DNA of 64,000 nt from the NCBI GenBank assembly GCA_016191425.1, contig JACPOR010000036.1, positions 3,002-67,001 on the forward strand. The letters are read 5' to 3'. This stretch comes from Chloroflexota bacterium. Its GTDB lineage: Bacteria > Chloroflexota > Limnocylindria > Limnocylindrales > CSP1-4. The notes under the pieces were generated by a model, which made no database searches, had not been told where the DNA came from, and was given only the letters and a program-made list of their open reading frames with translations. The translations under genes were made by a program, and so were the position numbers. Position 1 is the first letter of the stretch. Each line of letters begins with the position of its first letter. Positions 1 to 64,000 of this stretch are shown in pieces.

Positions 1-1404
<1,404 letters not shown>

Positions 1405-1482
1405 GACTCCCCTCCGGGCTTGGACGCTGCAGTGGTCGACGGTCGGCCGCGGCGCTGGATGGCCAACGGGCGATAGCGCATG

Positions 1483-1546
1483 CTGGCGATACCGCAGGCT
1501 GGCAATACCGCCAGCTGGCGATACCGCATCCTGGCGATACCGCATC
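1483..1546. repeat. Tandem repeat, 16-bp unit CTGGCGATACCGCAKS x4
   Basis: Direct reading of the acs/mscS intergenic gap. Confidence 0.9.
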
Positions 1547-1568
1547 CTAGCGCGCCCGGCTGCTCCGG

Positions 1569-2507
1569 TCAGTCATCCGGCGCGAGGTCATCCTCCGTGG
1601 GGCCGAGTGTGGCCTGTGGCGCCACCGGTGCCGTCACGTCGTGGGTGAGCACGACTCGCTGCGGTCGGGGGATCTCGATGTCGTGCGCCTTGAAGGCCGC
1701 GAGGAGGCGCTTGCGCAGTTCGCCGGGGGCCGCCCACCGCTCGGGAGCTCGCACCGTACCGAAGATCTTGAGGACGACGCCGTACTCGCCCAGCGCTTCG
1801 ACCCGCTCGACGCGCGGGGCCTCGAGCACGCGACGCTTCCAGGCCGGGTCCGAGGCCATGTCGCGGCCGACATCATCGACGACCTTGATGGCCTTCTCGA
1901 TGTCCGTTGCGTACGCGACGCTGACATCGAGGTTCAGGCGGGCCCAGACCCTGGTCATGTTGCTGGCCACCTGGATCTCGCCGTTCGGCACCGTATGGAC
2001 GATTCCGTCCACGTCGCGAAGGGTGGTCCGCCGCAGGCTGAAGTCCTCGACGGTCCCGGTGACGCCAGCCACTCGCACGACGTCGCCGCGGCTGTATTGG
2101 TTCTCGATCAGGATGAGGGCACCGTTCAGGTAGTCGCGGACGAGGTTCTGGGCGCCGAATCCGACGGCAACGCCGACGATTCCGAGCCCCGCCACGGCCG
2201 GCCCGATTTCGAGGCCGACCTTCTGGAGGATCATCAGCGTCGCGATCATCAGCAGGAAGAATCGAATCACCCGGCCGCCGAGGTCATCGAGGGTGTCCAT
2301 CCGTTTCTTCAGCTCGACGGCCGAGAGTTCCTGAGCCGTGCCCTCGGTGACTTCGCGATCCATGAGGGCCTTCACGATGCTGTGGACGAACGGCCTCGAC
2401 CCGCGAACGAGGACGATCGCGACGACCAGTATCACCAGGACGGGCAGGATGTCCTTGCGCAGGATCGGCAAGATTGCGTCCCACGGCGGCTTCGAGAAGT
2501 CCGGCAT
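1569..2507 (-). CDS. Small-conductance mechanosensitive channel (MscS family)
   Basis: 312-aa ORF with N-terminal TM helices and the conserved core [29 protein letters not shown]...[15 protein letters not shown] typical of MscS. Confidence 0.9.
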
Positions 2508-2535
2508 GCCTTGAGCGTAGCCGATGACGGGCGGT

Positions 2536-2585
2536 CCGCGATACCGTCTGCCGCGATACCGTCTCCCGCGATACCGTCTGCCGCT
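2536..2585. repeat. Tandem repeat, 15-bp unit CCGCGATACCGTCTS x3.3
   Basis: Direct reading. It shares the core GCGATACCG with the array at 1483-1546 on the other side of the MscS gene. Confidence 0.9.
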
Positions 2586-2655
2586 TTACCACCAGGTCGC
2601 CCGGCAGAACGTCGGCTCCGCGCGGCTCCGGGCCGGTGGGAAACAGGGCCGGTGC

Positions 2656-2748
2656 GGGCCGGGCGGCTCGGACCCGATGCTGCGGCCGTGGTTGGGCCGG
2701 GCGGCTCGGACCCGATGCTGCGGCCGTGGCTGGGGGCGGCTCGGCGCG
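2656..2748. repeat. Tandem repeat, 38-bp unit x2.4
   Basis: GGGCCGGGCGGCTCGGACCCGATGCTGCGGCCGTGGYT is repeated head-to-tail. Confidence 0.85.
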
Positions 2749-2760
2749 GAACCCGCATTT

Positions 2761-2882
2761 GTCAACCTCGGGTTGTCGATCCCATATTGGAGAGCTCGCC
2801 CGCTTTGCCCAACCGACAGATTCACGTCGAGTGGGGCCCGCGCTGCGCGCGTTTGTCGTGGAGTGCCAACCTGGAGTTACAG
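2761..2882 (-). mobile_element. MITE-like hairpin element, diverged copy (family also at 4012, 60119, 62271, 62389)
   Basis: The reverse complement aligns along its length with the 60119 copy: AACT..CAGGTTGGCACTC ... CTCGAC-N8-GTCGG ... GGTTGAC. Confidence 0.55.
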
Positions 2883-2948
2883 CCCGAGGATCGAAGGGTC
2901 AGGTCCGCGATGAGCCCGCGGTGAGCGGTCGAGGCTTAACTGCCTGCC

Positions 2949-3767
2949 ATGACTGCGAAACTGGCCGGCGAGATCGGGCAGTTCGTCCGCACCGCCCGGA
3001 TGCGCCTCGATATCTCCCAACGTCAGCTCGGCCGGGCCGCCGGGGTCTCCGGGGCCTATGTCGCCATGATCGAGGCCGGGACGGCCAACCCGACAGTCGC
3101 GGTGATCGAACGAATCGCCACTGCGCTCGGGCTCGAATTCGAGCTCGCCGCGCGAGGCCCAGCCGTCATCGGCGTGCGCCAGCGCGACCTCGTCCACGCC
3201 CGCTGCTCCGCCCACGTGAGCCGGCGTCTGACGGGCGCGGGCATGGCCGTGGTTCGCGAGGTCGAGGTCGCCGCGGGACGAGTTCGCGGGTGGATCGACA
3301 TCCTCGCCTTCGATCGAGCGTCGGGAACCCTCCTCGTAATCGAGATCAAGACGCGCCTGGACGACGTCGGGGCCGTCGAACGCCAGCTCGCCCTGTACGA
3401 GCGAACAGCACCCGGGATCGCGGCTGCCCGCGGCTGGACGGTAAGGCGCGTTCATGCGTGGCTTCTCCTCCTTGCCTCGGAGGAGGTCGAGGCGTCGGTT
3501 CGGATCAATCGCGCCGTCCTGGGCGTAGCGTTTCCGGTCCGGGCCGCTGACATGCGGCGCATCCTGGATGAAGTTGCTTCCGGCCGCGACCGGGAGGCAA
3601 GCCGATCGAGCTGGCCGCGCTCTCGCGCCGCAGCGCGTGGCCTGGCGGTTGTCGAGCCCCAGAGTCGGAGACGGGCATGGCTCGTCTCGACCCACATCGA
3701 CGGGCGACGGCGCCGCGCACCGTACCGAAACTACGCCGACGCCGCGTTTCGGCTTGGCAGCGGCTGA
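2949..3767 (+). CDS. HTH_XRE DNA-binding domain fused to a PD-(D/E)xK nuclease-like domain (paralog 1)
   Basis: The N-terminus FVRTARMRLDISQRQLGRAAGVSGAYVAMIEAG is a Cro/C1-type HTH. The central WIDILAFD...LLVIEIKT matches a D...ExK nuclease core. It is homologous along its length to 36198..37013. The C-terminal tail may be read-through into repeats. Confidence 0.7.
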   Translation: MTAKLAGEIGQFVRTARMRLDISQRQLGRAAGVSGAYVAMIEAGTANPTVAVIERIATALGLEFELAARGPAVIGVRQRDLVHARCSAHVSRRLTGAGMAVVREVEVAAGRVRGWIDILAFDRASGTLLVIEIKTRLDDVGAVERQLALYERTAPGIAAARGWTVRRVHAWLLLLASEEVEASVRINRAVLGVAFPVRAADMRRILDEVASGRDREASRSSWPRSRAAARGLAVVEPQSRRRAWLVSTHIDGRRRRAPYRNYADAAFRLGSG

Positions 3768-3773
3768 GCCAGG

Positions 3774-4006
3774 CGGGTCGGCGGGGTCGGCGGGGTCGGC
3801 GGGACCGCGGGGTCGGGAAACGCTGCAATCGGCCGCAAGGCTCCCCAGTCGGGCACCGATCCGGCAGCTCTCCTCTAGAACGGCGGGGTCGGCGGGATCT
3901 GGGCGGTCGGCGGGACCGCGGGGTCGGCGGGATCTGGGATCTTGGCTGATCCGCGGGGTCGGCGGGATCTGGGATCTTGGCGGATCCGCGGGGTCGGCGG
4001 GACCGG
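3774..4006. repeat. Complex tandem/imperfect repeats built on GGGGTCGGCGG(GA) and GATCTGGGATCTTGGCKGATCCGC units
   Basis: Direct reading; several head-to-tail units. Confidence 0.8.
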
Positions 4007-4011
4007 CGACT

Positions 4012-4123
4012 CCCAGTTGGCAATCCCGGAGCAATGAGCTCGGCCGGGATGCAGGATCGACGGACCACCGTCGATCCGGGGCATCGTGCGTGCTCGGTCG
4101 TTGAAGATCACCAACCGGTGGTG
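4012..4123 (+). mobile_element. MITE-like hairpin element, diverged copy
   Basis: CAGTTGGCA...GCAGGATCGAC-N8-GTCGATCC...GCTCGGTCGTTGAAG aligns with the 60119 and 62389 copies. The internal 8-bp stem is perfect. Confidence 0.5.
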
Positions 4124-4270
4124 AGCGCCACCGAGCAGCTGGGGCGGCGCCACCGAAGACGAGCGGCGCCAAGCGGAACGCCGAGCCGCAGACCCGCGAC
4201 GGCGGCGCTGACCTGCGCACTCGCAGCCCGGACTGGCGCGGCGACCGCATGCAAGCGGCTCGAGCTCGGC

Positions 4271-4476
4271 GACACTCCTGACAGCGTTGACTGGATCGTC
4301 ATGCGAGCGCAGGCGCCCGACCGGTCACTCGTCGGCGGCTCCAGCGGCGGACTCGAAGCCGAGGTCGCCCGGTGACACTCCGGACCGCGTTCGACTGGTT
4401 CGTCATGCGAGCGCAGGCGCCCGCCCGGTCACTCGTCGGCGGCTCCAACGGCCGACCCGAAGCCGAGTGCCCGGTC
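4271..4476. repeat. 103-bp tandem duplication x2 (~88% identical); the second copy contains the 3' end and stop of the aminotransferase gene
   Basis: GACACTCC..GTCATGCGAGCGCAGGCGCCCG.CCGGTCACTCGTCGGCGGCTCC... occurs at 4271 and 4374. Confidence 0.9.
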
Positions 4477-5760
4477 GCCTGCGAGCTTGCCACGCGCACG
4501 AGCATCGAGGGCAGCCTTCAGCGACTCCTCGAAGGCCGAGACGGCGATGTCGACGGAGTCGTCCTTCGCGTGGGCTTCGCAGACGAACCACGGCTCGCGG
4601 CTGTCCGGCTCGGGCATCGCCCCGCGGACCTGCATTCCCACCGCGACCGCGTCGTACAGCGCGTGGTCCGTGTCCGCCCAGTCGCGGTACTCGGTGGCGA
4701 CCTTCTCGGTGAACATGATCCCGAACATCGATGGATGGCCAGTGAAGTGGAATGGGAGGCCGGCCTCGTTCACGACCTCGCGGAGGCCGTCCTGGATGCG
4801 CCGGCCCGTCCGGTGCACCGTCTCGAGGGCGTCCGTGTCCCGGATGATCTCGAGCGTCTTGACAACAGCCGCCGCCGCGACCCGATTCCCGGCGTACGTC
4901 CCGCCGTGGCTGACCTTGTCCGGGAGCAGACTCATGATGTCCCGGCGGCCGCCGAATGCCGCTGCGGGATACCCGTTGCCCATGGCCTTCGCGAAGGACG
5001 CCAGGTCGGGCGTGATCCCGAAGTACTCCGCGGCCCCGCGCAAGGCCTTGTGGAAGCCCTCCTGCGGAAGGATCCCCTGGGCGTTACCGAGCACGGGCTC
5101 CACGATGACGGCGGCAATCTCGTGACCCTGCATCTCGAAGAGGCGGCGCAACCGCTCGATGTTGTTGAAGCGGGCCGGAATGATCGTGTTCGCCACCGCG
5201 TTCGGAATGCCGCGGCCCCAGGCCAGTCCAACGGGGTTGTCCGCGTCGCCGAGGTCGGCCATGTTGTTGGGCGATACGCTGATCAGGGCGTAGTCGTGGA
5301 GGCCGTGATACTGGCCCTCGAACTTCACGATCTTGTCCTTGCCGGTGAAGGCGCGGGCAAGGCGCATGAGGTGCATGGTCGCCTCCGTGCCGGAGACGGT
5401 CATGCGGGCCATCTCGACCCAGCCGGTCAGCTCGCAGACCAGCTCGAGCGCGCGGACTTCGTCCTCGCTGGTCAGCGAGAAGCTCACCCCCTGCCGCATC
5501 CGCCCGTTCACGTAGTCGTCGACGCGCTCATCGCCGTGGCCCAGGATCACGGGTCCGTAGCCCATCCGCAGGTCGACGAATTCGTTGCCATCGATGTCCC
5601 ACACGCGGCCGCCCTTGCCGCGATCCACGTAGATCGTGTCCTCGCCCCAGGCCCGGAAATTCGAGTTCGCTCCACCGGGGAGGGTCCTGATGGCGCGCCG
5701 GTACATCTCCAGCTGGCGAGCCCGACGGAGCGGGGAGGGGGTGTTCGAGGTGCCTGACAT
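4429..5760 (-). CDS. Class-III PLP-dependent aminotransferase (glutamate-1-semialdehyde aminomutase-like family)
   Basis: The track ORF 4429..6279 was trimmed to the ATG at 5760, which is preceded by GGAGG. Motifs: SGTEATMHLMRLARAFTG, VIVEPVLGN and FAKAMGNGYP (PLP lysine). Confidence 0.85.
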   Translation of the reverse strand: MSGTSNTPSPLRRARQLEMYRRAIRTLPGGANSNFRAWGEDTIYVDRGKGGRVWDIDGNEFVDLRMGYGPVILGHGDERVDDYVNGRMRQGVSFSLTSEDEVRALELVCELTGWVEMARMTVSGTEATMHLMRLARAFTGKDKIVKFEGQYHGLHDYALISVSPNNMADLGDADNPVGLAWGRGIPNAVANTIIPARFNNIERLRRLFEMQGHEIAAVIVEPVLGNAQGILPQEGFHKALRGAAEYFGITPDLASFAKAMGNGYPAAAFGGRRDIMSLLPDKVSHGGTYAGNRVAAAAVVKTLEIIRDTDALETVHRTGRRIQDGLREVVNEAGLPFHFTGHPSMFGIMFTEKVATEYRDWADTDHALYDAVAVGMQVRGAMPEPDSREPWFVCEAHAKDDSVDIAVSAFEESLKAALDARARGKLAGDRALGFGSAVGAADE

Positions 5761-6001
5761 GGTGCCTCCGGGCGCTGGTTGAGTCGCAAGTCGGATATGG
5801 TCCGGGACCGCGCAACACGGCGTTGCGACGGGCGGGACGCGGGTCATCATCGTGCCACAGCCCCTGTGGACCGTCAACGCGATATTCGTCCTTGAAGGGC
5901 CTGCGGCCTGCGAAATCCGTTTTCTCACACTGCCATCGCAGCCTGATGCGCAGCAAGCGAGCCTGCCTTGATATGCGCCGCGGGCCGCGTAGGATGGCGG
6001 T

Positions 6002-7399
6002 GTGCAGCCCGCAGCCATGATCCCCGACCCGTCCAGTCCGGGCTTCTGGCTGACCGGAACCCTGGACTCCGTGGAGCCGACCCTGAGAGGCGCGGCCCGG
6101 TGCGACGTGGCCGTCATCGGTGGCGGATTCACCGGGTTGTGGACGGCGATCCAGCTCCTTGACGCCGATCCCGGCCTGCGGGTCAGGGTCCTGGAGATGG
6201 AGCGCGTCGGATTCGGGGCGTCCGGCAGGAATGGCGGATTCTGTGATGCCTCGCTGACGCACGGTCTTGCCAATGGCATCGCCCATTTTCCTCACGAGAT
6301 CCGGCAGCTCGAAGCGGAGGGCCGTCGCAACCTCGGCGAACTCGTCGCCTTCGTCGAGGCCGAGGGGATTGACTGCTGTCTCGAGAAGACGGGCGCGATG
6401 AGCGTTGCCGATCATCCGCACCAGGTTGACGGGCTCCGCGAGTTCGCCGATGTTGCCGCTGACTACGGGGTCTCGCTGACGTTCTTCGATCGAAAGGCCC
6501 TGGCCGCGGAGATTCGATCGCCGGTCTTCGAAGCCGGCCTGCTGGCGGGCCCGGAGCAGACGGTCATGCTCGATCCCGCGAAGCTCGCCCGGGGCCTCAA
6601 GCACGCCTCGCTCGGTCGCGGCGTGACGATCCACGAGCAGACGCGGGCCGTCGGCGTCGAGCGCCGGGCGGGTGCGGTTCGGATTCGAACCTCGACCGGT
6701 GCCACCCTCCTGGCGCAGCATGTCGTCGTGGCCACCTCCGCCTATTCAGGCTGGCTCGGACGCCTCCAGCGGTTGTTCGTCCCGGTCTATGACTATGTCC
6801 TGGTGTCCGATCCGCTCACGCCCGATCAACTCGCGTCCGTGGGCTGGCAACGCCGGATGGGAATCTCCGACGCCGGCAACCAGTTCCACTACTTTCGGCT
6901 GACCGCAGACGACCGGATCCTGTGGGGTGGCTACGACGCCGTCTACCACCCTGGCAATCGCGTCGGCCCGGATCTCGACCAGCGCCCCGAGACCTTCAAA
7001 CGGCTCGAGCGGCAATTCTTCCGGGCATTCCCGCAGCTGATCGGCCTCCGGTTCCCGTGGCGCTGGGGCGGCGCGATCGACACCACGAGCCGGTTCATGG
7101 CCACCTTCGGCCAATCCCTGGGTGGCCGGCTGACGTATGCCCTCGGCTACACCGGGCTCGGGGTCGGAGCGGCGCGCTGGGCCGGTGGCGTGGTCCGTGA
7201 CCTGATCCTGGATCCCGACGCGGATCGACTCCAGCTCGAGATGGTCCGGAGCGTGCCGTTCCCGTTCCCGCCGGAGCCGGCACGCAGCCTCACGGTCGCG
7301 GCCGTCCAGCATGAGCTCGCGCGTGCCGACGAACGCGGAGGTCGGCGGGGCCTGCTACTCCGAACCCTCGACGCCATCGGTGTCGGCTTCGACTCCTGA
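6002..7399 (+). CDS. FAD-dependent oxidoreductase (DAO family)
   Basis: N-terminal dinucleotide fold DVAVIGGGFTGLWTAIQL...GASGRNGG; 465 aa; divergent from the aminotransferase gene. Confidence 0.85.
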   Translation: MQPAAMIPDPSSPGFWLTGTLDSVEPTLRGAARCDVAVIGGGFTGLWTAIQLLDADPGLRVRVLEMERVGFGASGRNGGFCDASLTHGLANGIAHFPHEIRQLEAEGRRNLGELVAFVEAEGIDCCLEKTGAMSVADHPHQVDGLREFADVAADYGVSLTFFDRKALAAEIRSPVFEAGLLAGPEQTVMLDPAKLARGLKHASLGRGVTIHEQTRAVGVERRAGAVRIRTSTGATLLAQHVVVATSAYSGWLGRLQRLFVPVYDYVLVSDPLTPDQLASVGWQRRMGISDAGNQFHYFRLTADDRILWGGYDAVYHPGNRVGPDLDQRPETFKRLERQFFRAFPQLIGLRFPWRWGGAIDTTSRFMATFGQSLGGRLTYALGYTGLGVGAARWAGGVVRDLILDPDADRLQLEMVRSVPFPFPPEPARSLTVAAVQHELARADERGGRRGLLLRTLDAIGVGFDS

Positions 7400-7451
7400 A
7401 AGCTGGCGCCGGGCGGGCCCGACTCGCGGCGAGTTCTGGAGCCCCGATCGC

Positions 7452-7538
7452 GGCCAGCCCGTTGACGGCCAGCCCGTTGACGGCCAGCCCGTTCACGGCC
7501 AGCCCGTTCACGGCCAGCCCGTTCACGGCCAGCCTGAC
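7452..7538. repeat. Tandem repeat, 15-bp unit GGCCAGCCCGTTSAC x5.8
   Basis: Direct reading in the convergent intergenic gap. Confidence 0.95.
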
Positions 7539-7682
7539 TCGCGCCGCGGTCTGGAGCCCCGATCACGGCGAGCTGCCGCACACGGGCTCGAAGGGGGTCC
7601 CTGAGAGGCCCGATCACGGCGAGCCGCCCACTCCCGGATCGCTCCGGCGGGTCCGGCATCATGTCAACGACGTCCGTGGGAA

Positions 7683-10601
7683 TCACAGCTCCGGCGCAGC
7701 GTCACCGCAAGAGAATAGGCCGAGCTGCTCACCGTGCTGGCCGGCCGCCGGGTCGAGCCCGAGGTGGGGCTCGAGCCCGGCCAGGTCGAACGGTTCGTGG
7801 GCGAGCCATGCCTGCAGCTGGGGCCAGAGGATCAAGTGCCAGTTGTCCGCCTCGATCGCAGCCTGGAGGATCGGCGAGGCGTCGAGCTTGTGGCGTACCA
7901 GCGCGGCTCGCTCCGGTGCGATCACGAGGAAGCGGACGAGCCCGTCGTCTGCCGGGATCCGATTGTGTCGCCGGAGAAGCACATCGCCGAGCATCGCGGT
8001 CCATTCGACCTCGAAGAGGAAGGCCGTCCTGTTGCGTACGTACCAGATACAGTCGACCTCCTGGAGATCCTCGGCCGAGGCGCGGGCGATGGCCGGCAGC
8101 CACGCGGTCTGCTCGCGTCGTTCGAGGAGGTCGCCGAGCGTGCCGGTCCCGAACCGGCGCGCCTGCTCACGCTGGCCGATCCAGACGTTCATGCCCAGGC
8201 GGTGGCCGCCGTCCGCGAGGCGGGCCAGGAGCTCCGTATGCTCCGTGGTTCGACGACGCACATCCTCACCCGTCACGAGTCGATCCGGTGTCGAGTCCCG
8301 GCTTCGGTAGCTTTCGAGGCAGGCCCGGACGAGAGCCTCATCGGGCAGTTCAGGGCCGCTGAACAGGGCCGTGATGCGGGCGAGGAACGCGTCCTGGTCG
8401 AGCGGCCCGGCCGTCGAGAGCAGACTGTAGACGGCCCACTCGACCCGGTCTGCGAGGGGCACGGCCGCGCCTTCGCGATCTGCTCTCGACTCCAGCCACC
8501 AGCGACCGGGCGCGATCTCGCGAAGACGCTGCTGAGAGGGCCTGGAGAGTTCGTCGCGGATCAGCGTGAGGACGCGCTCGATTGGGTCGGTATCGGAGCG
8601 CGGCAGCGGCTGCTGTCCGGCCCGCGGCGGCGGCTGCTGTCCGGACCCCGGCGGCGATGCCGACCCTGACCGCGGGGGCGGCTCCTGTCCGGCCCGCGGG
8701 GGCGGCTCCTGTCCGGCCCGCGGCGGCGACGCCGCCCCGGGCGGCTCACTGCTATCGGACGTGGCCACGAGCCGATGCAGATGCCCGGCGTGGTCGAGCG
8801 CGATCAGGATCTCGCCGAGCAGGTGCTCGTATCGAGCCGGCTCGCCACGCTCGCGCAACACGCCCACGGCAACGTCCGTGATCGTCCGCGCCGCCTCCGA
8901 CATCGAGAACGGGCGGGCATCGATCCGTTCCGGGGCGGAGAACATCCCCGGCCCCGGGACCATCACCGGGTCACCAGACCCGCCCGGCACCGGATCCAGG
9001 GGCCGCCCGGAACGAGTCCGGGGTCCCGGCGGCAGGGTGGCGCCTGGTGGGATGAGCTCCACGACGCCGCCGTGGTCATCGTCCGGCTCGGCCAGCCGGG
9101 CATCCGAGAGCCGGTACCCGGCCCCCACGCCGCCCAGGACCGCCGCAACGAGCCCCTCGGGACCGCCACCCTCGAGCAGGAGCACAACCCGGCCTTCCCG
9201 GGCCATGAGAGGGACGGCACGTTCCAGCGACGCGCGGAGGGCCGCCGATTGCCACGACCACGGGGCCCGTATGGCCGATCCGCCGAGAGCCTCGAGAGGC
9301 AGCAGCAGGGCGGCCTCACGCCCGAGGGCCCAGCACGTGCCGTGGTACGCGGCCGCAAGGCGCTCCTGGTTGAACCGGAGCGGCGGCTGCCCGAGGATGA
9401 GGCGGATACGCGGCGGCCGCTCGGCACGGTGCGGTTCGCGGAAGCCGTCGCCGTCACGTGCCAGCGACGAGAGCGCATCCGGGGTCGCGACCTGCAGCAA
9501 TACCGTGGCACTGCCTTCGACAAGGCTCCGCAGGTCCGTGCCCAGCCGGGCGTCGAGCGGACCGATGGCGCCGCTCTCGATTCGCTGGACGAAGGCGCGG
9601 ACGACCCGGAAGCCCTCTTCGAAGGCCAGCCACGGATTGCGCTCGCGGACTTTTTCCGGGATCGGCGAGCGGATCGCGCCTCCGGCGATGCGAATGCCCG
9701 GCACGCGCCCCGGACCCGTCCCCAGCCGGCTGGCCGGCAGGACCGCGTGGAGGAGCGCCAGGCGGAGCGCCGATTCCACGGGCGCCGCTCGCAGATCGCC
9801 TTCGATTCGTTCGAGGATCGCCGCCAGGCCGACGAGCTGCCGATCGCTGTGGAGATCGAGGATCGCATCCGCCAGGCCCTCGGAGCCTGCCGGGGCCGGG
9901 AAGCGGTCGCGCAGGCTGGCGCGCAGGGCGGACCCGCCGACGTCGGCGATCGCACGCTCGCGATCAGATTCGTCGGGGGCAGCCCCGCGCTGCTCGAGTC
10001 CACCGCGCTGGTCGCGGCAGACCACGCACCGGTAGGCCTTGTGCGACAGGACGGGTCTCGGTGCCTCGTCGTCCCCGGCCATCGGCTCCGAATGGGTCGT
10101 GCCATCGCGGGGGCGTGCCGCCGCCGCGCCACCCTCCCAGGTGAACTCATCGGCGATGAGGGATCGGTCGCAGGTCGCGCAGCGGGTGGCGAACATGGCT
10201 CCGATCGCGAGCTTGAGGCTCGAGTCGCCGCGGGGCGAAGCGCTGAGGGTGGAGAATGCCGCGTCCAGGTGACGAAGGTCGGGAGGACGCAGCACGACCT
10301 CCGCCAGGAGCCGGGTCAGGGGGCTGCTCTCCAGGGTCACGGCCCGCCGTTGCCGATCGATGGCCGCCCGGGCGACCCAGGCACCCCGACCGTGCAGATC
10401 GGCGACGATGTCGCCCGGGGCAGTCGCCGCCTCGAGGCGGGCGACCACGCTGCTCGGCGACGGTGGGGGTGCGAGCCGTTCGAATGCCGGCATGGTGAAT
10501 CCCGGCTCGTCCCGTGAGAGAAGCACTCGACCCACCATCGATCGATTGTCGCAGAGAGCACCTGGGCGTACGCTGGCCAGGTTCCGCATGGACGCGTCCA
10601 C
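7683..10601 (-). CDS. Large orphan protein: degenerate Zn-ribbon methyltransferase-like N-terminal region, low-complexity linker and PD-(D/E)xK-like C-terminal domain
   Basis: 972-aa ORF; the true start may be at 10493 or 10538. Motif-I-like DIVADLHGRGAWVARAA. CxxC...CxxC (CATCD / CVVCRD). QPPLRFNQ-x11-W lies where DPPYYDN-x11-W is expected. PRAGQEPPP repeats. The C-terminus has EVDCIWYVRNRTAFLFEVEWT. Confidence 0.65.
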   Translation of the reverse strand: MDASMRNLASVRPGALCDNRSMVGRVLLSRDEPGFTMPAFERLAPPPSPSSVVARLEAATAPGDIVADLHGRGAWVARAAIDRQRRAVTLESSPLTRLLAEVVLRPPDLRHLDAAFSTLSASPRGDSSLKLAIGAMFATRCATCDRSLIADEFTWEGGAAAARPRDGTTHSEPMAGDDEAPRPVLSHKAYRCVVCRDQRGGLEQRGAAPDESDRERAIADVGGSALRASLRDRFPAPAGSEGLADAILDLHSDRQLVGLAAILERIEGDLRAAPVESALRLALLHAVLPASRLGTGPGRVPGIRIAGGAIRSPIPEKVRERNPWLAFEEGFRVVRAFVQRIESGAIGPLDARLGTDLRSLVEGSATVLLQVATPDALSSLARDGDGFREPHRAERPPRIRLILGQPPLRFNQERLAAAYHGTCWALGREAALLLPLEALGGSAIRAPWSWQSAALRASLERAVPLMAREGRVVLLLEGGGPEGLVAAVLGGVGAGYRLSDARLAEPDDDHGGVVELIPPGATLPPGPRTRSGRPLDPVPGGSGDPVMVPGPGMFSAPERIDARPFSMSEAARTITDVAVGVLRERGEPARYEHLLGEILIALDHAGHLHRLVATSDSSEPPGAASPPRAGQEPPPRAGQEPPPRSGSASPPGSGQQPPPRAGQQPLPRSDTDPIERVLTLIRDELSRPSQQRLREIAPGRWWLESRADREGAAVPLADRVEWAVYSLLSTAGPLDQDAFLARITALFSGPELPDEALVRACLESYRSRDSTPDRLVTGEDVRRRTTEHTELLARLADGGHRLGMNVWIGQREQARRFGTGTLGDLLERREQTAWLPAIARASAEDLQEVDCIWYVRNRTAFLFEVEWTAMLGDVLLRRHNRIPADDGLVRFLVIAPERAALVRHKLDASPILQAAIEADNWHLILWPQLQAWLAHEPFDLAGLEPHLGLDPAAGQHGEQLGLFSCGDAAPEL

Positions 10602-10850
10602 GACCTGCTCGACCGCCTGGCCCGAGACTCGTCACCGACGCGCGCAGCACGCGAACAGCCGCCGAGGCCTGAGGGTGATCCCCGCCGACGTTGTTCAGGG
10701 GATCTCCAGGGGCTGATCAAGATGGTTCATCAGATCGGGCGCATTCACGCTCGGCCGAGCAGCGGACTGCACGGCGATCCAGCAGGGCCACGCTCGTCTG
10801 CGTCGATAGTGATGAACCACATCGATCACGACCGGCTGTCGCTGGATCAC

Positions 10851-10951
10851 GGCGGCGGCGCTCGATCAGGGCGGCGGCGCTCGATCAGGGCGGCCGTCGC
10901 GCATTCCATCGGCGGCGGCGCTCGATCAGGGCGGCCGTCGCGCATTCCATC
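10851..10951. repeat. Composite tandem repeat (20-bp GGCGGCGGCGCTCGATCAGG plus 21-bp GCGGCCGTCGCGCATTCCATC units)
   Basis: Direct reading. Confidence 0.85.
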
Positions 10952-11019
10952 GGCGTTCGCCGGCAGTGTCTGCGATGTCTACCGCCAGCTCCGCCCTGGA
11001 ACCGCGGCGCCGGCCCCAG

Positions 11020-11074
11020 TCAGCTGCCTACACCTCACTCAGCTGACTACCCTCGGTCAGCTGCCTACCCCTCG
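11020..11074. repeat. Tandem repeat, 18-19-bp unit TCAGCTGMCTACMCCTCR x3; the last unit contains the stop codon of the TPR gene
   Basis: Direct reading; the stop (CTA on the plus strand) is at 11065-11067. Confidence 0.85.
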
Positions 11075-11904
11075 TCGAGGTCGTCGTTCTCTTCGACGAA
11101 TGCCTCGTCGGTGGTGTCCTCGGGCGGCAGGACGCGATCGAGGTCGTCGATCCCCTCGTCCTCAATGTCATCCTCGAGGTCCTCCTCGAGCTCCTCGTCC
11201 TCGCGGACGAGGGTGCCCTTGGTGTAGGGTCGCAGGTCGGTGGACTTGGCCGCGGTCGGGAAACTCACCTTGCCGTAGTTGCGCGGATCCTGGTAGATCT
11301 CGCGGATGATGATCCGGACGTCGACCGCCCCGAGAGAGGTGACGCCCGCGGCGTACTTGTTGCCATCGGCGATCAACTTGAGCAGACGGGCGGCGACCCG
11401 TGGCTCCACGACGCCGATCCGGACACCGCTGCTGGTGGCAATCAGCCGATGGCCCTCGGACGTCAGCTCCACCGCGTCGCCCGGGTTCACCTGGGCGAGC
11501 GTTCGAGGATCCGGGAGTTCGACCAGGTAGGCAAAGCCGGTCTTGCCGGTTTCCTCGACGAAGATCCGGACCGAGGCCTTGCTCCCCTCCTGGGCTGGAA
11601 CGGTACGCTCGCCGGCCGCGACGAGGAGGGTCTTGAGGCGGTCGATATTGCGTTCGGCGATGCGGTTGGTCGGGTCGAGGGCCAGGGCGGCCTGGTAGTG
11701 CTCCCGGGCCTCGCCGAGCTCGCCCAGTTCCCACAGGGACTTTGCCAGGCGGTTCTCGGATTCCGCATCCGGACCCATCTCCAGCAGCCGCCGGTTTGTC
11801 TCGGCGGCCTCGGACCACTTGCCGGTCGCGGCGTGGCCGATCGCCTGCTCGGCGAGCTGCCGCTTGAGACGCGTGGCGGCGATGGGACTGGGCGCGGATT
11901 CCAT
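11065..11904 (-). CDS. TPR-repeat protein with a conserved central domain and a strongly acidic C-terminal tail
   Basis: The track ORF was trimmed to the ATG at 11904 (MESAPSPIAATRLKRQ); GTG 11919 is an alternative. TPR-like WSEAAETNRRLLEMGPD...GELGEAREHYQAALALDP. The tail is EDEELEEDLEDDIEDEGIDD. Confidence 0.7.
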   Translation of the reverse strand: MESAPSPIAATRLKRQLAEQAIGHAATGKWSEAAETNRRLLEMGPDAESENRLAKSLWELGELGEAREHYQAALALDPTNRIAERNIDRLKTLLVAAGERTVPAQEGSKASVRIFVEETGKTGFAYLVELPDPRTLAQVNPGDAVELTSEGHRLIATSSGVRIGVVEPRVAARLLKLIADGNKYAAGVTSLGAVDVRIIIREIYQDPRNYGKVSFPTAAKSTDLRPYTKGTLVREDEELEEDLEDDIEDEGIDDLDRVLPPEDTTDEAFVEENDDLDEG

Positions 11905-12148
11905 CTCGGGGAAGGTCACGAAGTCAGATCCTTTCGAACGATCAATGTCGGCGAACCGCCTCGGCGGGCGAGTGGTCAGGGTGAAGCGCGGGCCGGCCGA
12001 TGGCCGGTGGCGCTCTGAGAACAGCAAGACTTTGTAGCATCCGAACCGCGGACGGTCAAATGGTTGGGTATCTGCGTGTTGATGGGCTGCGATTCTGCGT
12101 GTTGATGCCCACGTATCCGCTGCCCCGGCTGGGTTTCTGGCCCAGGCC

Positions 12149-12370
12149 GGCTTCATGGCCAATGCTCGTGGCGGGAGCATTATCCGGTAGTCAGGGGGTA
12201 TACCGCCCTGCCGAGCCGGACCGCGCAGCCAGTGGCCGGCTGACCCGGCCCCCGGCCACGCACGAGACCCGGTCCGTAGCGGGGGAATCGGCGGGATCGC
12301 CGGGTCGGCCGGGTCGGCCGTGGTTGGCTACTTGCATAGTGCTCCGGGGGCGGTCATCGGCCAGGATTGC
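12149..12370. repeat. Inverted pair of ~45-bp repeat arms (12149-12190 and 12328-12370) around a 137-bp unique spacer, locus A
   Basis: Arm consensus read outward: CTACCSGNATAGTGCTCC-N5-7-GRKCAYYRGCCAGGAW. The same arrangement occurs at 19628-19837 and 36888-37105. Confidence 0.8.
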
Positions 12371-12411
12371 GGGGGGTTCGGCACGGAGAAGAGCCGGGGC
12401 AGGCGGTCGGA

Positions 12412-13266
12412 TCAGCTGCGGAGCCGGATGCTCCAGGCCACGACCAGCACCCCGAGGACCGCGAGAAGGACCGTTTCCCAGATCCACCGGGCGTCGCGGC
12501 GACGTGACGGTTCCCTGGCATGCACGGCGTCCCAGAGAAAGAAGACGAGGACGAGGAGGGCCGGACCGAGCAGGCGAGGGATCTCCATCGCCCTGAGCGC
12601 GGCAGCCGCGATCGCCACGAGCGCAGCGCTCGTGAGCGCGAACCAGGCGACGTCCCGGAGGTTCGACGACCGAAGCGCCGCCGCCCGATAGCCCAGCAGG
12701 AACGCCATGAAGGCGTCCGCGACGGCGAGCGCGGCGAGTTGCGCACCGGTCGGCGCCCCGAAGACGGAGCTTCCATCCGGAAACCCGGCGGGGACCAGCG
12801 CGGCCATGCCCGAGAAGCCCAGCAGGCCCACGATCAGCGCCTGCCCCACCACGGCCGTCCGGTCGGCGCTGGAAGGTCCGGAGGTGCTCGCGAGCAGGCG
12901 AGCCTCCGTTCCGATGACGCGGAGGAGCAGCCACGCCCCGATCATGATCGCCGGGACCAGCAGGATTCCTGCCGGTACCAGGCGGATGCTGCCGAAGATC
13001 GAGATGACGGTCGCGGCGGGCACCATGAGCGACTCCACGGGCACGCCGGGCCCTTCCGTCGCCGGCACGCCGTCGCCCAGCAGCTGGAGCGCGCCAAAGG
13101 CCACAGCAAACAGGAGGCAGGCCCCCACGATCCAGGCCGCCGGGCCGTCGACGAACCGGGAGAGCAGGACCACGACCATCGAGGCGGCCACGAGATCGCG
13201 CGATCCGCTGAGGGTGCTCATCGAATCGATGGTACGCGAGGGTTGACGCCCGGTCTCGATCGTCAT
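12412..13266 (-). CDS. Polytopic membrane protein of unknown function
   Basis: 284 aa with multiple hydrophobic helices. Its start overlaps the polX stop (ATGA), suggesting co-translation. Confidence 0.7.
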   Translation of the reverse strand: MTIETGRQPSRTIDSMSTLSGSRDLVAASMVVVLLSRFVDGPAAWIVGACLLFAVAFGALQLLGDGVPATEGPGVPVESLMVPAATVISIFGSIRLVPAGILLVPAIMIGAWLLLRVIGTEARLLASTSGPSSADRTAVVGQALIVGLLGFSGMAALVPAGFPDGSSVFGAPTGAQLAALAVADAFMAFLLGYRAAALRSSNLRDVAWFALTSAALVAIAAAALRAMEIPRLLGPALLVLVFFLWDAVHAREPSRRRDARWIWETVLLAVLGVLVVAWSIRLRS

Positions 13267-15143
13267 GACCGTACGACGCGGTCGTTCCGCCGCACGTAGT
13301 CAAGCAGGTCGGCCCGCGATCGCGTATTCATGACCGTGGCCGGCTCGACCCAGGCCCGACGCGCCTGGGAGACACCCCACGCGAGGTGATCGAATTCCTC
13401 GGTCCGATGCGCATCGGAGTCGACCGCCAGGAAGCATCCGATCGACATCGCGTGGCGGGCTCGCTCGACGGAGAGATCCAGGCGATGCGGTGAGCCGTTC
13501 ATCTCGAGCAGCGTGCCGGTCCGGGCAGCCTCGGCGTAGACGGCATCCCAGTCAAGATCGAGGTCATCGCGCTCGCCGAGCTTCCGGCCCGACGGGTGCC
13601 CGATGACATCGACATGCGGATTGCGAATCGCGCCGAGGACCCGCGCGGTCAGCTCTGCGCGGGACTGACGCCGCCCGACATGGAGAGACGCCACGACGAC
13701 GTCGAAGCGGCTGAGCAGGGTGTCGTCGTAGTCGAGTCGCCCGTCGGCGCGAATCTCCAGCTCACAGCCGTGCAGGAGACGGAAGCCCTCGGGCGACGTC
13801 TCCGCCGGCGCGGTACCCGCGTCCTCCTCCCGGGCGAAGCGTCGATTGAGCCCGGCGATCACCCGCGCCTGCCGGGCGACGCGCTCGGGCGTCAGGCCCC
13901 GGGCGATCGCCAGCGACATCGAATGGTCGGTCAGCACCTGGTACGCGTGGCCCCGGCGCCGGGCGGCCTCGGCCATGACCTCGATGGGCTGACTCCCGTC
14001 CGACCAGTCCGAGTGGGAATGCAGGTCGCCCCGCAGATCCCCGAGCTCGAGGAGTGTCGGCAGGGTCCCCGCGAGCGCGGCCTCGATCTCGCCGGTGTCC
14101 TCACGCAGCTCCGGGGCGATGAATGGCAGATCGAGGAAGGCGTAGAGCGCGGCCTCGGTCGGGAAGGTCCTGAGCTCCGCATCCGCCCCGGCCAGCACCG
14201 ATCCGCCGTCCGCGAGGCGCGCGAACCCCTTCTCGGAGAGGCTCCAGCCGCGGTCCCGGGCGCGTTCGCGCAAACGGACGTTGTGCGCCTTGGAGCCCGT
14301 GAAATGCACGAGGTAGGAACCGGCTGCGCCGGGGGCCATGCGCATCAGGTCGATCTGCGGACCGCCCGTCGCGCGGATGGCCGCTTTCTCGGGGCCCTGG
14401 TTGATCACGGCCTCGATCGCCGGCAGCGTCGTGAATCGTTCGATCACCGGTCCTGCGTCGGTGATCTCCACGAGCAGGTCGAGGTCGCCGATCGTCTCGC
14501 GGCGCCGGCGATACGAGCCTGCGGCCACGACCTGGGCGACACCCTCGACGGGCGCGAGGACCGCGATCACCCGGTCCACCACCGCGCGGGCATCGTGGAG
14601 GAGCAGGCGGTGATCCTTTGACCGGATACCCTCAATGCCCTCGAGGATCGCGGCCTCGGTGCGGGAGGACAGGCCGCGCAGGCCGCGTAGTCGGCCAGAT
14701 TGCGCGGCGGCCCGGAGCCCCTCGAGGTCCGCGATACCGAGCGTGGTCCAGAGCTGTCGCACCGTCTTCGGCCCGAGCCCCGGCACACCAAGAAGATCCA
14801 GCAGCGTCGCCGGGAACTCTGCCACGAGGTGCTCGTGATAGCGGAGGCGCCCGGTGCGCGCCAGTTCGGCCACCTTGTCGGCGATTGCCCGCCCGACACC
14901 CGGCAGGTCCGGCGGATGGCCATCGAGGTAGGCCTGGGCAACACCGACCGGCGCCCGCCCGATCGTGTCCGCGGCGCGGTGGTAGGCGACGGTTTTGAAT
15001 ACGAGTTCGCCCTTGATCTCGAGGAGGTCGCCGATCTCGTGGAAGATGCGGGCGAGCTCGGCGTTGGACGGCAGCTCCGCGTTGGACGGCAGCTCCGCGC
15101 CCGGAGGCAGCGCCGGAGATTCGGATTCGTCGGTGGCGGGCAC
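13263..15143 (-). CDS. polX: DNA polymerase X family protein with C-terminal PHP phosphoesterase domain
   Basis: HhH/PolX N-terminus FHEIGDLLEIKGE..FKTVAYHRAA, nucleotidyltransferase GSYRRRRETIGDLDLLV and PHP DLHSHSDWSDG...DSDAH. The N-terminus carries the ELPSNA x2 repeat. Confidence 0.9.
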   Translation of the reverse strand: MPATDESESPALPPGAELPSNAELPSNAELARIFHEIGDLLEIKGELVFKTVAYHRAADTIGRAPVGVAQAYLDGHPPDLPGVGRAIADKVAELARTGRLRYHEHLVAEFPATLLDLLGVPGLGPKTVRQLWTTLGIADLEGLRAAAQSGRLRGLRGLSSRTEAAILEGIEGIRSKDHRLLLHDARAVVDRVIAVLAPVEGVAQVVAAGSYRRRRETIGDLDLLVEITDAGPVIERFTTLPAIEAVINQGPEKAAIRATGGPQIDLMRMAPGAAGSYLVHFTGSKAHNVRLRERARDRGWSLSEKGFARLADGGSVLAGADAELRTFPTEAALYAFLDLPFIAPELREDTGEIEAALAGTLPTLLELGDLRGDLHSHSDWSDGSQPIEVMAEAARRRGHAYQVLTDHSMSLAIARGLTPERVARQARVIAGLNRRFAREEDAGTAPAETSPEGFRLLHGCELEIRADGRLDYDDTLLSRFDVVVASLHVGRRQSRAELTARVLGAIRNPHVDVIGHPSGRKLGERDDLDLDWDAVYAEAARTGTLLEMNGSPHRLDLSVERARHAMSIGCFLAVDSDAHRTEEFDHLAWGVSQARRAWVEPATVMNTRSRADLLDYVRRNDRVVRS

Positions 15144-15165
15144 GGCCCGATGGTAGCCCCGACGC

Positions 15166-15295
15166 CCTATCCGGGCCCTCAGGCGGTCCCGGGGCCGACG
15201 TCCTATCCGGGCCTTCAGGCGGTCCCGGGGCCGACGTCCTATCCGGGCCTTCAGGCGGTCCCGGGGCCGAGCCTATCCGGGCCCTCAGGCGGCGA
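15166..15295. repeat. Tandem repeat, 36-bp unit CCTATCCGGGCCYTCAGGCGGTCCCGGGGCCGACGT x3.8; the last unit holds the stop of the GGDEF gene
   Basis: Direct reading; the stop TCA (plus strand) is at 15285-15287, inside the last unit. Confidence 0.9.
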
Positions 15296-16904
15296 TCACC
15301 CGGTCGCGCCCCTCGCGCTTGGCCCTGAGGAGTGCCTGGTCGGCGCGCCCGATGATGGCCGGGATCGGCTCGTCGGCGCCGCGCGCGTTGGCCACGCCGA
15401 CCGAGACGCTGACACCGCGGACGCGGTGCTCGGAGAGGTCAAGGGCTCGGACGGCCGCGCAGACGCGCTGGCCGACCTCGAGTGCCACTTCGGGACCCGG
15501 GTTCCGCAGCAGGACGGCAAACTCCTCGCCACCAACGCGGGCCGGGACATCTTCTTCGCGGACGGCAGACACGATCGCCCTCGCCACCGCCTGGAGGACC
15601 ACATCGCCCACCGGGTGACCGTAGGTGTCGTTCAGCACCTTGAACCGGTCGATGTCCACCATCAGCACGGCAACGGCATCACCAGCTCGGCGGCGGCGGG
15701 CCAGGAGGCCGCAGAACTCGTCGAAGTAGCGGCGATTGGGCAGCCCGGTCAGGGGGTCGGTGCTGGCGTTGGCCGTTGCCTCCCGGAAGCTGTAGGCGCG
15801 CGCAAACGCGGCCGATGCCTCGACCGCCGCGGCGGAAAGCAGTCGTCGCGCTGGCACGTCCCAGGCCTCCCGGTCGCGACGTGAAACCACGATGGCCCCG
15901 ATCACGCCGTCATCGGTCTGGAGCGGCGCGGCCAGGGTGTGGCTGAGTCCGTACACCGCCCGGACGCGCTCGGCGATGCGCCCGGCGGCCAGTGCGGAGG
16001 CACCCGATCCGAGGACCTCGGCCCGGGCCGATCGAACGACTCCCCGCTCTGCGGATACGCGCGCCAGGCCGAAGTCCTCCATGAGCTCGGATGCCCAGGC
16101 CCCGGCACGGGACAACGGCGTCGGGATCCCGGGACGCTCGACCGGCGGTCCCAAGCGAAGACCCGACGCCGAGGGCTTCAACTGCGTCGTGTCGGCACGC
16201 GCCGCCCGGGTCGACCGCGGCCCGCTCCCGGGATCGGCAGCCGGATTGCGTCCAGCGGCTCCCACGACGGGATTGCGCCCAGCGGCCGTTCCCACGTCCG
16301 GATTGCGTCCAGCGGCCGTTCCCACGTCCGGATTGCGTCCAGCGGCCGTTCCCACGACCGGATTCTGTCCGGCGGCCGTTCCCACGACCGGAGATCCGAG
16401 ATCGGGGCCCATGGGAACCGGCACGAGCGAAGGGGAGGCAGTGAAGGTGAGATCCAGATCGCCGAGGGGCAGGACCGTGGTCGAATTGGGTACCCCGGCG
16501 CGACGGGTGACCAGGGTCGCCTCGAGCGGTCCGGATTCCGCCTGCCGGCGAGCGACCACCACATGATCGGCGCCCGTGCCTTCGGCCAGGTCGTCGACGA
16601 TCGCGCCGACGATGGCGTCGACGCTCACTGAGCGCGACAGGCCGCGCAGGATCCCGGCGAAGTTCTCCGCCTCCACCCGGCCACGAACCTCGAGATTCAC
16701 GACCGCGTTGCGATGGGCGATCGCCGCAATGGCCGCGATGGCGACCACGACGATGCTCGCCCAGGCGAACGGTTCGGACGACGTCAGGGCGCGGACCCCG
16801 CTGATCGCCGCAAGCACCAGGAAGGTCCCGGAGAGGAGCCACCACGTCCGACGGACCGAGCGGTCCTCGGGATCACGGCGGCGGCGAGGCTCCGTGGATC
16901 TCAC
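15285..16904 (-). CDS. Membrane-anchored GAF-GGDEF diguanylate cyclase with a decapeptide-repeat insertion
   Basis: GGDEF domain: LTGLPNRRYF...DIDRFKVLNDTYGHPVGD...GGEEFAVLL. TM helices near the N-terminus. Start set at GTG 16904 because the track start lies inside the upstream gene. There are 30-bp in-frame repeats at ~16240-16400. Confidence 0.8.
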   Translation of the reverse strand: MRSTEPRRRRDPEDRSVRRTWWLLSGTFLVLAAISGVRALTSSEPFAWASIVVVAIAAIAAIAHRNAVVNLEVRGRVEAENFAGILRGLSRSVSVDAIVGAIVDDLAEGTGADHVVVARRQAESGPLEATLVTRRAGVPNSTTVLPLGDLDLTFTASPSLVPVPMGPDLGSPVVGTAAGQNPVVGTAAGRNPDVGTAAGRNPDVGTAAGRNPVVGAAGRNPAADPGSGPRSTRAARADTTQLKPSASGLRLGPPVERPGIPTPLSRAGAWASELMEDFGLARVSAERGVVRSARAEVLGSGASALAAGRIAERVRAVYGLSHTLAAPLQTDDGVIGAIVVSRRDREAWDVPARRLLSAAAVEASAAFARAYSFREATANASTDPLTGLPNRRYFDEFCGLLARRRRAGDAVAVLMVDIDRFKVLNDTYGHPVGDVVLQAVARAIVSAVREEDVPARVGGEEFAVLLRNPGPEVALEVGQRVCAAVRALDLSEHRVRGVSVSVGVANARGADEPIPAIIGRADQALLRAKREGRDRVIAA

Positions 16905-17019
16905 GGGAAGGAAGCATGAGCCCACGGCCCTGCATCCGTCCAGTGGGGCCACGTGGTACTTCCGTACCGGGCCCGACCGGTACCTGACCGGTACCTGACC
17001 GGTATCTGATCGGCGCCAA

Positions 17020-19068
17020 TCAGCCGAGGGCGAGCGACTCCTGCCGTGGAACGTCGACATCGTTCGCCTGTGCCTCGATCTTGGCCGCGTACATCTGGGC
17101 GTCGGCTGCCTCGACCAGGTCGGTGGGCGTACGAACCTTGGGGCTGAGCGACGCCACGCCGATGGAGACGCTGATCGGCACGGGACCGCGCCCATCGGTC
17201 ATGACAGGCTGGCGGGCGAGGTGCTCGGCAATACGGCGCGCGACGGCCTGGGCCGCCTCCGGATCGGTATCCGGAAGGATGACGGCGAATTCGTCGCCGC
17301 CGTACCGCGCGGGAACATCCGAGGCCCGGAGCGTGGACTTGACGACGTCGGCGAGATGGACCAGGCAGCGATCCCCGAACTGATGGCCGAAGGTGTCGTT
17401 GACGAGCTTGAAGTCGTCGACATCGAGAATGACCAGGCTGAGCGGGCGCCGCCCGCGGCGGGCCCGAACGACCTCCTCGGCCATCCGCTCGTACAGGTAG
17501 CGGTGATTGAAGAAACCGGTGAGCGGGTCGCGATCGGCGAGCGACCTGGCGACCTCGTACAGGTGGGCGTTCTCGAGCGCCATGGCGGCCTCGTTGGCCA
17601 TCGTCCGGGCCGCCGCCAGCCGGGCTTCGTCGGTCGGGCCCAGATCCTTCGAGAAGAGCTCCAGGATCCCGACGGCCTGGCCCTTCGCGACCAGCGGGAT
17701 CATGACGAGGAGGCGATAGCCCTGCTCCCGGAGAAGCTCGATCTCGTGAGGGTCTGCCGACGGATCCTCGGAGTCGATGATCACGGTCGCCTGCTGCTCC
17801 AGCACGCGCCGCGTCTGCGGATAGTCGGCGAGTCCGTACTCGGGATGGTGCTCCACGATCCCTCGATCCGGGAACTCACCCTGGGAGATGATGACGTCGC
17901 GATCGCGATCCCACGAGCTGATCACGCTGGCGTCCATCTCGAGGGCTGCCGTGATGTGACGTGCGACGACAGCGCCGACCTGCTTCGGATCGAGCGTCAG
18001 GGAGAGCTCCTGGCTCATCTCGAGGAGGCGCCGAAGCTCTCGAGCCATGAACTCGGTCTCGCTGAGCAGGCGGGCCGATTCGAGGCCCGTCGCGGCCTGG
18101 TCCGCGAGGATCGAGAGCATCTGGAGATCATCATCATCGAACTGGTTGAAGCCGAGTTTCGAGAGGGTGATGACGCCGACCACCGCCCCGTCGTGGTGCA
18201 TCGGGACCACGAGCATCGATTCCGGCACGACCGGCGTGCCTTCGATCTGCACCCCGCGCGGATCGTCGTTCGCGTTCGGCACGTTGAGCGGACTGCCATG
18301 CAGGGCCACCCAGCCTGTAAAACCCTCGCCGACGCGGGTGCGCAGCACGCTCCAGTCAACGATCTCGTACTCACCGACCTTGCCTTCGAACGCAATCGGC
18401 AGGATCGATTCGTCCTGCTCGATGATGTAGACGCGAGCGTTGTGATAGTCGACGATCGCGCCGACCTCCTCCACGATCGCCCGACCGACAGCCTCGACCG
18501 TCGTCGCGCTGTTCATCCGCGCCGATGCTGCCTGTACGACAGCCATCCGGGCCGCCCGGGCCTCCAGACGGTCGAAGAGGTCCGCGTTTCGAAGAGCCAG
18601 ACCAGCGTGGCCGCCCAGCGCAGCCAGGATCTCGACATCGTCTTCCGACCAGTGCCGGGGTTCGCTCGTCGCGACCCCGAGCGTCCCGAGGAACCGTCCG
18701 GCGTGCGTCAGCGGGATCAGGACGTCGCCGCGGACGGAGAGCAGGCCGGCGAACCGGTCAGTCCACGCGCCGGGCGGCAGGAGCGAGGTGTCGTCACAGA
18801 CGAACGGCCGGCCCCTCGAGAGCACGCTGTCGATGAATGGATCGTGGACGGACATCCCCGGCAGGCGCTCCGCGGTCATCGGGTCGATCCCGGACGTCGC
18901 GACGATGTCGAGCGAGTCGGCGCTCTGGATCCGGAGGATGGCGTAGTCGGCGCCGGACAACTCGAGGGCCGCTTCGGTCACGAGCCGATGGAGGTTGGAT
19001 CGCTCGAAGGACGCGGCGAGCCGCTCCGCGGCGGCAATGAGCGCCCGATAGCGCGCCCGAACCGGCAT
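17020..19068 (-). CDS. Multi-GAF GGDEF diguanylate cyclase
   Basis: Start at ATG 19068, preceded by GGAGG. GAF-like segments, then LTGFFNHRYL...DVDDFKLVNDTFGHQFGD...GGDEFAVIL. Confidence 0.85.
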   Translation of the reverse strand: MPVRARYRALIAAAERLAASFERSNLHRLVTEAALELSGADYAILRIQSADSLDIVATSGIDPMTAERLPGMSVHDPFIDSVLSRGRPFVCDDTSLLPPGAWTDRFAGLLSVRGDVLIPLTHAGRFLGTLGVATSEPRHWSEDDVEILAALGGHAGLALRNADLFDRLEARAARMAVVQAASARMNSATTVEAVGRAIVEEVGAIVDYHNARVYIIEQDESILPIAFEGKVGEYEIVDWSVLRTRVGEGFTGWVALHGSPLNVPNANDDPRGVQIEGTPVVPESMLVVPMHHDGAVVGVITLSKLGFNQFDDDDLQMLSILADQAATGLESARLLSETEFMARELRRLLEMSQELSLTLDPKQVGAVVARHITAALEMDASVISSWDRDRDVIISQGEFPDRGIVEHHPEYGLADYPQTRRVLEQQATVIIDSEDPSADPHEIELLREQGYRLLVMIPLVAKGQAVGILELFSKDLGPTDEARLAAARTMANEAAMALENAHLYEVARSLADRDPLTGFFNHRYLYERMAEEVVRARRGRRPLSLVILDVDDFKLVNDTFGHQFGDRCLVHLADVVKSTLRASDVPARYGGDEFAVILPDTDPEAAQAVARRIAEHLARQPVMTDGRGPVPISVSIGVASLSPKVRTPTDLVEAADAQMYAAKIEAQANDVDVPRQESLALG

Positions 19069-19074
19069 GTCGAC

Positions 19075-19330
19075 CTCCGGACCGCCTCGCGCGTCCTCCC
19101 GCGCGGAAGGCGCGTCCGGCGCGGCAGGCACGTCCTGCAGGGAAGGCACGTCCCGCGGGGAAGGCGCGTCCGGCGCGGCAGGCACGTCGCGCGCCGCCGC
19201 CCGCGCCAAAGCCACGCCCCGCGCCGCCTCCCGCGTCGAAGGCGCGCCCCGCGCGTCCTCCCGCGCCGAAGGCACGTCCTGGGCGGAATTCACCTGGCGC
19301 GCCGAATTCACCTGCAGTTCAGGGCCTGTC
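19075..19330. repeat. Imperfect tandem repeats (units around GCGTCCTCCCGCGCSGAAGGCRCGTCC)
   Basis: Direct reading upstream of the GGDEF gene. This inflates the track ORF to 885 aa. Confidence 0.75.
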
Positions 19331-19627
19331 GATGATCCGGGATCCTCCTGGACGCGCACCACGCAAGAGTGGCAGCGGGTGGTGCGCCTGGTCAGCAATC
19401 GAAGGTCCCAGGATTCGCCGCCGAAGGTACCACTGGCATGAGCATCGATCGGCGCTGCCGGCGCGGGGCCAGGCCCGTGGCGCGGCCGGGCCCGTGCCGC
19501 GGCCTGATGGCGGGGCCGGGGGCCTGGGCGGGGCGTGTGCCAGGGCTGCGGGCCGGGGGTTGGGCCAGGGCCGGGGGTTGGGCCGGGGCCGGGGCCTGAT
19601 GCGAATACTGGTCCCACGACCCGCGTG

Positions 19628-19948
19628 ATCCTGGCTTGTGACCGCCCCCGGAGCACTATGCGGGTAGTCGGCCGCAATCGGCGGTCGCGAGCTGGGAGAT
19701 GGAGCAGATTCTCAGGTTTCGGCGAGGGAGCCGTGCACGGCTCAAGCCAATTCGAGCGCCGACCGGGTGCTCACAGGTGGCGCGACACCTCTACTACCCG
19801 GTTAGTGCTCCCCCCACGAGCATCTGCCTGGAAACCCGGGGCCGGACCGACCCCGTGCCAGGAAACCCCGGGCCGGTCGCGGTGGCCGGGGCCGAGCGGG
19901 GCCGCTACCCGGATGATGCTCCCCCCACGAGCATCTGCCAGGAAACCC
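19628..19948. repeat. Inverted pair of repeat arms (19628-19667, 19791-19837) around a 123-bp spacer, plus a third direct arm copy at 19905-19948, locus B
   Basis: Left arm rc CTACCCGCATAGTGCTCCGGGGGCGGTCACAAGCCAGGAT. Right arms CTACCCGGTTAGTGCTCCCCCCACGAGCATCTGCCTGGAAA and CTACCCGGATGATGCTCCCCCCACGAGCATCTGCCAGGAAA. Confidence 0.8.
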
Positions 19949-20063
19949 CGAGCGGGGCCCGGGCCGCGCCGGTGGCCGCTCCGATGGCCGCGGCCGTTCC
20001 CGCGCCCGGACCCCGGACCCACCCCGCGCAGACCGTCGAACCGACCCGAGGGTGCAGCCCGCG

Positions 20064-20093
20064 TTGACCGCGTCCACGGCGGGCGACTACACT
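20064..20093 (+). promoter_or_regulatory. Putative sigma-70-type promoter TTGACC-N18-TACACT upstream of the MgtE-like gene
   Basis: Hexamers read directly, about 70 nt upstream of ATG 20166. The CTACACTCG motif also precedes trpS. Confidence 0.4.
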
Positions 20094-20165
20094 CGCCGCG
20101 GTCTCGCGCGCCGCTTGCCCGACGTTCACAGGCACGCGCTCGGATCGCTCCCCGACGAGGTGGCC

Positions 20166-21425
20166 ATGCTCTACCTGAGCCAGGCGATCGGCCTGCCCGT
20201 GCTCGACGGCAGCAAGGACGCGATCGGCAAGATCGCGGATCTCATCGTGGCCGTCGGCGATCGCTATCCGCCCGTCACCGGCCTGGTGGTGGCCACGGAT
20301 CGCCGCCGGATCTTCCTGCCCTGGTCATCGGTCGATCATCTCGACGAGAAGGGCGCGCGCCTCGGAACATTGACCCTGGACATGGGCAAGTTCACCCAGC
20401 GCCCGAACGAGATCCTCCTCCACGCCGACCTGATGGACAAGCAGATCGTGGACATCGACGGTCGCAAGGTCGTCCGGGTCAACGACCTCCGACTCGACGA
20501 GATCGAGGGAATCCTCCACCTCGTCGCGGTCGATGTCGGCGCGGTCGGCCTGCTTCGCCGGCTTGGCATCGAGAAGGGCTACCGGACCCTGGCCCGGAAC
20601 CTGAACCTGCCGGTCCCCGAGCGCTACATCGACTGGGAGGATGTCGACCCGGTCGAGACATCGATCGCCTCGATCAAGCTCCGGATCCCGCACGCCGGCC
20701 TCACCGAGATGCACCCGGCGGACCTCGCCGACATCATCGACCAGCTGGCCCCGCGCGATCGCGCCGGCGTCCTTGCCGCGCTGGATGACGAGGCCGCGGC
20801 CGACGTCTTCGAGGAGATGGAGCCCGAAACGCAGGTCGAGGTCCTGGAGGATCTCGATCCGGCCCGTGCCGCCGACATCCTCGAGGAGATGTCCCCGGAC
20901 GACGCCGCCGACCTCGTGGCCGACCTGTCCGACGAGAGCCGCGAGGAGATCCTCGCCCTCATGGAGCGCGACGAGGCCGAGGAACTCGGCGAACTCCTCG
21001 CCTACCCCGAGGACACGGCCGGCGGGATGATGACGACCGAGTTCGTCACGCTCGCCGCCGCCCTCACCGCGGCCCAGGCGATCGATCGACTGCGCGAACT
21101 GGAGCCCGACGCCGAGACGATCTACTACGTCTACGTGGTCGATGACGACGATCGCCTCGTCGGCGTGCTTTCCCTGCGCGACCTGATCGTCGCCAAGCCG
21201 TTCACGCCCATCGCCGACGTCATGATTCCGGAGCCGGTGACCGTCGGGGCACTGGCCGACGAGGACGAAGTCGCCGAGATCGTCGCCCACTACAACCTGC
21301 TCGCCGTCCCCGTCATCGATCCGAGCGGCCATCTCGTGGGCATCGTGACCGTCGACGACGCGATGGATGCGATCCTGCCCGACGCCTGGCGGAAGCGCCT
21401 GCCTCGCCTGGCCGGCAAGTCCTGA
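20166..21425 (+). CDS. Soluble MgtE-like protein: PRC-barrel-like repeats, MgtE N-domain and CBS pair, with no membrane domain
   Basis: ATG 20166 follows GAGGTGG. Acidic MgtE_N helices (DLADIIDQLAPRDRAGVLAALDDEAAADVFEEMEPE...). CBS pair (TEFVTL...VYVVDDDDRLVGVLSLRDL; LLAVPVIDPSGHLVGIVTVDD). The protein ends without any TM segment. Confidence 0.8.
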   Translation: MLYLSQAIGLPVLDGSKDAIGKIADLIVAVGDRYPPVTGLVVATDRRRIFLPWSSVDHLDEKGARLGTLTLDMGKFTQRPNEILLHADLMDKQIVDIDGRKVVRVNDLRLDEIEGILHLVAVDVGAVGLLRRLGIEKGYRTLARNLNLPVPERYIDWEDVDPVETSIASIKLRIPHAGLTEMHPADLADIIDQLAPRDRAGVLAALDDEAAADVFEEMEPETQVEVLEDLDPARAADILEEMSPDDAADLVADLSDESREEILALMERDEAEELGELLAYPEDTAGGMMTTEFVTLAAALTAAQAIDRLRELEPDAETIYYVYVVDDDDRLVGVLSLRDLIVAKPFTPIADVMIPEPVTVGALADEDEVAEIVAHYNLLAVPVIDPSGHLVGIVTVDDAMDAILPDAWRKRLPRLAGKS

Positions 21426-21444
21426 TCGCGGGGCTCCCAGCCAC

Positions 21445-22833
21445 GTGACGCAACCTCCGAACGATGTGACCCCGACCCCCAATCCCGAGCGCCGACGACC
21501 TGCCGATTCGCCCCCGATGATCGGACTGCTCAGCCGCGTCCGCGATCGCCTCGAGGGCGGCGACTGGCTCCGACTCCGCGGCCGGTTCCGCGGTCGTCGC
21601 GGCCTCGTGGCATTCCTGGCCGTCATGGGGCCGGGCCTCATCGCCGGGATCGCCGGCAACGATGCCGGCGGCATCACCACCTACAGCGTGCTCGGCGCCA
21701 GGACGGGCCTCGGCCTGCTGTGGCTGTTCCCGATCACCATCGTCATCCTGGCAATCGTCCAGGAAATGGCCGCCCGACTGGGCGTCGTCACCGGCCAGGG
21801 TCTATCCGACCTCATCCGCGACCGGTTCGGCGTCCGCTGGACGGCCTTTGCCATGGTCGTCCTGCTCGTTGCGAACGTGGCCAACACGATCGCCGAATTC
21901 TCGGGAGCGGCAGCGGCCCTCGAGATCTTCGGGATTCCGCGCTGGCTCACGGTGCCGATCGTGGCGATCGCGATCTGGGCGCTCGTGCTGTTCGCGAGCT
22001 ACCGCACGGTGGAGCGCGTCTTCCTGTCCGTCATCGTCGTCTTCCTCGCGTACATCGCCTCGGCGATCCTGGCCAGGCCGGACTGGTCCGCCGTGGGCCT
22101 CGCGCTCGTGCGGCCGACGCTGGACCTGAACCCGACCGTTCTGCTCCTGATGGTCGCGCTGGTCGGAACCACGATCACCCCGTACATGCAGTTCTACCTG
22201 CAGAGCGCGGTTGCGGAAAAGGGAATCGGCGAGGACGAACTGCGCCTGGAGCAGGCCGATGCCATCGGGGGAGCCATCTGGACCAACGTCATCGCGATCT
22301 TCATTGTTGTGGCCACGGCCACGACCATCAACGCCGTCGGCGGGCGGATCGAGACCGCGCAGGATGCGGCCAGGGCCCTCGGCCCGGTCGCCGGCGAGCT
22401 GTCCACCGCGCTCTTCGCCGTCGGGCTGTTCGGCGCGTCGGTCCTTGCAGCGACGATCATGCCGATCTCCACCGCGTTCGTGATCTGCGAAGCATTCGGC
22501 TGGGAATCGGGCGTGGACAAGCGATTCGAGGATGCGCGGCCGTTCTTCGGGATCTACACGTTCGTGCTGGGACTGGGCGCGCTGATGGTGCTGATTCCGG
22601 GACTGGACCTGCTGCCGCTGATCGTGGCGTCGCAGAACCTCCAGGGCCTGTTGCTCCCGATCGTCCTCGTGTTCATGGTCCTGCTCATCAACGACGAGCG
22701 GATCATGGGTCGCCACCGGAACGGGCGGCTTGCCAACATTCTGGCCTGGAGTGCGGTGGGGCTGGTCATTGCCCTGGATCTCGTGCTTCTGGGCGTCGGT
22801 GCGCTCGGTATCCTCGGGGTGCGGGTGGGGTAG
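21445..22833 (+). CDS. Nramp/SLC11-family transporter with non-canonical metal-site residues (NRMT-like, candidate Mg2+ transporter)
   Basis: TM1 is GPGLIAGIAGNDAGGITTYS (DAGG instead of DPGN). TM6 is GTTITPYMQFYLQS (T..T instead of A..M). The start is uncertain (GTG 21445 or ATG 21517). Confidence 0.8.
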   Translation: MTQPPNDVTPTPNPERRRPADSPPMIGLLSRVRDRLEGGDWLRLRGRFRGRRGLVAFLAVMGPGLIAGIAGNDAGGITTYSVLGARTGLGLLWLFPITIVILAIVQEMAARLGVVTGQGLSDLIRDRFGVRWTAFAMVVLLVANVANTIAEFSGAAAALEIFGIPRWLTVPIVAIAIWALVLFASYRTVERVFLSVIVVFLAYIASAILARPDWSAVGLALVRPTLDLNPTVLLLMVALVGTTITPYMQFYLQSAVAEKGIGEDELRLEQADAIGGAIWTNVIAIFIVVATATTINAVGGRIETAQDAARALGPVAGELSTALFAVGLFGASVLAATIMPISTAFVICEAFGWESGVDKRFEDARPFFGIYTFVLGLGALMVLIPGLDLLPLIVASQNLQGLLLPIVLVFMVLLINDERIMGRHRNGRLANILAWSAVGLVIALDLVLLGVGALGILGVRVG

Positions 22834-22884
22834 CGGTCAGGTCCCTCGCCGTGTCGGGTCCGTTGGAAGGTACGATCCATCTGC

Positions 22885-22924
22885 TTGACGAGACCGTACC
22901 CCTCACGTACCGTTGGGTACGGTC
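22885..22924 (+). promoter_or_regulatory. Putative promoter TTGACG-N17-TACCGT overlapped by a perfect 10-bp inverted repeat GACCGTACCC/GGGTACGGTC
   Basis: Read directly upstream of the Fic gene. GTAC-containing motifs recur five times in this leader. Confidence 0.4.
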
Positions 22925-22950
22925 TATTTGTCTTCTGGAGACGTACCTCG

Positions 22951-23958
22951 ATGGCGATGTCCAAGGACGGGCGCGGCCGTCCATCCCGCCTCTCGATCTA
23001 CAGGGCGGTGGATGACGGCATCGCCGAGCTCCAGGGGATCGGCGGCCTTCCAGGACCGGCCGTGGCCTCCGAGCTCTGGCGTGACATCTGGTACGAGGAG
23101 ACGCACAACTCAACCGCGATCGAGGGCAACACGCTCATCCTCAAGCAGGTTCGGATGCTCCTTGAAGAAGGTCGGGCGGTGGGTGACAGGGAGCTCCGCG
23201 AATACCTCGAGGTCAAGGGGTACGCGGATGCGGCGGACTGGGTGTACGCCCAGGCCAACGATCTCGATGCGGAGCGGGAGGAGCCGTACCTGCTGTTGTC
23301 CGAACTCCGGGAGATCCATTCACGGGTCGTCGCATCGGTGTGGGATGTGGCTCCGCCAGTGAACTTCCTTCCGGGCGAGGGGCCCGGGAGCTTCCGGCTC
23401 CACGACATCCTCCCATTTACGAGCGGGATGACCCCGGCACCCTTCACGGACATCCACCCGAGGATCACGGACTGGCTGCGGGTAGCCAACGCTGAGCCAC
23501 CACCCGGCGTGCACCTGATGGAACACATCGCCAGGATTCACGCCGAGTTCGAGCGAATTCACCCGTTCCGCGACGGAAACGGCCGCACGGGCAGGCTAGC
23601 CATGAACCTCATCCTCGTCCGTCGTGGCTACGCGCCTGCGATCATCTACAAGCGCGACAGGCCACGGTACCTGCGAGCCCTGGAGCGCACCGACCGTGGC
23701 GAGTTCGGGCCGCTGGCGGAGATCACCGCGCGCGCCGTGAAGGACAGTCTTGATCGGTTCCTGCTGCCGGCGCTCGCGGGGCCTCACCAAATGCTTCCGA
23801 TCTCCGCCCTCGCCCGGAAGAACCTCACCACGCTTGCCCTCCGACGTGCCGCGGAAAAGGGTCGGCTCCAGGCACAGCGCCGGGCGACGGGCTGGTATAG
23901 CACCAAGATATGGGTCGACCAGTACGCGCGGTCGCGACGGAGCCGCGGCGCGAGGTAG
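22951..23958 (+). CDS. Fic/DOC family protein (probable AMPylase-type)
   Basis: Fic motif HPFRDGNGRTGRLAMN; Fic_N-like STAIEGNTL; ATG 22951 with GGAG upstream. Confidence 0.85.
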   Translation: MAMSKDGRGRPSRLSIYRAVDDGIAELQGIGGLPGPAVASELWRDIWYEETHNSTAIEGNTLILKQVRMLLEEGRAVGDRELREYLEVKGYADAADWVYAQANDLDAEREEPYLLLSELREIHSRVVASVWDVAPPVNFLPGEGPGSFRLHDILPFTSGMTPAPFTDIHPRITDWLRVANAEPPPGVHLMEHIARIHAEFERIHPFRDGNGRTGRLAMNLILVRRGYAPAIIYKRDRPRYLRALERTDRGEFGPLAEITARAVKDSLDRFLLPALAGPHQMLPISALARKNLTTLALRRAAEKGRLQAQRRATGWYSTKIWVDQYARSRRSRGAR

Positions 23959-23987
23959 CCGCGAAATCCGTACGGGCGGGTTGAGGC

Positions 23988-24422
23988 TCAGGCGGCCAAC
24001 TCGTCCAGGTGCGCCACAGCCGCGCCGGCTCGGAGCGCCGCCTCGAAGAGCCGCCGGTCGGCGGTGATCAAGGTGCCACCGGTTCTTCGCGCGCACACGA
24101 TGTAGCCGGCATCGGGTACTCGCAGGCCGAGTTCGAGCGCCGTCTCGACAGCAGCCGAAGCGAAGTCGCTCGGGCTCATCAGGTCCAGGCGGAACGCCTC
24201 GAGTGAGCGCATCAGCGGGCCGACGGCCGACGGCACCAGTCGACCGGCGCGGGCGGCCGCGACAAGCGCCGACGCCACCTCCATCGGGAAATACGGTGGC
24301 TGGGAGGGGTCGAGCAGGCCGGCCTGGATTCGATCGCGTATGGCGAGGGCCGGTGCTCGGTCCAGCTCGTCGAGCAGGAGCCAGCGGAGGACGACGCTGG
24401 CATCGATGACGACCGCCCTCAT
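23988..24422 (-). CDS. vapC: PIN-domain toxin (VapC family)
   Basis: 144 aa beginning MRAVVIDASVV, with a C-terminal LITADRRL acidic-residue pattern. It overlaps the upstream antitoxin by 4 nt (ATGA). Confidence 0.8.
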   Translation of the reverse strand: MRAVVIDASVVLRWLLLDELDRAPALAIRDRIQAGLLDPSQPPYFPMEVASALVAAARAGRLVPSAVGPLMRSLEAFRLDLMSPSDFASAAVETALELGLRVPDAGYIVCARRTGGTLITADRRLFEAALRAGAAVAHLDELAA

Positions 24423-24793
24423 CGAGCCTGAAGCCGGCCAGCCCCGAATTCATCGCGTACCGCGTCGAGGATCGCGTCCGCCGTGTCGGACGGACCGGTT
24501 GGAGGCTGCCCCTGCCCGGCGAGTCGATCCATCAGATCGGCGGCGATGCGACGCTGCTCGGCCAGTCGCTCTGGCGTGTCCGGCCACTCCGTCGCCATGC
24601 CCCCCGCCACGTAGTCGGCGGCGACCTCCCCGATCCGCGGAGTGCCGCGATACGCGGCGACTGGGATCCGCACCGAGCGCCCGACGCGGGTGGCGGCCAG
24701 CCGGCCATCGGCGACCCAGCGCCGCACGGTCCGAAGGCTCACGCCGAGCTCCACTGCCACCTCGGCAGCAGTTCGGTACGGTCGATCATTCAT
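24419..24793 (-). CDS. Antitoxin with MerR/excisionase-type HTH
   Basis: Only the last 124 codons of track ORF 24419..26749 are credible: MNDRPYRTAAEVAVELGVSLRTVRRWVADGRLAATRVGRSVRI. Confidence 0.75.
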   Translation of the reverse strand: MNDRPYRTAAEVAVELGVSLRTVRRWVADGRLAATRVGRSVRIPVAAYRGTPRIGEVAADYVAGGMATEWPDTPERLAEQRRIAADLMDRLAGQGQPPTGPSDTADAILDAVRDEFGAGRLQAR

Positions 24794-24799
24794 GGCTTC

Positions 24800-24874
24800 A
24801 TGATGCCACGTGATGCCGTTCGTGTCAATATCAAAGTCTGTGGCACTTGATATGGCACGTCGTGGCATCGTGTA
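24800..24874 (-). promoter_or_regulatory. Leaderless-type promoter (TTGACA-N17-CATCAT, 6 nt before the ATG) plus inverted-repeat operators for the antitoxin-VapC operon
   Basis: On the minus strand, TTGACA is at 24828-24823 and CATCAT at 24805-24800. Inverted repeats: GATGCCACG (24802-24810) / CGTGGCATC (24866-24874), and AATATCAA/TTGATAT. The tract is locally AT-rich. Confidence 0.5.
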
Positions 24875-24953
24875 CGAGGCGGGCCTCGTTGGGGATGCAG
24901 GCCCGGGTACGAAAGCGAAGCCCCTTGGTGGGAAGCAGGCCCGAGTACGAAGC

Positions 24954-24986
24954 GAGGCCTCCTTCCGTCGGTCGGAAGGAGGCCTC
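24954..24986 (-). terminator. GC-rich hairpin (14-bp stem, 5-nt loop) downstream of secreted-protein gene 1
   Basis: GAGGCCTCCTTCCG-tcggt-CGGAAGGAGGCCTC lies 26 nt after the stop at 25012. There is no clear U-tract. Confidence 0.55.
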
Positions 24987-25011
24987 GGGACGCCAGCGGA
25001 GGTTGCGCTGG

Positions 25012-26997
25012 TCAGCGAACGTTGTACCGCTCGACCGGGCTCCAGACGCTGTTCGCGTTGTACGAGGTCGGGTTGGCGATGCTTCGGACGTACCAGCTCC
25101 CGCCGCTCGTGAACTTGAAGGTCGTGACCGCCTGCCCGAGCGAGTCGATGACGATGTTCCGCGTCGTTACCAGGGTCCAGGTTCCGCCGGACAGCCGGTA
25201 GAACCGGAAGGAGACAGTGGCCGGCGGCAGCTCCAGCCGTGACGGCCGGACCGTGGTAGTGAACGTGATCGAGGTGTTCCGGGCGATCGACTTGATCGCC
25301 CCGCTGTTCGTCGGCCGCAGGAGCGCGATCTGGCGGACGACCACGCGCGCCGGGGCGCTCGTCGAAGCCGGCAGGTCCGGCGTGCCGGCAAACACCGCCC
25401 GGTAGTAGAGGTTGGTGGCCGGCCGGTAGGTCAGGCTGGCGACACCGAGCGGATCTGTGTTGAGCGTGGCGATCGTGGACCAGGTCACCCCGTCGCGGGT
25501 CCCCTGGAGCTGGAACTGCTTCAGCGCCCCGCCGATGGCCGGGAACCGGACGGTCAGCGTGACGCCGGCTCCCCACGTGATGACGCTCGCCGACGAGGCC
25601 ACGGTGATGACCGTCCCGGAAGTGGCCGTGAACGGCGCCGAGGTGGCGGTGGTGAGACCGGGGGCGGTCGCCGCGATCGTGTAGCCGACCCCGGGCTTGC
25701 TGATCGCGCAGCCGATGAACGTCGCGATACCGGCCGTGGCGACCTTGCTCAGGCCGCCCGTGCAGGTCAGGATGCCACCGCCGGGATTGGCTCCGAGCGC
25801 CAGCGTGACCGTCAGGGTCGAGGACGCACCCGTCGTGACGATGTTGCCGCCTGCATCGGTGATGGCGACGACTGGTTGCGTCGGTAACGGCTGCGCCGCC
25901 GTCGACGCTCCTGGCTGGGCGGTGAAGATCAGCTTCGCTGCGGGGCCGGCCGTCACCACGAGCAGGGCACTCTCGGCAGCGGTGAGCCCGCTCGCCGAGG
26001 CAACGAGGACGTAGGGGTTGGCGGGTGAGGTCGGACTCGCCTTGTCGACGGCACACCCGGCGAACGTCGCGACGCCGTTCGTCACGACCTTCGAAAGGCC
26101 GCCCGTACAGGTCAGGATCGCCCCGGAAGCGCCGGTGCCGACCTTGAGAGACAACGTGACCGAGGTCACGCTGTCGTGCGTCGCGGTGCTGCTCGCACCG
26201 GCCCGAACGGCCACGACGGGCTGCGTGGTGAACGCGATCCCCCCGGCCGCCCCGGACGGCTGCGTCGTGAAGGCGAGTCGATCGGCGACATCGAACAGCG
26301 CGCTCGTTGCCGAGGCCAGCGCGGTCGCCGTCGCGGTCACCGTAAAGCCGACCCCCACCCGATCGAGGCGGCAGCCGCTGAACGCGGCCACACCGTTCAC
26401 GGTCGACTTGCTGAGGCCCCCGGTGCAGGTCAGGGTCGCACCACCCGGGTTGGTGCCGAGGGCAAGGGTCACCGCGGTCGCTGGAGCGGCAACAACAGTG
26501 GTTCCGCCCGGGTCCTGGATCGCGACCGACGGTTGGACGGCGAGCGCCACGCCAGGTGTTCCCCGAGCCGGCTGGACAACGAATCCGAGCTTCGACCCGC
26601 TGCCACCTCCGATATCGAACGACGCACTCTCGTCCGAGCCGCCCTGGCTCCAGGTCGCGCTGAGGCGGTAGCCGGTCCCCGCCGCATCGATCCGGCAGCC
26701 GGCAAACACGGCGATGCCATTCACGAGGCTCACGGTCGTGGCGGCGCACGTGAGCACCGCTCCGGGCGTGCCGGTCCCCGACGTGATCGCGAGACTGATG
26801 GTGCCGGTCGCCGACTCGACGACGTTGTTGCCCGTTTTGATCGCAACCTGTGGTTGCTGCCCCCAGACCGCGCCGGCAGCTCCGCCACCCGGTTCAGATG
26901 TGAACCTCGGCGCGGATGCCGCCAGCACCTGGGCCGGAAGCAGGGCGGCGAGCATCAGGATCACCAGGACCGGTCCGAAGCGTCGACTCATGTTCAA
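25012..26997 (-). CDS. Secreted multi-repeat Ig-like (beta-sandwich) surface protein 1
   Basis: Signal peptide MNMSRRFGPVLVILMLAALLPAQVLAA. About 90-aa modules with a conserved Cys pair (LTC...GVA.F.GC.ID). C-terminal domain ending SPVERYNVR. Confidence 0.85.
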   Translation of the reverse strand: MNMSRRFGPVLVILMLAALLPAQVLAASAPRFTSEPGGGAAGAVWGQQPQVAIKTGNNVVESATGTISLAITSGTGTPGAVLTCAATTVSLVNGIAVFAGCRIDAAGTGYRLSATWSQGGSDESASFDIGGGSGSKLGFVVQPARGTPGVALAVQPSVAIQDPGGTTVVAAPATAVTLALGTNPGGATLTCTGGLSKSTVNGVAAFSGCRLDRVGVGFTVTATATALASATSALFDVADRLAFTTQPSGAAGGIAFTTQPVVAVRAGASSTATHDSVTSVTLSLKVGTGASGAILTCTGGLSKVVTNGVATFAGCAVDKASPTSPANPYVLVASASGLTAAESALLVVTAGPAAKLIFTAQPGASTAAQPLPTQPVVAITDAGGNIVTTGASSTLTVTLALGANPGGGILTCTGGLSKVATAGIATFIGCAISKPGVGYTIAATAPGLTTATSAPFTATSGTVITVASSASVITWGAGVTLTVRFPAIGGALKQFQLQGTRDGVTWSTIATLNTDPLGVASLTYRPATNLYYRAVFAGTPDLPASTSAPARVVVRQIALLRPTNSGAIKSIARNTSITFTTTVRPSRLELPPATVSFRFYRLSGGTWTLVTTRNIVIDSLGQAVTTFKFTSGGSWYVRSIANPTSYNANSVWSPVERYNVR

Positions 26998-27021
26998 AGG
27001 CTCCTCTCGCTCGGATGAAAG

Positions 27022-27059
27022 GCGCGGGGCCTCCGTCCGTCGGACGGAGGCCCCGCGCT
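27022..27059 (-). terminator. GC-rich hairpin (17-bp stem) downstream of secreted-protein gene 2
   Basis: GCGCGGGGCCTCCGTCC-gtcg-GGACGGAGGCCCCGCGC, homologous to the hairpin at 24954. Confidence 0.55.
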
Positions 27060-27078
27060 TACCTGAAAGGAGATCCGA

Positions 27079-29529
27079 TCAGCGGACGTTGTACCGCTCG
27101 ACCGGGCTCCAGAAGCTATTGGCGTTGTACGCGGTCGGGTTGGCCCGGCCGCGGACATACCAGCTCCCGCCGCTCGTGAACGTGAAGGTCGTGCTCGCCT
27201 GGCCGAGCGCATCAACAACCACAGCCCGCGTCGTGACGAGCGTCCACGCGCCGCCGGTCAGGCGGTAGAACCGGAACTCGGCAACGGCCGGGGCCAGCTC
27301 CGGACGCGACGGCCGCACCGTGGTCGTGAACGTGATCGAGGTGTTCCGGGCGATCGACCTGATCGCCCCGCTGTTGGTCGGTCGGAGGAGCGCGATCTGG
27401 CGGACGACTGTCCTCGTGGTGTTGCTCATGCCGGCCGAGAGATCGGGAGCTCCCGCGAAGCGAATCCGGAAGTAGTTGTTGGTGGCCGGTCGATAGGTGT
27501 ACGTCGCGGAACCAAACGCGTTTGTCGTCAAGGTGGCTTCCGTGAACCACGTGACGCCGTCACGAGCACGTTCGATCGTGAACGTCCGGTTCGCACCGTT
27601 GGCGCCGAACTGGATGGTCAGCGTCACGCCGCCGCCCCAGGTGATGACGCTGGCCGAGTTGGTCAGGGTGATCGTGGCGGCGAGCGCGCCCACGGTGAAG
27701 GAGCTGCTCGTTGCGGAGGTAACGGACGTGGCTGCCGCCAGATTGGAGGCCGTGGCGATGAGCGTGTAGGTTCCGGCCGCGTTGACGTAGCAACCGGCGA
27801 ACGTCGCAACACCGGCGACCGCGACCTTGGACAGGCCGCCCGTGCATGTCAGGATGGATCCCAGGGGAGCCCCGACGCCAAGGGAGAGCGTGACCGTCGC
27901 GGTGCTGTTCGTTCCGCTGGTGACGGTATTGCCGCCGGCATCCTGGACGGCCACCATGGGTTGGATCGGAAACGCCTGTGCGGCCACGCCCGCGTTTGGC
28001 TGGGCCGTGAACCCGAGCTTGGAAGCGGCACCTGCGGTGATCGCGACGTTGGTGCTTTCGGCAGCCGTCAGGTTGATCGCTGCCGCGACGATTGTGTAGG
28101 GGTTGGCGGGAAAAGTCGGGCTGATCTTGTCGATCTTGCACCCGGTGAAGGTTGCCACGCCGTTCACGACGGTCCGCGACAGTCCGCTGTCGCAGGTCAG
28201 GAGGGCACCGGGCGCGCCGGTCCCCACCTTGATCGAAAGCACAACCTGGGTGGCCTGATCGTGGGTGGACGTGTTGCTGGCACCAGCGCGGACGGCGACG
28301 ACGGGCTGGCTTGCGAAGGCCACGCCGGCCGCCGTGATCGCGCTCGGCTGGGTTGTGAAAACGAGCCGGTCGGATACATCAAACAGCGCGCTGTCAACCT
28401 GGGTCAGGGAAGTTGCGGTGGCACGCAGGACATCGCCAACCCCAACGGCACTGATCCGGCAGCCGCTGAAGGTCGCGATCCCGCTTGACGTGTTGGCTGG
28501 GTTGGCGGTGCAGGTCAACGTCCCGCTTCCCGTCTGGAGCGCGAGGGTAATCGCGCGCCCGGAGTCGGTGAACACGACGTTGTTGTTGGCGTCCAGAACC
28601 GCGACCTGCGGCTGCGTTGCGAGTGCGATCCCGGGAACCCCGCGGGCCGGCTGTACGACGAAGCCGAGCTTGGTCGCCGGCCCCGGTGTGATCGAAATCG
28701 CGTTGCTCGTTGCAGCCGTGCCGCCCGCGGAAGAAGTCGCCCGCAGGTTGTACGCCACCGGGCTGGCCTTGTCGATCTTGCAGCCGGCGAACGTCGCGAG
28801 CCCAGACGGGGTTGGGGTGATGGGATTGGTGGTACAGGTCAGGAGGGCCCCGGCTGCTCCGGTGCCAGGCGCGATGGACAGCGTGATCGTGTCGCTCTCG
28901 CGGAGGTTGTCGAACTTATCCTTGTCCAGGACGATCGGCTGTTGCGCGAACGCGGTCGCCGCCGCGCTGGTGGCGCTCGGCTGCTGGGAGAACGAGAGCA
29001 CAGGCGCACCGGCGACTTCCTGCAGAGTTCCCCAGTTCCCGCCCGGACCCACCGACCCGGTGTTCGAGATCGTACCCGACTGGAGCGGCGTGCCGACCGT
29101 CGGCCGAACCCGGAGCCCCGAGAACGTGATGGTGCAGGCCGTCGTTGCCGAAGTTCCCGAGAGCGTCAGCGTGGCGGAATCGGTCGTCACGACGACAGAG
29201 TCGATTGCGAGGTTGCAGCCGGCACTCTTGGTGGCGGTCCCGCTGCCGGCATCGAAGGTGAAACCGCTCGGCAGATCGAGGATGATCGTCCCTGCCGCAA
29301 GTTCACCCGCTGTGCCCTCGGTGACGGCAGGACCAGTGAGTGAGGTATAGGCGCCATTGCCCGGCGAAGCTGCGGCTGTATCCGCTGAGATCGCACCGCC
29401 GCCGGTGGCCGCAGTCACGGTGACGGCGGCGAGCGCCGTGCCGGGCAGGAGCCCTACCAGCAGGGACGCTCCCAGGAGCATGGCCCCGACTCGACGAGGC
29501 CCAACAGAGCGCGGTGGCTTGAGACTCAT
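27079..29529 (-). CDS. Secreted multi-repeat Ig-like surface protein 2 (tandem paralog of protein 1)
   Basis: Signal peptide ...MLLGASLLVGLLPGTALAA. Same Cys-pair modules as protein 1. The last ~130 aa are near-identical to protein 1 (nucleotide similarity 27079-27480 vs 25012-25420). Confidence 0.85.
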   Translation of the reverse strand: MSLKPPRSVGPRRVGAMLLGASLLVGLLPGTALAAVTVTAATGGGAISADTAAASPGNGAYTSLTGPAVTEGTAGELAAGTIILDLPSGFTFDAGSGTATKSAGCNLAIDSVVVTTDSATLTLSGTSATTACTITFSGLRVRPTVGTPLQSGTISNTGSVGPGGNWGTLQEVAGAPVLSFSQQPSATSAAATAFAQQPIVLDKDKFDNLRESDTITLSIAPGTGAAGALLTCTTNPITPTPSGLATFAGCKIDKASPVAYNLRATSSAGGTAATSNAISITPGPATKLGFVVQPARGVPGIALATQPQVAVLDANNNVVFTDSGRAITLALQTGSGTLTCTANPANTSSGIATFSGCRISAVGVGDVLRATATSLTQVDSALFDVSDRLVFTTQPSAITAAGVAFASQPVVAVRAGASNTSTHDQATQVVLSIKVGTGAPGALLTCDSGLSRTVVNGVATFTGCKIDKISPTFPANPYTIVAAAINLTAAESTNVAITAGAASKLGFTAQPNAGVAAQAFPIQPMVAVQDAGGNTVTSGTNSTATVTLSLGVGAPLGSILTCTGGLSKVAVAGVATFAGCYVNAAGTYTLIATASNLAAATSVTSATSSSFTVGALAATITLTNSASVITWGGGVTLTIQFGANGANRTFTIERARDGVTWFTEATLTTNAFGSATYTYRPATNNYFRIRFAGAPDLSAGMSNTTRTVVRQIALLRPTNSGAIRSIARNTSITFTTTVRPSRPELAPAVAEFRFYRLTGGAWTLVTTRAVVVDALGQASTTFTFTSGGSWYVRGRANPTAYNANSFWSPVERYNVR

Positions 29530-29703
29530 GGCTTGCGTCCTCTCTTGCGGGTACGGGACCAGTCACAGTATGCCCCGACCGGAGCATTGTCGACAGAGGC
29601 GCTGCACGCAGACTTATCGGCACCCGGTACACCAGACGCACCCGGCCGTGAAAAGTTACGGTGCCGCTCGATACTCGGGCGGCCGACGACCAGATCGGTC
29701 AGG

Positions 29704-31344
29704 TCAGCGGCCGACCGACCAGCGGTAGACCGGACTCACATTGTTGGCGTACTGGGCGGTCGACCCCACGTAGACACGCCAGTAGTAGGAGCCGCTTGAG
29801 GGTGGCACCCAGGTGTAGCTGGCGCGACCCTGGGCGTTCGTGCCTCGGCCCCGGCTTCCCGCGTAGACCCACGACCGTCGGCTCGTGTCAAACCGATAGA
29901 GCCGGAAGGAAACGGGAACTCCCTCTGCCGCTGAATTGACCTGCGCGCTGAGGCTGACGGCACGACCCACTCTGGCCCGGGACACCACGGTCCTGTCCAC
30001 GCCGACGATTTCGGCTGATCGCCGCACGAGCATCCGAACCTCGGCCCTGGCTGGCGCGATGACGGGAGCCCCCGCGTATCGGAACTCGTACACCGTGTTC
30101 TCCTTCGGGGTCACGATCAATGAAGCACGGCCATCCGAAATGGGAACCGTCGTCAGCGGGGCTGGCCCGGTCGCGACCGTGGAGGACAGGACATCGATGC
30201 TCGTGGGCAGTGGGGCACCCGTGAGCGTCACGCCGATCCGCGCCGATCCGCCGAGCACGATCACCTTTGGTTCCGCCGTCACCTCGAGGCCCGTCGGCGC
30301 GATCGGCGTGACGAGCCACGAGCCGGTGGCAAGGACACGGTTGCCGGCGACATCTTCCACGTTGCCGACGGTGACGATGTATCCGGTCCCGGGCTGGAGC
30401 TCGAGTGTCGGGATGAAGGCGCCGCTTCTTGTGGCCACGTCGTACATGTATTGACCGGTGACAAGCGTCCCGGACGCCGACTGCACGATCAGCCCGAGTT
30501 CGTTCCACGTTCCCGGGTCCATGGGCTCGTCGAAGGTGACCGTGAACCGGGGACGGAGTCCGATGACGGTCGATCCCGGAGGTGGGTAGATGCCGGTCAC
30601 CGAGGGCCGGTCGACATCGATGGTAACCGTGGCCGTTGCCAGCGCGGACTCGAGTCCAACGCCGTTTCTGACCTTGACCCAAAGGGTGCGCAGGCCGGAG
30701 CCGGGCGAGAACGTCCAGGTTGTAGAAGCTCGATATGGCTGCCAGTCACTGTACGTGGCGCCGTTGTCACTCATCGCCATCTCGGTCACGCCGGACAGAT
30801 CATCGCTTGCGGTCAGGGCTACCGGCACGGTCAGCTGATTGGTGGATGCCCGGCCGGCAGCCAGCTCGATGGACGCCGTCGGTGGCGTCGCGTCTGGAAA
30901 GGCCTGGACGGTCAGGCGGTAGTCACCCTGGACGTCCGTTGCTCCGTTCAGGTCGATGTAATACGTTCCACCGAATCGCGAGGGCCACGAGATCGACTCA
31001 CTGCTGGTGAGCCCAATCGACTTCGTCAGGAGTCCGACGTTGGACAGGACGGTGGTAGCCGTCGAGTCAAAGAGATAGATGTCGAAGTCCGTACCCGTCG
31101 TTCCGGTGAGGCTCGCCACGATGACGTAGCCGGGCGCGACCGAGATGCTGTAGACGACGTCATAGATCGCACCACCAAGCCGGCCGGAAGCGATCGGCCC
31201 CGGCAGGGACATGCCCGGGATATCGGCGCTCGGATCCGCCGCCCTGGCGATGGAGACGGCCGGCAGACGTCCCGAGAAGCCGCCTGTTCCAAGGACAAGC
31301 ACTGCCATGAGCAGCCCCACGACCGTCCGTTGACGACGGCTCAT
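29704..31344 (-). CDS. Secreted protein 3: PPC-like N-domain, SbsA-type Ig-like domains and the shared C-terminal domain
   Basis: Signal peptide MSRRQRTVVGLLMAVLVLG. GTDFDIYLFD (pre-peptidase C-terminal-like). RPSVTGIYPPPGSTV...VTFDEPMD (SbsA_Ig-like). C-terminus YYWRVYVGSTAQYANNVSPVYRWSVGR. Confidence 0.8.
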   Translation of the reverse strand: MSRRQRTVVGLLMAVLVLGTGGFSGRLPAVSIARAADPSADIPGMSLPGPIASGRLGGAIYDVVYSISVAPGYVIVASLTGTTGTDFDIYLFDSTATTVLSNVGLLTKSIGLTSSESISWPSRFGGTYYIDLNGATDVQGDYRLTVQAFPDATPPTASIELAAGRASTNQLTVPVALTASDDLSGVTEMAMSDNGATYSDWQPYRASTTWTFSPGSGLRTLWVKVRNGVGLESALATATVTIDVDRPSVTGIYPPPGSTVIGLRPRFTVTFDEPMDPGTWNELGLIVQSASGTLVTGQYMYDVATRSGAFIPTLELQPGTGYIVTVGNVEDVAGNRVLATGSWLVTPIAPTGLEVTAEPKVIVLGGSARIGVTLTGAPLPTSIDVLSSTVATGPAPLTTVPISDGRASLIVTPKENTVYEFRYAGAPVIAPARAEVRMLVRRSAEIVGVDRTVVSRARVGRAVSLSAQVNSAAEGVPVSFRLYRFDTSRRSWVYAGSRGRGTNAQGRASYTWVPPSSGSYYWRVYVGSTAQYANNVSPVYRWSVGR

Positions 31345-31492
31345 CAGGGTTGACCACAGCTCATCACGAGTCTGAACATGGGCGTCAGGATACCCACGTG
31401 GCAGCGATGCTGCCCATGTGGGTCAGCGCGACGTGCGCATTCAACGGCAGGGTGGGACCCCGGTCGGCACGGACAGGAGCCCGATACATGAA

Positions 31493-31523
31493 GAGAGCCG
31501 GAACGCGTTGCGTCCCGGCTCTC
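31493..31523 (-). terminator. Hairpin GAGAGCCGG-N13-CCGGCTCTC downstream of secreted-protein gene 4
   Basis: Lies 44 nt after the stop at 31567 and is followed on the minus strand by TTCATGTAT. Confidence 0.45.
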
Positions 31524-31566
31524 GTTCATTACCTGCCAGCCGTTACCGACTGTCGGGCGCTACAGG

Positions 31567-34107
31567 TCAGCGGATCCAGCGGCCGATGGACCACGAACCC
31601 CAGACCGCCGGGGTGGTGGCCGTGGCGGGGAGAACCGGCCGGATCGACAGCCAGATCACGCTACCGCTGGTGATGTTGGCGTAGGCGACGCCACTCGCGT
31701 TGGCCACACGCGTGGTCAACAGGTACGGAGCGCTCCACGGGTTCGTGAAGAGTCCGACCTTCTTGTAGGCCCAGATCTGGATGGTCTTGCCGGCAACAGC
31801 AGCGCCGCCGTCAAACCGCCAGGTGATGTAACCACCTGTGGAGATCTTGGTCGAAGCGGTGAAGGGTCCGGTGAGGGTGTTGCCCAGCGCCGTGCCCGTG
31901 GTGTTGAACATGAACGGTGCCGGCGTCCCGATCGTCGCGTTGGACACGATGGTCTGGAAGTTGGTGGCCGTTTCAGACTCGTTGAGTCCGCCATAGACGC
32001 TCAGGAGCACGGCCCCGGTCGGCGCGTCCGCGACGGTGATGAAGTGGATGTTACTGATGGTGATCTTGCCCAGGTTCGGCGCGAACGCCTGCTGGACGAT
32101 CATGAACTCGAAGGAGTTCGTCGTGTTGGTCGCGGTGTTGTTGTCCTGGACACAACCGGGGGACACAGGCCCGACGACAAGCCCCGAGCCGGGCGTAGCG
32201 GTGATGACCGGGCGGTCATTCGTGTTCGCCGTCTTGAGGAACGTGTCCTGGATCAAGAAGTTGCTTGACCTCGGCAGGATGGAGGCGCAGACCCACTGGC
32301 CGCTCCGGAGTTGACCGGTCAGGGTCTCGGTGATCGTGATGTCGCCACCGAGCGAGTCGGCGGAACCCTTCGGGATCGTCGGCTGGCTGAGGGCCGTCAC
32401 GACGACGCCGCTGCGGAACGCGCGAACCGCGATCGGCAGGATGGCGAAGTCAGTCTGGCTGGTGGCCGTGCCGCTGGCGATGTTGAGGTTGACGGTACCG
32501 ATGGGCGAATTGTTCGCCACGTTGATCCGGCCGCCGTTGAGCGATCCGGCATCCAGCACGCCGCCGGTCGCGTTCGAGCCGCGGATGTCGATCTTGGCGG
32601 GCACGTCCGTGCTGGCGCTGTAGATCGTCCAGGTCGCGGTTCTGTTGCCGTCGCTGAGGACGCCGACGAGGGACGTGACCCCCAGGAGCGTGCCCGGGTC
32701 GCGCAACTTCAGGTTGCTCGCCGTGACGACCGCGAAGGGGGCACGGGTGAAGAACTCGTATCCCGAATCGAGCGAGACGGAGAACGTGTTGTTGGAGCCG
32801 CCGGCCGTGAACGAGCCGACTGCGGCTTCATTCAGGGTGACCATGCCGGTCTGCTGGTCGTTCTCACCGATGTAGACGATGGGAGTTGCGGCCGTGCCGG
32901 CGATAACGTTGTTGATGTAGCCGAGCGTGACCTTTGTGGGGGTCACGAGCAGGCTCCCCGCCGTGACGGTCACGTCGACCGTTGAACCGAGGACGGCGTT
33001 GGCCGCGACATCGACACTCCAGGTGCCGTTTTCGTGCATATAGCCGGCCGTGCCCGCAAGGCTGGCAGTCCCGACTGTCCACGTCACGGTCTTGCGATCG
33101 GCCGAAAGCGTAGAGGTCTCGTTGGCCAGTTCGAGAGCGGAACCGTGCGTGTTGGCGTCAATGGCGTTGGACCAGACGACCCCCGCCGTCGTGATCGTGG
33201 CCGAGATGACCGTGCCGACGGTGAACATCGGATCCGTTCGCTCGGCGAGCTTGAAGGTCCCGAGGTCCTGGTTGAAGAGGCCGGGCTGGACACCGAACGG
33301 CCCATCGTCGACCGTGAGGGCGAGCGAGTCGACGACGGTGCCGGCCGAGGCCAGAACGCCGACGGCCGCTGGGCAGCTTGCGAGGGTTTGGCTCACAGCC
33401 GTGCCCGCAGCGTGGCCGTTTGCCGCCGCAGCGATCGTCAGCGTCTGCTGGCCGGCGATCCTGGCGCTGGCCGTGCCCGCAAGGGACTCAGCAGTACCAC
33501 CTGCGAACGCATAGAGGCCATTGCCGCCGCCCGTCGCCGCGAAATCACACACCGACGTGACGTTCACGAGGGCGGAGGTGTTGGTGGCGAAGACAGTGTT
33601 GACGAGCGTACCGGTCGCCTTCGGCGCGGAGTCGAAGTAACCGCCGAAGGGGCCGGTGCCGGAGTACGTCGTCTTGATGGCACCGAGCGCGGCGCCGGCG
33701 GTGGCCTTGATCTTGAGACCCTGGACGGAGAACTGCTCGGTCTTGAGGGGATCCCAATCCGTGGTCGTCACGGTGAAGGTGTTGCCGCTCACCGAGACGC
33801 TGGCGCCCAGGGAATCCGGGGCGACGAGGGTCGGGGTACCGGTGAAGGTGACCGTCGAGAAGTCGCCGCTGTCCTTGATCGTGACGGTAAGCGTGCCGGC
33901 ACTGCTCCAGTCGTTGATGTCGGCTTCAGTGAACGTGAACGTCGCCGCAGCGGCCGAGGTGCCCGCGCGCGGAACGCTGCCGGCCGAACCGACCGCAGCG
34001 GTACCGGGTGCGGCCGCCAATACGGCCGGCGCGACGGTCGTCGCAAAGAGCGTGGCGAGCAGCGCGGCACTCATGCCGACGCTGAACGCCTTCTTGAATC
34101 TGTTCAA
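31567..34107 (-). CDS. Secreted 846-aa T/N/A/G-rich protein with no domain recognised by eye (S-layer or surface-protein candidate)
   Basis: Start re-set to TTG 34107, with GAGG 8 nt upstream, giving the signal peptide MNRFKKAFSVGMSAALLATLFATTVAPAVLAA. Codons are strongly biased (AAC, ACC, TTC, ATC, AAG, GGC). The C-terminus is GSWSIGRWIR. Confidence 0.8.
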   Translation of the reverse strand: MNRFKKAFSVGMSAALLATLFATTVAPAVLAAAPGTAAVGSAGSVPRAGTSAAAATFTFTEADINDWSSAGTLTVTIKDSGDFSTVTFTGTPTLVAPDSLGASVSVSGNTFTVTTTDWDPLKTEQFSVQGLKIKATAGAALGAIKTTYSGTGPFGGYFDSAPKATGTLVNTVFATNTSALVNVTSVCDFAATGGGNGLYAFAGGTAESLAGTASARIAGQQTLTIAAAANGHAAGTAVSQTLASCPAAVGVLASAGTVVDSLALTVDDGPFGVQPGLFNQDLGTFKLAERTDPMFTVGTVISATITTAGVVWSNAIDANTHGSALELANETSTLSADRKTVTWTVGTASLAGTAGYMHENGTWSVDVAANAVLGSTVDVTVTAGSLLVTPTKVTLGYINNVIAGTAATPIVYIGENDQQTGMVTLNEAAVGSFTAGGSNNTFSVSLDSGYEFFTRAPFAVVTASNLKLRDPGTLLGVTSLVGVLSDGNRTATWTIYSASTDVPAKIDIRGSNATGGVLDAGSLNGGRINVANNSPIGTVNLNIASGTATSQTDFAILPIAVRAFRSGVVVTALSQPTIPKGSADSLGGDITITETLTGQLRSGQWVCASILPRSSNFLIQDTFLKTANTNDRPVITATPGSGLVVGPVSPGCVQDNNTATNTTNSFEFMIVQQAFAPNLGKITISNIHFITVADAPTGAVLLSVYGGLNESETATNFQTIVSNATIGTPAPFMFNTTGTALGNTLTGPFTASTKISTGGYITWRFDGGAAVAGKTIQIWAYKKVGLFTNPWSAPYLLTTRVANASGVAYANITSGSVIWLSIRPVLPATATTPAVWGSWSIGRWIR

Positions 34108-34266
34108 TTTCTGTACCTCTATGCTTGGGCTGGTTGTTGGCGCCGAGGGCGCACCCCCGGGTTCGGATCGGCCCGTCTGCTCCTTCCCTGCCCCGATCCG
34201 GCTCACGTTTCCTTTAATGCCTTCCGGAAACCCGGAACGGCATGACGCGCCCTGCGCGCCCTGCAG

Positions 34267-35007
34267 TTACGGCGATGGTGTTGGCTCCACCGGCGGTGGC
34301 TGCGTACGCCGCGGCTTCTCCGTCGGTTGGGGTGTGGGTGTTGGCGTGGCGGTGGGTTCCGCGGTCGGACTGGGCGACGGCTCGATCGACGGTGTGGGCA
34401 AGGGCGAAGGCTCCGGGCTCATGGTCGGCGCGGCGGAGTCCGTCGGAGCCGGCACGATGACCGGCACGGGAGTCGCCGAAATGACCGGACTCGGTCGCGG
34501 TTTCGCGGTCGTCGAGGGTTCCGCCGATTGGACGGCCGGAACCGAGGGAGTCGGCGTTGCCACTGGGGCGATGGTAGCACGCTGCCCGGTGAAAACGCCG
34601 AGCTGCGGGACGATCTGCGATGCGGCCAGGACGATCACAGCGCCCAGGAGGGCCACGGACACAATGGTCGCCATCAGCGTCGCGGTCGTCCGCATGGTCC
34701 CGCGGATGACCTGGGTTCGCAGGTCTGACAGCCAAGAGCGGTGGGCGTGGCGACGTGTCCGATCATCCAGGGCGGCGAGCAGGATCCGCTCGTCCAGTCG
34801 CGGTGTCGACGAAGGCGTCGGCAATGAACCCAGGAGCGTCATCACGAGCGTGCTGCCGCCGATCTCCACCGTGCAGGCCGCGCAGCCCTTGACGTGAGCG
34901 GACAGGCGGGCCGCATCGACCGGATCGAGCTCATCGACGAGGAAGGCGTCGATCAGGGCGCGGGCGTGCGCGCAATCGAGGGGCGGGCCGGCGGGCGGGT
35001 TCGTCAC
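34267..35007 (-). CDS. Anti-sigma factor (zf-HC2 type), single TM, Pro/Thr-rich extracytoplasmic tail
   Basis: CAHARALIDAFLVDEL...HVKGCAACTVE motif. TM TATLMATIVSVALLGAVIVLAAS. Start set at GTG 35007; the track gives 35034. Confidence 0.75.
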   Translation of the reverse strand: MTNPPAGPPLDCAHARALIDAFLVDELDPVDAARLSAHVKGCAACTVEIGGSTLVMTLLGSLPTPSSTPRLDERILLAALDDRTRRHAHRSWLSDLRTQVIRGTMRTTATLMATIVSVALLGAVIVLAASQIVPQLGVFTGQRATIAPVATPTPSVPAVQSAEPSTTAKPRPSPVISATPVPVIVPAPTDSAAPTMSPEPSPLPTPSIEPSPSPTAEPTATPTPTPQPTEKPRRTQPPPVEPTPSP

Positions 35008-35173
35008 ACTCTGTACATGACCGGGCCCGGCCAAAAGGTTGCAGTCCCGGACGATTCGGACGCCCCAGCCCGGGTGCGAGGACGCCGCAGCTCACGTACG
35101 AGGACGCCGCAGCCTGGCTGCGAGCCCGCGCGCCGGGTGGGAGCCCGTGGGCCGGGTGCGAGCCCGCGGGCCG

Positions 35174-35911
35174 TTACTCGGAGCCGACGCCGACCTCGTT
35201 TCTGTGCCGGCCGATCCCCCCGGTTCCGTCACCCGGATCAACCGGCGGCACCGACCCGGCCAGGGTGGGTCCGGTCGGGGTGGGTCCGGCCGGGGCAGGT
35301 GCCGGCGGTTCCAACTCGAAGCGGCCTGCCAGCGCCTCGCGAAGCTGTCTTGTGCCCCGCAGGAGGTGGCTCTTGAACGTGTTCAGGGGGACACCCAGTT
35401 CGCGAGCAGCTTCCGCATAGTCGAGGCCCATGATGTGACGGAGCACGACGGCGGCTCGATACTTGAACGGGAGATCGATGATTGCCGCAGCCAGTACGCG
35501 ACGAAGGTCCGCGGCCTCAGCCGCGGCCTGCGGATCGGTGTCCGGATCCGCATCGATCAGCCCTCGTCCGATCGCGATTCCGCTCAGCGCCTCGCGCTCG
35601 GACACCTGATCCAGGGAGGAACTGCGACGCGCGCGCGTGCGGGTGCGCGCGCCGGCTCGACCGGCCGATCGCAGCACGATCGTGTTGAGCCACGGGCTGA
35701 GCGACGGGCGTGGGTCGACCTTTTCGATGGAACGGAACGCCGCCAGAAACGTCTCCTGGACGACATCCTCGGCCGTCTCCCGATCCCCGGTCAAGCGGAA
35801 GGCGAGCACAAACAGGCGGGGGCGGTGGCTCCGAACGAGCTCGGCATACGCCGATTCGGATCCCTCCCGGCACCGTCGAACAAGGTCTCGCTCGTCCCTC
35901 AGTTCTCCCAC
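35174..35911 (-). CDS. ECF (group 4) RNA polymerase sigma factor
   Basis: GTG 35911 follows GGAGG. Region 2: YAELVRSHRPRLFVLAFRLTGDRETAEDVVQETFLAAF. Region 4: YRAAVVLRHIMGLDYAEAARELGVPLNTFKSHLLRG. Confidence 0.85.
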   Translation of the reverse strand: MGELRDERDLVRRCREGSESAYAELVRSHRPRLFVLAFRLTGDRETAEDVVQETFLAAFRSIEKVDPRPSLSPWLNTIVLRSAGRAGARTRTRARRSSSLDQVSEREALSGIAIGRGLIDADPDTDPQAAAEAADLRRVLAAAIIDLPFKYRAAVVLRHIMGLDYAEAARELGVPLNTFKSHLLRGTRQLREALAGRFELEPPAPAPAGPTPTGPTLAGSVPPVDPGDGTGGIGRHRNEVGVGSE

Positions 35912-36033
35912 CGGTCCTCCGAAAGGCCCACGAACCGCGAACCGCGGCCCAGTCTGACACATGGGTACGCGCTAGTCACGCGAACGCGACCCCGGGTGGA
36001 ACGTGCGTGTGCTCGGATCGGTGAAAGCCAGCC

Positions 36034-36107
36034 GGCGTGGGTCCCGGCGTGGGTCCCGGCGTGGGTCCCGGCGTGGATTGCCGGCGTGGGTCCCGGCGTG
36101 GATTGCC
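36034..36107. repeat. Tandem repeat, 12/13-bp units GGCGTGGGTCCC and GGCGTGGATTGCC x6
   Basis: Direct reading. Confidence 0.9.
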
Positions 36108-36197
36108 AGCCTAGGGTGCGGGCTCTCCAGCCAAGGGCGTGGCCAGCCAGGCGGCATGGCCAGCCAGCCAAGATACGGGCAACTGCGCAACAACTCC

Positions 36198-37013
36198 ATG
36201 GTGGTTCGCGGGCAAGCGCCGAGCCACAGACTCCTGCCCGTGGATGATATTCGCGTCGGGGCCTTGATCCGAAGCGTCCGGCTGCGTCGAGCCTGGCGAC
36301 AGGCGGATGTCGCGGCCGTCGCCCGCGTGTCGCGATCGCAGGTCTCGCGGGTGGAGCGCGGCCGCCTCGAAGAGCTGCACGTCGTCGAGTTGCGCGCGAT
36401 TGCCAGCGCACTTGAGATCCGGTTGCCGTTCACACCGCTGTGGCGAGGCGGTGACATGGATCGTGTGCTGAACGAGCGACACAACCTGATGCAGGAACGC
36501 CTGGCGGCGATAGTCCGGTCGCGTCCGGACTGGGAATGCAGCGCCGAGGTGACGTTCTCCATCTGGGGTGAACGCGGATCGATTGATCTTCTGGCGTGGC
36601 ATTCGAGTCGGCAGGCCCTGCTCGTGGTTGAGCTCAAGACGGAGATCCCCGATCCCGCCGCGCTGGTCGCGCAGGTTGATCGATACCGCAGGCTCGCCCA
36701 GGGGATTGCTCGGGAGCGGGACTGGCACCCTGTTACGGTCAGTGTCTGGGTGATCGTTGCCGATTCGTCGATGAACCGCCGGAATCTGGCGCGACACCGG
36801 ACGATGCTGCGCAACGCGTATCCGATGGAGGGGCGGACAATGCGGTCGTGGCTTCGGCGGCCCGACGGCGCTGTGGCCGCGCTCTCTTTCCTGGCTGATG
36901 ACCGGGCCGGGAGCACTATCCGGAAAGCGCCGCCGACCAGGCGGGTCAGGCCAAGGGCAGGGCCGCTCTTGGCCTCCGATACCCTGTCTGATGCCCCTCC
37001 CCCGGAGCGATAG
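36198..37013 (+). CDS. HTH_XRE DNA-binding domain fused to a PD-(D/E)xK nuclease-like domain (paralog 2)
   Basis: IRSVRLRRAWRQADVAAVARVSRSQVSRVERG is the HTH. GSIDLLAWH...LLVVELKTE is the nuclease-like core. Start is ATG 36198 or GTG 36240. The 3' tail runs through repeat arm 36888-36927. Confidence 0.7.
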   Translation: MVVRGQAPSHRLLPVDDIRVGALIRSVRLRRAWRQADVAAVARVSRSQVSRVERGRLEELHVVELRAIASALEIRLPFTPLWRGGDMDRVLNERHNLMQERLAAIVRSRPDWECSAEVTFSIWGERGSIDLLAWHSSRQALLVVELKTEIPDPAALVAQVDRYRRLAQGIARERDWHPVTVSVWVIVADSSMNRRNLARHRTMLRNAYPMEGRTMRSWLRRPDGAVAALSFLADDRAGSTIRKAPPTRRVRPRAGPLLASDTLSDAPPPER

Positions 37014-37105
37014 CCAGGATTCTGGTCCACCTGAGGCTCGTCCAGCGACTGTCGGGGCTCGGCTACCCGGATAGCGCTCCGGGCTGGCGCATTGGCCAGA
37101 AAAGC
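36888..37105. repeat. Inverted pair of repeat arms (36888-36927, 37063-37105) around a 135-bp spacer, locus C
   Basis: Left arm rc CTTTCCGGATAGTGCTCCCGGCCCGGTCATCAGCCAGGAA. Right arm CTACCCGGATAGCGCTCCGGGCTGGCGCATTGGCCAGAAA. Confidence 0.8.
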
Positions 37106-37168
37106 GGCTCCGCGCGGGGCGGTCGGGGCGGGGGGCCGGGGCGGGGGGCCGCGGCGGGCAACCCTCGA

Positions 37169-37918
37169 CTACATCATCACGAGGCCGCCGTCGACGGCCA
37201 GCACCTGGCCGGTGATGTATGCGGCTTCGTCACTCGCAAGGAACGCGACCGCGTTGGCGACTTCCTCGGGAGTGCCGAACCGGCCGAGCGGCGTTCGCGA
37301 GGTGATCTCGTCCTGGAGCGGCTCCGCCAGATCCTGGGTCAGCTCCGTGAGCACGAATCCCGGCGCCACGGCATTGCAGGTGATTCCGCGTGAGGCGAGC
37401 TCGCGGGCGGTGGCCTTGGTGAGCCCGATGAGGCCGGCCTTCGCGGATGAGTAGTTGGCCTGGCCCGTCTGGCCGGCCTGCCCCGAGACCGACGTGATGT
37501 TGATGATCCGGCCGCCCTTGGCCTTGAGCATCGGTCGGGTCACGGCCTTGATCGCGTAGAAGGCACCGGACAGGTTCGTGTCGATGACGGACTGCCACGC
37601 GTCGATTGACATCCGCATGATCAGATCATCGCGCGTGATCCCCGCGTTGTTGACCAGGATGTCCACCTTGCCGAATGCCTCGAGCGCAGCCTTGATCAGG
37701 GCGTCTGCAGAAGCCGGATCGGTGGCGTCACCCTGGACGGCGAGCACGCGCCGGCCGAGTGCGCGAATGGCCGCGGCGGTCTCCTCGGCGGCGGCCGCGT
37801 TGCCTCGGTAGCTGAACGACACATCGGCGCCCTGGGCGGCAAGCCGCAGCACGATTGCGCGTCCGATGCCACGCGAACCACCGGTCACGATGGCGCTCTT
37901 CCCGCTGAGATCGATCAC
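37169..37918 (-). CDS. fabG: 3-oxoacyl-[ACP] reductase
   Basis: 249 aa with SDR motifs TGGSRGIGRAI, NNAG and S...YSSAKAG. The fab gene context supports the call. Confidence 0.9.
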   Translation of the reverse strand: MIDLSGKSAIVTGGSRGIGRAIVLRLAAQGADVSFSYRGNAAAAEETAAAIRALGRRVLAVQGDATDPASADALIKAALEAFGKVDILVNNAGITRDDLIMRMSIDAWQSVIDTNLSGAFYAIKAVTRPMLKAKGGRIINITSVSGQAGQTGQANYSSAKAGLIGLTKATARELASRGITCNAVAPGFVLTELTQDLAEPLQDEITSRTPLGRFGTPEEVANAVAFLASDEAAYITGQVLAVDGGLVMM

Positions 37919-38087
37919 TGGGATTTGCTCCTCCTAGTCGGGGATGAAGTATGCATCGCACGAGGCCGGCGAAGCTCGGTGGCGGCGGCTCGGGGGCCTC
38001 GGCTCGGTGGCCGCGGCTCGGGGCCGGCGAAGCTCGGGGGCGGCGGCTCGGTGGCCCCGGAAAGCGACTCTGTCCGGCAATCGCAAG

Positions 38088-38300
38088 GTGATCGTGGCTC
38101 GGCTCGGGCGTGAAGCCGCGCGCCGGCATGTGAGCGTGGGTTCCCTGGTGCGTCAGGCCGTGGACGCAACATATCCCGAGGAGTTGGAGCTCCGGCGGGC
38201 GGCCCGCCAGCGGTCACAACTGGTCCTCGGGGCGTTCGACTCCGGCCGGAGCGACATCTCGGAGCGGCATGACGAGCTGCTGGGCGAGGCAATCTGGTGA
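38088..38300 (+). CDS. vapB: Ribbon-helix-helix antitoxin (VapB-like)
   Basis: VIVARLGREAARRHVSVGSLVRQAVDATY. The stop overlaps the PIN gene start. The start (GTG 38088) is inferred; the track ORF extends into repeats. Confidence 0.6.
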   Translation: MIVARLGREAARRHVSVGSLVRQAVDATYPEELELRRAARQRSQLVLGAFDSGRSDISERHDELLGEAIW

Positions 38301-38689
38301 GCGTCGTCGTGGACAGCAGTGCCATCTTTGCCCTGCTCGACCGGCATGATGCCCACCACAACGCCGCGGTCGCGTTCTGGACGGATCCGGATGACGAGGA
38401 TCTGGTGACGCACGCGTACGTGGTGGTCGAAAGCGTCGCCCTCGTCCGCTCCCGCCTCGGTCCGGCGGCGGTTGATGCGCTCGTGGATGGCACTCTGCCG
38501 GGTATCCGCGTGGAGATGGTCGATCGCCCACTCCATGAGATCTCCCTGGCTGCCCTTCGCGGGATCGGCGGGGGCACGAGCGTGGTGGACCGGGTGACGC
38601 TCGCGTTCGCGGGGCGCCACGGGATTCGGCGTGCATTCGCCTTCGACGCGGATCTTGTCGGTGCCGGCCTCGCCACGTGTCCGGAGTGA
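38297..38689 (+). CDS. vapC: PIN-domain toxin (VapC family)
   Basis: MSVVVDSSAIFALLDRHD...VVESVAL...SVVDRVTLAFA...AFAFDADL carries the conserved acidic residues. Confidence 0.8.
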   Translation: MSVVVDSSAIFALLDRHDAHHNAAVAFWTDPDDEDLVTHAYVVVESVALVRSRLGPAAVDALVDGTLPGIRVEMVDRPLHEISLAALRGIGGGTSVVDRVTLAFAGRHGIRRAFAFDADLVGAGLATCPE

Positions 38690-38749
38690 TGTCCGCCGAA
38701 TGCGTGAGTCGATGACCATGGGATGCATAGATAACTCTCACAAACATGC

Positions 38750-38778
38750 TTGACGAGGGTCAAATAACGTACTAGCGT
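38750..38778 (+). promoter_or_regulatory. Leaderless-type promoter TTGACG-N17-TAGCGT, 7 nt before the vapB ATG
   Basis: Read directly in the only AT-rich tract of this gap. There is no SD before ATG 38786. Confidence 0.45.
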
Positions 38779-38785
38779 CTGTTCG

Positions 38786-39118
38786 ATGCGCAAGCACACC
38801 ACCCTTGATCTCGATCAGGAATTGATCCGCGACGCTGCGGCGGCGCTGGGTACGACTCGCACGACCGAGACGGTTCATGCCGCTCTTGCCGACGTTGTGG
38901 CACGGCGACGGCGGGCGATGCTCGCCCGTCTCGACCTTCCCGACCTGACACCCGAAGCCGTGGCGGCGATGCGCGCCCCCCGGCATGCCGAAACAACGCC
39001 GGACGAGCCTGCTCCGCCCGCTCCTCGACACGCCGAAACCGAGTCGGACGGACGCGCTCTCCGGCCGGCCGAAACGCCGCCGGACGAGCCAGCTGCGCGC
39101 GGCGCTCGGGCTCGATAG
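38786..39118 (+). CDS. vapB: Type II antitoxin (VapB, DUF2191-like N-terminus) with a repeat-derived C-terminal tail
   Basis: MRKHTTLDLDQELIRDAAAALGTTRTTETVHAALADVV. The tail repeats PRHAETTPDEPAP / PRHAETESD / RPAETPPDEPAA. Confidence 0.7.
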   Translation: MRKHTTLDLDQELIRDAAAALGTTRTTETVHAALADVVARRRRAMLARLDLPDLTPEAVAAMRAPRHAETTPDEPAPPAPRHAETESDGRALRPAETPPDEPAARGARAR

Positions 39119-39529
39119 GTGGAACTGGCGGACACGAGCGTCTGGGCGCGGAAGTCCCATCCCCTTCTGCAGGACTGGTTCACCTCCGCCGTCGACGCGG
39201 GTGAGATCGCCGGCTGCGACATGATCGCGCTCGAACTGCTCCATTCGGCGCGCAACCCAACTGAGTTCAGTGTGGTCGAAGAAGGCCTGCGGGGACTGCC
39301 GTGGGTGGAGGCGGACGCGGCCGATTGGCTCAGGGCTCGCGAGGTCTACCGCGTCCTGGGCGGTCGACCCGGGATGCCGCAGCGAAGCGTCAAACACCCG
39401 GATCTGCTCATCGCAGCCGCTGCCGAGCGCGCCGGCCTGACGCTCGTCCACTACGACGCCGACTATGACGTCATTGCCGACATCACCGGCCAGCGCGTGC
39501 GCTGGGTCGCACCTCGAGGATCCATCTGA
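39119..39529 (+). CDS. vapC: PIN-domain toxin (VapC family)
   Basis: The GTG start directly follows the vapB stop. ELADTSVW...DMIALELLHSA...HPDLLIAAAAERAGLTLVHYDADYD. Confidence 0.8.
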   Translation: MELADTSVWARKSHPLLQDWFTSAVDAGEIAGCDMIALELLHSARNPTEFSVVEEGLRGLPWVEADAADWLRAREVYRVLGGRPGMPQRSVKHPDLLIAAAAERAGLTLVHYDADYDVIADITGQRVRWVAPRGSI

Positions 39530-39680
39530 GCCAGGCAGCGGTCGGCGCACCAGCCGCCGGGCTTCGCCAGCCGCGGCGCTTCGCTGGGCGTCGCCGTGGG
39601 CGCACGGCCACCTGTCGGCGTACCAGCCGCCGGGCTGCATGAGCCGCCGGGCTGCTCCATCCGCCGGGCTTCGCCGGCCG

Positions 39681-40883
39681 TCAGGAAACCGAAGCAGGCG
39701 CTGGCTCGGGCTCGCCGGGAACCACGTCGTCCAGCGGTACGTTGAGCGGATCCGGCCGGGCCATGATCTCCGCGAGGGCCGGTGGGATCGGGTCGACGGC
39801 ATCCCAGTCCTGGGGCAGGCGCACGTGGATCGAGGAGGGGTCGACGGCGGCGTCGCCGGCGATGCCCCGGGCCGGGTCCACCGTCCAGCGGATCGTCGCT
39901 GCCCCGGACGTGAACCCCGCCCCGAAGGCGACGATGCAGATCGCGTCCCCGACGGCGATGCGACCCTCGTTGGCCGCCTCGGCCAGGGCGATCGGAACGG
40001 ATGCCGCGGACGTGTTCCCGTACTTGTCGAGGTTCACGAACATGCGGTCCATCGGCAGGTCCAGGCCCTTGGCGACCGCCTCGATGATCCGGATGTTCGC
40101 CTGGTGCGGGATGAACAGGCGGATGTCGTCGGCGGTCAGGCCGGCGCGCCGGATCGATTCCATCGCGGTCGCGGCGAGCGTTCGCGTGGCGAACCGATAC
40201 GTCTCGCGGCCCTCCATGCGGATGAAGTGCTCGCCTCGGCGGATCGTCTCCGGTGAGGGAGGGGCCTTGGCCCCGCCGGCGGGCAGCCAGATCATGTAGG
40301 CGCCCTGCGGCTCGGTTGTCATCTCGATGCCGAGGCTGCCGCCCGGCTCATCGGATCCGGACACGACGACCGCGCCGGCCCCGTCGCCGAACAGGATGCA
40401 GGTCCCCCGATCCGTGTAGTCGAGGAAGCGGGTCAGCAGCTCCGCCCCGATCACGAGGACGTGCTTCGCCAGCCCGGCCGTCACGTAGGCCTGCGCGGTC
40501 GCGAAGGCGTAGACGAACCCCGAGCAGGCCGCCGAGATGTCCATGGCCGCGGCACGCTGGTTGCCGATGGCTTCCTTCACGAGCGCGGCGGTCGACGGCA
40601 TCCAGTAGTCGGGCGTGAGCGTGGCAAGGAGGATGAGGTCGATGTCGTCCGGGTCGAGGCCGGCCGTCCGGATCGCCCGCAGGCCGGCGACGGCGCCCAT
40701 CGACGCCGTCGTTTCGTGGGCCGCGGCAACCCGCCGCTCGCGGATGCCGGTCCGGGTCACGATCCATTCGTCGTTGGTATCGACCATCTTCTCGAGGTCG
40801 GCGTTGGTGAGGACCTGCTCCGGCACGTAGCGGCCCCAACCGGTGACGTGAGCATGGCGCATGGTCCCGCTCTCGGGGTTCAT
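39681..40883 (-). CDS. fabH: 3-oxoacyl-[ACP] synthase III with a ~65-aa C-terminal extension
   Basis: TNDEWIVTRTGIRERR, active-site AACSGF, HQANIRI and GNTSAASVP. The start overlaps the accB stop. Confidence 0.9.
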   Translation of the reverse strand: MNPESGTMRHAHVTGWGRYVPEQVLTNADLEKMVDTNDEWIVTRTGIRERRVAAAHETTASMGAVAGLRAIRTAGLDPDDIDLILLATLTPDYWMPSTAALVKEAIGNQRAAAMDISAACSGFVYAFATAQAYVTAGLAKHVLVIGAELLTRFLDYTDRGTCILFGDGAGAVVVSGSDEPGGSLGIEMTTEPQGAYMIWLPAGGAKAPPSPETIRRGEHFIRMEGRETYRFATRTLAATAMESIRRAGLTADDIRLFIPHQANIRIIEAVAKGLDLPMDRMFVNLDKYGNTSAASVPIALAEAANEGRIAVGDAICIVAFGAGFTSGAATIRWTVDPARGIAGDAAVDPSSIHVRLPQDWDAVDPIPPALAEIMARPDPLNVPLDDVVPGEPEPAPASVS

Positions 40884-41383
40884 AGCGGTTCGACCTCGAT
40901 GAGGGGCTGCTTGGCCTTGACGAGCTTGCCGTCTTCGGCATGGACTTTCACGACGCGACCGGAGAGGTCACTCTTGATCTCATTGAACAGCTTCATCGCC
41001 TCGATGAGGCCGATCACCTGGCCGGCGGCGACCTCGCCGCCGGCATGGACATAGGCGGCCGTGCCCGGCGATGGGCTCCCGTACCAGATGCCGGTCAGCG
41101 GAGCCTTGACCGACGGGCGCGTGGGAGCGGATCCGGCCGACGCGCCCGGCGATGGTTCGCCGCCGGTCATCGGCGCCCCCGTAGCCGCCGACGACTCGGC
41201 CGCGACCGCGGCCACGGGCGCGAGGGCCTCCGGCTTGCGCAGGACCAGCGATGTCTCGCCGGATCGGATCTCGAGTTCCGTCAGTTCGCTGCGGTCCAGC
41301 ATCGCGGCGAGACGATCGATCAGGCCGAGCAGCGACTGGTCGCCTGCGTCCGTGGGCGTCTGCTCGGCACTCATGCGTCCCAC
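40880..41383 (-). CDS. accB: Biotin carboxyl carrier protein (canonical, with the biotinyl lysine)
   Basis: C-terminal biotinyl domain ...GQVIGLIEAMKLFNEIKSDLSGRVVKV... contains the EAMK motif. Confidence 0.9.
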   Translation of the reverse strand: MGRMSAEQTPTDAGDQSLLGLIDRLAAMLDRSELTELEIRSGETSLVLRKPEALAPVAAVAAESSAATGAPMTGGEPSPGASAGSAPTRPSVKAPLTGIWYGSPSPGTAAYVHAGGEVAAGQVIGLIEAMKLFNEIKSDLSGRVVKVHAEDGKLVKAKQPLIEVEPL

Positions 41384-42636
41384 CTGCGGAAGATCAGGGC
41401 GGCATTCTGGCCGCCGAAGCCGAACGAGTTGCTGAGGCCGATCCGGAGGTCACGATGGGTCGCGACACCCGGTGTCAGATCGAGGCCGGCGGCAGCCTCG
41501 TCGGGGGTGATGAGGTTGATCGTGGGCGGCACGATCCCGGTCCGAAGCGCCTGGATCACGGCGATCGACTCCAGCGCGCCGGCGGCCCCGAGGGTGTGGC
41601 CCAGCATGGACTTGTTGGCGGACACTGCGACCCGCGCCGCGTGGTTGCCGAAGATGGTTCGGATGGCCTGCAGCTCAGCGCGATCCCCCTCCGGCGTTGA
41701 CGTCGCGTGGGCGTTCACGTGGTCCACCTCGGACGCGTCGAGGCCCGCCTTCTCCAGCGCGCGCCGGGCCGCCCGGACGGCACCGATGCCACCGGGCGCC
41801 GGGAGCGTGATGTGGGATGCGTCGGCGGTCGCGCCGTAGCCGACGATCTCGGCGAGCGGCTCGGCGCCGCGGGCGGTGGCATGAGCGAGCGACTCCAGGA
41901 TCAGGACGCCACTCCCTTCCCCGATCACGAAGCCGTCGCGCCCCTGGTCGAAGGGTCGCGACGCGCGCTGCGGGTCGTCGTTGCGGGTCGAGAGGGCCTT
42001 CATCGACGCGAAGCCGCCGACCACTGCTTCGTGGATCGTGGCCTCGGAACCACCGGCGAGCATGACCTCGGCGTCGCCGCGCCGGATCGTCTCCCAGGCC
42101 TCGCCGATCGCGTGGGCACCGGTCGCGCAGGCGGAAACGGTGGCGAAGTTCGGGCCGAGCGGTCCGAAGGCGATGGCGATCTGGCCGGCCCCGACGTTGG
42201 CGATCCCCATCGGGATGAAGAACGGGCTGATCCGGTCGGGACCGCGCTCGCCCATCAGGAGGACGTTGTCGAAGAGGGTGGTGACGCCGCCGAGGCCCGA
42301 ACCCATGATCACTCCGGTCCTCTCGGCCAGGGCACCGTCCATGCGGCCCGGGAAACCGGCCTGGTCCAGGGCCTCCCGCGCGGCGACCAGGCCAAACTGG
42401 ATGTACCGATCGGTCCGCCGCATGTCCTTGCGGTCGAGGACCCCGCTGGCGTCGAAGTCGCGCACCTCGCCGGCAATCCGCGACGTGACCCGCGACGGAT
42501 CAAAGGCCTGGATGGTGCGAATCCCGGAACGACCGGCAACCAGGCCTGCCCACGTCGATGCAACATCCTTGCCGAGGGCGGAGAGCGCGCCCATCCCCGT
42601 GACGACGACGCGCGGAGCGACTCCGGTCACCGGCAT
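41371..42636 (-). CDS. fabF: 3-oxoacyl-[ACP] synthase II
   Basis: Track ORF trimmed to ATG 42636 (MPVTGVAPRVVVTGMGALSALG). ACATGAHAIG active site, HATSTPEGD and GHTLGAAG. Confidence 0.9.
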   Translation of the reverse strand: MPVTGVAPRVVVTGMGALSALGKDVASTWAGLVAGRSGIRTIQAFDPSRVTSRIAGEVRDFDASGVLDRKDMRRTDRYIQFGLVAAREALDQAGFPGRMDGALAERTGVIMGSGLGGVTTLFDNVLLMGERGPDRISPFFIPMGIANVGAGQIAIAFGPLGPNFATVSACATGAHAIGEAWETIRRGDAEVMLAGGSEATIHEAVVGGFASMKALSTRNDDPQRASRPFDQGRDGFVIGEGSGVLILESLAHATARGAEPLAEIVGYGATADASHITLPAPGGIGAVRAARRALEKAGLDASEVDHVNAHATSTPEGDRAELQAIRTIFGNHAARVAVSANKSMLGHTLGAAGALESIAVIQALRTGIVPPTINLITPDEAAAGLDLTPGVATHRDLRIGLSNSFGFGGQNAALIFRRWDA

Positions 42637-42660
42637 GGCCTCTCGGCCGCGAGGCCGGAT

Positions 42661-42754
42661 GCAGCGCAAGGCGGAGCCGAGCATGCGAGCGAACGCACTG
42701 CAGCGTGCGTGAGCGAGCACGCGCAGGCGACAACGCGGCGATGCGCCGGCATCG
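42661..42754 (-). repeat. 94-bp conserved intergenic element, copy 1 (5' of fabF)
   Basis: ~75% identical to 43541-43634. Shared blocks are CAGCGCAAGGCGGAG, CGTGCGTGAG and CGACAACGC. Internal hairpin ACGCAC-N6-GTGCGT. Confidence 0.75.
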
Positions 42755-42763
42755 ACGACCGGA

Positions 42764-43510
42764 TCACCGGACCAGCTTCCCCGTCCGGACCGTCGCGGCT
42801 CGGTAGACGTCGCCCGGTAGGCCGCGGGCGGAAATCGCGGTGGCGGCGGCCATCGTGTCGAATTCGGTGCGCTGGATCTCGGCGGTGACGGTCTCCTCGT
42901 CGAGCGTGATGAGCGCCCAGGAGGCCGTCGGATCGCCGTCGAACGTGTTGCCGGCACTGCCCGCGTTCACGATCTGCTTCCAGCCGAAATCGCGAACTTC
43001 CGGAATGTGGGTGTGTCCGCAGCAGATGACCCGGGCATCCGTCCGGGACAGCCGCTCGAGGGTCACGCCGGCGTCGAGATCGCGATCGAAGCCAGCCGTC
43101 TGCGAACCCGGTGAGGCGTGCGTCACGAGCAGCATCGTGTCCCCGACCATGAGGCGCCGCTCTGCGGGCAGGCGCCGGAGCCAGGCCAGGCCCTCGTCAT
43201 CGAGCGCGTCGTGCGCCCACTCCGCGGCCGCCCGGATCGCGTCCGACACGCCATCCGCCATCCACGGGAAGGCGGCGGTGTAATCGAAGTCGGCGACCGC
43301 GATGTCCGTGTTGCCCTGGACGATGATGGCGCCGGCGCGCTCCATCTCCCGGAGGATCGCGACGGATCCGGCCGGATCATGCCCGTTCAGGACCAGGTCC
43401 CCGGCGATCAGGACCGCGTCGGGCTTCTCCCTGTTGACCGCCTTCCGAACCGCCTCGAGCGCGGTGATGTTGCCGTGGACATCGGAAAGAACGGCGACGC
43501 GGCTGCTCAT
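42764..43510 (-). CDS. Metallophosphoesterase (YfcE/MJ0936-like)
   Basis: MSSRVAVLSDVHGN...LIAGDLV...QGNTD...CCGHTH motifs. Start trimmed to ATG 43510. Confidence 0.8.
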   Translation of the reverse strand: MSSRVAVLSDVHGNITALEAVRKAVNREKPDAVLIAGDLVLNGHDPAGSVAILREMERAGAIIVQGNTDIAVADFDYTAAFPWMADGVSDAIRAAAEWAHDALDDEGLAWLRRLPAERRLMVGDTMLLVTHASPGSQTAGFDRDLDAGVTLERLSRTDARVICCGHTHIPEVRDFGWKQIVNAGSAGNTFDGDPTASWALITLDEETVTAEIQRTEFDTMAAATAISARGLPGDVYRAATVRTGKLVR

Positions 43511-43540
43511 TGCACACGCCTGCTGCCGCGCATGGGTGGT

Positions 43541-43634
43541 ACAGCGCAAGGCGGAGGCGAGCACCTGAACGAGCGCACGCCAACGTGCGTGAGTGACGGC
43601 GCACAGCCGACAACGCAGCGACGTGCCGCCATGG
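43541..43634 (-). repeat. 94-bp conserved intergenic element, copy 2 (5' of the phosphoesterase gene)
   Basis: See copy 1. Hairpin CGCACG-ccaa-CGTGCG. Confidence 0.75.
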
Positions 43635-43643
43635 CGAGTCGGC

Positions 43644-44099
43644 TCATCGCAGGACGCCTTCGGCGGGAATGATGAAACTCAACGTGGCTTCGCAGGCAAC
43701 CTCACCGTCCACGCTGGCCACCGCGCGCGCCCGGCCGAAGCGTTTGCCGAGCTTCTCCATGGTGATGTCGAGCCGGAGCGTGTCGCCCGGGACCACGACC
43801 CGCTTGAACCGGCAGTCGTCGATCCCGGCGAAGAGGCCGATCCGATCGCCGAACCCGGGCTGCTTCGCGACATAGACGGCCATCGTCTGGGCGAGGGCCT
43901 CGACCTGGAGCACGCCGGGCATCACCGGCAGGCCCGGAAAGTGCCCCTGGAAGAACCACTCCGTCGCCGTGACGCCCTTGATCCCGACGATCCGCCGGGC
44001 ATCCGCGTCGTACTCGATGATCCGGTCCACGAGCAGGACCGGCCATCGATGCGGGATGAGCGCCTCGATCTCCCGGGTTGAATGGACGGTCTCAGTCAC
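43644..44099 (-). CDS. fabZ: 3-hydroxyacyl-[ACP] dehydratase
   Basis: IPHRWPVLLVDRI...FFQGHFPGLPVMPGVLQVEALAQ hot-dog signature. Confidence 0.9.
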   Translation of the reverse strand: MTETVHSTREIEALIPHRWPVLLVDRIIEYDADARRIVGIKGVTATEWFFQGHFPGLPVMPGVLQVEALAQTMAVYVAKQPGFGDRIGLFAGIDDCRFKRVVVPGDTLRLDITMEKLGKRFGRARAVASVDGEVACEATLSFIIPAEGVLR

Positions 44100-44127
44100 G
44101 GGCAGGCTCCGATGCGGTGCGGATGGC

Positions 44128-45498
44128 TCAACTTCGTGCCGCGGCGGCCAGGAAGGCCGCGCTTCCGACGCGATCGAGGAGGTTGGTCGTCATGCGGCCT
44201 TCGAGGAAGGTCTCATTTGCGATGAGCGCCTTGTGGATCTCCACGTTCGTGATGATCCCGTCGATGACGAGCTCATCGAGAGCCGCCCGGCCTCGCTCGA
44301 TCGCCGTTGCCCGATCCGGGCCCCAGGCCATGAGCTTGCCGAGCAGCGAGTCGTAGAACGGGGGCACCTCGTAGCCGGGAAACAGGTGCGAGTCCATCCG
44401 GATGCCGGGCCCACCCGGCGCGTGGTACCGCTCCACGACCCCGGCACCGGGCCGGAAGTCGTGCTCGGGATCCTCGGCGTTGATCCGGAACTCGATGGCG
44501 TGGCCGCGCGGCTGGACGTCGGCCTGGTCGTAGGCGAGCGGCTCGCCAGCGGCAATCTTGATCTGCATCGCCACGAGGTCGATCCCGGTCAGCATCTCGG
44601 TCACGCCGTGCTCCACCTGGATCCGGCAGTTGATCTCGATGAAGTACGGGTCGCCTTCGGCATCGACGAGGAATTCGAGCGTGCCGATGTTCTCGTAGCC
44701 GGCCGCGACGACGGCCGCGATCGCCCGGTCACAGAGGTCGGCCCGGGCGGCCGGGGTCAGTGCAGGCGTGGGGCCTTCCTCGATGATCTTCTGGTGGCGG
44801 CGCTGGACGGAGCAATCGCGCTCGCCGAGATGGATGCCCTTGCCGTACCGATCGACGGCTACCTGGACCTCGACGTGGCGGGTGTCGTCGAGCCATTTCT
44901 CCAGGTACAGCGAGTCATCGCCGAAGGCGGACTTGGCCTCGGACCGGCAGACCTTGATGGCCGACTCGAGTTCGCGAGGCGTCCGGACCATGCGCATGCC
45001 CTTGCCGCCGCCACCCGCGGACGGCTTGATCAGGACGGGATAGCCGATTCGCTCCGCCTCCACGAGGGCGTGCTCGTCATCCCGGATCATGCCCACCGAA
45101 CCCGGGATGGTCGGCAGGCCGTACTCGCCCAGAAGCCGGCGCGTGCCTTCCTTGCTGGCGAACCGATCGAGGACCTCGGGCGGCGGCCCGATGAACGTCA
45201 GATCGTGGGCGCGGACCACTTCCGCGAATGTCTCGTCCTCGGACAGGAACCCGTATCCCGGGTGGATGGCATCGCAGCCCGTCACGACGGCGGCGGAGAT
45301 GATCGCCGGCACGGACAGGTAGGACCGGCGGGCATCCGACGGCCCGATGCAGATCGCCTCGTCGGCCAGCTGGACGGCCAGGCTGTCCCGGTCAGCCTCG
45401 CTGTACGCAACGACGGCCTCGACGCCCAGGGTCCGGCAGGCGCGCAGGATCCGGAGCGCGATCTCCCCGCGGTTGGCGATCAGGATCTTGGTGAACAT
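44128..45498 (-). CDS. accC: Acetyl-CoA carboxylase biotin carboxylase subunit
   Basis: MFTKILIANRGEIALRILRA..., ATP-grasp GGGGKGMR and EINCRIQVEH. Confidence 0.95.
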   Translation of the reverse strand: MFTKILIANRGEIALRILRACRTLGVEAVVAYSEADRDSLAVQLADEAICIGPSDARRSYLSVPAIISAAVVTGCDAIHPGYGFLSEDETFAEVVRAHDLTFIGPPPEVLDRFASKEGTRRLLGEYGLPTIPGSVGMIRDDEHALVEAERIGYPVLIKPSAGGGGKGMRMVRTPRELESAIKVCRSEAKSAFGDDSLYLEKWLDDTRHVEVQVAVDRYGKGIHLGERDCSVQRRHQKIIEEGPTPALTPAARADLCDRAIAAVVAAGYENIGTLEFLVDAEGDPYFIEINCRIQVEHGVTEMLTGIDLVAMQIKIAAGEPLAYDQADVQPRGHAIEFRINAEDPEHDFRPGAGVVERYHAPGGPGIRMDSHLFPGYEVPPFYDSLLGKLMAWGPDRATAIERGRAALDELVIDGIITNVEIHKALIANETFLEGRMTTNLLDRVGSAAFLAAAARS

Positions 45499-45501
45499 CT
45501 C

Positions 45502-46278
45502 TCAGCGCGCCTCGGTCGCCGTTGGGGCCTCGATGTGCACAAGGTCCTGACCGTACTCCACGGCGGTGCCACCTTCGACGATGACGCCGATCACGATGCC
45601 GTCGGTCGGCGCGACCACGTCCTGCGGGATCCCCAGCATGTCCACGACGCCGACCCGGTCACCGGCCTTCACCCGAGTCCCGGCGACGGCCGTCGGGCCG
45701 GGCTGGAAGATGCCGACCGCGGGAGACGTGGCAATCGGGTCTCGGGTGGCCGCGAGTGCGGCAGCGTGGCCGGCTTCTCCCTCGTCGGGACGACCCGGGC
45801 CGACAGGCGCGAGCCCCGGCGGGGTTCCGTTCGAGGATGCCGAGGCGCCCGATGCCGCGCCCGAAGCGGCGCCCGAAACCGTTCCCGATCCGGTGCCCGA
45901 TCCGGTGCCCGATCCGGTGATGCCGCGGCCCGGTCCCGGCGCGCCGACTCCCTCGTGGCTGCCATGGGCTCGTGGGCCGGTGCGATCCGTGGCGCGTCGC
46001 CCGAGGTCCGGTCCGGCCCCGGCCGGCCGGCGCAGCCGGACGTGCCAGTCTCCCTCCGTGACCTCGAGCTCACCGACGTTGAGCGTGGCGAGCTTGGCGA
46101 TCAGCGACGGGACGAGCGAATCGAGGAGCTGTCCGATCCCGGCGTGCGCCGCGGCCCGTGCGGCCTCGCGGTCGGGCCGTGCAGCCTCGCGGTCGGCCCG
46201 TGGAGCGTCGCGGTCGGGCCGTGCAGCCTCGCGGTCGGCCCGTGGAGCGTCGCGGTCCGGTTCACGTTCCTGGGGCAC
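45502..46278 (-). CDS. BCCP-like protein lacking the biotinyl lysine (EAMK replaced by DMLG), with a repeat-rich N-terminus
   Basis: The C-terminus SPAVGIFQPGP...AGDRVGVVDMLGIPQDVVAPTDGIVIGVIVEGG aligns by eye with the BCCP biotinyl domain, but Lys is replaced by Gly. It occupies the slot directly upstream of accC. Confidence 0.75.
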   Translation of the reverse strand: MPQEREPDRDAPRADREAARPDRDAPRADREAARPDREAARAAAHAGIGQLLDSLVPSLIAKLATLNVGELEVTEGDWHVRLRRPAGAGPDLGRRATDRTGPRAHGSHEGVGAPGPGRGITGSGTGSGTGSGTVSGAASGAASGASASSNGTPPGLAPVGPGRPDEGEAGHAAALAATRDPIATSPAVGIFQPGPTAVAGTRVKAGDRVGVVDMLGIPQDVVAPTDGIVIGVIVEGGTAVEYGQDLVHIEAPTATEAR

Positions 46279-46280
46279 GC

Positions 46281-47282
46281 TCAGGCCTCCTCGCGGGCGG
46301 GCGGATCGTCATGGCTTGACGATCCGGAAGTCGATGGCCCCGTCAACCACCGGGTCGGGTCCAGCAGGTCGCGCACCCGATCGACAAGCCCCCGGGGGGG
46401 CGGCGGCGTCACCGGTGGCGTTGTCACCTCAGTGTAGGCGCCGAATGCCCGGTACCGCCGATAGCGGGCCGCGAGGAGCTCGTCCGACGGGATGGGCGCG
46501 AGACGATCGAGCTCCGCGACGATGACCGCTCGAAGGCGACGGGCCGTCTCCGCGTGGTCGGCGTGGGCACCTTCGCCGGGCTCGGCTACGACCCGATCCA
46601 CGACACCGAGCTCCAGCTGGTCGTGGGCCGACATCCGCATCGCGAGGGCGGCCGTCGCGGCCTCGTCCGACGTCCGCCAGAGGATGGCCGCGCAGCCTTC
46701 GGGGCTGATCACGGCGTAGACGGCGTTCTCGAGCGCGATGACCACGTCGCCGACCGCGATGGCGATGGCCCCGCCCGAGCCGCCCTCCCCGGTGATGATC
46801 GAGATGATCGGGGTCCGAAGCCGGGTCATCGTGCCGATCGACCGGGCGATCGCCTCCGCGATGCCCCGTTCCTCCGACTCGGGACCGGGGTGGGCGCCCG
46901 GGACGTCGACGAAGGTGACGACCGGCAGGCCGAACCGCTCGGCGAGCTCCATGGCGCGGATGGCCTTTCGATAGCCCTCCGGGTGGGGCATGCCGAAGTT
47001 GCGTCGGACGTTCTCGTCCGTGTCGGCGCCCTTCTGCTGGCCGACGAAGACGACGCGCCGGCCATCGATCCGGGCGAAGCCGCAGGCCATTGCCGCGTCG
47101 TCGCCGAAGGCCCGGTCGCCGTGGATCTCCACGATCTCGTCGGCCATCTCGGCGAGCAGGTCCAGGGTCCGCGGGCGGCGCACGTTCCGGGCCAGCTGCA
47201 CGCGGTTCCACATCTGCGCCTTCGCGTCCTCCGGCACTGCGGGTTCCTCGGCCGGATGGCGCCCGAGCAGGCGATCAACCAC
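46281..47282 (-). CDS. accA: Acetyl-CoA carboxylase carboxyltransferase alpha subunit
   Basis: ARNVRRPRTLD...FVGQQKG...NFGMPHPEGYRKA...ITGEGGSGGA. GTG 47282 overlaps the accD stop by 8 nt. Confidence 0.9.
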   Translation of the reverse strand: MVDRLLGRHPAEEPAVPEDAKAQMWNRVQLARNVRRPRTLDLLAEMADEIVEIHGDRAFGDDAAMACGFARIDGRRVVFVGQQKGADTDENVRRNFGMPHPEGYRKAIRAMELAERFGLPVVTFVDVPGAHPGPESEERGIAEAIARSIGTMTRLRTPIISIITGEGGSGGAIAIAVGDVVIALENAVYAVISPEGCAAILWRTSDEAATAALAMRMSAHDQLELGVVDRVVAEPGEGAHADHAETARRLRAVIVAELDRLAPIPSDELLAARYRRYRAFGAYTEVTTPPVTPPPPRGLVDRVRDLLDPTRWLTGPSTSGSSSHDDPPAREEA

Positions 47283-48288
47283 GGGTCGCCTCCCGGTCGG
47301 CGGCTCGCGCCGGCGGGACCGCTGCCGAGAGCCCCTCACCGGGCCGTGGTGCCGTCTCGTCCGACAGGCCCATGTCGGGCACCACCTTGTCGGCCAGCGA
47401 TGTCAGGAACCCGATGGGATCGAAGAGCGATCGACCCTCGATCGGCGCAGGGTGGTTGGGGGACGGCACGAGATAGCGCAGAAGCTGGGCGATCTCACCC
47501 CGAAGGGCGCGCCGCGTCACGACCCGGTCCACGAACCCGTGTTCGAACAGGAACTCGGAGCGCTGGAAACCGGGCGGCAGCTCCTGGGCGATCGTGCCCG
47601 CCGAGACGCGCGCGCCCGCGAACCCGATGAGGGCGTTGGGTTCGGCGATGTTCACGTCGCCGAGGACAGCGTACGACGCGAACACGCCGCCGGTCGTCGG
47701 ATCGCTCATCACCGAGATGAAGGGCACCCCTGCCACGCGCAACCGCTCGAGGGCACCGACCGTCTTGGCAAGCTGCATCAGGGCGAACGTGCCTTCCTGC
47801 ATCCGGGCACCGCCCGATGCGGACACGATGATCAGGGGGATCCGCTCAAGGAGGGCCTGCTCGGCCGCCCGGGTCACCTTCTCGCCGACCACGGCACCCA
47901 TCGAGCCACCCATGAACGCGAAGTCCATGACGCACATGGATACCCGGTGCCCGTCGATGCTGGCCGTGCCGCGGATGGCCGCGTCCCGCATGCCCGTGGC
48001 CAGTTGCGCCGCCGCGATCCTGTCCGGATAGGGCTTCTGGTCCACGAAACCGAGCGCATCGACGCTCTGCAGGCCGGCGTCCGCCTCAATGAAGCTCCGC
48101 TCGTCGACGAGGAGCGCGATGCGCGCCTCGGCCGACAGACGGAAGTGGTGGCCGCAGGTCGGGCAGACGCGATCGGCCTTGTCGAGCTGCTTGTTGAAGA
48201 GCATCTCGGAACAGGACGGGCACTTGGTCCAGAGGTCCGCCGGGTAGGCGTCCTTGCGCGGGCGGAAGGATGGGAGCTTGATCGGCAT
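47275..48288 (-). CDS. accD: Acetyl-CoA carboxylase carboxyltransferase beta subunit
   Basis: Zn ribbon CPSCSEMLFNKQL...CPTCGHHF, plus MDFAFMGGSMG. Start trimmed to ATG 48288. Confidence 0.9.
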   Translation of the reverse strand: MPIKLPSFRPRKDAYPADLWTKCPSCSEMLFNKQLDKADRVCPTCGHHFRLSAEARIALLVDERSFIEADAGLQSVDALGFVDQKPYPDRIAAAQLATGMRDAAIRGTASIDGHRVSMCVMDFAFMGGSMGAVVGEKVTRAAEQALLERIPLIIVSASGGARMQEGTFALMQLAKTVGALERLRVAGVPFISVMSDPTTGGVFASYAVLGDVNIAEPNALIGFAGARVSAGTIAQELPPGFQRSEFLFEHGFVDRVVTRRALRGEIAQLLRYLVPSPNHPAPIEGRSLFDPIGFLTSLADKVVPDMGLSDETAPRPGEGLSAAVPPARAADREATRG

Positions 48289-48295
48289 CGTTCGC

Positions 48296-48928
48296 CTAGG
48301 CCGGCCGGCCGCGCATGGACGACGTCGATGGGCGGTGGGAGGCACGGGCCGCACGCGTGGCATGGGCCGCGCGGGCGGCATGGGCCGCGCGGGCGGCACG
48401 GGCCATCGGCGAGCCGCTCGGGCGGGATCGACGCCACACCATCCATGCGGCGCCGGCGAGGCTCAATGCGGATGCCGCTACCGCGCCCCCGAAAAGGAGC
48501 GGTCGCGGGCCCGATCCGGCCGGCGCCGTGTCGCCGAGGTCGTCGAGCGGGTCGACACCGAGGCCCCGGATCGGCTGGGGCATCGTCGTCCAGCCCGAGG
48601 CGCCTTCGCCCCCCGCTGCCACGGGCAGGCGCATCGAGGCGGCAGCCTCGGCGAGACGCACGGCGAGCCGCTCCTCGAAACGGAATGAGGGATGGAACCG
48701 GGGCAGGTCGCGGGTGAGGCGTTCGGACGCCAGGCGAACACCTTCGTCGGGGAACTCCGGGTCGAGGCCGCGGCGCACTCCGGACAGGAGCCACGGTCGC
48801 CGCGGCGGTTCTGCGGCGGGCCCGTCAGCCGGGACGATCCGCCGGTCGGCGGCGGCGAGGAGCGAATCGAGGTATCGATCGGTGACGAGCGCATCGACCT
48901 CGACGACGTCCCGTCCCAAGAGCGTCAC
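48296..48928 (-). CDS. Putative single-pass anti-sigma factor (RsdA-like arrangement)
   Basis: Its GTG start overlaps the sigma stop (GTGA). N-terminus VEVDALVTDRYLDSLLAAADRR. One TM, PLLFGGAVAASALSLAGAAWMVW. The C-terminal ARAARAAHAARAAH tail is repeat-derived. Confidence 0.55.
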   Translation of the reverse strand: MTLLGRDVVEVDALVTDRYLDSLLAAADRRIVPADGPAAEPPRRPWLLSGVRRGLDPEFPDEGVRLASERLTRDLPRFHPSFRFEERLAVRLAEAAASMRLPVAAGGEGASGWTTMPQPIRGLGVDPLDDLGDTAPAGSGPRPLLFGGAVAASALSLAGAAWMVWRRSRPSGSPMARAARAAHAARAAHATRAARASHRPSTSSMRGRPA

Positions 48929-49590
48929 GTGCCACCTCGCGCGCGACGCCGGTCCGTGCCATCCGCGCCATCGACGAGGTCCCGGGCGACGCCCCGGAGC
49001 CCGCGGTGGAGCAGCACCCGAACAGCACCCTCGGACCGGCCCATGACCCCGGCGATCTCGGCCGTGCTGAGCTCGTTGACGAACCGGAGGACGAGGGCTC
49101 GCCGGCGATCCCCGGGCAGTCGACCGACGGCGCGCCAGGCGGACGCCGCCTCGTCACGCCGAACGGCGTCGGCCTCCACGTTCAGCGGGTCGGCGATGAT
49201 GGCTGCCGCGGGATCGTCGAGGACGACCGCAGGGTGGCGGCGGCTCGATCGGCGTTCGTTGGCGATCCCGTTCCGGGCAATCTGGAAGAGCCAGACCTTG
49301 AACGTGGAGGCACCGTCGCCGTCCTCGGGTCGGGCCCGCTCCTCGAACTGCGACAGGTTCGTCAACGCGGACAGGAACGTCCGCGCGGTCGCGTCCTCGG
49401 CCGCGTGATGATCCCCGAGTTCGTAGTAGGCGAAGCTGTACACCTGGGCAACGTACCGCCGGTAGAGGGCCTCGAATCGTCCCGGTTCCCGAAGCGCCGC
49501 GTCGACGAGCGGCCGATCGAGATCCAGGTGGGCGATCCGCGGCGCGGCCGTCTGCGCCGCGCCCGCATTCCTGAACACCGGACGGGCCAT
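48925..49590 (-). CDS. ECF-type RNA polymerase sigma factor
   Basis: FEALYRRYVAQVYSFAYYELGDHHAAEDATARTFLSA (region 2). RRALVLRFVNELSTAEIAGVMGRSEGAVRVLLHRG (region 4). ATG 49590 lies 4 nt after the birA stop. Confidence 0.85.
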   Translation of the reverse strand: MARPVFRNAGAAQTAAPRIAHLDLDRPLVDAALREPGRFEALYRRYVAQVYSFAYYELGDHHAAEDATARTFLSALTNLSQFEERARPEDGDGASTFKVWLFQIARNGIANERRSSRRHPAVVLDDPAAAIIADPLNVEADAVRRDEAASAWRAVGRLPGDRRRALVLRFVNELSTAEIAGVMGRSEGAVRVLLHRGLRGVARDLVDGADGTDRRRARGGT

Positions 49591-49594
49591 CGCG

Positions 49595-50485
49595 TTACAC
49601 CGATCCCGCCTGCGCCATCCGCAGGCTGAGGATCTCGCCCGCGAGGACAAGGCGCTCGACGGGCGGTCCCTCCGGGCCGACCTCCTCGATCACGAGCGCG
49701 CCGCTCGCAGCGTCGACCCCCATGGCCCGCACCGACCGTCGCGATCCGTCGAGGCCGGACAGGGTGACGAGGTGACCGGTGGTCACCTGGCGGGCGGTCC
49801 ACCCCGCGACGTCGAAGCGACCGCCGCGAAGGGCGGCGAGGCGCGTCTCGAGGCGCCCGAGGAACCCCTCGAGGAGGGCCTCGCGCGCAATCGGACGACC
49901 ACCGGAAATCTCGTGGAGGGACGTCATCGTGGCGGCGAGCTCGACCGGGAAGGCGGTCGCCGGCCAGTCGGCGTTGATCCCGATCCCGATCACGACCCGC
50001 GGGTCGGTGGTGCCGAGCCCATCGGACTCACCGAGGATCCCCGCCAACTTGCGGAGGGCGAGGGGCGCGGCCCGGCGGCTCATGGCCTCGCCGGCAGTGA
50101 CATCGCCGATGAGCAGGGCGCCGGCTCCGTCGCGGACGATCACGAGGTCGTTGGGCCACTTCAGGCGAATCGTTCCTTCCCCGAGTCCGGCCGTGTCCTC
50201 AGCCGCATCGGCCATGGCCAGCGCCACGATCCCGGCCAGGCGCCAGGCATCGGCCGGGTCGAGCCAGGTGGGCCGGAACCCGACGGAGCACAGCAACCCG
50301 GCGCCGGTCGGTGCGGTCCAGGCGCGCCCGTTCCGGCCGCGACCCGCCAGCTGCTCGTCGGCGACGGCGACGCAGACCTCCGGCGTTCCGCCGGCGAGCC
50401 AGCCACGGACAATGTCGTTCGTGGAGCCGACCGCGCCGAATCGCTCGACCCGGGCATACGCGTCGAGGATCCCCGGGCCGGTCAT
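49595..50485 (-). CDS. birA: Biotin-[acetyl-CoA-carboxylase] ligase (group I, no N-terminal HTH)
   Basis: GSTND...ADEQLAGRGRNGRAWTAP signature. Start trimmed to ATG 50485. Confidence 0.85.
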   Translation of the reverse strand: MTGPGILDAYARVERFGAVGSTNDIVRGWLAGGTPEVCVAVADEQLAGRGRNGRAWTAPTGAGLLCSVGFRPTWLDPADAWRLAGIVALAMADAAEDTAGLGEGTIRLKWPNDLVIVRDGAGALLIGDVTAGEAMSRRAAPLALRKLAGILGESDGLGTTDPRVVIGIGINADWPATAFPVELAATMTSLHEISGGRPIAREALLEGFLGRLETRLAALRGGRFDVAGWTARQVTTGHLVTLSGLDGSRRSVRAMGVDAASGALVIEEVGPEGPPVERLVLAGEILSLRMAQAGSV

Positions 50486-50489
50486 CGGA

Positions 50490-51764
50490 TCAGCCGGCCA
50501 CCTGGCCGGCCGCCTTGGCGTCGACCGGATCCGGCCGCGCCAGCTCGAATGCGCCGTGCAGCGCATCCAGCGCCTTTGGCAGGGCCTCCTCGGCGATCAT
50601 GCAGGTGATCCGGACCTCCGATGTCGAGATCATCTCGATGTTGACGCCGGCGTCGGCGAGGGTCCCGAACATCCTGGCCGCGTAGCCCGGCGCGTTGTGC
50701 AGCCCGGCCCCGACGATCGACACCTTGGCGACCGACGCGTCCGTGGTCAGCTCGCGGGCCCCGAGCTCACGCACGATCGGCTCCAGGACCTTCTTCGCCT
50801 TGGCAAGCTCGACGCGCGGCACCGTGAACGAGAGGTCAGTGGCGCCGCCGTGGCCGACGTTCTGGACGATCATGTCGACGTTGATGCCCGCCTCCGCGAG
50901 GGGAGCGAACAGCGTCCGGGCCACGCCCGGGCGGTCCGGCACCGCGACGACGGTGACCTTGGCGACATTGCGGTCATGGGCCAGGCCGCGAACCTTGTTG
51001 CGCTGTTCCACGAGCAGGTCCTCCTTGATGAGCGTTCCCGGCGCGTCCTCGAACGAGCTGAGGACCTCGATGACGACGGCGTTGACCCAGCCGAGCTCGA
51101 CAGCCCGGACCTGCATGACCTGGGCGCCCTGGTGGGCGAGTTCGAGCATTTCCTCGTAGCCGATCACCGGGAGCTGGCGGGCGTCCCTGACGATCCGCGG
51201 ATCCGCGGTGTAGATCCCTCGGACGTCGGTGAAGATCTGGCACCGCTCGGCGGCGAGCGCGGCGGCGAGGGCGACGGCCGTCGTATCCGAGCCGCCCCGA
51301 CCCAGGGTGGTCATCTCGGCCCGGCCGACAGCGTCGGCACTCTGGCCCTGGAAACCGGCCACGATGACGACGTTCCCCCGTTCGATCTCCTCGCGGATCC
51401 GGACCGGATCCACGTTGGCGATCCGGGCCCGACCGTAACGTCCGTCCGTGGTGATCCCGGCCTGCGGCCCGGTCAGGGAGATGGCCTTGACCCCCAGCGC
51501 GTGCAGCGCCATCGACACGAGCGTCGCGCTCTGGTGCTCGCCGGTGGCCAGGAGCATGTCCAGTTCACGCGGATCCGGCTCGTCGGTGATGGCGGTCGCG
51601 AGGGCGAGGAGCTCATCGGTGGTGTCGCCCATCGCCGAGACGACGACAACGAGGCTCGAACCGACCTCGCGTTCTCGGGCAATTCGTCGGGCGACGCGTC
51701 GAATTCGATCCGCATCCGCGACGGAGGAGCCGCCGAACTTCTGGACGACAAGGGGGCGTGGCAT
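50490..51764 (-). CDS. lysC: Aspartate kinase
   Basis: [20 protein letters not shown]...[13 protein letters not shown] and C-terminal ACT domains. Confidence 0.95.
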
Positions 51765-51830
51765 CGGGCGGGCATTCTACCCGACCGATCGCGGCGCTCC
51801 CCGCGGCAACCTGGTGGCGCGTGAGCGATC

Positions 51831-51930
51831 GCGGGCGCGTGCGGCAACGTGCCGGCGCGCGCGCCAGCCTGCCGGCGCGTGCGGCATCGCGCCGGCGCGT
51901 GCGGCATCGCGCCGGCGCGTGCGGCAACGG
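51831..51930. repeat. Tandem repeat, 20-bp unit GCCGGCGCGTGCGGCATCGC x5 (outer units degenerate)
   Basis: Direct reading in the divergent lysC/GNAT gap. Confidence 0.85.
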
Positions 51931-51965
51931 GGACGCGGTTCTGTCGGCACGGCACAATCTCCGTG

Positions 51966-52898
51966 ATGGTGGCCGGTCGTTTTCGTTCTCGGGCCTGGCG
52001 ATCCCGCGACGACACGCGCCTGATGCAGGCGCTCGCCAGGACGCGGCTCGAGGTGGACTGGCCGGCCATCAGGTTCCATCCCGGTGACCTCGATTGGTGG
52101 GTCGTGCAGGCGCACGGACGCGTACCCGGCGTGGCCGGGGGAGTCCGGCTCTGGTTCGGTCCCGGTCACGAACTTGCCGCCTTCGGCTGGTTCTCGCCAC
52201 CCGCCGACCTCGACTTCCTCGTGGGGTCCATCGAGTCCGGTGCGACGGCGACGCTCGTGGGCGAGATGATCGCGTGGGCAGACCGATGCCGGAGCGCAGG
52301 CGCCGATGCGTCGACGGAGCCGCTGCGAGCGTGGGTTGCCGTCGGCGACGAACCGGGAATGGGTGCTCTGCGTGCGCTCGGTCTCGTGGTCGAGGCGCGG
52401 CCCGGATTCGTCCAGTTCACGGGTGAACTCAGCTTGACCGATCGATGGCCACCGCCGAGGCTGGCACCCGGGTTGGCCTTGCGGATACTCGCCAGCGATG
52501 CGGACATCGAGGCGCGGGTCGCCTGCGGTCGGGCGGCGTTTCCGGGATCCACAATGACGCCCGAGCGCTATCGGACGGTGCGGGAGTCGTGGCTGTATCG
52601 CGACGATCTGGATCTCCAGATCGTCGCCGCCGACGGCGCCGTGGTGGCCTTCGCCCTCGGTTGGTTCGATGAGGCCAGCGGCGTCGTGGAACTCGAGCCG
52701 GTCGGCGTCCGCCCGGATTGGCATCGGCGCGGCCTCGGCGGTGAGATCTGTCGTGCCGTGCTCCGTGTCGCCCGCGGCCTCGGGGCGGAACGTGCCACCA
52801 TCGCGGCCGAACGGCGCAACGACGCAGCGCTCGGCCTGTATGCGAACCTTGGCCTGAGCATCACCGCCGAGATCATCTCGGTCGCCAGACCGAGATGA
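51966..52898 (+). CDS. GNAT-family acetyltransferase (two-lobed)
   Basis: C-terminal acetyl-CoA motif VGVRPDWHRRGLGGEICRAVL. ATG 51966 is preceded 7 nt upstream by CACAAT, with no SD. Confidence 0.75.
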   Translation: MVAGRFRSRAWRSRDDTRLMQALARTRLEVDWPAIRFHPGDLDWWVVQAHGRVPGVAGGVRLWFGPGHELAAFGWFSPPADLDFLVGSIESGATATLVGEMIAWADRCRSAGADASTEPLRAWVAVGDEPGMGALRALGLVVEARPGFVQFTGELSLTDRWPPPRLAPGLALRILASDADIEARVACGRAAFPGSTMTPERYRTVRESWLYRDDLDLQIVAADGAVVAFALGWFDEASGVVELEPVGVRPDWHRRGLGGEICRAVLRVARGLGAERATIAAERRNDAALGLYANLGLSITAEIISVARPR

Positions 52899-52941
52899 GA
52901 CCACCGCTGAGCGACGTCGGCTGACCACCAAGGAGGACCTC

Positions 52942-53727
52942 GTGTGCTTCGACATCGATAGCCGCCCACCCATCATCCCGATGTTGGGCGGCGCCCTCGA
53001 CGCCGGGCCGATGACCCTCACGTCGGCCGATGGCACCGCCTTCAGTGCCTACGCTTCGCGCGCCGCGAACCCGACCGGCGCCGGAGTCCTGATCCTGCCC
53101 GACAGACGCGGACTCCATGCGTACTACGAGGAGCTGGCCCTCCGCTTCGCTGAACACGGGCTCGATTCGGTCGCGATCGACTACTTCGGGCGGACGGCCG
53201 GGATCGGCAACCGGGGTGCCGACTTCGAGTTCGGGCCGCATGTCGGCCGGACCCGCTGGGCGACGCTGGCCGCCGACATCGCGGCAGGAGCCGCGGCGCT
53301 GCGGACCCTGCGCATGGCGGACGAGGCAGCATCGCGCGTGTTCGTCACCGGATTCTGCATGGGCGGCCGGCTCACGTTCCTCGCCGGCACCCTGGGGCTC
53401 GACCTGGCCGGCCTCATCGGGTTCTACGGCTGGCCCACCGGGAATGCCGGCAATGGCTCCCCGGCTCCGGCCGATGTGGCGGCGGATATCTCCGCACCCG
53501 TCCTGGCGATCTACGGCGGGGCGGACGAGGGCATCACGAAGGAGGCTCGCGAGACATTCGACCATGCTCTTGACGCCGCCGGGGTCGAGCGACGAACGGT
53601 CACCTACCCTGGCGCGCCGCACTCGTTCTTCGATCGCAAGGCCAGCCAGTACGTCGAGGCGTCGGCGGGCGCCTGGGCCGAGGTCCTTGCCTTCATCGGC
53701 GGCCACGGGGCGGGCGTCACCGCCTGA
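52942..53727 (+). CDS. Dienelactone hydrolase family protein
   Basis: GTG 52942 follows AGGAGG. GAGVLILPDRRGL..., nucleophile elbow GFCMGG, and C-terminal GAPHSF. Confidence 0.85.
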   Translation: MCFDIDSRPPIIPMLGGALDAGPMTLTSADGTAFSAYASRAANPTGAGVLILPDRRGLHAYYEELALRFAEHGLDSVAIDYFGRTAGIGNRGADFEFGPHVGRTRWATLAADIAAGAAALRTLRMADEAASRVFVTGFCMGGRLTFLAGTLGLDLAGLIGFYGWPTGNAGNGSPAPADVAADISAPVLAIYGGADEGITKEARETFDHALDAAGVERRTVTYPGAPHSFFDRKASQYVEASAGAWAEVLAFIGGHGAGVTA

Positions 53728-53929
53728 ACACGCTCCAGGCAACCAGGACGACGATGGCGACGACGATCACGAGGAACCACGGACCCGGCAGGAGGGACTG
53801 CAAGGCGTTCACGAGACCCTGAATCGCTGCGCCAAGGGCCCGGACCGCGCCCCCGACGAGCCCGGCGATCCCGTCCCCGATGCTCTGCGCGAGGTTGCCG
53901 GCGGCGTTCATTGAGGAAGTGTCCGCCAT
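53717..53929 (-). CDS. Small (70 aa) membrane protein of unknown function
   Basis: MADTSSMNAAGNLAQSIGDGIAGLVGG...PWFLVIVVAIVVLVAWSVFRR, with a C-terminal TM. The track ORF extends upstream into the 23-bp repeats. Confidence 0.45.
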   Translation of the reverse strand: MADTSSMNAAGNLAQSIGDGIAGLVGGAVRALGAAIQGLVNALQSLLPGPWFLVIVVAIVVLVAWSVFRR

Positions 53930-53995
53930 GGCGTCAACGCCTGGCACACGCCGCCCAAGGCGATCATCTGGGCGACACTTGGCCGATGCCGTCCC

Positions 53996-54115
53996 CGGCG
54001 CAACGCTCAGGCGCGGCCCGGCGCAACGCTCAGGCGCGGCCCGGCGCAACGCTCAGGCGCGGCCCGGCGCAACGCTCAGGCGCGGCCCGGCGCAACGCCC
54101 AGGCGCGGCCCGCCG
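53996..54115. repeat. Tandem repeat, 23-bp unit CGGCGCAACGCTCAGGCGCGGCC x5.2
   Basis: Period measured directly: CAACGC at 54001, 54024, 54047, 54070 and 54093. Confidence 0.95.
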
Positions 54116-54314
54116 CACCCTCCCCGGAGCGATGCGTATCGCGGTCATACGAAGCAGGATCGTGTCCTCCTGACGTGCCGGCCAGCGCTCAAGGTGCATA
54201 CCAGCATCATTGCCATCGCCATCGCGCCGACAGACCTCGGTGCCAGACAATCCTGCTGTCGTCACCCGCCAACACGCGTCCTTCGTATGACGTCGACGCG
54301 CATCGCTCGAAAAA

Positions 54315-54400
54315 GGGGCCGTCGGGCTGGCGGGGCCGTCGGGCTGGCGGGGCCGTCGGGCTGGCGGGGCCTCGCGCTGGCGGGGCCTCGCGCTGGCGGG
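54315..54400. repeat. Tandem repeats, 17-bp GGGGCCGTCGGGCTGGC x3 then 16-bp GGGGCCTCGCGCTGGC x2
   Basis: Direct reading; the array ends 6 nt before the thrB stop. Confidence 0.95.
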
Positions 54401-54406
54401 GGCCGG

Positions 54407-55369
54407 TCAGTTCGAAGGCAGGACGACGGCCCCGCTGTTTCGCGGCTTGACGACCTCGACCCGGCCTGGCAGGTCGGTATCCGCAGCCGCAGCGCGAAAC
54501 GCGGCCTCGATCCGGGCCAGGCCTGAGACGGTGTCCGTGAAGGCGATGATCGAGGAGCCTGCCCCGCTGAGGCACGCCCCAATCGCCCCGGCCGCCCGCG
54601 CGTCGGCGACGAGCCGCGGCAGCTGCGGATAGGCCGCCGCGCGATACGGCTCGTGGAGCCGGTCCTCGGTCAGCAAGCGGAGCACGTCGGCACGACCGGT
54701 TGCCATGCCGGCGACACCGATGGCGACGCGGCCCAGGTTGGCGATGGCATCCGCGCGGGGCACCATTCGCGGCAGGACGCGGCGCATCTCGCTCGTCGCA
54801 AGGCGGACGTCGGGGATGAACACGACGGCCCGCACGCCCCGCGGGACGTCGAAACGGATCGCCTCCACGGCATCGCCGTCGGAGACGGTCGCCACGAAAC
54901 CCCCGAGCAGGGCCGGCGCGGCATTGTCCGGGTGGCCCTCGATCCGGGTTGCGAGTCGCAGCAGGTCGATCGGTGCGAGGACATCGCCGAGCAGGGCGTT
55001 CGCGGCGACCAGGCCCCCGACCGTCGCCGCGGCGCTCGACCCGAGGCCGCGGGCGAGCGGGATGCGGTTCATCATATCGACCCGCCAGGTGGCGCCCTTC
55101 GGCAGCTCGCCGTGGACCTCGATGATCGCGGCCTCCACGCCCTGGATGAACCGGTTGTCGGCGTTCGGCAGCAGCTCTCCTTCGCCCTCGCCCGTCACGC
55201 TGAGCTCATGGCTCGCCTTGTTCCAGCCCCGTACGTCGAGGACCACTCGGTTGGTCATGTCGAGGGCCATCCCGAGGCAGTCATAGCCTGCACCGAGGTT
55301 GGCGGTGGTCGCGGGAATCTCCACCGTCACTCGACGGCCGTCGATCTCGGCCAGCCAGTTCGTCGTCAT
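54407..55369 (-). CDS. thrB: Homoserine kinase
   Basis: PATTANLGAGYDCLG and GHMP motif PLARGLGSSAAA. Confidence 0.9.
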   Translation of the reverse strand: MTTNWLAEIDGRRVTVEIPATTANLGAGYDCLGMALDMTNRVVLDVRGWNKASHELSVTGEGEGELLPNADNRFIQGVEAAIIEVHGELPKGATWRVDMMNRIPLARGLGSSAAATVGGLVAANALLGDVLAPIDLLRLATRIEGHPDNAAPALLGGFVATVSDGDAVEAIRFDVPRGVRAVVFIPDVRLATSEMRRVLPRMVPRADAIANLGRVAIGVAGMATGRADVLRLLTEDRLHEPYRAAAYPQLPRLVADARAAGAIGACLSGAGSSIIAFTDTVSGLARIEAAFRAAAADTDLPGRVEVVKPRNSGAVVLPSN

Positions 55370-55391
55370 TGGCGGACCGGACGCATCCCAA

Positions 55392-56462
55392 TTACCACCC
55401 GAGCGCCGCCCGAACGGCGTCCATCGTCGCTCGCGATTCGATGATCCGGTCGCCCGCCGATCGCTCCGCCGTGTTCGGATCCTTCAGCCCGTTCCCCGTC
55501 AGGACGGCAACCACGAGCGCGTCTGGTTCGATCTCGCCGGCCGCCGCCATCCGACGGACACCGGCAATGCTCGCGGCGGACGACGGCTCGCAGAAGATGC
55601 CCTCGCTCCGGGCGAGGTCCTGATACGCGGCGATGATCTCGTCATCGGTCACGGCATCGATCGTGCCGCCCGATTCGTCCCGGGCCGCGGTGGCCAGCGA
55701 CCAGGAGGCCGGGTTCCCGATCCGGATCGCACTCGCGATGGTCTCCGGGTGATCGACCCGATGCCCGAGCACGATCGGCGCGGCCCCGGCTGCCTGGAAA
55801 CCGATCATCCGCGGCCGCTGCTCCACCACGCCCGCCATCGCGTATTCGGTGAACCCTGCCCAGTAGGCGCAGATGTTGCCGGCGTTACCCACCGGGATCG
55901 CCAGGAAGTCGGGTGCCCGCCCGAGGTCGTCGCAGATCTCGAACGCGGCCGTCTTCTGGCCGGCGATTCGATGCGGGTTGACCGAGTTCACGAGCGTGGT
56001 CGGGTGGTCGTCGTCCGCCGCCATCTCCCGAACGACGGCGAGGGCCTCGTCGAAGTTGCCGTCGACGGCCACGACGCGGGCACCCGCCATCAGGGCCTGG
56101 AGCAGCTTGCCGACCGCGATCGCGCCCTTTGGCAGGACCACGACGACCTCCAGGCCCGAGGCGGCGCCATACGCGGCCGCCGACGCCGAGGTGTTGCCGG
56201 TGGACGCACAGATCACCGATTGTGCTCCAGCCTCGATGGCCTTGGCGACCGCCACGACCATGCCGCGGTCCTTGAAGGATCCGGTCGGGTTCATGCCTTC
56301 GACCTTGACGTGGAGGTTCCGAAGGCCCATCTGTGCACCGAGACGCCGCACATGGACCAATGGGGTCCCGCCTTCGCCAAGCGAGAGGGCGGGGGTGGCT
56401 GCGGTCAGCGGGAGCCAGGACCCGTATCGCGCGAGCAGGCCTCGCCCGACCGTGCCGTCCAT
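55392..56462 (-). CDS. thrC: Threonine synthase
   Basis: Trimmed to ATG 56462, which overlaps the hom stop by 1 nt. [13 protein letters not shown] (PLP lysine) and [10 protein letters not shown]. Confidence 0.9.
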
Positions 56463-57562
56463 CAGCGGATCACCGGGTAGGCCGTGCCGGACGGGCCGAT
56501 GAACGCTTCGACGGGCGATGGCGCAATCGCCGCCTTGTGGCTTGCGGCAGCGGACCGGCCAGCCCAGGTGCTGCCGCCCTGCCGCCCGACGGCCATGAGG
56601 TCCGCGAGCACGGCCGAAGATGTCGCGGCACCGCCCGCTCCATGCCCGCTGAAGGCGACCGACCCGATGGGCGTGCCGTCGACCTCGATGCGGTTCAGGA
56701 CCCCGTCGGTCCGCCCGAGCGGCAGGTCGAGCGACACCGCAGAGGGAAGGACCGACGCCACGATTCCATCCGGGGTCCGATGGGCGGCAGCCACGAGCTT
56801 GATCGCCAGATTCTGGTCTGCGGCCGCCTCGATGTCGGGGAGCGAGACCCCGGTGATGCCGGGCAGGCCAGGGTCGGCCCCGGAGCGGCTCGGGGCACGC
56901 TGGATCGACGCGGGGTCGAGCCATTGCCCGAACGCAAGGCGAACGAGGATGACGAGCTTGTTCGCGGCGTCGTGACCCTCCACGTCGCCGCTCGGGTCGG
57001 CCTCCGCGTACCCGGCGACCTTGGCGTCGGCAAGCACGTCGGCGTAGGGCCGGCCATCGAAGCGCATCGCGGTCAGGATGAAGTTGGTGGTCCCGTTGAC
57101 GATGCCGCGAATCGCGTGGAGCTCGTTGGCGGCGAGATCCGCGGCAATCGGCCCAAGGACGGGAATGCCGCCGCCGACCGCGGCCTCGAAACGGAAGGGC
57201 GTGCCGTTCCGGCGCGCCGCCGCCTCGAGCTCGGCTCCGTGGTGAGCGATCACGTGCTTGTTTGCCGTCACGACGGGCTTCCCGGCCGCGAGGGCGACGG
57301 CGATGAGCGTTCGGGCCGGCTCGTCACCGCCCATCAGCTCGACGATCACGTCCGTATCCGGCGAAGCCACGAGGTGGGCGGGGGCGTCGGTGAGGAGAGC
57401 TTCGGGCATGCCTGCGGCCACGGCTCGCGCAATGTCCCGAACGGCGATGCCCGCGAGGACCATGGCCGGACCGTCGGCGGCGCGCAACGTGTCGGGCCTC
57501 TCCATGAGCGCCCTGATCACCTCTCGGCCCACGGACCCGGCGCCGAGGACGGCGACCCGCAT
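56462..57562 (-). CDS. hom: Homoserine dehydrogenase
   Basis: [15 protein letters not shown]..., [10 protein letters not shown] and [12 protein letters not shown]. Trimmed to ATG 57562. Confidence 0.9.
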
Positions 57563-57797
57563 GGGGGGATTCACGGGCGTCTTGAGTGGGACGGAGGTCT
57601 CATCCCGCCCATGGTACCGGGCGGCCGGTCTCGGCTCTGCGACCTCGCGGATCCGGGGCCTCGCGGTTACGCGACCTCTCCGTTGCGTGGCCCGACCACC
57701 CGGGGCGGTCCGACCACCCGCGGCGGCTGGGACGAAGCCAGGGGCCACGAGCGCGACGGCCGACCGGCTCCATGACGTCGGCTACACTCGGCCGACG

Positions 57798-58787
57798 ATG
57801 ACCAACCCCTCGCCGACCGTCGCGCGCACCTTCAGCGGCATCCAGCCGTCCGGGGCACCCCATATCGGCAACGACCTCGGGGCGATCCGGAACTACGTCC
57901 GACTCCAGGACGAGTTCGAGGCGATCTACTGCATCGTCGACTACCACGCCCTGACGAGCACCCACGATCCGGATCGCATGCGCCGACAGACCCGCGAGAT
58001 GGCCGCCGCGCTGCTCGCCCTGGGCCTCGATCCCGACCGCTGCACCTTGTTCGTCCAGAGCCACCGGCCCGAGCACACGGAACTGGCCTGGCTGCTGACG
58101 ACGGTGACGCCGGTCAGTTGGCTCGAGCGCACGCCGACCTACAAGGAGAAGAGGCTCAACCAGCCCGACGACATCAATCACGGCCTGTTGACCTATCCGG
58201 TGCTGCAGGCCGCCGACATCGTCATGTACAAGGCAACGACCGTACCGGTGGGCAAGGATCAGGCGGCTCACCTGGAGCTGTCGCGCGAGATCGTGCGCGC
58301 GTTCAACAATCGCTACGGTCCAACGTTCCCGGAACCACAGGCCGTCTTCACGGAGGCACCCGTGGTGCTCGGCACGGACGGCGTCCGGAAGATGTCCAAG
58401 TCGCTCAACAACACCATCGAGATCTTTGCTCCGGAAGAAGAGATCCGTCGGCAGGTGATGTCGATGGTCACCGACACCCAGCGGATCCTGCGAACCGATC
58501 CGGGTCGGCCCGAGGTCTGCAACGTCTGTCAGCTCCAGCGCTTCTTCGGGACCGACTACCTGCAGCTCTGGGACGGCGAGCGCACCGCGCGGACCGGCTG
58601 TGTGGACATGAAGCGGCTCCTCGCCGACCGGATCATTCGCCACTACGCCGAGGCCCGGGAACGGTATGCCGAGCTGATGGCGCACCCGGGTCGGGTCGAC
58701 GGGATCCTGGAGGCCGGGGCGGATCGCCTGAGGCCCATGGCGGCCGCGACGATGACCGAGGTTCGCGAGAAGATGGGACTCCGCTAG
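57798..58787 (+). CDS. trpS: Tryptophan--tRNA ligase
   Basis: FSGIQPSGAPHIGN (HIGH-like) and KMSKS. ATG 57798 is preceded by TACACT 9 nt upstream. Confidence 0.9.
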   Translation: MTNPSPTVARTFSGIQPSGAPHIGNDLGAIRNYVRLQDEFEAIYCIVDYHALTSTHDPDRMRRQTREMAAALLALGLDPDRCTLFVQSHRPEHTELAWLLTTVTPVSWLERTPTYKEKRLNQPDDINHGLLTYPVLQAADIVMYKATTVPVGKDQAAHLELSREIVRAFNNRYGPTFPEPQAVFTEAPVVLGTDGVRKMSKSLNNTIEIFAPEEEIRRQVMSMVTDTQRILRTDPGRPEVCNVCQLQRFFGTDYLQLWDGERTARTGCVDMKRLLADRIIRHYAEARERYAELMAHPGRVDGILEAGADRLRPMAAATMTEVREKMGLR

Positions 58788-58817
58788 GCCGGAACCGAAA
58801 CGAGGGAGGCGGGCGCC

Positions 58818-60107
58818 TTGAGCTTTGAGCTGACGCCGCGCGAGCGTCGCTGGATGAACATCGTGCTCATCCTGGCGGCGATTGCCCTGGCCTTCGTGGT
58901 CCTCGGGTTCCTGGCCAACCTCCTCGCCGCCTTCGGCGACATCATCCTCGTCTTCTTCCTTGCCTGGCTCCTCGCGTTCATCCTCACCCCGATCATCACG
59001 CGGGTTGCCTCGATATCGCACATGAACCGGGCCGGGGCCGTCGTCGTCGTGTACGTCGTGCTGTTCGGTGGCCTCGTCTTCCTCGTCATCGCGGTCGCCG
59101 GTGCCATCGCGGGTTCCATCACCGACTTCATCGCCAGCGTGCCAACCCTGCGGAACGACCTGCCGACGATCGTCGCGCCGTGGCAGGAGCGGCTCAACGG
59201 GCTCGGGCTGAAGGATGTGAACCTGACCGCCCAGGCGGGGGTCTTCCTCGACAACCTCAATCGCTACGCCGCCCAGCTGGCCGGTCCTCTCCAGCAGGTC
59301 GCCGTCGCCAGCCTCAGCGCCATCGCCAACCTGCTGCTGATCCTGATCCTGTCGCTGTACATGGTCGCGGATCGCGATCGCCTCCTGGCTTCGGCCTTCC
59401 GCCTGGCGCCGCGGCAGTACGCGCAGGAGGCGCGCCTGCTCGAGCAGAGCGTGGCCCGATCCTTCGGCGGATTCCTGCGAGGCCAGGCGATCATGGGCGT
59501 CATCTATACCGCTGTCGCCCTGATCGCGAGCGTGGTCTTCGGCCTCGATTACGCGGCTGCGACGGCCTCGGCGGCCGGCCTCCTGATGGCGATCCACTTC
59601 TTCGGACCGTTCCTCGCCTGGGCGCCGCCGGTCCTCGTGGCGCTCGCGACGAAGCCCGACGCGATGCTCGGCGTCCTCATCGTCATGGCGGCTGGCTGGT
59701 TGGCGGTCATGAACGTGCTGCAGCCGCGCCTGATGGCCCAGGCGCTCCGGATTCACCCCATCGTCGTCCTGGGATCCGTGCTCATCGGCGGCAAGATCGC
59801 CGGGATCAGCGGCGCGATCTTCGGCATCCCGATTGCCGCGGTCCTGTCCGCGTTCTTCTTCCACTGGTTGGGCCAGAGCGTCGACTCCGGGCCGGTTGCC
59901 ACCCGTGCCGCGCTGCGCCTTGGGCGTCGCGAGGGTCGGTCGGTCAGGGTTCCGCGCGAGCCCGACCCGGCGACCGACACCGATGTGGAGTCCGGGGCGG
60001 ATGTCCTTGCCGATGAGCCGGACGTCCTTGCCGATGAGGCGGATGTCCTCGCCGACCATCCGGCCCCCGATCCGGCCCCGGGTCCGGCCCCCGGTCCGGG
60101 CGTCTAA
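58818..60107 (+). CDS. AI-2E family transporter (PerM/UPF0118)
   Basis: TTG start after GGGAGG. Polytopic. The C-terminal tail has the 24-bp in-frame repeats DVLADEPDVLADEADVLAD. Confidence 0.8.
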   Translation: MSFELTPRERRWMNIVLILAAIALAFVVLGFLANLLAAFGDIILVFFLAWLLAFILTPIITRVASISHMNRAGAVVVVYVVLFGGLVFLVIAVAGAIAGSITDFIASVPTLRNDLPTIVAPWQERLNGLGLKDVNLTAQAGVFLDNLNRYAAQLAGPLQQVAVASLSAIANLLLILILSLYMVADRDRLLASAFRLAPRQYAQEARLLEQSVARSFGGFLRGQAIMGVIYTAVALIASVVFGLDYAAATASAAGLLMAIHFFGPFLAWAPPVLVALATKPDAMLGVLIVMAAGWLAVMNVLQPRLMAQALRIHPIVVLGSVLIGGKIAGISGAIFGIPIAAVLSAFFFHWLGQSVDSGPVATRAALRLGRREGRSVRVPREPDPATDTDVESGADVLADEPDVLADEADVLADHPAPDPAPGPAPGPGV

Positions 60108-60118
60108 TCCGACTCAGG

Positions 60119-60256
60119 CCTGGGCCAACCCCGGCTCAACTGGCAGTTGGCACTCGGCAACGAGCGTGCACGTCCGGTGTGCAGGATCGACATGATCCCG
60201 TCGATTGAGCAGGGCGGGCACGCTCCCTCGTCGGGAATCGGGAACTCACGGTTGAC
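60119..60256 (+). mobile_element. MITE-like hairpin element, full copy (138 bp)
   Basis: Same length as the 62389-62526 copy and, from visual alignment, highly similar to it. Imperfect terminal inverted repeats TCAACTGGCAGTT / AACTCACGGTTGA. Stems GAGCGTGC/GCACGCTC and ATCGAC-N8-GTCGAT. Confidence 0.65.
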
Positions 60257-60400
60257 GGCCGGGCGGATCCGGCCTGGTGCAATGCCAGGCCGGCCTGGCG
60301 GCAATGCCTGGCCGGCCTGTCGGCAATGTGCCTGTCCGACCGGGCGGATCCGGCCTGGCGGGCCTGCCTGGCCGGCCTGGCGGGCCCGCCGGGCGACCTG
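60257..60400. repeat. Imperfect tandem repeats built on GGGCGGATCCGGCCTGG and GCAATGCCWGGCCGGCCTG
   Basis: Direct reading. A related GGGCGG(GG)ATCCGGGCC array follows the partial element copy at 62315-62360. Confidence 0.75.
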
Positions 60401-60424
60401 TAGGTGACTACCCGATCTCAGTCA

Positions 60425-62067
60425 CTACCTGATCACGTCATCGGCACGATCCTCCTGGAGCGCCGCGTCACCAGCGACGACGAGAGCCGCCAGGTAGGCC
60501 CGCCTGCCCTCGGTCGAGAGCCGATCGGGGCCACCTGAATCGGCGACCAGTGATCGCGCGCTGGCCAGTCCGCGAGCGGCTGTTCGGGCGCCCGCGGCTG
60601 TCTCGTGGTCGAGCCAGAGCTCGACTTCGGCCTGAAGCGCGTCGAGTTCAACCGAGATTGCACCTCTGACGAAGCGGCCTCGCGGGCCCGCCCGAGATGC
60701 ATATGCGCAGTAGACGGCCTTCCGAGGCGATACGCGGCTCGGGCCGCCTCGAGCTCGGCAACCTGACGATCCCGTGGATCCATCGAGTTCTCGCCGACCG
60801 CCGCCCAGCGTCGCTCCGCAAGCTCCTGCTCGCCGAGCACGGCGGCAAGTTCCCCGAGGCTTCGGTCGAGGCGAACCTGGTCAGGGTCGCCGAGGTCGAG
60901 GCCGTCGCTGATCGAACCAAGCAGACGGAGGTCGTCGCTGCCGCGAAGGCGCCTTCGAGGAGACGACAGCAGCCGCATCGCGATCGCGGTGCTCGGCGAT
61001 CCCGCTGCCAGGTGGCGATCGAGGGATTCGCGAAGCATCGACAGGTCGTCACCCGCGGCAGCTTCGATGCACCTTGCGAGCCGGGCGTGAAGGCGCCGTT
61101 TCGTCGGCACCGGAAGCGCCACAGTCGCGGCTTCGCGGATCAAGTCGTGGGCGACGAGCGTTGCTCCCGCGACGCCAAGAGCGAGGCCTCGAGATACGAG
61201 CTCGAGCGACGCCTGGACAACTCGACCTGCTTCCCAGCCCAGGATTCCCGCCGTTTCGTCGTCGTCGAAGGGCCGAGCACCAATCGCGAGAACCGCCAAG
61301 AGGGCTCCTGCGTCCGAGCTGAGATCCCGAAGCCGCTCGATGGTCACGCTCGATGGTTCGGCACTCGCCCGGCCGCGGGCGAGTGTCTCTATCCAGAAGG
61401 GCGAGCCGCCGGCTCGGCGCCAAAGGTCGCTTGCAACCGCGCCATCGAGCTCCTGGTCGATCGATTGGGCGAGTCGGCGACCGTCGTCGAGAGAGAGCGG
61501 ACCGAGATCGATGATCGCCCGGCGCTCGGCTGGCACATCCGTCTCGATGCCGCCGCGAATTGCCGCCGCAGCGGGCGATGGCCGAGAGAAGGCGACGAGC
61601 GCCGTGGACTGACGTGCCGACGCGGCCGCGTGGAGAACCTATTGGATGAGGGCGAGCGATCGCTCATCCACCCACTGGAGATCATCGATTGCAATGAGGA
61701 CCGGACCCTGGGATGCAAGAGCCCGATGGGCCGCTTCGAAGATGCGGAGTGGGTCACGATCTTCCGTTGCGTGTCCCCGAAACACGAGCCGATCGAGGAT
61801 CGCTCCATCACCTGGCACTTTTGCCAGGTGGCGGAGCAGTGCTCCCGCGGCGGCTAGCGGCACGGACTGCATGGGCTCGAAACCGACCACCCGGATACTG
61901 ATGGCCAGCGCTTCCCTGGCGATCAGCTCACGCAGCAGGCGGCTCTTTCCACTGCCAGGCTCGCCCACGACCAACGCGGCAGTCGGCACTCGCAGGGAGC
62001 TTGCACCCCGAACGATCGAGATGAGAACTCCGAGTTCACTCTGCCGACCGACGAAGGGGACGCTCAT
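60425..62067 (-). pseudogene. STAND/AAA+ ATPase of the LuxR-type large-regulator family, inactivated by an in-frame TAG and a probable 3' frameshift; no HTH domain
   Basis: Walker A VVGEPGSGKS and Walker B LIAIDDLQWVD. Track ORFs 61639..62514 and 60433..61536 are in the same frame, separated only by the TAG at 61639-61641. The tail after ~60690 reads better in another frame, which stops at 60425. GC3 is lower than in neighbouring genes. Confidence 0.7.
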
Positions 62068-62117
62068 CGCCGCCGAAGCGTAATCCTCCCCGGCAGCGGC
62101 GGCCACGCTGCCTACCT

Positions 62118-62263
62118 TTACCGGCGCCGCTTCCTCGCGTCCGACAGGATCTCCCGCGCGGCGTTCTGGCCGGGACCGCCGGTGATCCCGCCCCCCGGTG
62201 GGCGCCGGAGCCGCACAGGTAGAGCCCTTCGAGCCCACCGATCCGGTAACGTCCGTGGCCGAG
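62118..62263 (-). pseudogene. Detached 3' remnant of the phytoene-desaturase-family oxidoreductase, with a 1-nt deletion
   Basis: Hand translation gives ...GLEGLYLCGSGAH then, after a frameshift in the CC/GGGGGG run, PGGGITGGPGQNAAREILSDARKRRR*. This is the typical C-terminal FAD-binding end of this family. Confidence 0.7.
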
Positions 62264-62270
62264 GAGCGTT

Positions 62271-62314
62271 CACGCTCCCTCGTCGGGAATCGCCAACTCA
62301 CGGTTGAAGGACCG
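62271..62314 (+). mobile_element. Partial (3' ~45 bp) copy of the MITE-like element
   Basis: CACGCTCCCTCGTCGGGAATCGCCAACTCACGGTTGAAGG matches the 3' part of the 60119 copy. Confidence 0.6.
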
Positions 62315-62388
62315 GGCGGGGGGATCCGGGCCGGGCGGGGGGATCCGGGCCTGGCGGGCGTCCAGCCCTGTTCCAGCCATGCTCCAGC

Positions 62389-62526
62389 CCTGGGCCAACC
62401 CCGGCTCAACTGGCAGTTGGCACTCGGCAATGAACGAGCACGTCCGATGTGCAGGATCGACATGAACCCGTCGATTGGGCAGGGCTGGCACGCTCCTTCA
62501 TCGAGAATCGCCAACTCATGGTTGAC
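62389..62526 (+). mobile_element. MITE-like hairpin element, full copy (138 bp), inserted into the oxidoreductase gene
   Basis: Collinear with 60119-60256. The last ~40 codons of track ORF 62406..63935 are translated from this element. Confidence 0.65.
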
Positions 62527-63935
62527 GGGCCAGGCGAGCCTGCCTGGCGGCCGGGCGGGTGGCCCGCCCAGTCGCCGTCGCGGAGCGTGTGCGGGGCGTA
62601 TTGGGCGATGACGCTCATGACGTGGGTACCCGTTCGAGCGCCCTCGACGAGCGAGGGGTCCACCAGGGACGGAATGGTGGCCTCGACGATCGGCGCGTCC
62701 GAGGCGCGCCCATATTTCGATGCGTCGAAGGCCCGCTCCATGGCATCGATCCCGGGTGGAACGACGATCCGTCCGCGGAGCAGCTGATCGGCGTCCCCGC
62801 CGGCCGCGGGAAAGACGGGCAGCCCCTTCAGCGCGAGGTTGACCTTGGCGACCACCCCCGGGGTCCGGATGTTGCCGGCTCGCCAGCCGAGCGAGGGCCC
62901 GAGCGCCACGGGATCGACGAGATCGACGAGCGTCCGTTTCGGGTCAGCACCGGACACGATCGCCCGCGCGGTGATCACCTCGCCCGAGGACAGGACGATG
63001 CCGGTCGCGCGTCCATCCTTCGAAGTGATGGCCGTCACCTCGGCCCCGGTCCGGATCTCGGCGCCGGCCGCCCGGGCCCCGGACGCGAGCGCTACCGACA
63101 GCGCACCGGGGCCGCCGCGGGCGAAGACGGTCTCGCCGGCCGCGCCGCCATCATTGCCCGCGGAGTCCATGAGCAGGACCGAGGCCGTGCCGGCCGACCA
63201 CGGCCCGACCGAGCCGTATCGAACCCCGCGCCACGCGATCGCCGCCCGTACGGCATCTGTCTCGAAGGCCTCGGCCACGAGATCCGCGACTGCCATCGGC
63301 AGGATGCGCAGGATCGTGCGTGCGTCGTGCTTGCCGAGCCGGCGGAACGCTCTGCCGAGCTTCAGGCCGGTGAGCGCGTCACCGATCCCGGGTGCATCGA
63401 TGTCCGGCGGCGCCGAGCGTCCGAGCTCATCGAGGAACCTGGCCATCGAGCGGACCAGGCGATCGAACCCGACGTACGCGTCGGCGTCCGCAGCAGATCT
63501 GGCGCGAAGGCCCGCGGCCGTCTTTGCCGCATCACCCCAGAAGACGACAGCCGACCCGTCCGGCGAGGGAGCGAGAGCTCGCACGTCCGGGGCCATGAGC
63601 GCCAGCCCGTGACGCTTGAGATCCAGATCGCGCTGAACCGACGGACGCAGCCGGCCCACCGTGTGCGCCAGCGCCGGAACGCGGATCCCCGGGCCCAGTT
63701 CCGCGGTGTCCGCGGCGCCGCCGAGACGATCGCGACGCTCCAGGACCAGTGTCCGTAGGCCGCCTTTCGCGAGGTAGGCGGCGGTGACGAGCGCGTTGTG
63801 TCCGCCCCCGATGATCACGGCGTCCCACGGAGCCACGGCATGCCTGATCGCGGGAGGGGCCGCCGGCGCGGGCACCGGGGCCGGATGTGTGATCGGCGCG
63901 GGCACCGGGGCCGGATGTGTGATCGGCGCGGCCAT
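62406..63935 (-). pseudogene. Phytoene-desaturase-family (CrtI-like) FAD oxidoreductase whose 3' end is replaced by the repeat element
   Basis: DAVIIGGGHNALVTAAYLAKGGLRTLVLERRDRLGG dinucleotide fold. Family-like sequence stops at ...YAPHTLRDGDW (~62568), after which the ORF reads into the element. The true start may be GTG 63836, because 63837-63930 is a 33-bp x2 repeat. Confidence 0.65.
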
Positions 63936-64000
63936 CAGGCCACTCGCTTTCCGCGCGAGCGCAGCAGTTCCATCGCCGCGATGCGACCGTTCGCGCCCAT
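63935..64000 (-). CDS. C-terminal 21 codons of an upstream gene, probably a second phytoene-desaturase-family oxidoreductase
   Basis: ...GANGRIAAMELLRSRGKRVA* resembles the family C-terminus (G.PG.NAA.EIL). The stop overlaps the next start (ATGA). The rest lies outside the window. Confidence 0.4.
   Translation of the reverse strand: MGANGRIAAMELLRSRGKRVA

Follow-up and report, generated by a model that had tools for sequence, protein, structure and literature searches.

Why does a stretch of bacterial chromosome with housekeeping genes carry so many short tandem-repeat arrays, nearly each with its own unit, and what process generates them? The stretch analysed here, hereafter the window, is 64,000 nucleotides long and comes from an uncultured soil bacterium of the Chloroflexota, class Limnocylindria. 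An earlier note, made from the sequence alone, had described an array in almost every intergenic gap and proposed either an unusual replication or repair background or a function for the arrays.

Tandem arrays in the window

Using Tandem Repeats Finder (TRF), we obtained 123 rows at a score of at least 30 in the 64-kb window; at a score of at least 50, with rows merged, there were 45 separate arrays that together span 3,466 bp (5.4% of the window), and 18 arrays reached a score of at least 100. Simulations of the window with Markov models of order 1, 3 and 5 gave 1.4-2.5 arrays, with a maximum of 5. Under identical TRF settings, density was 7.0 arrays per 10 kb in the window vs 0.2-1.2 in five high-GC control replicons (Ralstonia, Rhodococcus, Thermus, Deinococcus and Cupriavidus), and at a score of at least 100 it was 2.8 vs 0-0.2 in the controls with their CRISPR arrays excluded. 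These data confirmed that the array density in the window is real and far above chance.

A typical array is 40-200 bp long, mostly less than a read length, and holds 2-7 copies of a 9-40-bp unit. Array GC is 78% and window GC 69%. Copies within arrays are 74-100% identical and differ by point substitutions, a spread which indicates that the arrays are of different ages. The examples listed earlier were recovered with units of 16 bp at 1469-1545, 15 bp at 2536 and 7443, 38 bp at 2656, 104 bp at 4267, 36 bp at 15159, 12/25 bp at 36031, 20 bp at 51830, 23 bp at 53994 and 17/16 bp at 54315; only the supposed 33-bp array at 63837 had to be corrected, to a 30-bp unit at 63864-63931. The suggestion that arrays are the main cause of over-extended ORF starts did not hold, as these are mainly due to the 69% GC, with few stop codons. 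The arrays are listed below by position and strand (a dot where none applies), with TRF named where it is the source.

1469..1545 (.) 16-bp x4.8 array, intergenic, 23 nt past the mscS stop, upstream of acs; TRF
2536..2584 (.) 15-bp x3.3 array, divergent mscS/HTH_3 gap; TRF
2656..2734 (.) 38-bp x2.1 array, 97% match, divergent mscS/HTH_3 gap; TRF
3775..3816 (.) 9/17-bp array, 7 nt past the HTH_3 stop; G-quadruplex (G4) motif; related to the 3881..4005 array; TRF
3881..4005 (.) 35-bp x3.4 array, convergent gap; TRF
4267..4475 (.) 104-bp x2.0 duplication across the aminotransferase stop; unit includes the gene's last 47 nt; TRF
7443..7534 (.) 15-bp x6.1 array, convergent DAO/972-aa gene gap; two unit variants in blocks; TRF
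8599..8738 (-) 24/72-bp coding array encoding PRAGQEPPP; length-variable linker of the 972-aa protein; TRF
10822..10955 (.) 41-bp x2.1 array (100% match) with nested 19-bp array, between TPR stop and 972-aa gene start; TRF
11017..11074 (.) 18-bp x2.9 array containing the TPR gene TAG stop, hence stop x3; TRF
12950..12994 (-) 21-bp x2.2 weak coding array, 269-aa hypothetical gene; TRF
15055..15115 (-) 18-bp x2.5 coding array encoding AELPSN, PolX N-terminus; single copy in L001
15159..15292 (.) 36-bp x3.8 array filling the GGDEF1-polX gap; unit holds the GGDEF1 TGA; L001 gap 33 nt
16241..16392 (-) 30-bp x5.2 coding array encoding PVVGTAAGRN, GGDEF1 linker
16975..17013 (.) 11-bp x3.5 array, 6 nt past the GGDEF2 stop; multiplied 5' arm of the relatives' conserved hairpin
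19097..19276 (-) 18/30-bp coding arrays, GGDEF2 N-terminal region; TRF
19463..19598 (.) 6/17/18-bp G-rich arrays, divergent gap upstream of GGDEF2; G4 motifs; TRF
23927..23963 (.) 16-bp x2.2 weak array across the fic stop; TRF
24892..24964 (.) 38-bp x1.9 duplication, intergenic; TRF
31329..31366 (.) 20-bp x1.9 weak duplication, intergenic; TRF
35058..35173 (.) 22-bp x3.0 and 19-bp x2.9 arrays filling the 139-nt gap from ECF sigma stop to anti-sigma start; TRF
35256..35295 (-) 15-bp x2.7 coding array, ECF sigma factor C-terminal tail, past region 4; TRF
36031..36107 (.) 12/25-bp array, divergent sigma gene/HTH_3b gap; TRF
36127..36167 (.) 17-bp x2.5 array, divergent sigma gene/HTH_3b gap; TRF
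37114..37158 (.) 13-bp x3.4 array, 10 nt past the fabG stop, then T-run; G4 motif; TRF
37974..38060 (.) 14/44-bp array upstream of fabG; TRF
39550..39584 (.) 17-bp x2.1 array, 20 nt past the PIN3 stop; TRF
39622..39670 (.) 17-bp x2.9 array, 10 nt past the fabH stop; related to the 39550..39584 array, shared gap; TRF
45847..45919 (-) 12-bp x6.1 coding array encoding GSGT, BCCP-like linker; TRF
46152..46257 (-) 21/42-bp coding array encoding PDRDAPRADREAAR, BCCP-like N-terminus; TRF
48337..48404 (-) 18-bp x3.8 coding array encoding ARAAHA, C-terminal tail of the putative anti-sigma factor; TRF
51817..51929 (.) 20/40-bp x5 array, divergent lysC/GNAT gene gap; TRF
52994..53032 (.) 19-bp x1.9 weak duplication, DLH gene 5' end; TRF
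53994..54117 (.) 23-bp x5.4 array upstream of the 64-aa ORF (98% match); unit similar to the GTTGACGCC motif, single-copy in relatives
54315..54401 (.) 17/16-bp x5.2 array, 5 nt past the thrB stop, then T5 on the sense strand
57639..57678 (.) 16-bp x2.5 array, divergent gap from hom to trpS/tyrS; TRF
57692..57726 (.) 18-bp x1.9 duplication, divergent gap from hom to trpS/tyrS; TRF
59998..60055 (+) 21-bp x2.8 coding array encoding DVLADEP, AI-2E transporter C-terminal tail; TRF
60058..60099 (+) 12-bp x3.5 coding array encoding APGP, AI-2E transporter extreme C-terminus; TRF
60269..60328 (.) 22-bp x2.8 array, intergenic, unit forms hairpin; TRF
60350..60394 (.) 22-bp x2.0 array, related to the 60269..60328 array; TRF
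62312..62358 (.) 19-bp x2.5 array, convergent gap; G4 motif; TRF
62361..62392 (.) 11-bp x2.9 array, 13 nt past the amine-oxidase stop; TRF
63428..63466 (.) 17-bp x2.4 borderline array (score 50) within the amine-oxidase gene; probably chance level; TRF
63864..63931 (.) 30-bp x2.3 perfect duplication directly upstream of the likely amine-oxidase start; TRF

Private units of local origin

All-against-all comparison of the arrays gave any short match in only 7 of 990 pairs, with substantial matches confined to neighbors in one gap. No extra copies of any array unit were found in a window-wide search, and no array matched an Rfam family. Together, these data support the earlier view that the units mostly differ and that the arrays are not a dispersed family.

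The arrays are instead multiplied local sequence; stop codons and post-stop hairpin arms were copied along with it. The gap upstream of polX is 33 nt long and single-copy in the relative L001; in the window it holds 3.8 copies of a 36-bp unit that includes the TGA of the upstream GGDEF1 gene. The TAG stop of the TPR gene is likewise present three times as part of a repeated unit, and the 11-bp array past GGDEF2 is the 5' arm of a post-stop hairpin that is conserved in the relatives L001, L007 and L020. At the PolX N-terminus, AELPSN is single-copy in L001, and in L020 the adjacent hexapeptide LPADAG was amplified instead. In one nested case, a 41-mer was duplicated first and a 19-mer was then duplicated out of its tail.

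Arrays in intergenic and coding DNA

Arrays occupied 21.7% of intergenic bases vs 2.2% of coding bases in the window; per 10 kb, there were 29 vs 2.6 arrays (binomial P = 1e-14). The earlier view that the arrays are locus-by-locus tandem duplications, found chiefly between genes and at gene ends, is supported. The claim that almost every gap carries an array was overstated: 20 of the 28 gaps of at least 100 nt had at least one. Periods divisible by 3 were found in 11 of 14 coding arrays vs 8 of 31 intergenic arrays (P = 0.0013), and the three coding exceptions were all weak. The relatives L010 and L020 displayed the same filter (12 of 12 coding vs 6 of 13 intergenic arrays, P = 0.005; pooled with the window, P = 4e-6). 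All coding arrays lay outside Pfam domains, in linkers or termini. The five repeat-encoded peptides named previously were all confirmed: AELPSN in the PolX N-terminus, PRAGQEPPP in the 972-aa protein, DVLADEP in the AI-2E transporter, ARAAHA in the putative anti-sigma factor and PDRDAPRADREAAR in the BCCP-like protein. Further repeat peptides are PVVGTAAGRN, present five times in a GGDEF protein, GSGT, present six times in the BCCP-like protein, and APGP, in the tail of the transporter.

Fourteen arrays lay within 25 nt of a stop codon vs 7.6 expected (P = 0.002), and arrays were rarer near start codons (3 observed vs 6.9 expected). A folding z-score below -2 was seen in 32% of intergenic arrays vs 7% of non-array intergenic 70-mers, and 10 of the 19 G4 motifs in the window fell inside arrays. 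This association with structure is only suggestive because repeats by themselves inflate folding z-scores, and any unit that contains a G3 run automatically yields a G4 motif once it is present at least four times.

Array turnover among relatives

Array density is not unique to the window's genome and varies among relatives within the Limnocylindria. Orthologous gaps are compact and single-copy in some relatives and carry different arrays in others; several relatives are array-free there, with 30-90-nt gaps or overlapping genes. Arrays with different units occur in the long-read assembly L010, which has a 1.4-Mb contig, and also in L020, the sister genome, in which units at orthologous gaps differ from those of the window or arrays are absent. 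Three sites, namely the N-terminus of PolX, the linker of GGDEF1 and the motif downstream of thrB, were amplified with different units across lineages, and the conserved GTTGACGCC motif upstream of the 64-aa ORF was multiplied by arrays in three lineages. In L007, two regions had 1.2 vs 8.0 arrays per 10 kb, so that calling a genome high or low from one locus is noisy. Searches of the sequence collections returned nothing from the same species.

Origin of the arrays

As the best reading, with a probability of about 0.7, we favor local tandem duplication of the slippage type that proceeds at a high, lineage-variable rate and whose products are filtered by selection. An unusually active, genome-specific mutational process would generate the arrays: slipped-strand or template-switch events in replication or repair would duplicate pre-existing local stretches of 9-104 bp head to tail, and then duplicate them again, often seeded at structure-prone spots such as GC-rich hairpins directly past stop codons. 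Selection would then act as a filter, such that non-coding DNA tolerates any period, only in-frame units in flexible linkers or termini persist within genes, and positions directly upstream of start codons are avoided. Birth, divergence and decay of arrays may be continuous; a given tolerant site would therefore carry different arrays in sister genomes, and intergenic regions would swell. We infer both slippage itself and that some feature of how the cell replicates or repairs its DNA increases the rate, and an unusual repair or replication background would be the most likely cause.

A dedicated repeat-making activity like that proposed for Borgs, in place of passively increased slippage, seems unlikely to us; here some enzyme, for instance a polymerase that is specialised or prone to slippage, would seed and extend repeats at sites such as gene ends. 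The anatomy of the arrays closely resembles that of Borg repeats (private units, divisible by 3 in genes only, starting inside ORF ends), arrays are commoner beside stop codons, and three sites were amplified in different lineages with differing units; however, these recurrent sites are also insertion-tolerant sites, and imperfect arrays of mixed age are more in keeping with a steady background process than with bursts in the recent past. A candidate enzyme was not identified, and PolX, which is encoded in the window, is found in array-rich and array-poor relatives alike.

Still less probable is selection for the arrays as functional elements, whether as terminators or insulators past genes, as multiple copies of promoter or operator motifs, as regulatory RNAs, or as spacers that set intergenic distance. 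Many arrays adjoin stop codons, two are followed by a T-run, roughly one in three has a better fold than shuffled sequence, relatives carry arrays in the same gaps, and the GTTGACGCC motif was multiplied in three lineages. The excess of arrays at stop codons, and their return to the same gaps in several lineages, could also reflect function or mere tolerance. On the other side, orthologous gaps in the sister genome have other units or none, several relatives are array-free at such gaps, and the neighbors are housekeeping genes; we found no support for the function proposed in the earlier note, as arrays are not conserved between sister genomes. Binding by a common protein or other trans-factor is unlikely because units are private to their loci, and the coding arrays, all of them in frame, do not act as phase-variation switches of the frameshift type.

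An assembly or sequencing artefact from assembly-graph looping or concatenated strain variants is very improbable: a 100-N scaffold gap inside an array in L020 shows that assemblers struggle with such arrays, but an artefact would not respect reading frames, the copies carry point substitutions (74-98% identity), the arrays are mostly shorter than a read, and the same phenomenon is seen in independent short-read and long-read assemblies of other samples. Equally improbable is a family of mobile or palindromic elements (REP/BIME-, MITE- or MIRU-like) that is dispersed and merely happens to be in tandem. Intergenic location and the hairpin potential of some units could speak for it, but units are shared only among same-gap neighbors, have no further copies in the window and no Rfam match, and visibly derive from the adjacent gene end or gap.

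Comparison with known systems

Flap-endonuclease and single-strand-exonuclease mutants (yeast rad27; E. coli polA 5'-nuclease and recJ/exoI/exoVII/exoX) are duplication mutators that produce tandem duplications of about 5-100 bp with short direct repeats at their borders. The window arrays are of the same size class, a likeness that is purely an analogy. MIRU elements form tandem arrays between operon genes, sometimes across stop or start codons, and belong to one dispersed family, whose related units of 40-100 bp recur at many loci; the window arrays also lie between genes, and some overlap stops, but their units are unrelated between loci. Bacterial VNTR or minisatellite loci, which arise through slipped-strand mispairing and are used in MLVA typing, share head-to-tail repeats of about 10-100 bp that are intergenic or in frame, and the block-wise unit variants suggest stepwise duplication in both. 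Copy-number polymorphism is the hallmark of active slippage. Unlike VNTR loci, which are few per typical bacterial genome, there are 45 arrays in 64 kb of window, which occupy a fifth of intergenic DNA. Under the criteria of the survey 'Satellites in the prokaryote world', more than 4 satellites per Mb are seen in just 18 of the 119 species covered (PMC6749651).

The closest analogue is the tandem repeats of Borgs, which are extrachromosomal elements found in Methanoperedens archaea (Schoelmerich et al. 2023, PMC9879509). In both, head-to-tail repeats pervade intergenic and genic DNA, nearly each array has its own unit, repeat peptides fall in disordered, terminal or linker regions, and arrays may start inside an ORF end. 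Borg genic units are all divisible by 3, as compared with 14-38% of intergenic units (PMC9879509), and the window is similar (11 of 14 coding, 26% intergenic). In both, arrays vary between close relatives with a genome-specific load, and copy variation within populations has been shown for Borgs (PMC9879509). Borg repeats are perfect and A-rich, lie on linear archaeal elements of about 33% GC and are virtually absent from the host chromosome (PMC9879509), whereas the window arrays are 74-100% identical, GC-rich (78%) and set among housekeeping genes on a bacterial chromosome. Perfect repeats make up 0.62% of a Borg genome on average (PMC9879509); three window arrays qualify under the Borg criterion (0.34% of the window), and the total window load of 3.3-5.4%, which includes imperfect copies, is not directly comparable with the Borg value.

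Tandem-repeat density in the window

We ran TRF on the window and obtained 123 rows at a score of at least 30 and, after merging at a score of at least 50 (the threshold used below unless stated), 45 separate arrays that together occupy 3,466 bp, or 5.4% of the window; 18 arrays scored at least 100. All of the arrays cited as examples in the earlier note were recovered, although the last of them proved to have a 30-bp unit at 63864-63931 rather than a 33-bp one. The arrays consist of 1.9-7 contiguous copies arranged head to tail without spacers, as called by TRF and also read directly from the sequences, with units of 9-104 bp. Identity among copies was 74-100% across arrays, and unit variants occurred in blocks (AABBB). 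The arrays are 78% G+C and 10% A, in a window of 69.3% G+C.

Random sequences of the window's composition, generated at Markov order 1, 3 and 5, yielded 1.4-2.5 arrays with a maximum of 5. Five 50-kb high-GC stretches (Ralstonia megaplasmid, Rhodococcus pRHL1, Thermus pTT27, Deinococcus MP1 and Cupriavidus pHG1) served as controls under identical TRF settings. The window carried 7.0 arrays per 10 kb compared to 0.2-1.2 in the controls, and 2.8 compared to 0-0.2 at a score of at least 100, with the Thermus CRISPR arrays set aside. Together, the simulations and controls ruled out chance or high-GC low complexity: the repeat density is not a by-product of base composition, and it does exceed that of other high-GC DNA, as had been claimed from the sequence alone.

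Placement, private units and reading frame

To place the arrays, we used a gene map curated from GC3 periodicity, Pfam boundaries and orthologues (83% coding). The genes identified with Pfam are housekeeping or signalling genes: acs, mscS, an aminotransferase, a DAO oxidoreductase, PolX, two GAF-GGDEF proteins (GGDEF1 and GGDEF2), an MgtE-like protein, Nramp, two ECF sigma/anti-sigma pairs, fabG/H/F/Z, accABCD with a BCCP-like protein, birA, lysC, hom-thrC-thrB, a class-I (W/Y) tRNA synthetase and an AI-2E transporter. Scans of the window found no tRNA gene and no Rfam match. Other features of the locus are as follows.

7683-10538, minus strand: ~950-aa protein conserved across Limnocylindria, no Pfam domain, always adjoining a TPR protein near polX; Cys-rich motifs close to the N-terminus and a hypervariable internal linker
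10538: ATG (MVGRVLLSR...), the true start of the 972-aa gene, rather than that of the longest ORF
15144-15160 and ~10539-10560 (minus strand): -10-like hexamers, TACCAT before polX and CACAAT before the 972-aa gene, conserved in the window and relatives (9985-10002 in the relative L001)
22900-34250: variable island encoding Fic, a PIN/HTH_17 pair and four large proteins (462-846 aa) that have no Pfam match except one Big_5 domain
37919-39680: fabG-fabH interval, the expected place of fabD, with two PIN-domain (VapC-like) genes and, upstream of them, small ORFs in opposite orientation; Pfam detected no acyltransferase
40880-41383: clear biotinyl-domain protein of 167 aa inside the fab cluster, one of two biotinyl-domain proteins
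45502-46278: the second, BCCP-like and laden with repeats (258 aa), encoded between accA and accC, with a biotinyl match below the Pfam cut-off and orthologues of 118 to 236 aa
53717-53911, minus strand: 64-aa hydrophobic small ORF, conserved after thrB in all relatives (L166, L168, L169, L172); upstream segment to 54117

The -10-like hexamers lie ~6-8 nt upstream of the start codons of polX and the 972-aa gene, a spacing and conservation that would suggest leaderless transcripts for both.

Arrays were concentrated in intergenic DNA, where they made up 21.7% of bases compared to 2.2% of coding bases on the curated map, with densities of 29 and 2.6 per 10 kb, respectively (binomial P = 1e-14). 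At least one array was found in 20 of the 28 gaps of 100 nt or more; the earlier description of arrays in almost every gap was therefore too strong, but most gaps do hold one. The units were private to their loci. All-against-all comparison gave a short match in 7 of 990 array pairs, with substantial matches only between neighbours in the same gap, and nowhere in the 64-kb window did a unit turn up beyond its own gap. Together with the Rfam and tRNA scans, this ruled out one dispersed family or a known RNA.

The coding arrays respected the reading frame. Unit length was divisible by three in 11 of 14 coding arrays but in only 8 of 31 intergenic ones (Fisher P = 0.0013), and the three coding exceptions were borderline two-copy matches or straddled a stop codon. 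The same rule was seen in two repeat-rich relatives, L010 and L020 (12/12 coding versus 6/13 intergenic arrays, with classes assigned by hand because GGDEF paralogue cross-matches confounded automatic calls), and the pooled probability for the window and both relatives was 4e-6. Every coding array lay outside Pfam domains, at the following sites.

PolX: N-terminus, ahead of the first helix-hairpin-helix (HHH) domain
GGDEF1: linker
GGDEF2: N-terminal region
972-aa protein: linker of variable length
BCCP-like protein: N-terminus and linker
Sigma and anti-sigma factors: C-terminal tails
AI-2E transporter: C-terminal tail

The repeat peptides listed in the earlier note are encoded by these coding arrays, as are further peptides.

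Single-copy precursors and turnover at orthologous sites

In relatives with compact orthologous gaps (L001, L007, L168 and L169), we found single-copy counterparts of the window units, which in the window take in neighbouring stop codons. Upstream of polX, the 33-nt gap of L001 consists of TGA, a GGCCCC-ttc-GGGGC hairpin, a conserved ACCATCGGG and GTG. In the window, a 36-bp unit that takes in the closing stretch of the upstream GGDEF gene, TGA included, is present 3.8 times, and only its last copy is followed by the conserved ACCATCGGG-GTG; L020 has another array in this gap, with a unit including CCATCGGG. Within the PolX N-terminus, the hexapeptide at the AELPSN position is single-copy in L001 and present 2.5 times in the window, and in L020 the neighbouring LPADAG is amplified instead, at least 10 times. 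The deposited L020 assembly has a 100-N scaffold gap inside this array (9901-10000), which indicates that arrays longer than reads are probably under-represented in the short-read assemblies of the clade; 10 N occur elsewhere in the same deposited assembly (L166).

Downstream of GGDEF2, relatives carry a perfect hairpin, GGTACTGGGT-cg-ACCCAGTAC, whose 5' arm is triplicated in the window as an 11-bp array. At the end of the TPR gene, the TAG stop and the next 15 nt are triplicated in the window, followed further on by a perfect 41-bp duplication and then a 19-bp duplication of its tail; in L020 the corresponding gap spans ~30 nt and in L001 and L006 ~70-80 nt, compared to 526 nt in the window. 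The interval after thrB ranges from none in L171, where the genes overlap, through 45-59 nt lacking an array in L168 and L169, 90 nt in L166 (a 21-bp array of 3.1 copies) and 100 nt in L172 (an 18-bp array of 3.9 copies), to 495 nt holding two arrays in the window. In the GGDEF1 and 972-aa linkers, the window and L010 carry unrelated repeats and other relatives carry none.

Ahead of the 64-aa ORF after thrB lies a conserved GTTGACGCC...GACACT motif, which we rejected as a canonical -35/-10 promoter because the spacing of only ~6-8 nt is too short. A GTTGACGCC-like motif is single-copy ahead of this ORF in L168 and L169 and lies within the array units of L166, L172 and, more loosely, the 23-bp array of the window. 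The segment bearing it has undergone tandem amplification in two or more lineages, probably three, with units of 18, 21 and 23 bp. The gene calls of L168 (ENA ERZ25039539 contig_30171) are fragmented (hom 203 aa, thrC 148 aa, trpS/tyrS 204 aa), probably from uncorrected long-read indel errors, making it a poor reference for gene boundaries.

The single-copy precursors in array-poor relatives indicate that the arrays are local tandem multiplications. The comparisons further show that particular sites, tolerant or fragile ones, acquire arrays repeatedly and that array turnover is faster than the divergence of these species.

Array load among relatives

By PolX, whose best matches reached 78-82% identity, the window belongs to the Limnocylindria, a class of the Chloroflexota, and ~20 kb of gene order was shared with several assemblies. 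No same-species sequence was found in the collections searched: a metagenome scan with PolX reached a best identity of 81-83%, and the next best identity in a ThrB protein search was 88%. Just one relative had an independent assembly, L167, and it was identical to L166.

The pooled relatives (1.04 Mb) had 2.0 arrays per 10 kb and 0.32 at a score of at least 100. Loads like that of the window were seen at L010 (6.9 and 4.1), assembled from long reads with a contig of 1.4 Mb, and at L020 (5.5 and 2.7), the sister of the window in the PolX tree. Load also differed within genomes: the L007 genome had 1.2 arrays per 10 kb at its polX locus and 8.0 at its thrB locus, the L020 genome had 5.5 and 2.9, and the L006 genome was low at both. 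A discrete split of genomes into trait-positive and trait-negative on the PolX tree was weakened by L007, repeat-poor at one locus and repeat-rich at the other. Since density differs between loci of one genome, we treated load as quantitative and as lineage- and region-dependent, not as a discrete trait gained repeatedly. PolX itself was rejected as the cause, since repeat-rich and repeat-poor relatives alike encode it.

The island at 22900-34250 is absent from all syntenic relatives; in L019, for example, fabG lies only ~2.5 kb past nramp. Its GC is lower (0.65-0.68), and it holds only 3 weak arrays of the 45 (binomial P = 0.03), a scarcity that would fit accumulation of arrays with residence time in this genome.

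Stop codons, DNA structure and a proposed mechanism

Compared to random placement within the same gaps, arrays were enriched at stop codons: 14 of the 32 gap-assigned arrays lay within 25 nt of a stop or straddled it (7.6 expected, P = 0.002), and 3 lay within 25 nt of a start (6.9 expected), start positions being less certain than stops. A T-run still follows two of the post-stop arrays, which thus resemble intrinsic terminators with an amplified stem. About one third of intergenic arrays folded markedly better than shuffled sequence, compared to 7% of non-array intergenic 70-mers, and G4 motifs occurred in about a fifth of arrays (10 of the window's 19 motifs, all 10 G-rich on the plus strand), both measures being inflated by repetition itself. 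We therefore rejected a hairpin or G4 association as a rule; with about one third and one fifth of arrays, it is partial and a contributing factor. Of the 19 G4 motifs in the window as a whole, 15 are G-rich on the plus strand. Cumulative GC skew climbs along the window even though about three quarters of genes are on the minus strand.

Copy identities of 74-100% and block-wise variants point to duplications that accumulated step by step over a long period, not in a single burst. With head-to-tail copies that lack spacers and units drawn from pre-existing local sequence, the arrays share features of slippage-type repeats of the VNTR or minisatellite kind. The arrays fit slipped-strand or template-switch duplication promoted by structure-prone DNA, and units of 9-104 bp fall in the size class reported for flap-endonuclease and single-strand-exonuclease mutator phenotypes. 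The best explanation, to which we assign a probability of about 0.7, is that a high rate of local tandem duplication would make the arrays and selection would filter which duplications persist. The propensity for locus-by-locus duplication in non-coding DNA and gene termini, first proposed from the window alone, thus gains comparative evidence from relatives.

More tentatively, some Limnocylindria lineages may be in a heritable "tandem-duplication mutator" state, arising from a specific change in replication or repair and continuously creating private repeats of the kind found in Borgs, the tandem-repeat-rich extrachromosomal elements of Methanoperedens archaea. Candidates would be altered flap or single-strand-exonuclease processing or a slippage-prone polymerase. 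If this were true, repeats would swell intergenic DNA and multiply promoter and terminator motifs, and new disordered peptide segments would arise in housekeeping proteins. The clade would then be a natural comparative system, as repeat-rich and repeat-poor genomes are closely related with conserved gene order, and comparison could reveal a genetic cause of pervasive repeats that work on Borgs has yet to supply. The graded load among syntenic relatives supplies repeat-rich and repeat-poor pairs in which to seek the responsible repair or replication factor.

The arrays also have practical consequences. In the annotation of these assemblies, they shape where genes start and end, how long intergenic regions are and which "low-complexity" tails proteins carry, they matter for assembly quality, as the scaffold gap inside an array of one relative illustrates, and they bear on the origin of disordered protein segments and multiplied regulatory motifs.

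Comparison with known repeat systems

The closest described phenomenon is the tandem repeats of Borgs. In Borgs, the unit is unique to each locus, all genic units but only 14-38% of intergenic ones are divisible by three, arrays may begin in the end of an ORF and turn over rapidly between relatives, and the load is genome-specific, at 0.62% of Borg genomes versus at most 0.01% of the host (PMC9879509). The window is likewise dense in genic and intergenic arrays with locus-private units (7 of 990 pairs related among 45 arrays), genic units divisible by three and intergenic ones mostly not, arrays seeded in ORF ends, rapid turnover among relatives and a lineage-dependent load.

These likenesses count in favour of a dedicated Borg-like repeat-making activity, a reading that we regard as unlikely. 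The two systems also differ. Borg repeats are perfect, A-rich and located on archaeal extrachromosomal elements (PMC9879509). Copies in the window are imperfect (74-100% identity): under the Borg criterion (perfect, at least 3 units, at least 50 nt) it holds 3 arrays, or 0.34% of its length, rising to 20 arrays and 3.3% when imperfect copies are admitted. Coding-strand A-enrichment is absent (78% G+C, 10% A). Finally, the window is chromosomal rather than part of a giant linear extrachromosomal element of Methanoperedens, and its housekeeping operons (fab, acc, thr, lysC, trpS/tyrS) share synteny with chromosomes of Limnocylindria, among them a 2.4-Mb chromosome record and a contig of 2.57 Mb.

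Selection for a function of the arrays is less probable still. Recurrence at the same sites would be compatible with it, but phase variation, one function suggested by the earlier note, does not hold up: phase-variable contingency loci have units of 1-8 nt that shift frame or promoter spacing, whereas units here are 9-104 bp and coding arrays are in frame, and the array-bearing genes are housekeeping or signalling rather than surface or restriction genes. A mobile repeat family is effectively excluded, with no related consensus unit of the MIRU, REP/BIME or MITE kind at unlinked loci within the 64-kb window, and CRISPR membership was rejected on contiguous copies, a repeat-spacer architecture in no array and no Rfam match. 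Assembly artefact is likewise effectively excluded, as it would not respect the reading frame, yet the coding arrays do.

A survey of satellites in prokaryotes counted more than 4 per Mb in no more than 18 of its 119 bacterial reference species (PMC6749651), and we found no paper linking Limnocylindria with tandem repeats in the literature searched. Pervasive locus-private repeats have hitherto been treated as a signature oddity of Borgs. The same anatomy of private units, an in-frame genic rule and ORF-end seeding is now seen in chromosomal DNA of bacteria common in soil and groundwater, which suggests that pervasive repeats are a general outcome of a particular mutational regime and selection, rather than a Borg-specific adaptation.

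Follow-up and report, generated by a model that had tools for sequence, protein, structure and literature searches.

The gene at 7683..10538 on the reverse strand of the window (the whole stretch of 64,000 nucleotides analysed here) is, judged by its sequence, the descendant of a fused DNA-methylase/restriction-nuclease enzyme that has lost the catalytic signature of the methylase and kept that of the nuclease. The gene is neither an orphan nor a mobile defence gene: it belongs to the chromosome of an entire class of Chloroflexota from soil and freshwater, in which it is conserved and passed on vertically. The explanation we propose, to which we assign an even chance of being right, is that the protein is an exapted ('domesticated') single-chain methylase–nuclease that would now serve a role in the host chromosome. 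Searches of the literature on NmeDI, DUF1156, Limnocylindria, and inactive methylases and their domestication turned up no paper on the family.

The open reading frame 7683..10601 (-) comprises 972 codons from a GTG (ORF list and translation), and both the frame and all motif strings quoted in the initial annotation are present in the translation. The protein is shorter than the 972 aa assumed there. Since the N-terminus MVGRxLLSRxEPGF is conserved among homologues, the start was set at the ATG at 10538, leaving 951 aa, and all residues are counted from this codon. The GC content by codon position is coding-like, with a GC3 of 0.83 similar to that of neighbouring genes. An AF2 model of the protein was obtained with a pLDDT of 86.4 and a pTM of 0.85, and the following features are predicted:

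7683..10538 (-), coding sequence of 951 aa plus stop, likely start ATG at 10538
10284..10493 (-), first half of the Rossmann (class-I methylase) core, residues 16-85
9414..10283 (-), TRD-like insert nested after core strand 2, residues 86-375, with a four-Cys Zn ribbon and a helical alpha+beta module
9039..9413 (-), second half of the Rossmann core, residues 376-500, with AF2 strands 378-383, 445-455, 476-482 and 491-496
8739..8921 (-), three-helix HTH-like module, residues 540-600, with AF2 helices 546-564, 570-583 and 586-595
8592..8738 (-), disordered Pro/Gly/Gln-rich repeat linker, residues 601-649, pLDDT <50
8274..8591 (-), winged-helix-like module, residues 650-755, with an AF2 helix, a beta hairpin and then helices
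7719..8273 (-), NmeDI_C-type PD-(D/E)xK-like nuclease domain, residues 756-940

Searched on its own, the window protein gave no match at E<=10 to Pfam (in a copy without PF27126) and NCBIfam profiles and only chance-level matches to the PDB with phmmer, and it stays below detection by the PglXI and DUF1156 profiles. At least 1,621 homologues (983 representatives at 50% clustering) were found and relatives occur in 481 GTDB species genomes, which does away with the description of the protein as an orphan. One group of relatives is a widespread sister family of single-chain proteins of ~820-850 aa that harbor PF01555 (N6_N4_Mtase) together with PF27126 (NmeDI_C). More than 1,300 relatives, e.g. 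P0313, P0320, P0348, and P0365, carry both domains along with the canonical motifs and are hence called the active sister family here; they are annotated as 'DNA adenine methylase', 'DNA modification methylase' or 'RsmD'. P0313, which contains DPFSGSG and TDPPYD, matches PF01555 at 7e-16, PglXI at 5.6e-38, and DUF1156_MTase at 1.4e-9, as well as genes for a 'DUF1156 domain-containing protein' on haloarchaeal plasmids. In hhalign, the profile of the window clade aligns with P0313 over 733 columns (99.3% probability, E=3.6e-20). A superfamily profile matches M.RsrI (1.7e-12), MboIIA, PvuII, and CcrM, with E-values from 1.7e-12 to 4e-6, and the window-clade profile has M.RsrI as its sole match in the PDB (residues 217-275, weak E=0.05). 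The top 50 Foldseek entries for the full model are nearly all SAM methylases, none of them at E<=1e-3 (best E=5e-3, TM at most 0.36). Through a homology that is transitive but strong, the N-terminal module is supported as a homologue of N6/N4-type methylases that contains a Zn ribbon and is of the PglXI/DUF1156 type in its architecture. The initial annotation had likewise recognized a Zn-ribbon methylase of COG1743/DUF1156 type with changed catalytic motifs, which agrees with the alignment to P0313 and with the replacement of both motifs; its methylase-like module stands, its length of ~400 aa does not, as the AF2 secondary structure extends over ~500 residues.

The replacements concern the two signature motifs of the methylase core. 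The motif-I-like segment DIVADLHGRGAWVARAA covers residues 43-59, and the core strands 44-50 and 65-70 are modelled by AF2 with pLDDT >90. After strand 1, motif I is degenerate and reads D47-L-H-G-R-G-A-W; the canonical D-P-F-x-G-S-G is absent, whereas the aligned columns in active relatives read DPF(S/A)GSG. The motif-II acid is retained as E70, the last residue of strand 65-70; no clade member deviates at this position, which corresponds to the Asp of D(L)NP in the alignment with active relatives. In the second half of the core, the block spaced like TDPPYYDN...W is GQPPLRFNQERLAAAYHGTCW (residues 383-403), in which Q384-P385-P386-L-R388-F follows strand 378-383 directly, in place of the motif IV DPPY. 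The canonical (D/N/S)-P-P-(Y/F/W) is thus missing, with Q-P-P-L-R-F in the window protein versus T-D-P-P-Y-D in active relatives. The Q, P, P, and R of QPPxRF are invariant in the Limnocylindria clade, and the aromatic residue right after PP is missing in nearly all Chloroflexota clades (SAPPRLD, SSPARLD, etc.). With motifs I and IV replaced, the chain would no longer unite an active methylase with a nuclease, the combination that marks a single-chain RM enzyme.

It is accordingly very unlikely that the protein still acts as a bifunctional RM enzyme (Type IIG/IIC-like), binding SAM and methylating via non-canonical motifs, with Q384 standing in for Asp/Asn, F389 for the aromatic residue, and a Gly-rich HGRGGW loop binding the cofactor. 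Such an activity would be consistent with the invariant E70, with the glycines left in the HGRGxW loop (two in the window protein, three in most clade members), and with the invariance of QPPxRF in a protein whose motif-I region is its most constrained part (81% pairwise identity, dN/dS 0.056). However, Arg takes the place of the first Gly of GxG and Leu-His that of Pro-Phe in DPF, and the loss of the aromatic residue after PP extends beyond the window clade. Furthermore, the window protein has no Pfam methylase match, and a core-gene distribution with conserved synteny is atypical of RM systems. The same constraint qualifies the term 'dead scaffold': the catalytic motifs are indeed lost, but the term misleads for a module whose motif-I segment is conserved above all others. 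The dN/dS is 0.11 overall and 0.098 in the nuclease domain, and every folded domain is under strong purifying selection (dN/dS ~0.1). A decaying pseudogene or a 'dead scaffold' was rejected on these values and on the invariant replacement motifs.

The order of the AF2 elements fits a class-I Rossmann methylase in which strand 2 leads into a recognition insert and HTH-like domains come behind. PglXI and DUF1156 methylases show a TRD nested after core strand 2 and then HTH-like domains (preprint 10.1101/2025.10.09.681413). The Zn ribbon of the insert is formed by C120, C123, C171, and C174, located in CATCD (residues 120-124) and CVVCRD (residues 171-176). All four cysteines are invariant in a 21-sequence alignment; in a 64-sequence alignment of all Chloroflexota clades plus P0313, this holds for three of them, and C174 reaches a conservation of at least 90%. 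Positions 117-165 of the superfamily profile match Zn-finger/Zn-ribbon chains. The HTH-like module shows a dN/dS of 0.085 and a family-wide conserved RGEP motif. It is followed by the linker, with a PRAGQEPPP-type repeat at residues 606-648 that corresponds to a DNA tandem repeat at 8599-8738 (period 24/72). This part has a pairwise identity of 20%, a dN/dS of 0.49, and a hypervariable length among homologues. The winged-helix-like module holds the family-wide motif P-L-x-D-R-V-E700, of which P694 and E700 are invariant throughout the family; the cullin winged-helix matches returned by Foldseek for this module are not significant.

The C-terminus is supported as restriction-nuclease-like by profile matches and by the predicted order of its secondary-structure elements, as the initial annotation had suggested from the residue pattern. 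A precomputed match to PF27126 (NmeDI_C) exists for the window's own cluster, P0001, and for most close homologues; the close homologues P0003 and P0041 carry it with the label 'weak', P0313 and P0348 without this label. The PADLOC REase_II profile PDLC03534 matches 18 of the 27 clade members at E<=0.01, with the best value for P0041 (9.4e-5) and E=0.09 for the window protein. In the C-terminal AF2 model (pLDDT 88.9), helix 757-780, strands 784-787, 830-834, and 838-845, helix 850-860, and strand 867-873 follow one another in the order alpha-beta-beta-beta-alpha-beta, with D829 and E843/E845 at canonical placement. The D...ExE/K-like pattern lies in EVDCIWYVRNRTAFLFEVEWT (residues 827-847), and the key residues are E766 (helix 1), D829 (start of strand 2), E843-V-E845 (strand 3), E876-R877, and K884. 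Foldseek with the C-terminal model yielded no match at E<=1e-3 (best E=0.036 in the PDB and 0.024 in BFVD). Its lists are enriched in PD-(D/E)xK folds, none at E<=1e-3, namely FokI, R2 RLE, Card1, MUS81-EME1, SfsA, EcoO109I, a phage restriction endonuclease, VRR-NUC, and Mrr. The members of the window clade, 61-76% identical overall, all share E766, D829, E843, E845, E876, and R877, and K884 shows a conservation of at least 90%. The active family likewise has E843 and E845 without exception. In the 64-sequence alignment of the Chloroflexota clades and P0313, the conservation of D829 is at least 90%, and in other alignments this residue is invariant. The third catalytic position is Glu, where PD-(D/E)xK has Lys; BamHI uses D…ExE. 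The C-terminal domain probably cuts DNA; judged by homology, DNA rather than RNA would be the substrate of the protein.

This bears on the idea that both enzyme-derived modules are dead and serve as binding surfaces of a non-catalytic DNA-binding protein, i.e. a regulator, a nucleoid protein or a scaffold, which appears improbable. Several HTH and winged-helix-like modules and the absence of the canonical Lys of PD-(D/E)xK would suit such a protein. So would the sister Chloroflexota clades (Anaerolineae-type), in which the ExE acids are replaced (VVQ, VVR, AIK) and in some cases the PxER acid is also gone, while the full-length architecture, the Zn ribbon, D829, W832, and F842 are still kept. 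Since the ExE acids were lost in these clades, the function common to the whole family may not need cleavage. However, the six residues invariant in the window clade and the E…D…ExE set kept in the active family amount to a precise retention of a metal-binding constellation, which is unexpected for a pure binding surface.

The genomic setting is that of a chromosomal gene. In the best 80 of the 481 species genomes, the relatives are full length and the genomes are almost all Limnocylindria-type Chloroflexota MAGs. The genes are arranged in the conserved order PolX–orf284–TPR–gene–aminotransferase–MscS, and the order from PolX to the aminotransferase is kept in 63-69 of 82 loci; all of the best 80 genomes have the gene at one conserved locus. 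The gene and PolX diverge in a correlated manner (r=0.76). Plasmids, phages, and viral contigs (IMG/VR) yielded no relatives, and no methylase or helicase partner gene lies within ~10 kb on either side; for this interval, the absence of partners stated in the initial annotation is correct. Recent horizontal acquisition was rejected on the neighbour-like GC3, the divergence tracking that of PolX, and the lack of relatives on mobile elements. An operon link to PolX was not adopted because synteny is general in the lineage and the unrelated GGDEF and MscS genes are equally syntenic; in some genomes, an opposite-strand DinB_2 gene separates TPR from the gene, which weakens the link further. Searches with the conserved neighbours orf284, TPR, and orf457 against NCBIfam, Pfam, and the PDB gave no functional lead.

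A single-polypeptide DNA-sensing or restriction-like function had been envisaged in the initial annotation, and a reading close to it is that of a fixed, self-sparing, modification-dependent (Type IV-like) restriction nuclease, whose pocket would have ceased to methylate and would flip and read a modified base in foreign DNA, guiding the tethered nuclease to it. The architecture is compatible with Type IV enzymes, as it joins a reader-like module to a nuclease with no methylase partner, and a gene standing alone with no cognate methylase is what is expected of them. The ancestry in a methylase–restriction-nuclease fusion, the weak PADLOC matches to MTase_II and REase_II, and the combination of kept nuclease residues with lost methylase motifs, a requirement for tolerating a nuclease without a protecting methylase, also speak for it. 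Defence genes, however, are typically patchy and located in variable islands, with fast-evolving sensor modules. Neither the patchy distribution nor the mobile or variable context expected of an anti-phage defence gene was found here: the locus is conserved, its divergence is clock-like with that of PolX, the dN/dS of ~0.1 is uniform over the recognition modules, and relatives are lacking on mobile elements. We therefore consider this alternative unlikely. A restriction or defence function as first read from the sequence does not agree with homologues that are conserved, syntenic, and inherited vertically among housekeeping genes, a context which had been named beforehand as refuting that reading.

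For the domesticated single-chain methylase–nuclease preferred here, the following course can be envisaged. The ancestor would have been a member of the widespread family of ~830 aa, with a PglXI/DUF1156-style N6/N4 methylase that has its Zn-ribbon recognition insert behind strand 2, HTH modules, a winged helix, and an NmeDI_C nuclease. In Chloroflexota, the cofactor and catalytic motifs were replaced, DPFxGSG by DLHGRGxW and DPPY by QPPxRF, and the protein was then fixed as a vertically inherited chromosomal gene. The pseudo-methylase pocket, the Zn-ribbon insert, and the HTH and winged-helix modules may form a unit that recognizes DNA or a base after the loss of methylation, and the C-terminal domain may be a Mg2+-dependent endonuclease on a flexible linker. 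Its role would lie in the host's own DNA metabolism, such as repair, recombination or the processing of a particular DNA state, and not in a mobile restriction system. A more specific version, which we regard as a doubtful possibility, is that the RM fusion was domesticated into a housekeeping genome-maintenance nuclease of the entire class, with the pseudo-methylase pocket as a base-flipping reader that licenses the tethered NmeDI-type nuclease. The DNA states read by such a pocket could be hemimethylation, a lesion or a mismatch. If true, a methylase would have given rise independently to a solution like MutH or NucS, and the protein might act together with the neighbouring PolX.

Defence systems are known to contain methylase–nuclease fusions and to employ inactivated enzyme domains as sensors. 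The fusion described here lacks its methylase signature and is nevertheless fixed, syntenic, and under strong purifying selection throughout an uncultured class of Chloroflexota that are abundant in soil and freshwater. Should the nuclease prove active, the protein would be a rare example of a restriction-type enzyme that has taken on a core function of the chromosome, and the pseudo-methylase pocket would represent a new kind of DNA-state reader. The analysis further draws attention to the active sister family, an uncharacterised group of single-chain methylase–nucleases from many phyla, partly annotated as 'RsmD'.

Among known enzymes, MutH is related to Sau3AI-type restriction nucleases and represents a restriction-nuclease fold recruited to vertically inherited housekeeping DNA repair, where it reads the methylation state. 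MutH has no methylase-derived module; its likeness to the window protein is one of analogy, and a repair role of the latter is hypothetical. R.NmeDI of Neisseria meningitidis, which belongs to the Type II restriction endonucleases and cleaves on either side of RCCGGY, is a small nuclease (351 aa) that stands alone, its methylase partner being a separate C5 enzyme; its catalytic residues are not described in the source (PMC2095814). The C-terminal domain of the window family matches PF27126, the Pfam family named after the NmeDI C-terminus, and the window family matches the PADLOC REase_II profile, whose 351 positions suggest that it represents the NmeDI family. That R.NmeDI cuts at some distance from its recognition sequence fits a non-specific cleavage domain on a tether. 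The match covers only ~95 residues with weak E-values.

The layout of the AF2 model also fits that of PglXI/BrxXI of Type-3 BREX and of the Zn-ribbon adenine methylases with DUF1156 (COG1743) that occur in DUF499-associated 'BREX-related' systems. In these methylases the catalytic motifs are intact, and their partners in the defence loci are ATPase, helicase, and PglZ proteins, whereas the window gene has no partners, has lost the motifs, and is fused to a nuclease. Also among the closest known systems is the active sister family, with homology over the full length and its modules in matching order, from Rossmann strands 1-2 through the Zn-ribbon insert, the rest of the core, HTH, and winged helix to the nuclease. 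Its genes likewise stand alone; nearly all of its proteins have the same cysteines in the Zn ribbon, and they share the motifs PLxxRVE, D…W, and FExE. The active sister family keeps DPF(S/A)GSG and FTDPPYD and is spread over many phyla (Ignavibacteriales, Thermodesulfobacteriota, Bacteroidota, CPR), whereas the window protein has DLHGRGAW and GQPPLRF, and its clade is confined to Limnocylindria-type Chloroflexota, where it occupies a fixed locus and is distinguished by the long disordered repeat linker.

The open reading frame proposed in the initial annotation (7683..10601, minus strand; 972 codons, GTG-initiated) is real, and all strings quoted from it are found in its translation. Its GC3 amounts to 0.83, and codon-position GC resembles that of the surrounding genes. 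Since the homologues share the N-terminus MVGRxLLSRxEPGF, the true start is most likely the ATG at 10538, yielding a protein of 951 aa; residues are numbered from there. The designation "orphan" is contradicted by at least 1,621 homologues, found in a collection of 5.8 billion proteins, and by relatives in GTDB species genomes. The best 120 of these homologues are 61-73% identical over the full length, and the named ones among them are denoted 'hypothetical protein' from Chloroflexota or Candidatus Limnocylindrales MAGs. Among representatives clustered at 50% identity, an exhaustive HMMER search recovered 983 matches at E<=1e-3, of which 237 reached E<=1e-30. Scanning of the GTDB species genomes revealed 481 stretches with relatives; the top 80 come from 80 different assemblies, nearly all Limnocylindria-type Chloroflexota, with 53-73% identity over the full length.

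Scans with local copies of Pfam and NCBIfam yielded no match in the window protein, and its PADLOC matches are limited to faint ones to MTase_II and REase_II. The identity of the N-terminal part is settled by distant homologues. P0208 and its relatives, a clade of 30-35% identity over the full length (one cluster is named Anaerolineae), match PF01555. P0313, an 826-aa relative with canonical methylase motifs, aligns full length with both the Limnocylindria and the P0208 clade and carries PF01555, PF02086, PF03602, and PF27126; its comparison with the Limnocylindria alignment (hhalign) gave a probability of 99.3% (E=3.6e-20, 733 columns). At its N-terminus, P0313 matches M.RsrI in the motif-I part, and with residues 312-343 it aligns to the DPPY part of CcrM. 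In PADLOC it is matched best by PglXI (5.6e-38), by MTase_II models, and by DUF1156_MTase (1.4e-9), and on haloarchaeal plasmids it matches genes named 'DUF1156 domain-containing protein'. With a profile built from the entire superfamily, M.RsrI is matched at 1.7e-12, and MboIIA, PvuII, and CcrM too; the Limnocylindria profile alone matches only M.RsrI (E=0.05). The DUF1156/COG1743-like Zn-ribbon methylase named in the initial annotation was thus a good lead.

The family of P0313, hereafter the active family, has more than 1,300 matches in many phyla, all proteins of ~820-850 aa with a Pfam set identical to that of P0313. The family (methylase, Zn ribbon, and NmeDI_C, ~830 aa; P0313-P0432, loci L085-L088) includes members from several phyla (Ignavibacteriales, Thermodesulfobacteriota, Bacteroidota, and CPR) that are 57-75% identical to P0313. 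They are stand-alone genes, e.g. one between enolase and phosphoglucomutase and another beside RadC-N-like genes. The label '16S rRNA G966 N2-methylase RsmD', which many of them bear, is apparently a misannotation.

The full-length AF2 model of the target, resting on a 64-sequence alignment, is confident, with a mean pLDDT of 86.4 and a pTM of 0.85. Motif I follows strand 44-50, E70 ends strand 65-70, and a large insert (residues 86-375) contains the Zn ribbon and helices; QPP stands directly after strand 378-383, followed by the remaining Rossmann strands. Beyond this core, residues 540-600 form a three-helix module, 601-649 a disordered linker, 650-755 a winged-helix-like module, and 756-940 an alpha/beta domain. 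The modelled order fits the layout that a 2025 preprint gives for PglXI and DUF1156 methylases, in which a recognition insert is nested after core strand 2 and HTH-like domains follow C-terminally (10.1101/2025.10.09.681413). The Foldseek top list for the whole model consists almost exclusively of SAM methylases, none of them significant (best E=5e-3). In all alignments, each of the four Zn-ribbon cysteines is either invariant or conserved to at least 90%. The methylase motifs compare as follows:

Motif I: DPF(S/A)GSG in the active family; DLHGRG(G/A)W in the window clade; DPFCRTD and DPFAASP in Anaerolineae-type homologues
Motif II: D(L)NP in the active family; LE(S/T)xP in the window clade, with the acid E70 kept; mostly N or D in Anaerolineae-type clades, (D/N)F(N/D)P and DSNP
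Motif IV: FTDPPYD in the active family; GQPPxRF in the window clade; SAPPRLD and SSPARLD in Anaerolineae-type homologues

Judged by these alignments, the canonical cofactor-loop and catalytic methylase motifs are lost, and the replacement residues D47, L48, R51, G52, W54, Q384, P385, P386, and R388 are invariant in the window clade.

The acids typical of nucleases are retained in the same clade. Close homologues have a precomputed match to PF27126 (NmeDI_C); two of them, whose loci were examined, carry it with a 'weak' mark that the active family lacks. At E<=0.01, the PADLOC REase_II profile (351 positions) matches 18 of the 27 clade members, the best at 9.4e-5. R.NmeDI itself comprises 351 aa and cleaves on both sides of its recognition site (PMC2095814). 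Modelled separately with AF2 (pLDDT 88.9), residues 650-951 display an alpha-beta-beta-beta-alpha-beta order. The nearly invariant E766 lies on the first helix, D829 where the second strand starts, and E843-V-E845 on the third strand. No match of this model to PDB or BFVD structures reached significance in Foldseek; the lists are enriched in the nuclease fold (FokI, R2 restriction-like endonuclease, Card1, MUS81-EME1, FANCM-FAAP24, SfsA, EcoO109I, a phage restriction endonuclease, ERCC4, VRR-NUC, MmcB, and Mrr). The E…D…ExE set is common to the window clade, where it is invariant, and the active family (FE(V/I)E). Several Anaerolineae-type sister clades have replaced ExE by VVQ, VVR, or AIK, as would suit a non-catalytic DNA binder; for the target this role is rather unlikely, given that ExE is invariant in the window clade.

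The initial annotation had regarded the methylase module as apparently dead. Decay is contradicted by low dN/dS values (Nei-Gojobori, 22 independent locus pairs, 80-93% identical):

Whole gene: 0.11
Methylase-like module: 0.095
Motif-I part: 0.056
HTH module: 0.085
Winged helix: 0.081
Nuclease-like domain: 0.098
Linker: 0.49

The altered methylase pocket thus has some function. Within the clade, conservation peaks in the motif-I segment (81% mean pairwise identity; linker 20%). The Pro/Gly/Gln-rich linker (window 8592-8738), whose coding DNA is a tandem repeat at 8599-8738, is absent from some homologues and longer than 100 residues in others, is highly variable in sequence, and evolves almost neutrally.

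The gene is under strong constraint and is inherited vertically, in a core-like manner. The gene order in the window is GGDEF–GGDEF–PolX–orf284–TPR–gene–DAO–aminotransferase–…–MscS, and PolX passes the NCBIfam equivalog cut-off:

13263-15143 (-): PolX, adjoining orf284
12412-13266 (-): orf284, overlapping the PolX stop by 4 nt

Among 82 Limnocylindria-type loci (of 84 fetched), PolX, orf284, and TPR are co-directional and upstream of the target in 63-69, and the aminotransferase lies downstream in 68. The homologues have a median identity of 60% to the window target, with neighbour genes spanning 50-81%, and target identity correlates with PolX identity (r=0.76). Since the target probably has its own promoter, the adjacency to PolX is not counted as operon evidence. 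In two related loci, DinB_2 (opposite strand) and DUF885 genes flank the target (L001, 8944-9957 and 12726-14405; L002, 9021-9956 and 12993-14672); as both are absent from the window, the two flanks are indel hotspots around a retained gene. Within about 10 kb there is neither a methylase nor a helicase nor another partner of the defence type, and searches of IMG/VR viral contigs, PLSDB plasmids, and GenBank phages recovered no relative. A modification-dependent restriction enzyme that became fixed in the lineage would fit the architecture, but not this distribution, and is considered improbable. Still less credible, and very doubtful, is an RM enzyme that remains active despite its odd motifs: the target lacks the motifs of a functional methylase, and its distribution is not that of an RM or defence gene.

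Several further features of the loci were observed. orf284 is kept beside PolX in 67 of the 82 loci at only about 50% identity; with no match in Pfam, NCBIfam, or PDB, it is a fast-evolving PolX companion. Repeats occur in window 10840-10951 and 11014-11073. The ~520-nt spacer upstream of the target harbors direct repeats, including two perfect 41-nt copies (10870-10910 and 10911-10951) made of 19-nt units CGCTCGATCAGGGCGGC(G/C)G (4 copies), and the TPR gene carries three copies of a ~20-nt unit with CAGCTG at its 3' end; these could be regulatory sites or products of replication slippage. The aminotransferase ORF (4429-6279, minus strand, 616 aa) overlaps the DAO gene (6002-7399, plus strand) by about 280 nt, owing only to the longest-ORF rule; its true start is well downstream, because the Aminotran_3 match begins at residue 215. 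A Fic/DOC-family gene (window 22885-23958, plus strand) lies downstream of MgtE and Nramp transporter genes. In both examined loci of Anaerolineae-type homologues, a small stand-alone Cas4/PDDEXK_1 gene (L083, 6875-7474; L084, 17288-17809) is located within 2.5-5 kb of the homologue, which may be a coincidence.

The target descends from a methylase–nuclease fusion and is homologous to both enzyme families. It is plausible, with about an even chance, that the methylase-derived module together with the Zn ribbon and the HTHs forms a unit recognizing DNA or a base, and that the tethered NmeDI_C domain would cleave in service of the host chromosome; by homology, the substrate would be DNA rather than RNA. 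The proposed exaptation would extend across the whole lineage, and no other part of the protein is as constrained as the pseudo-methylase pocket. The closest relatives belong to the uncharacterized active PF01555+PF27126 fusion family, and the closest known systems by architecture are PglXI and DUF1156 methylases and R.NmeDI.
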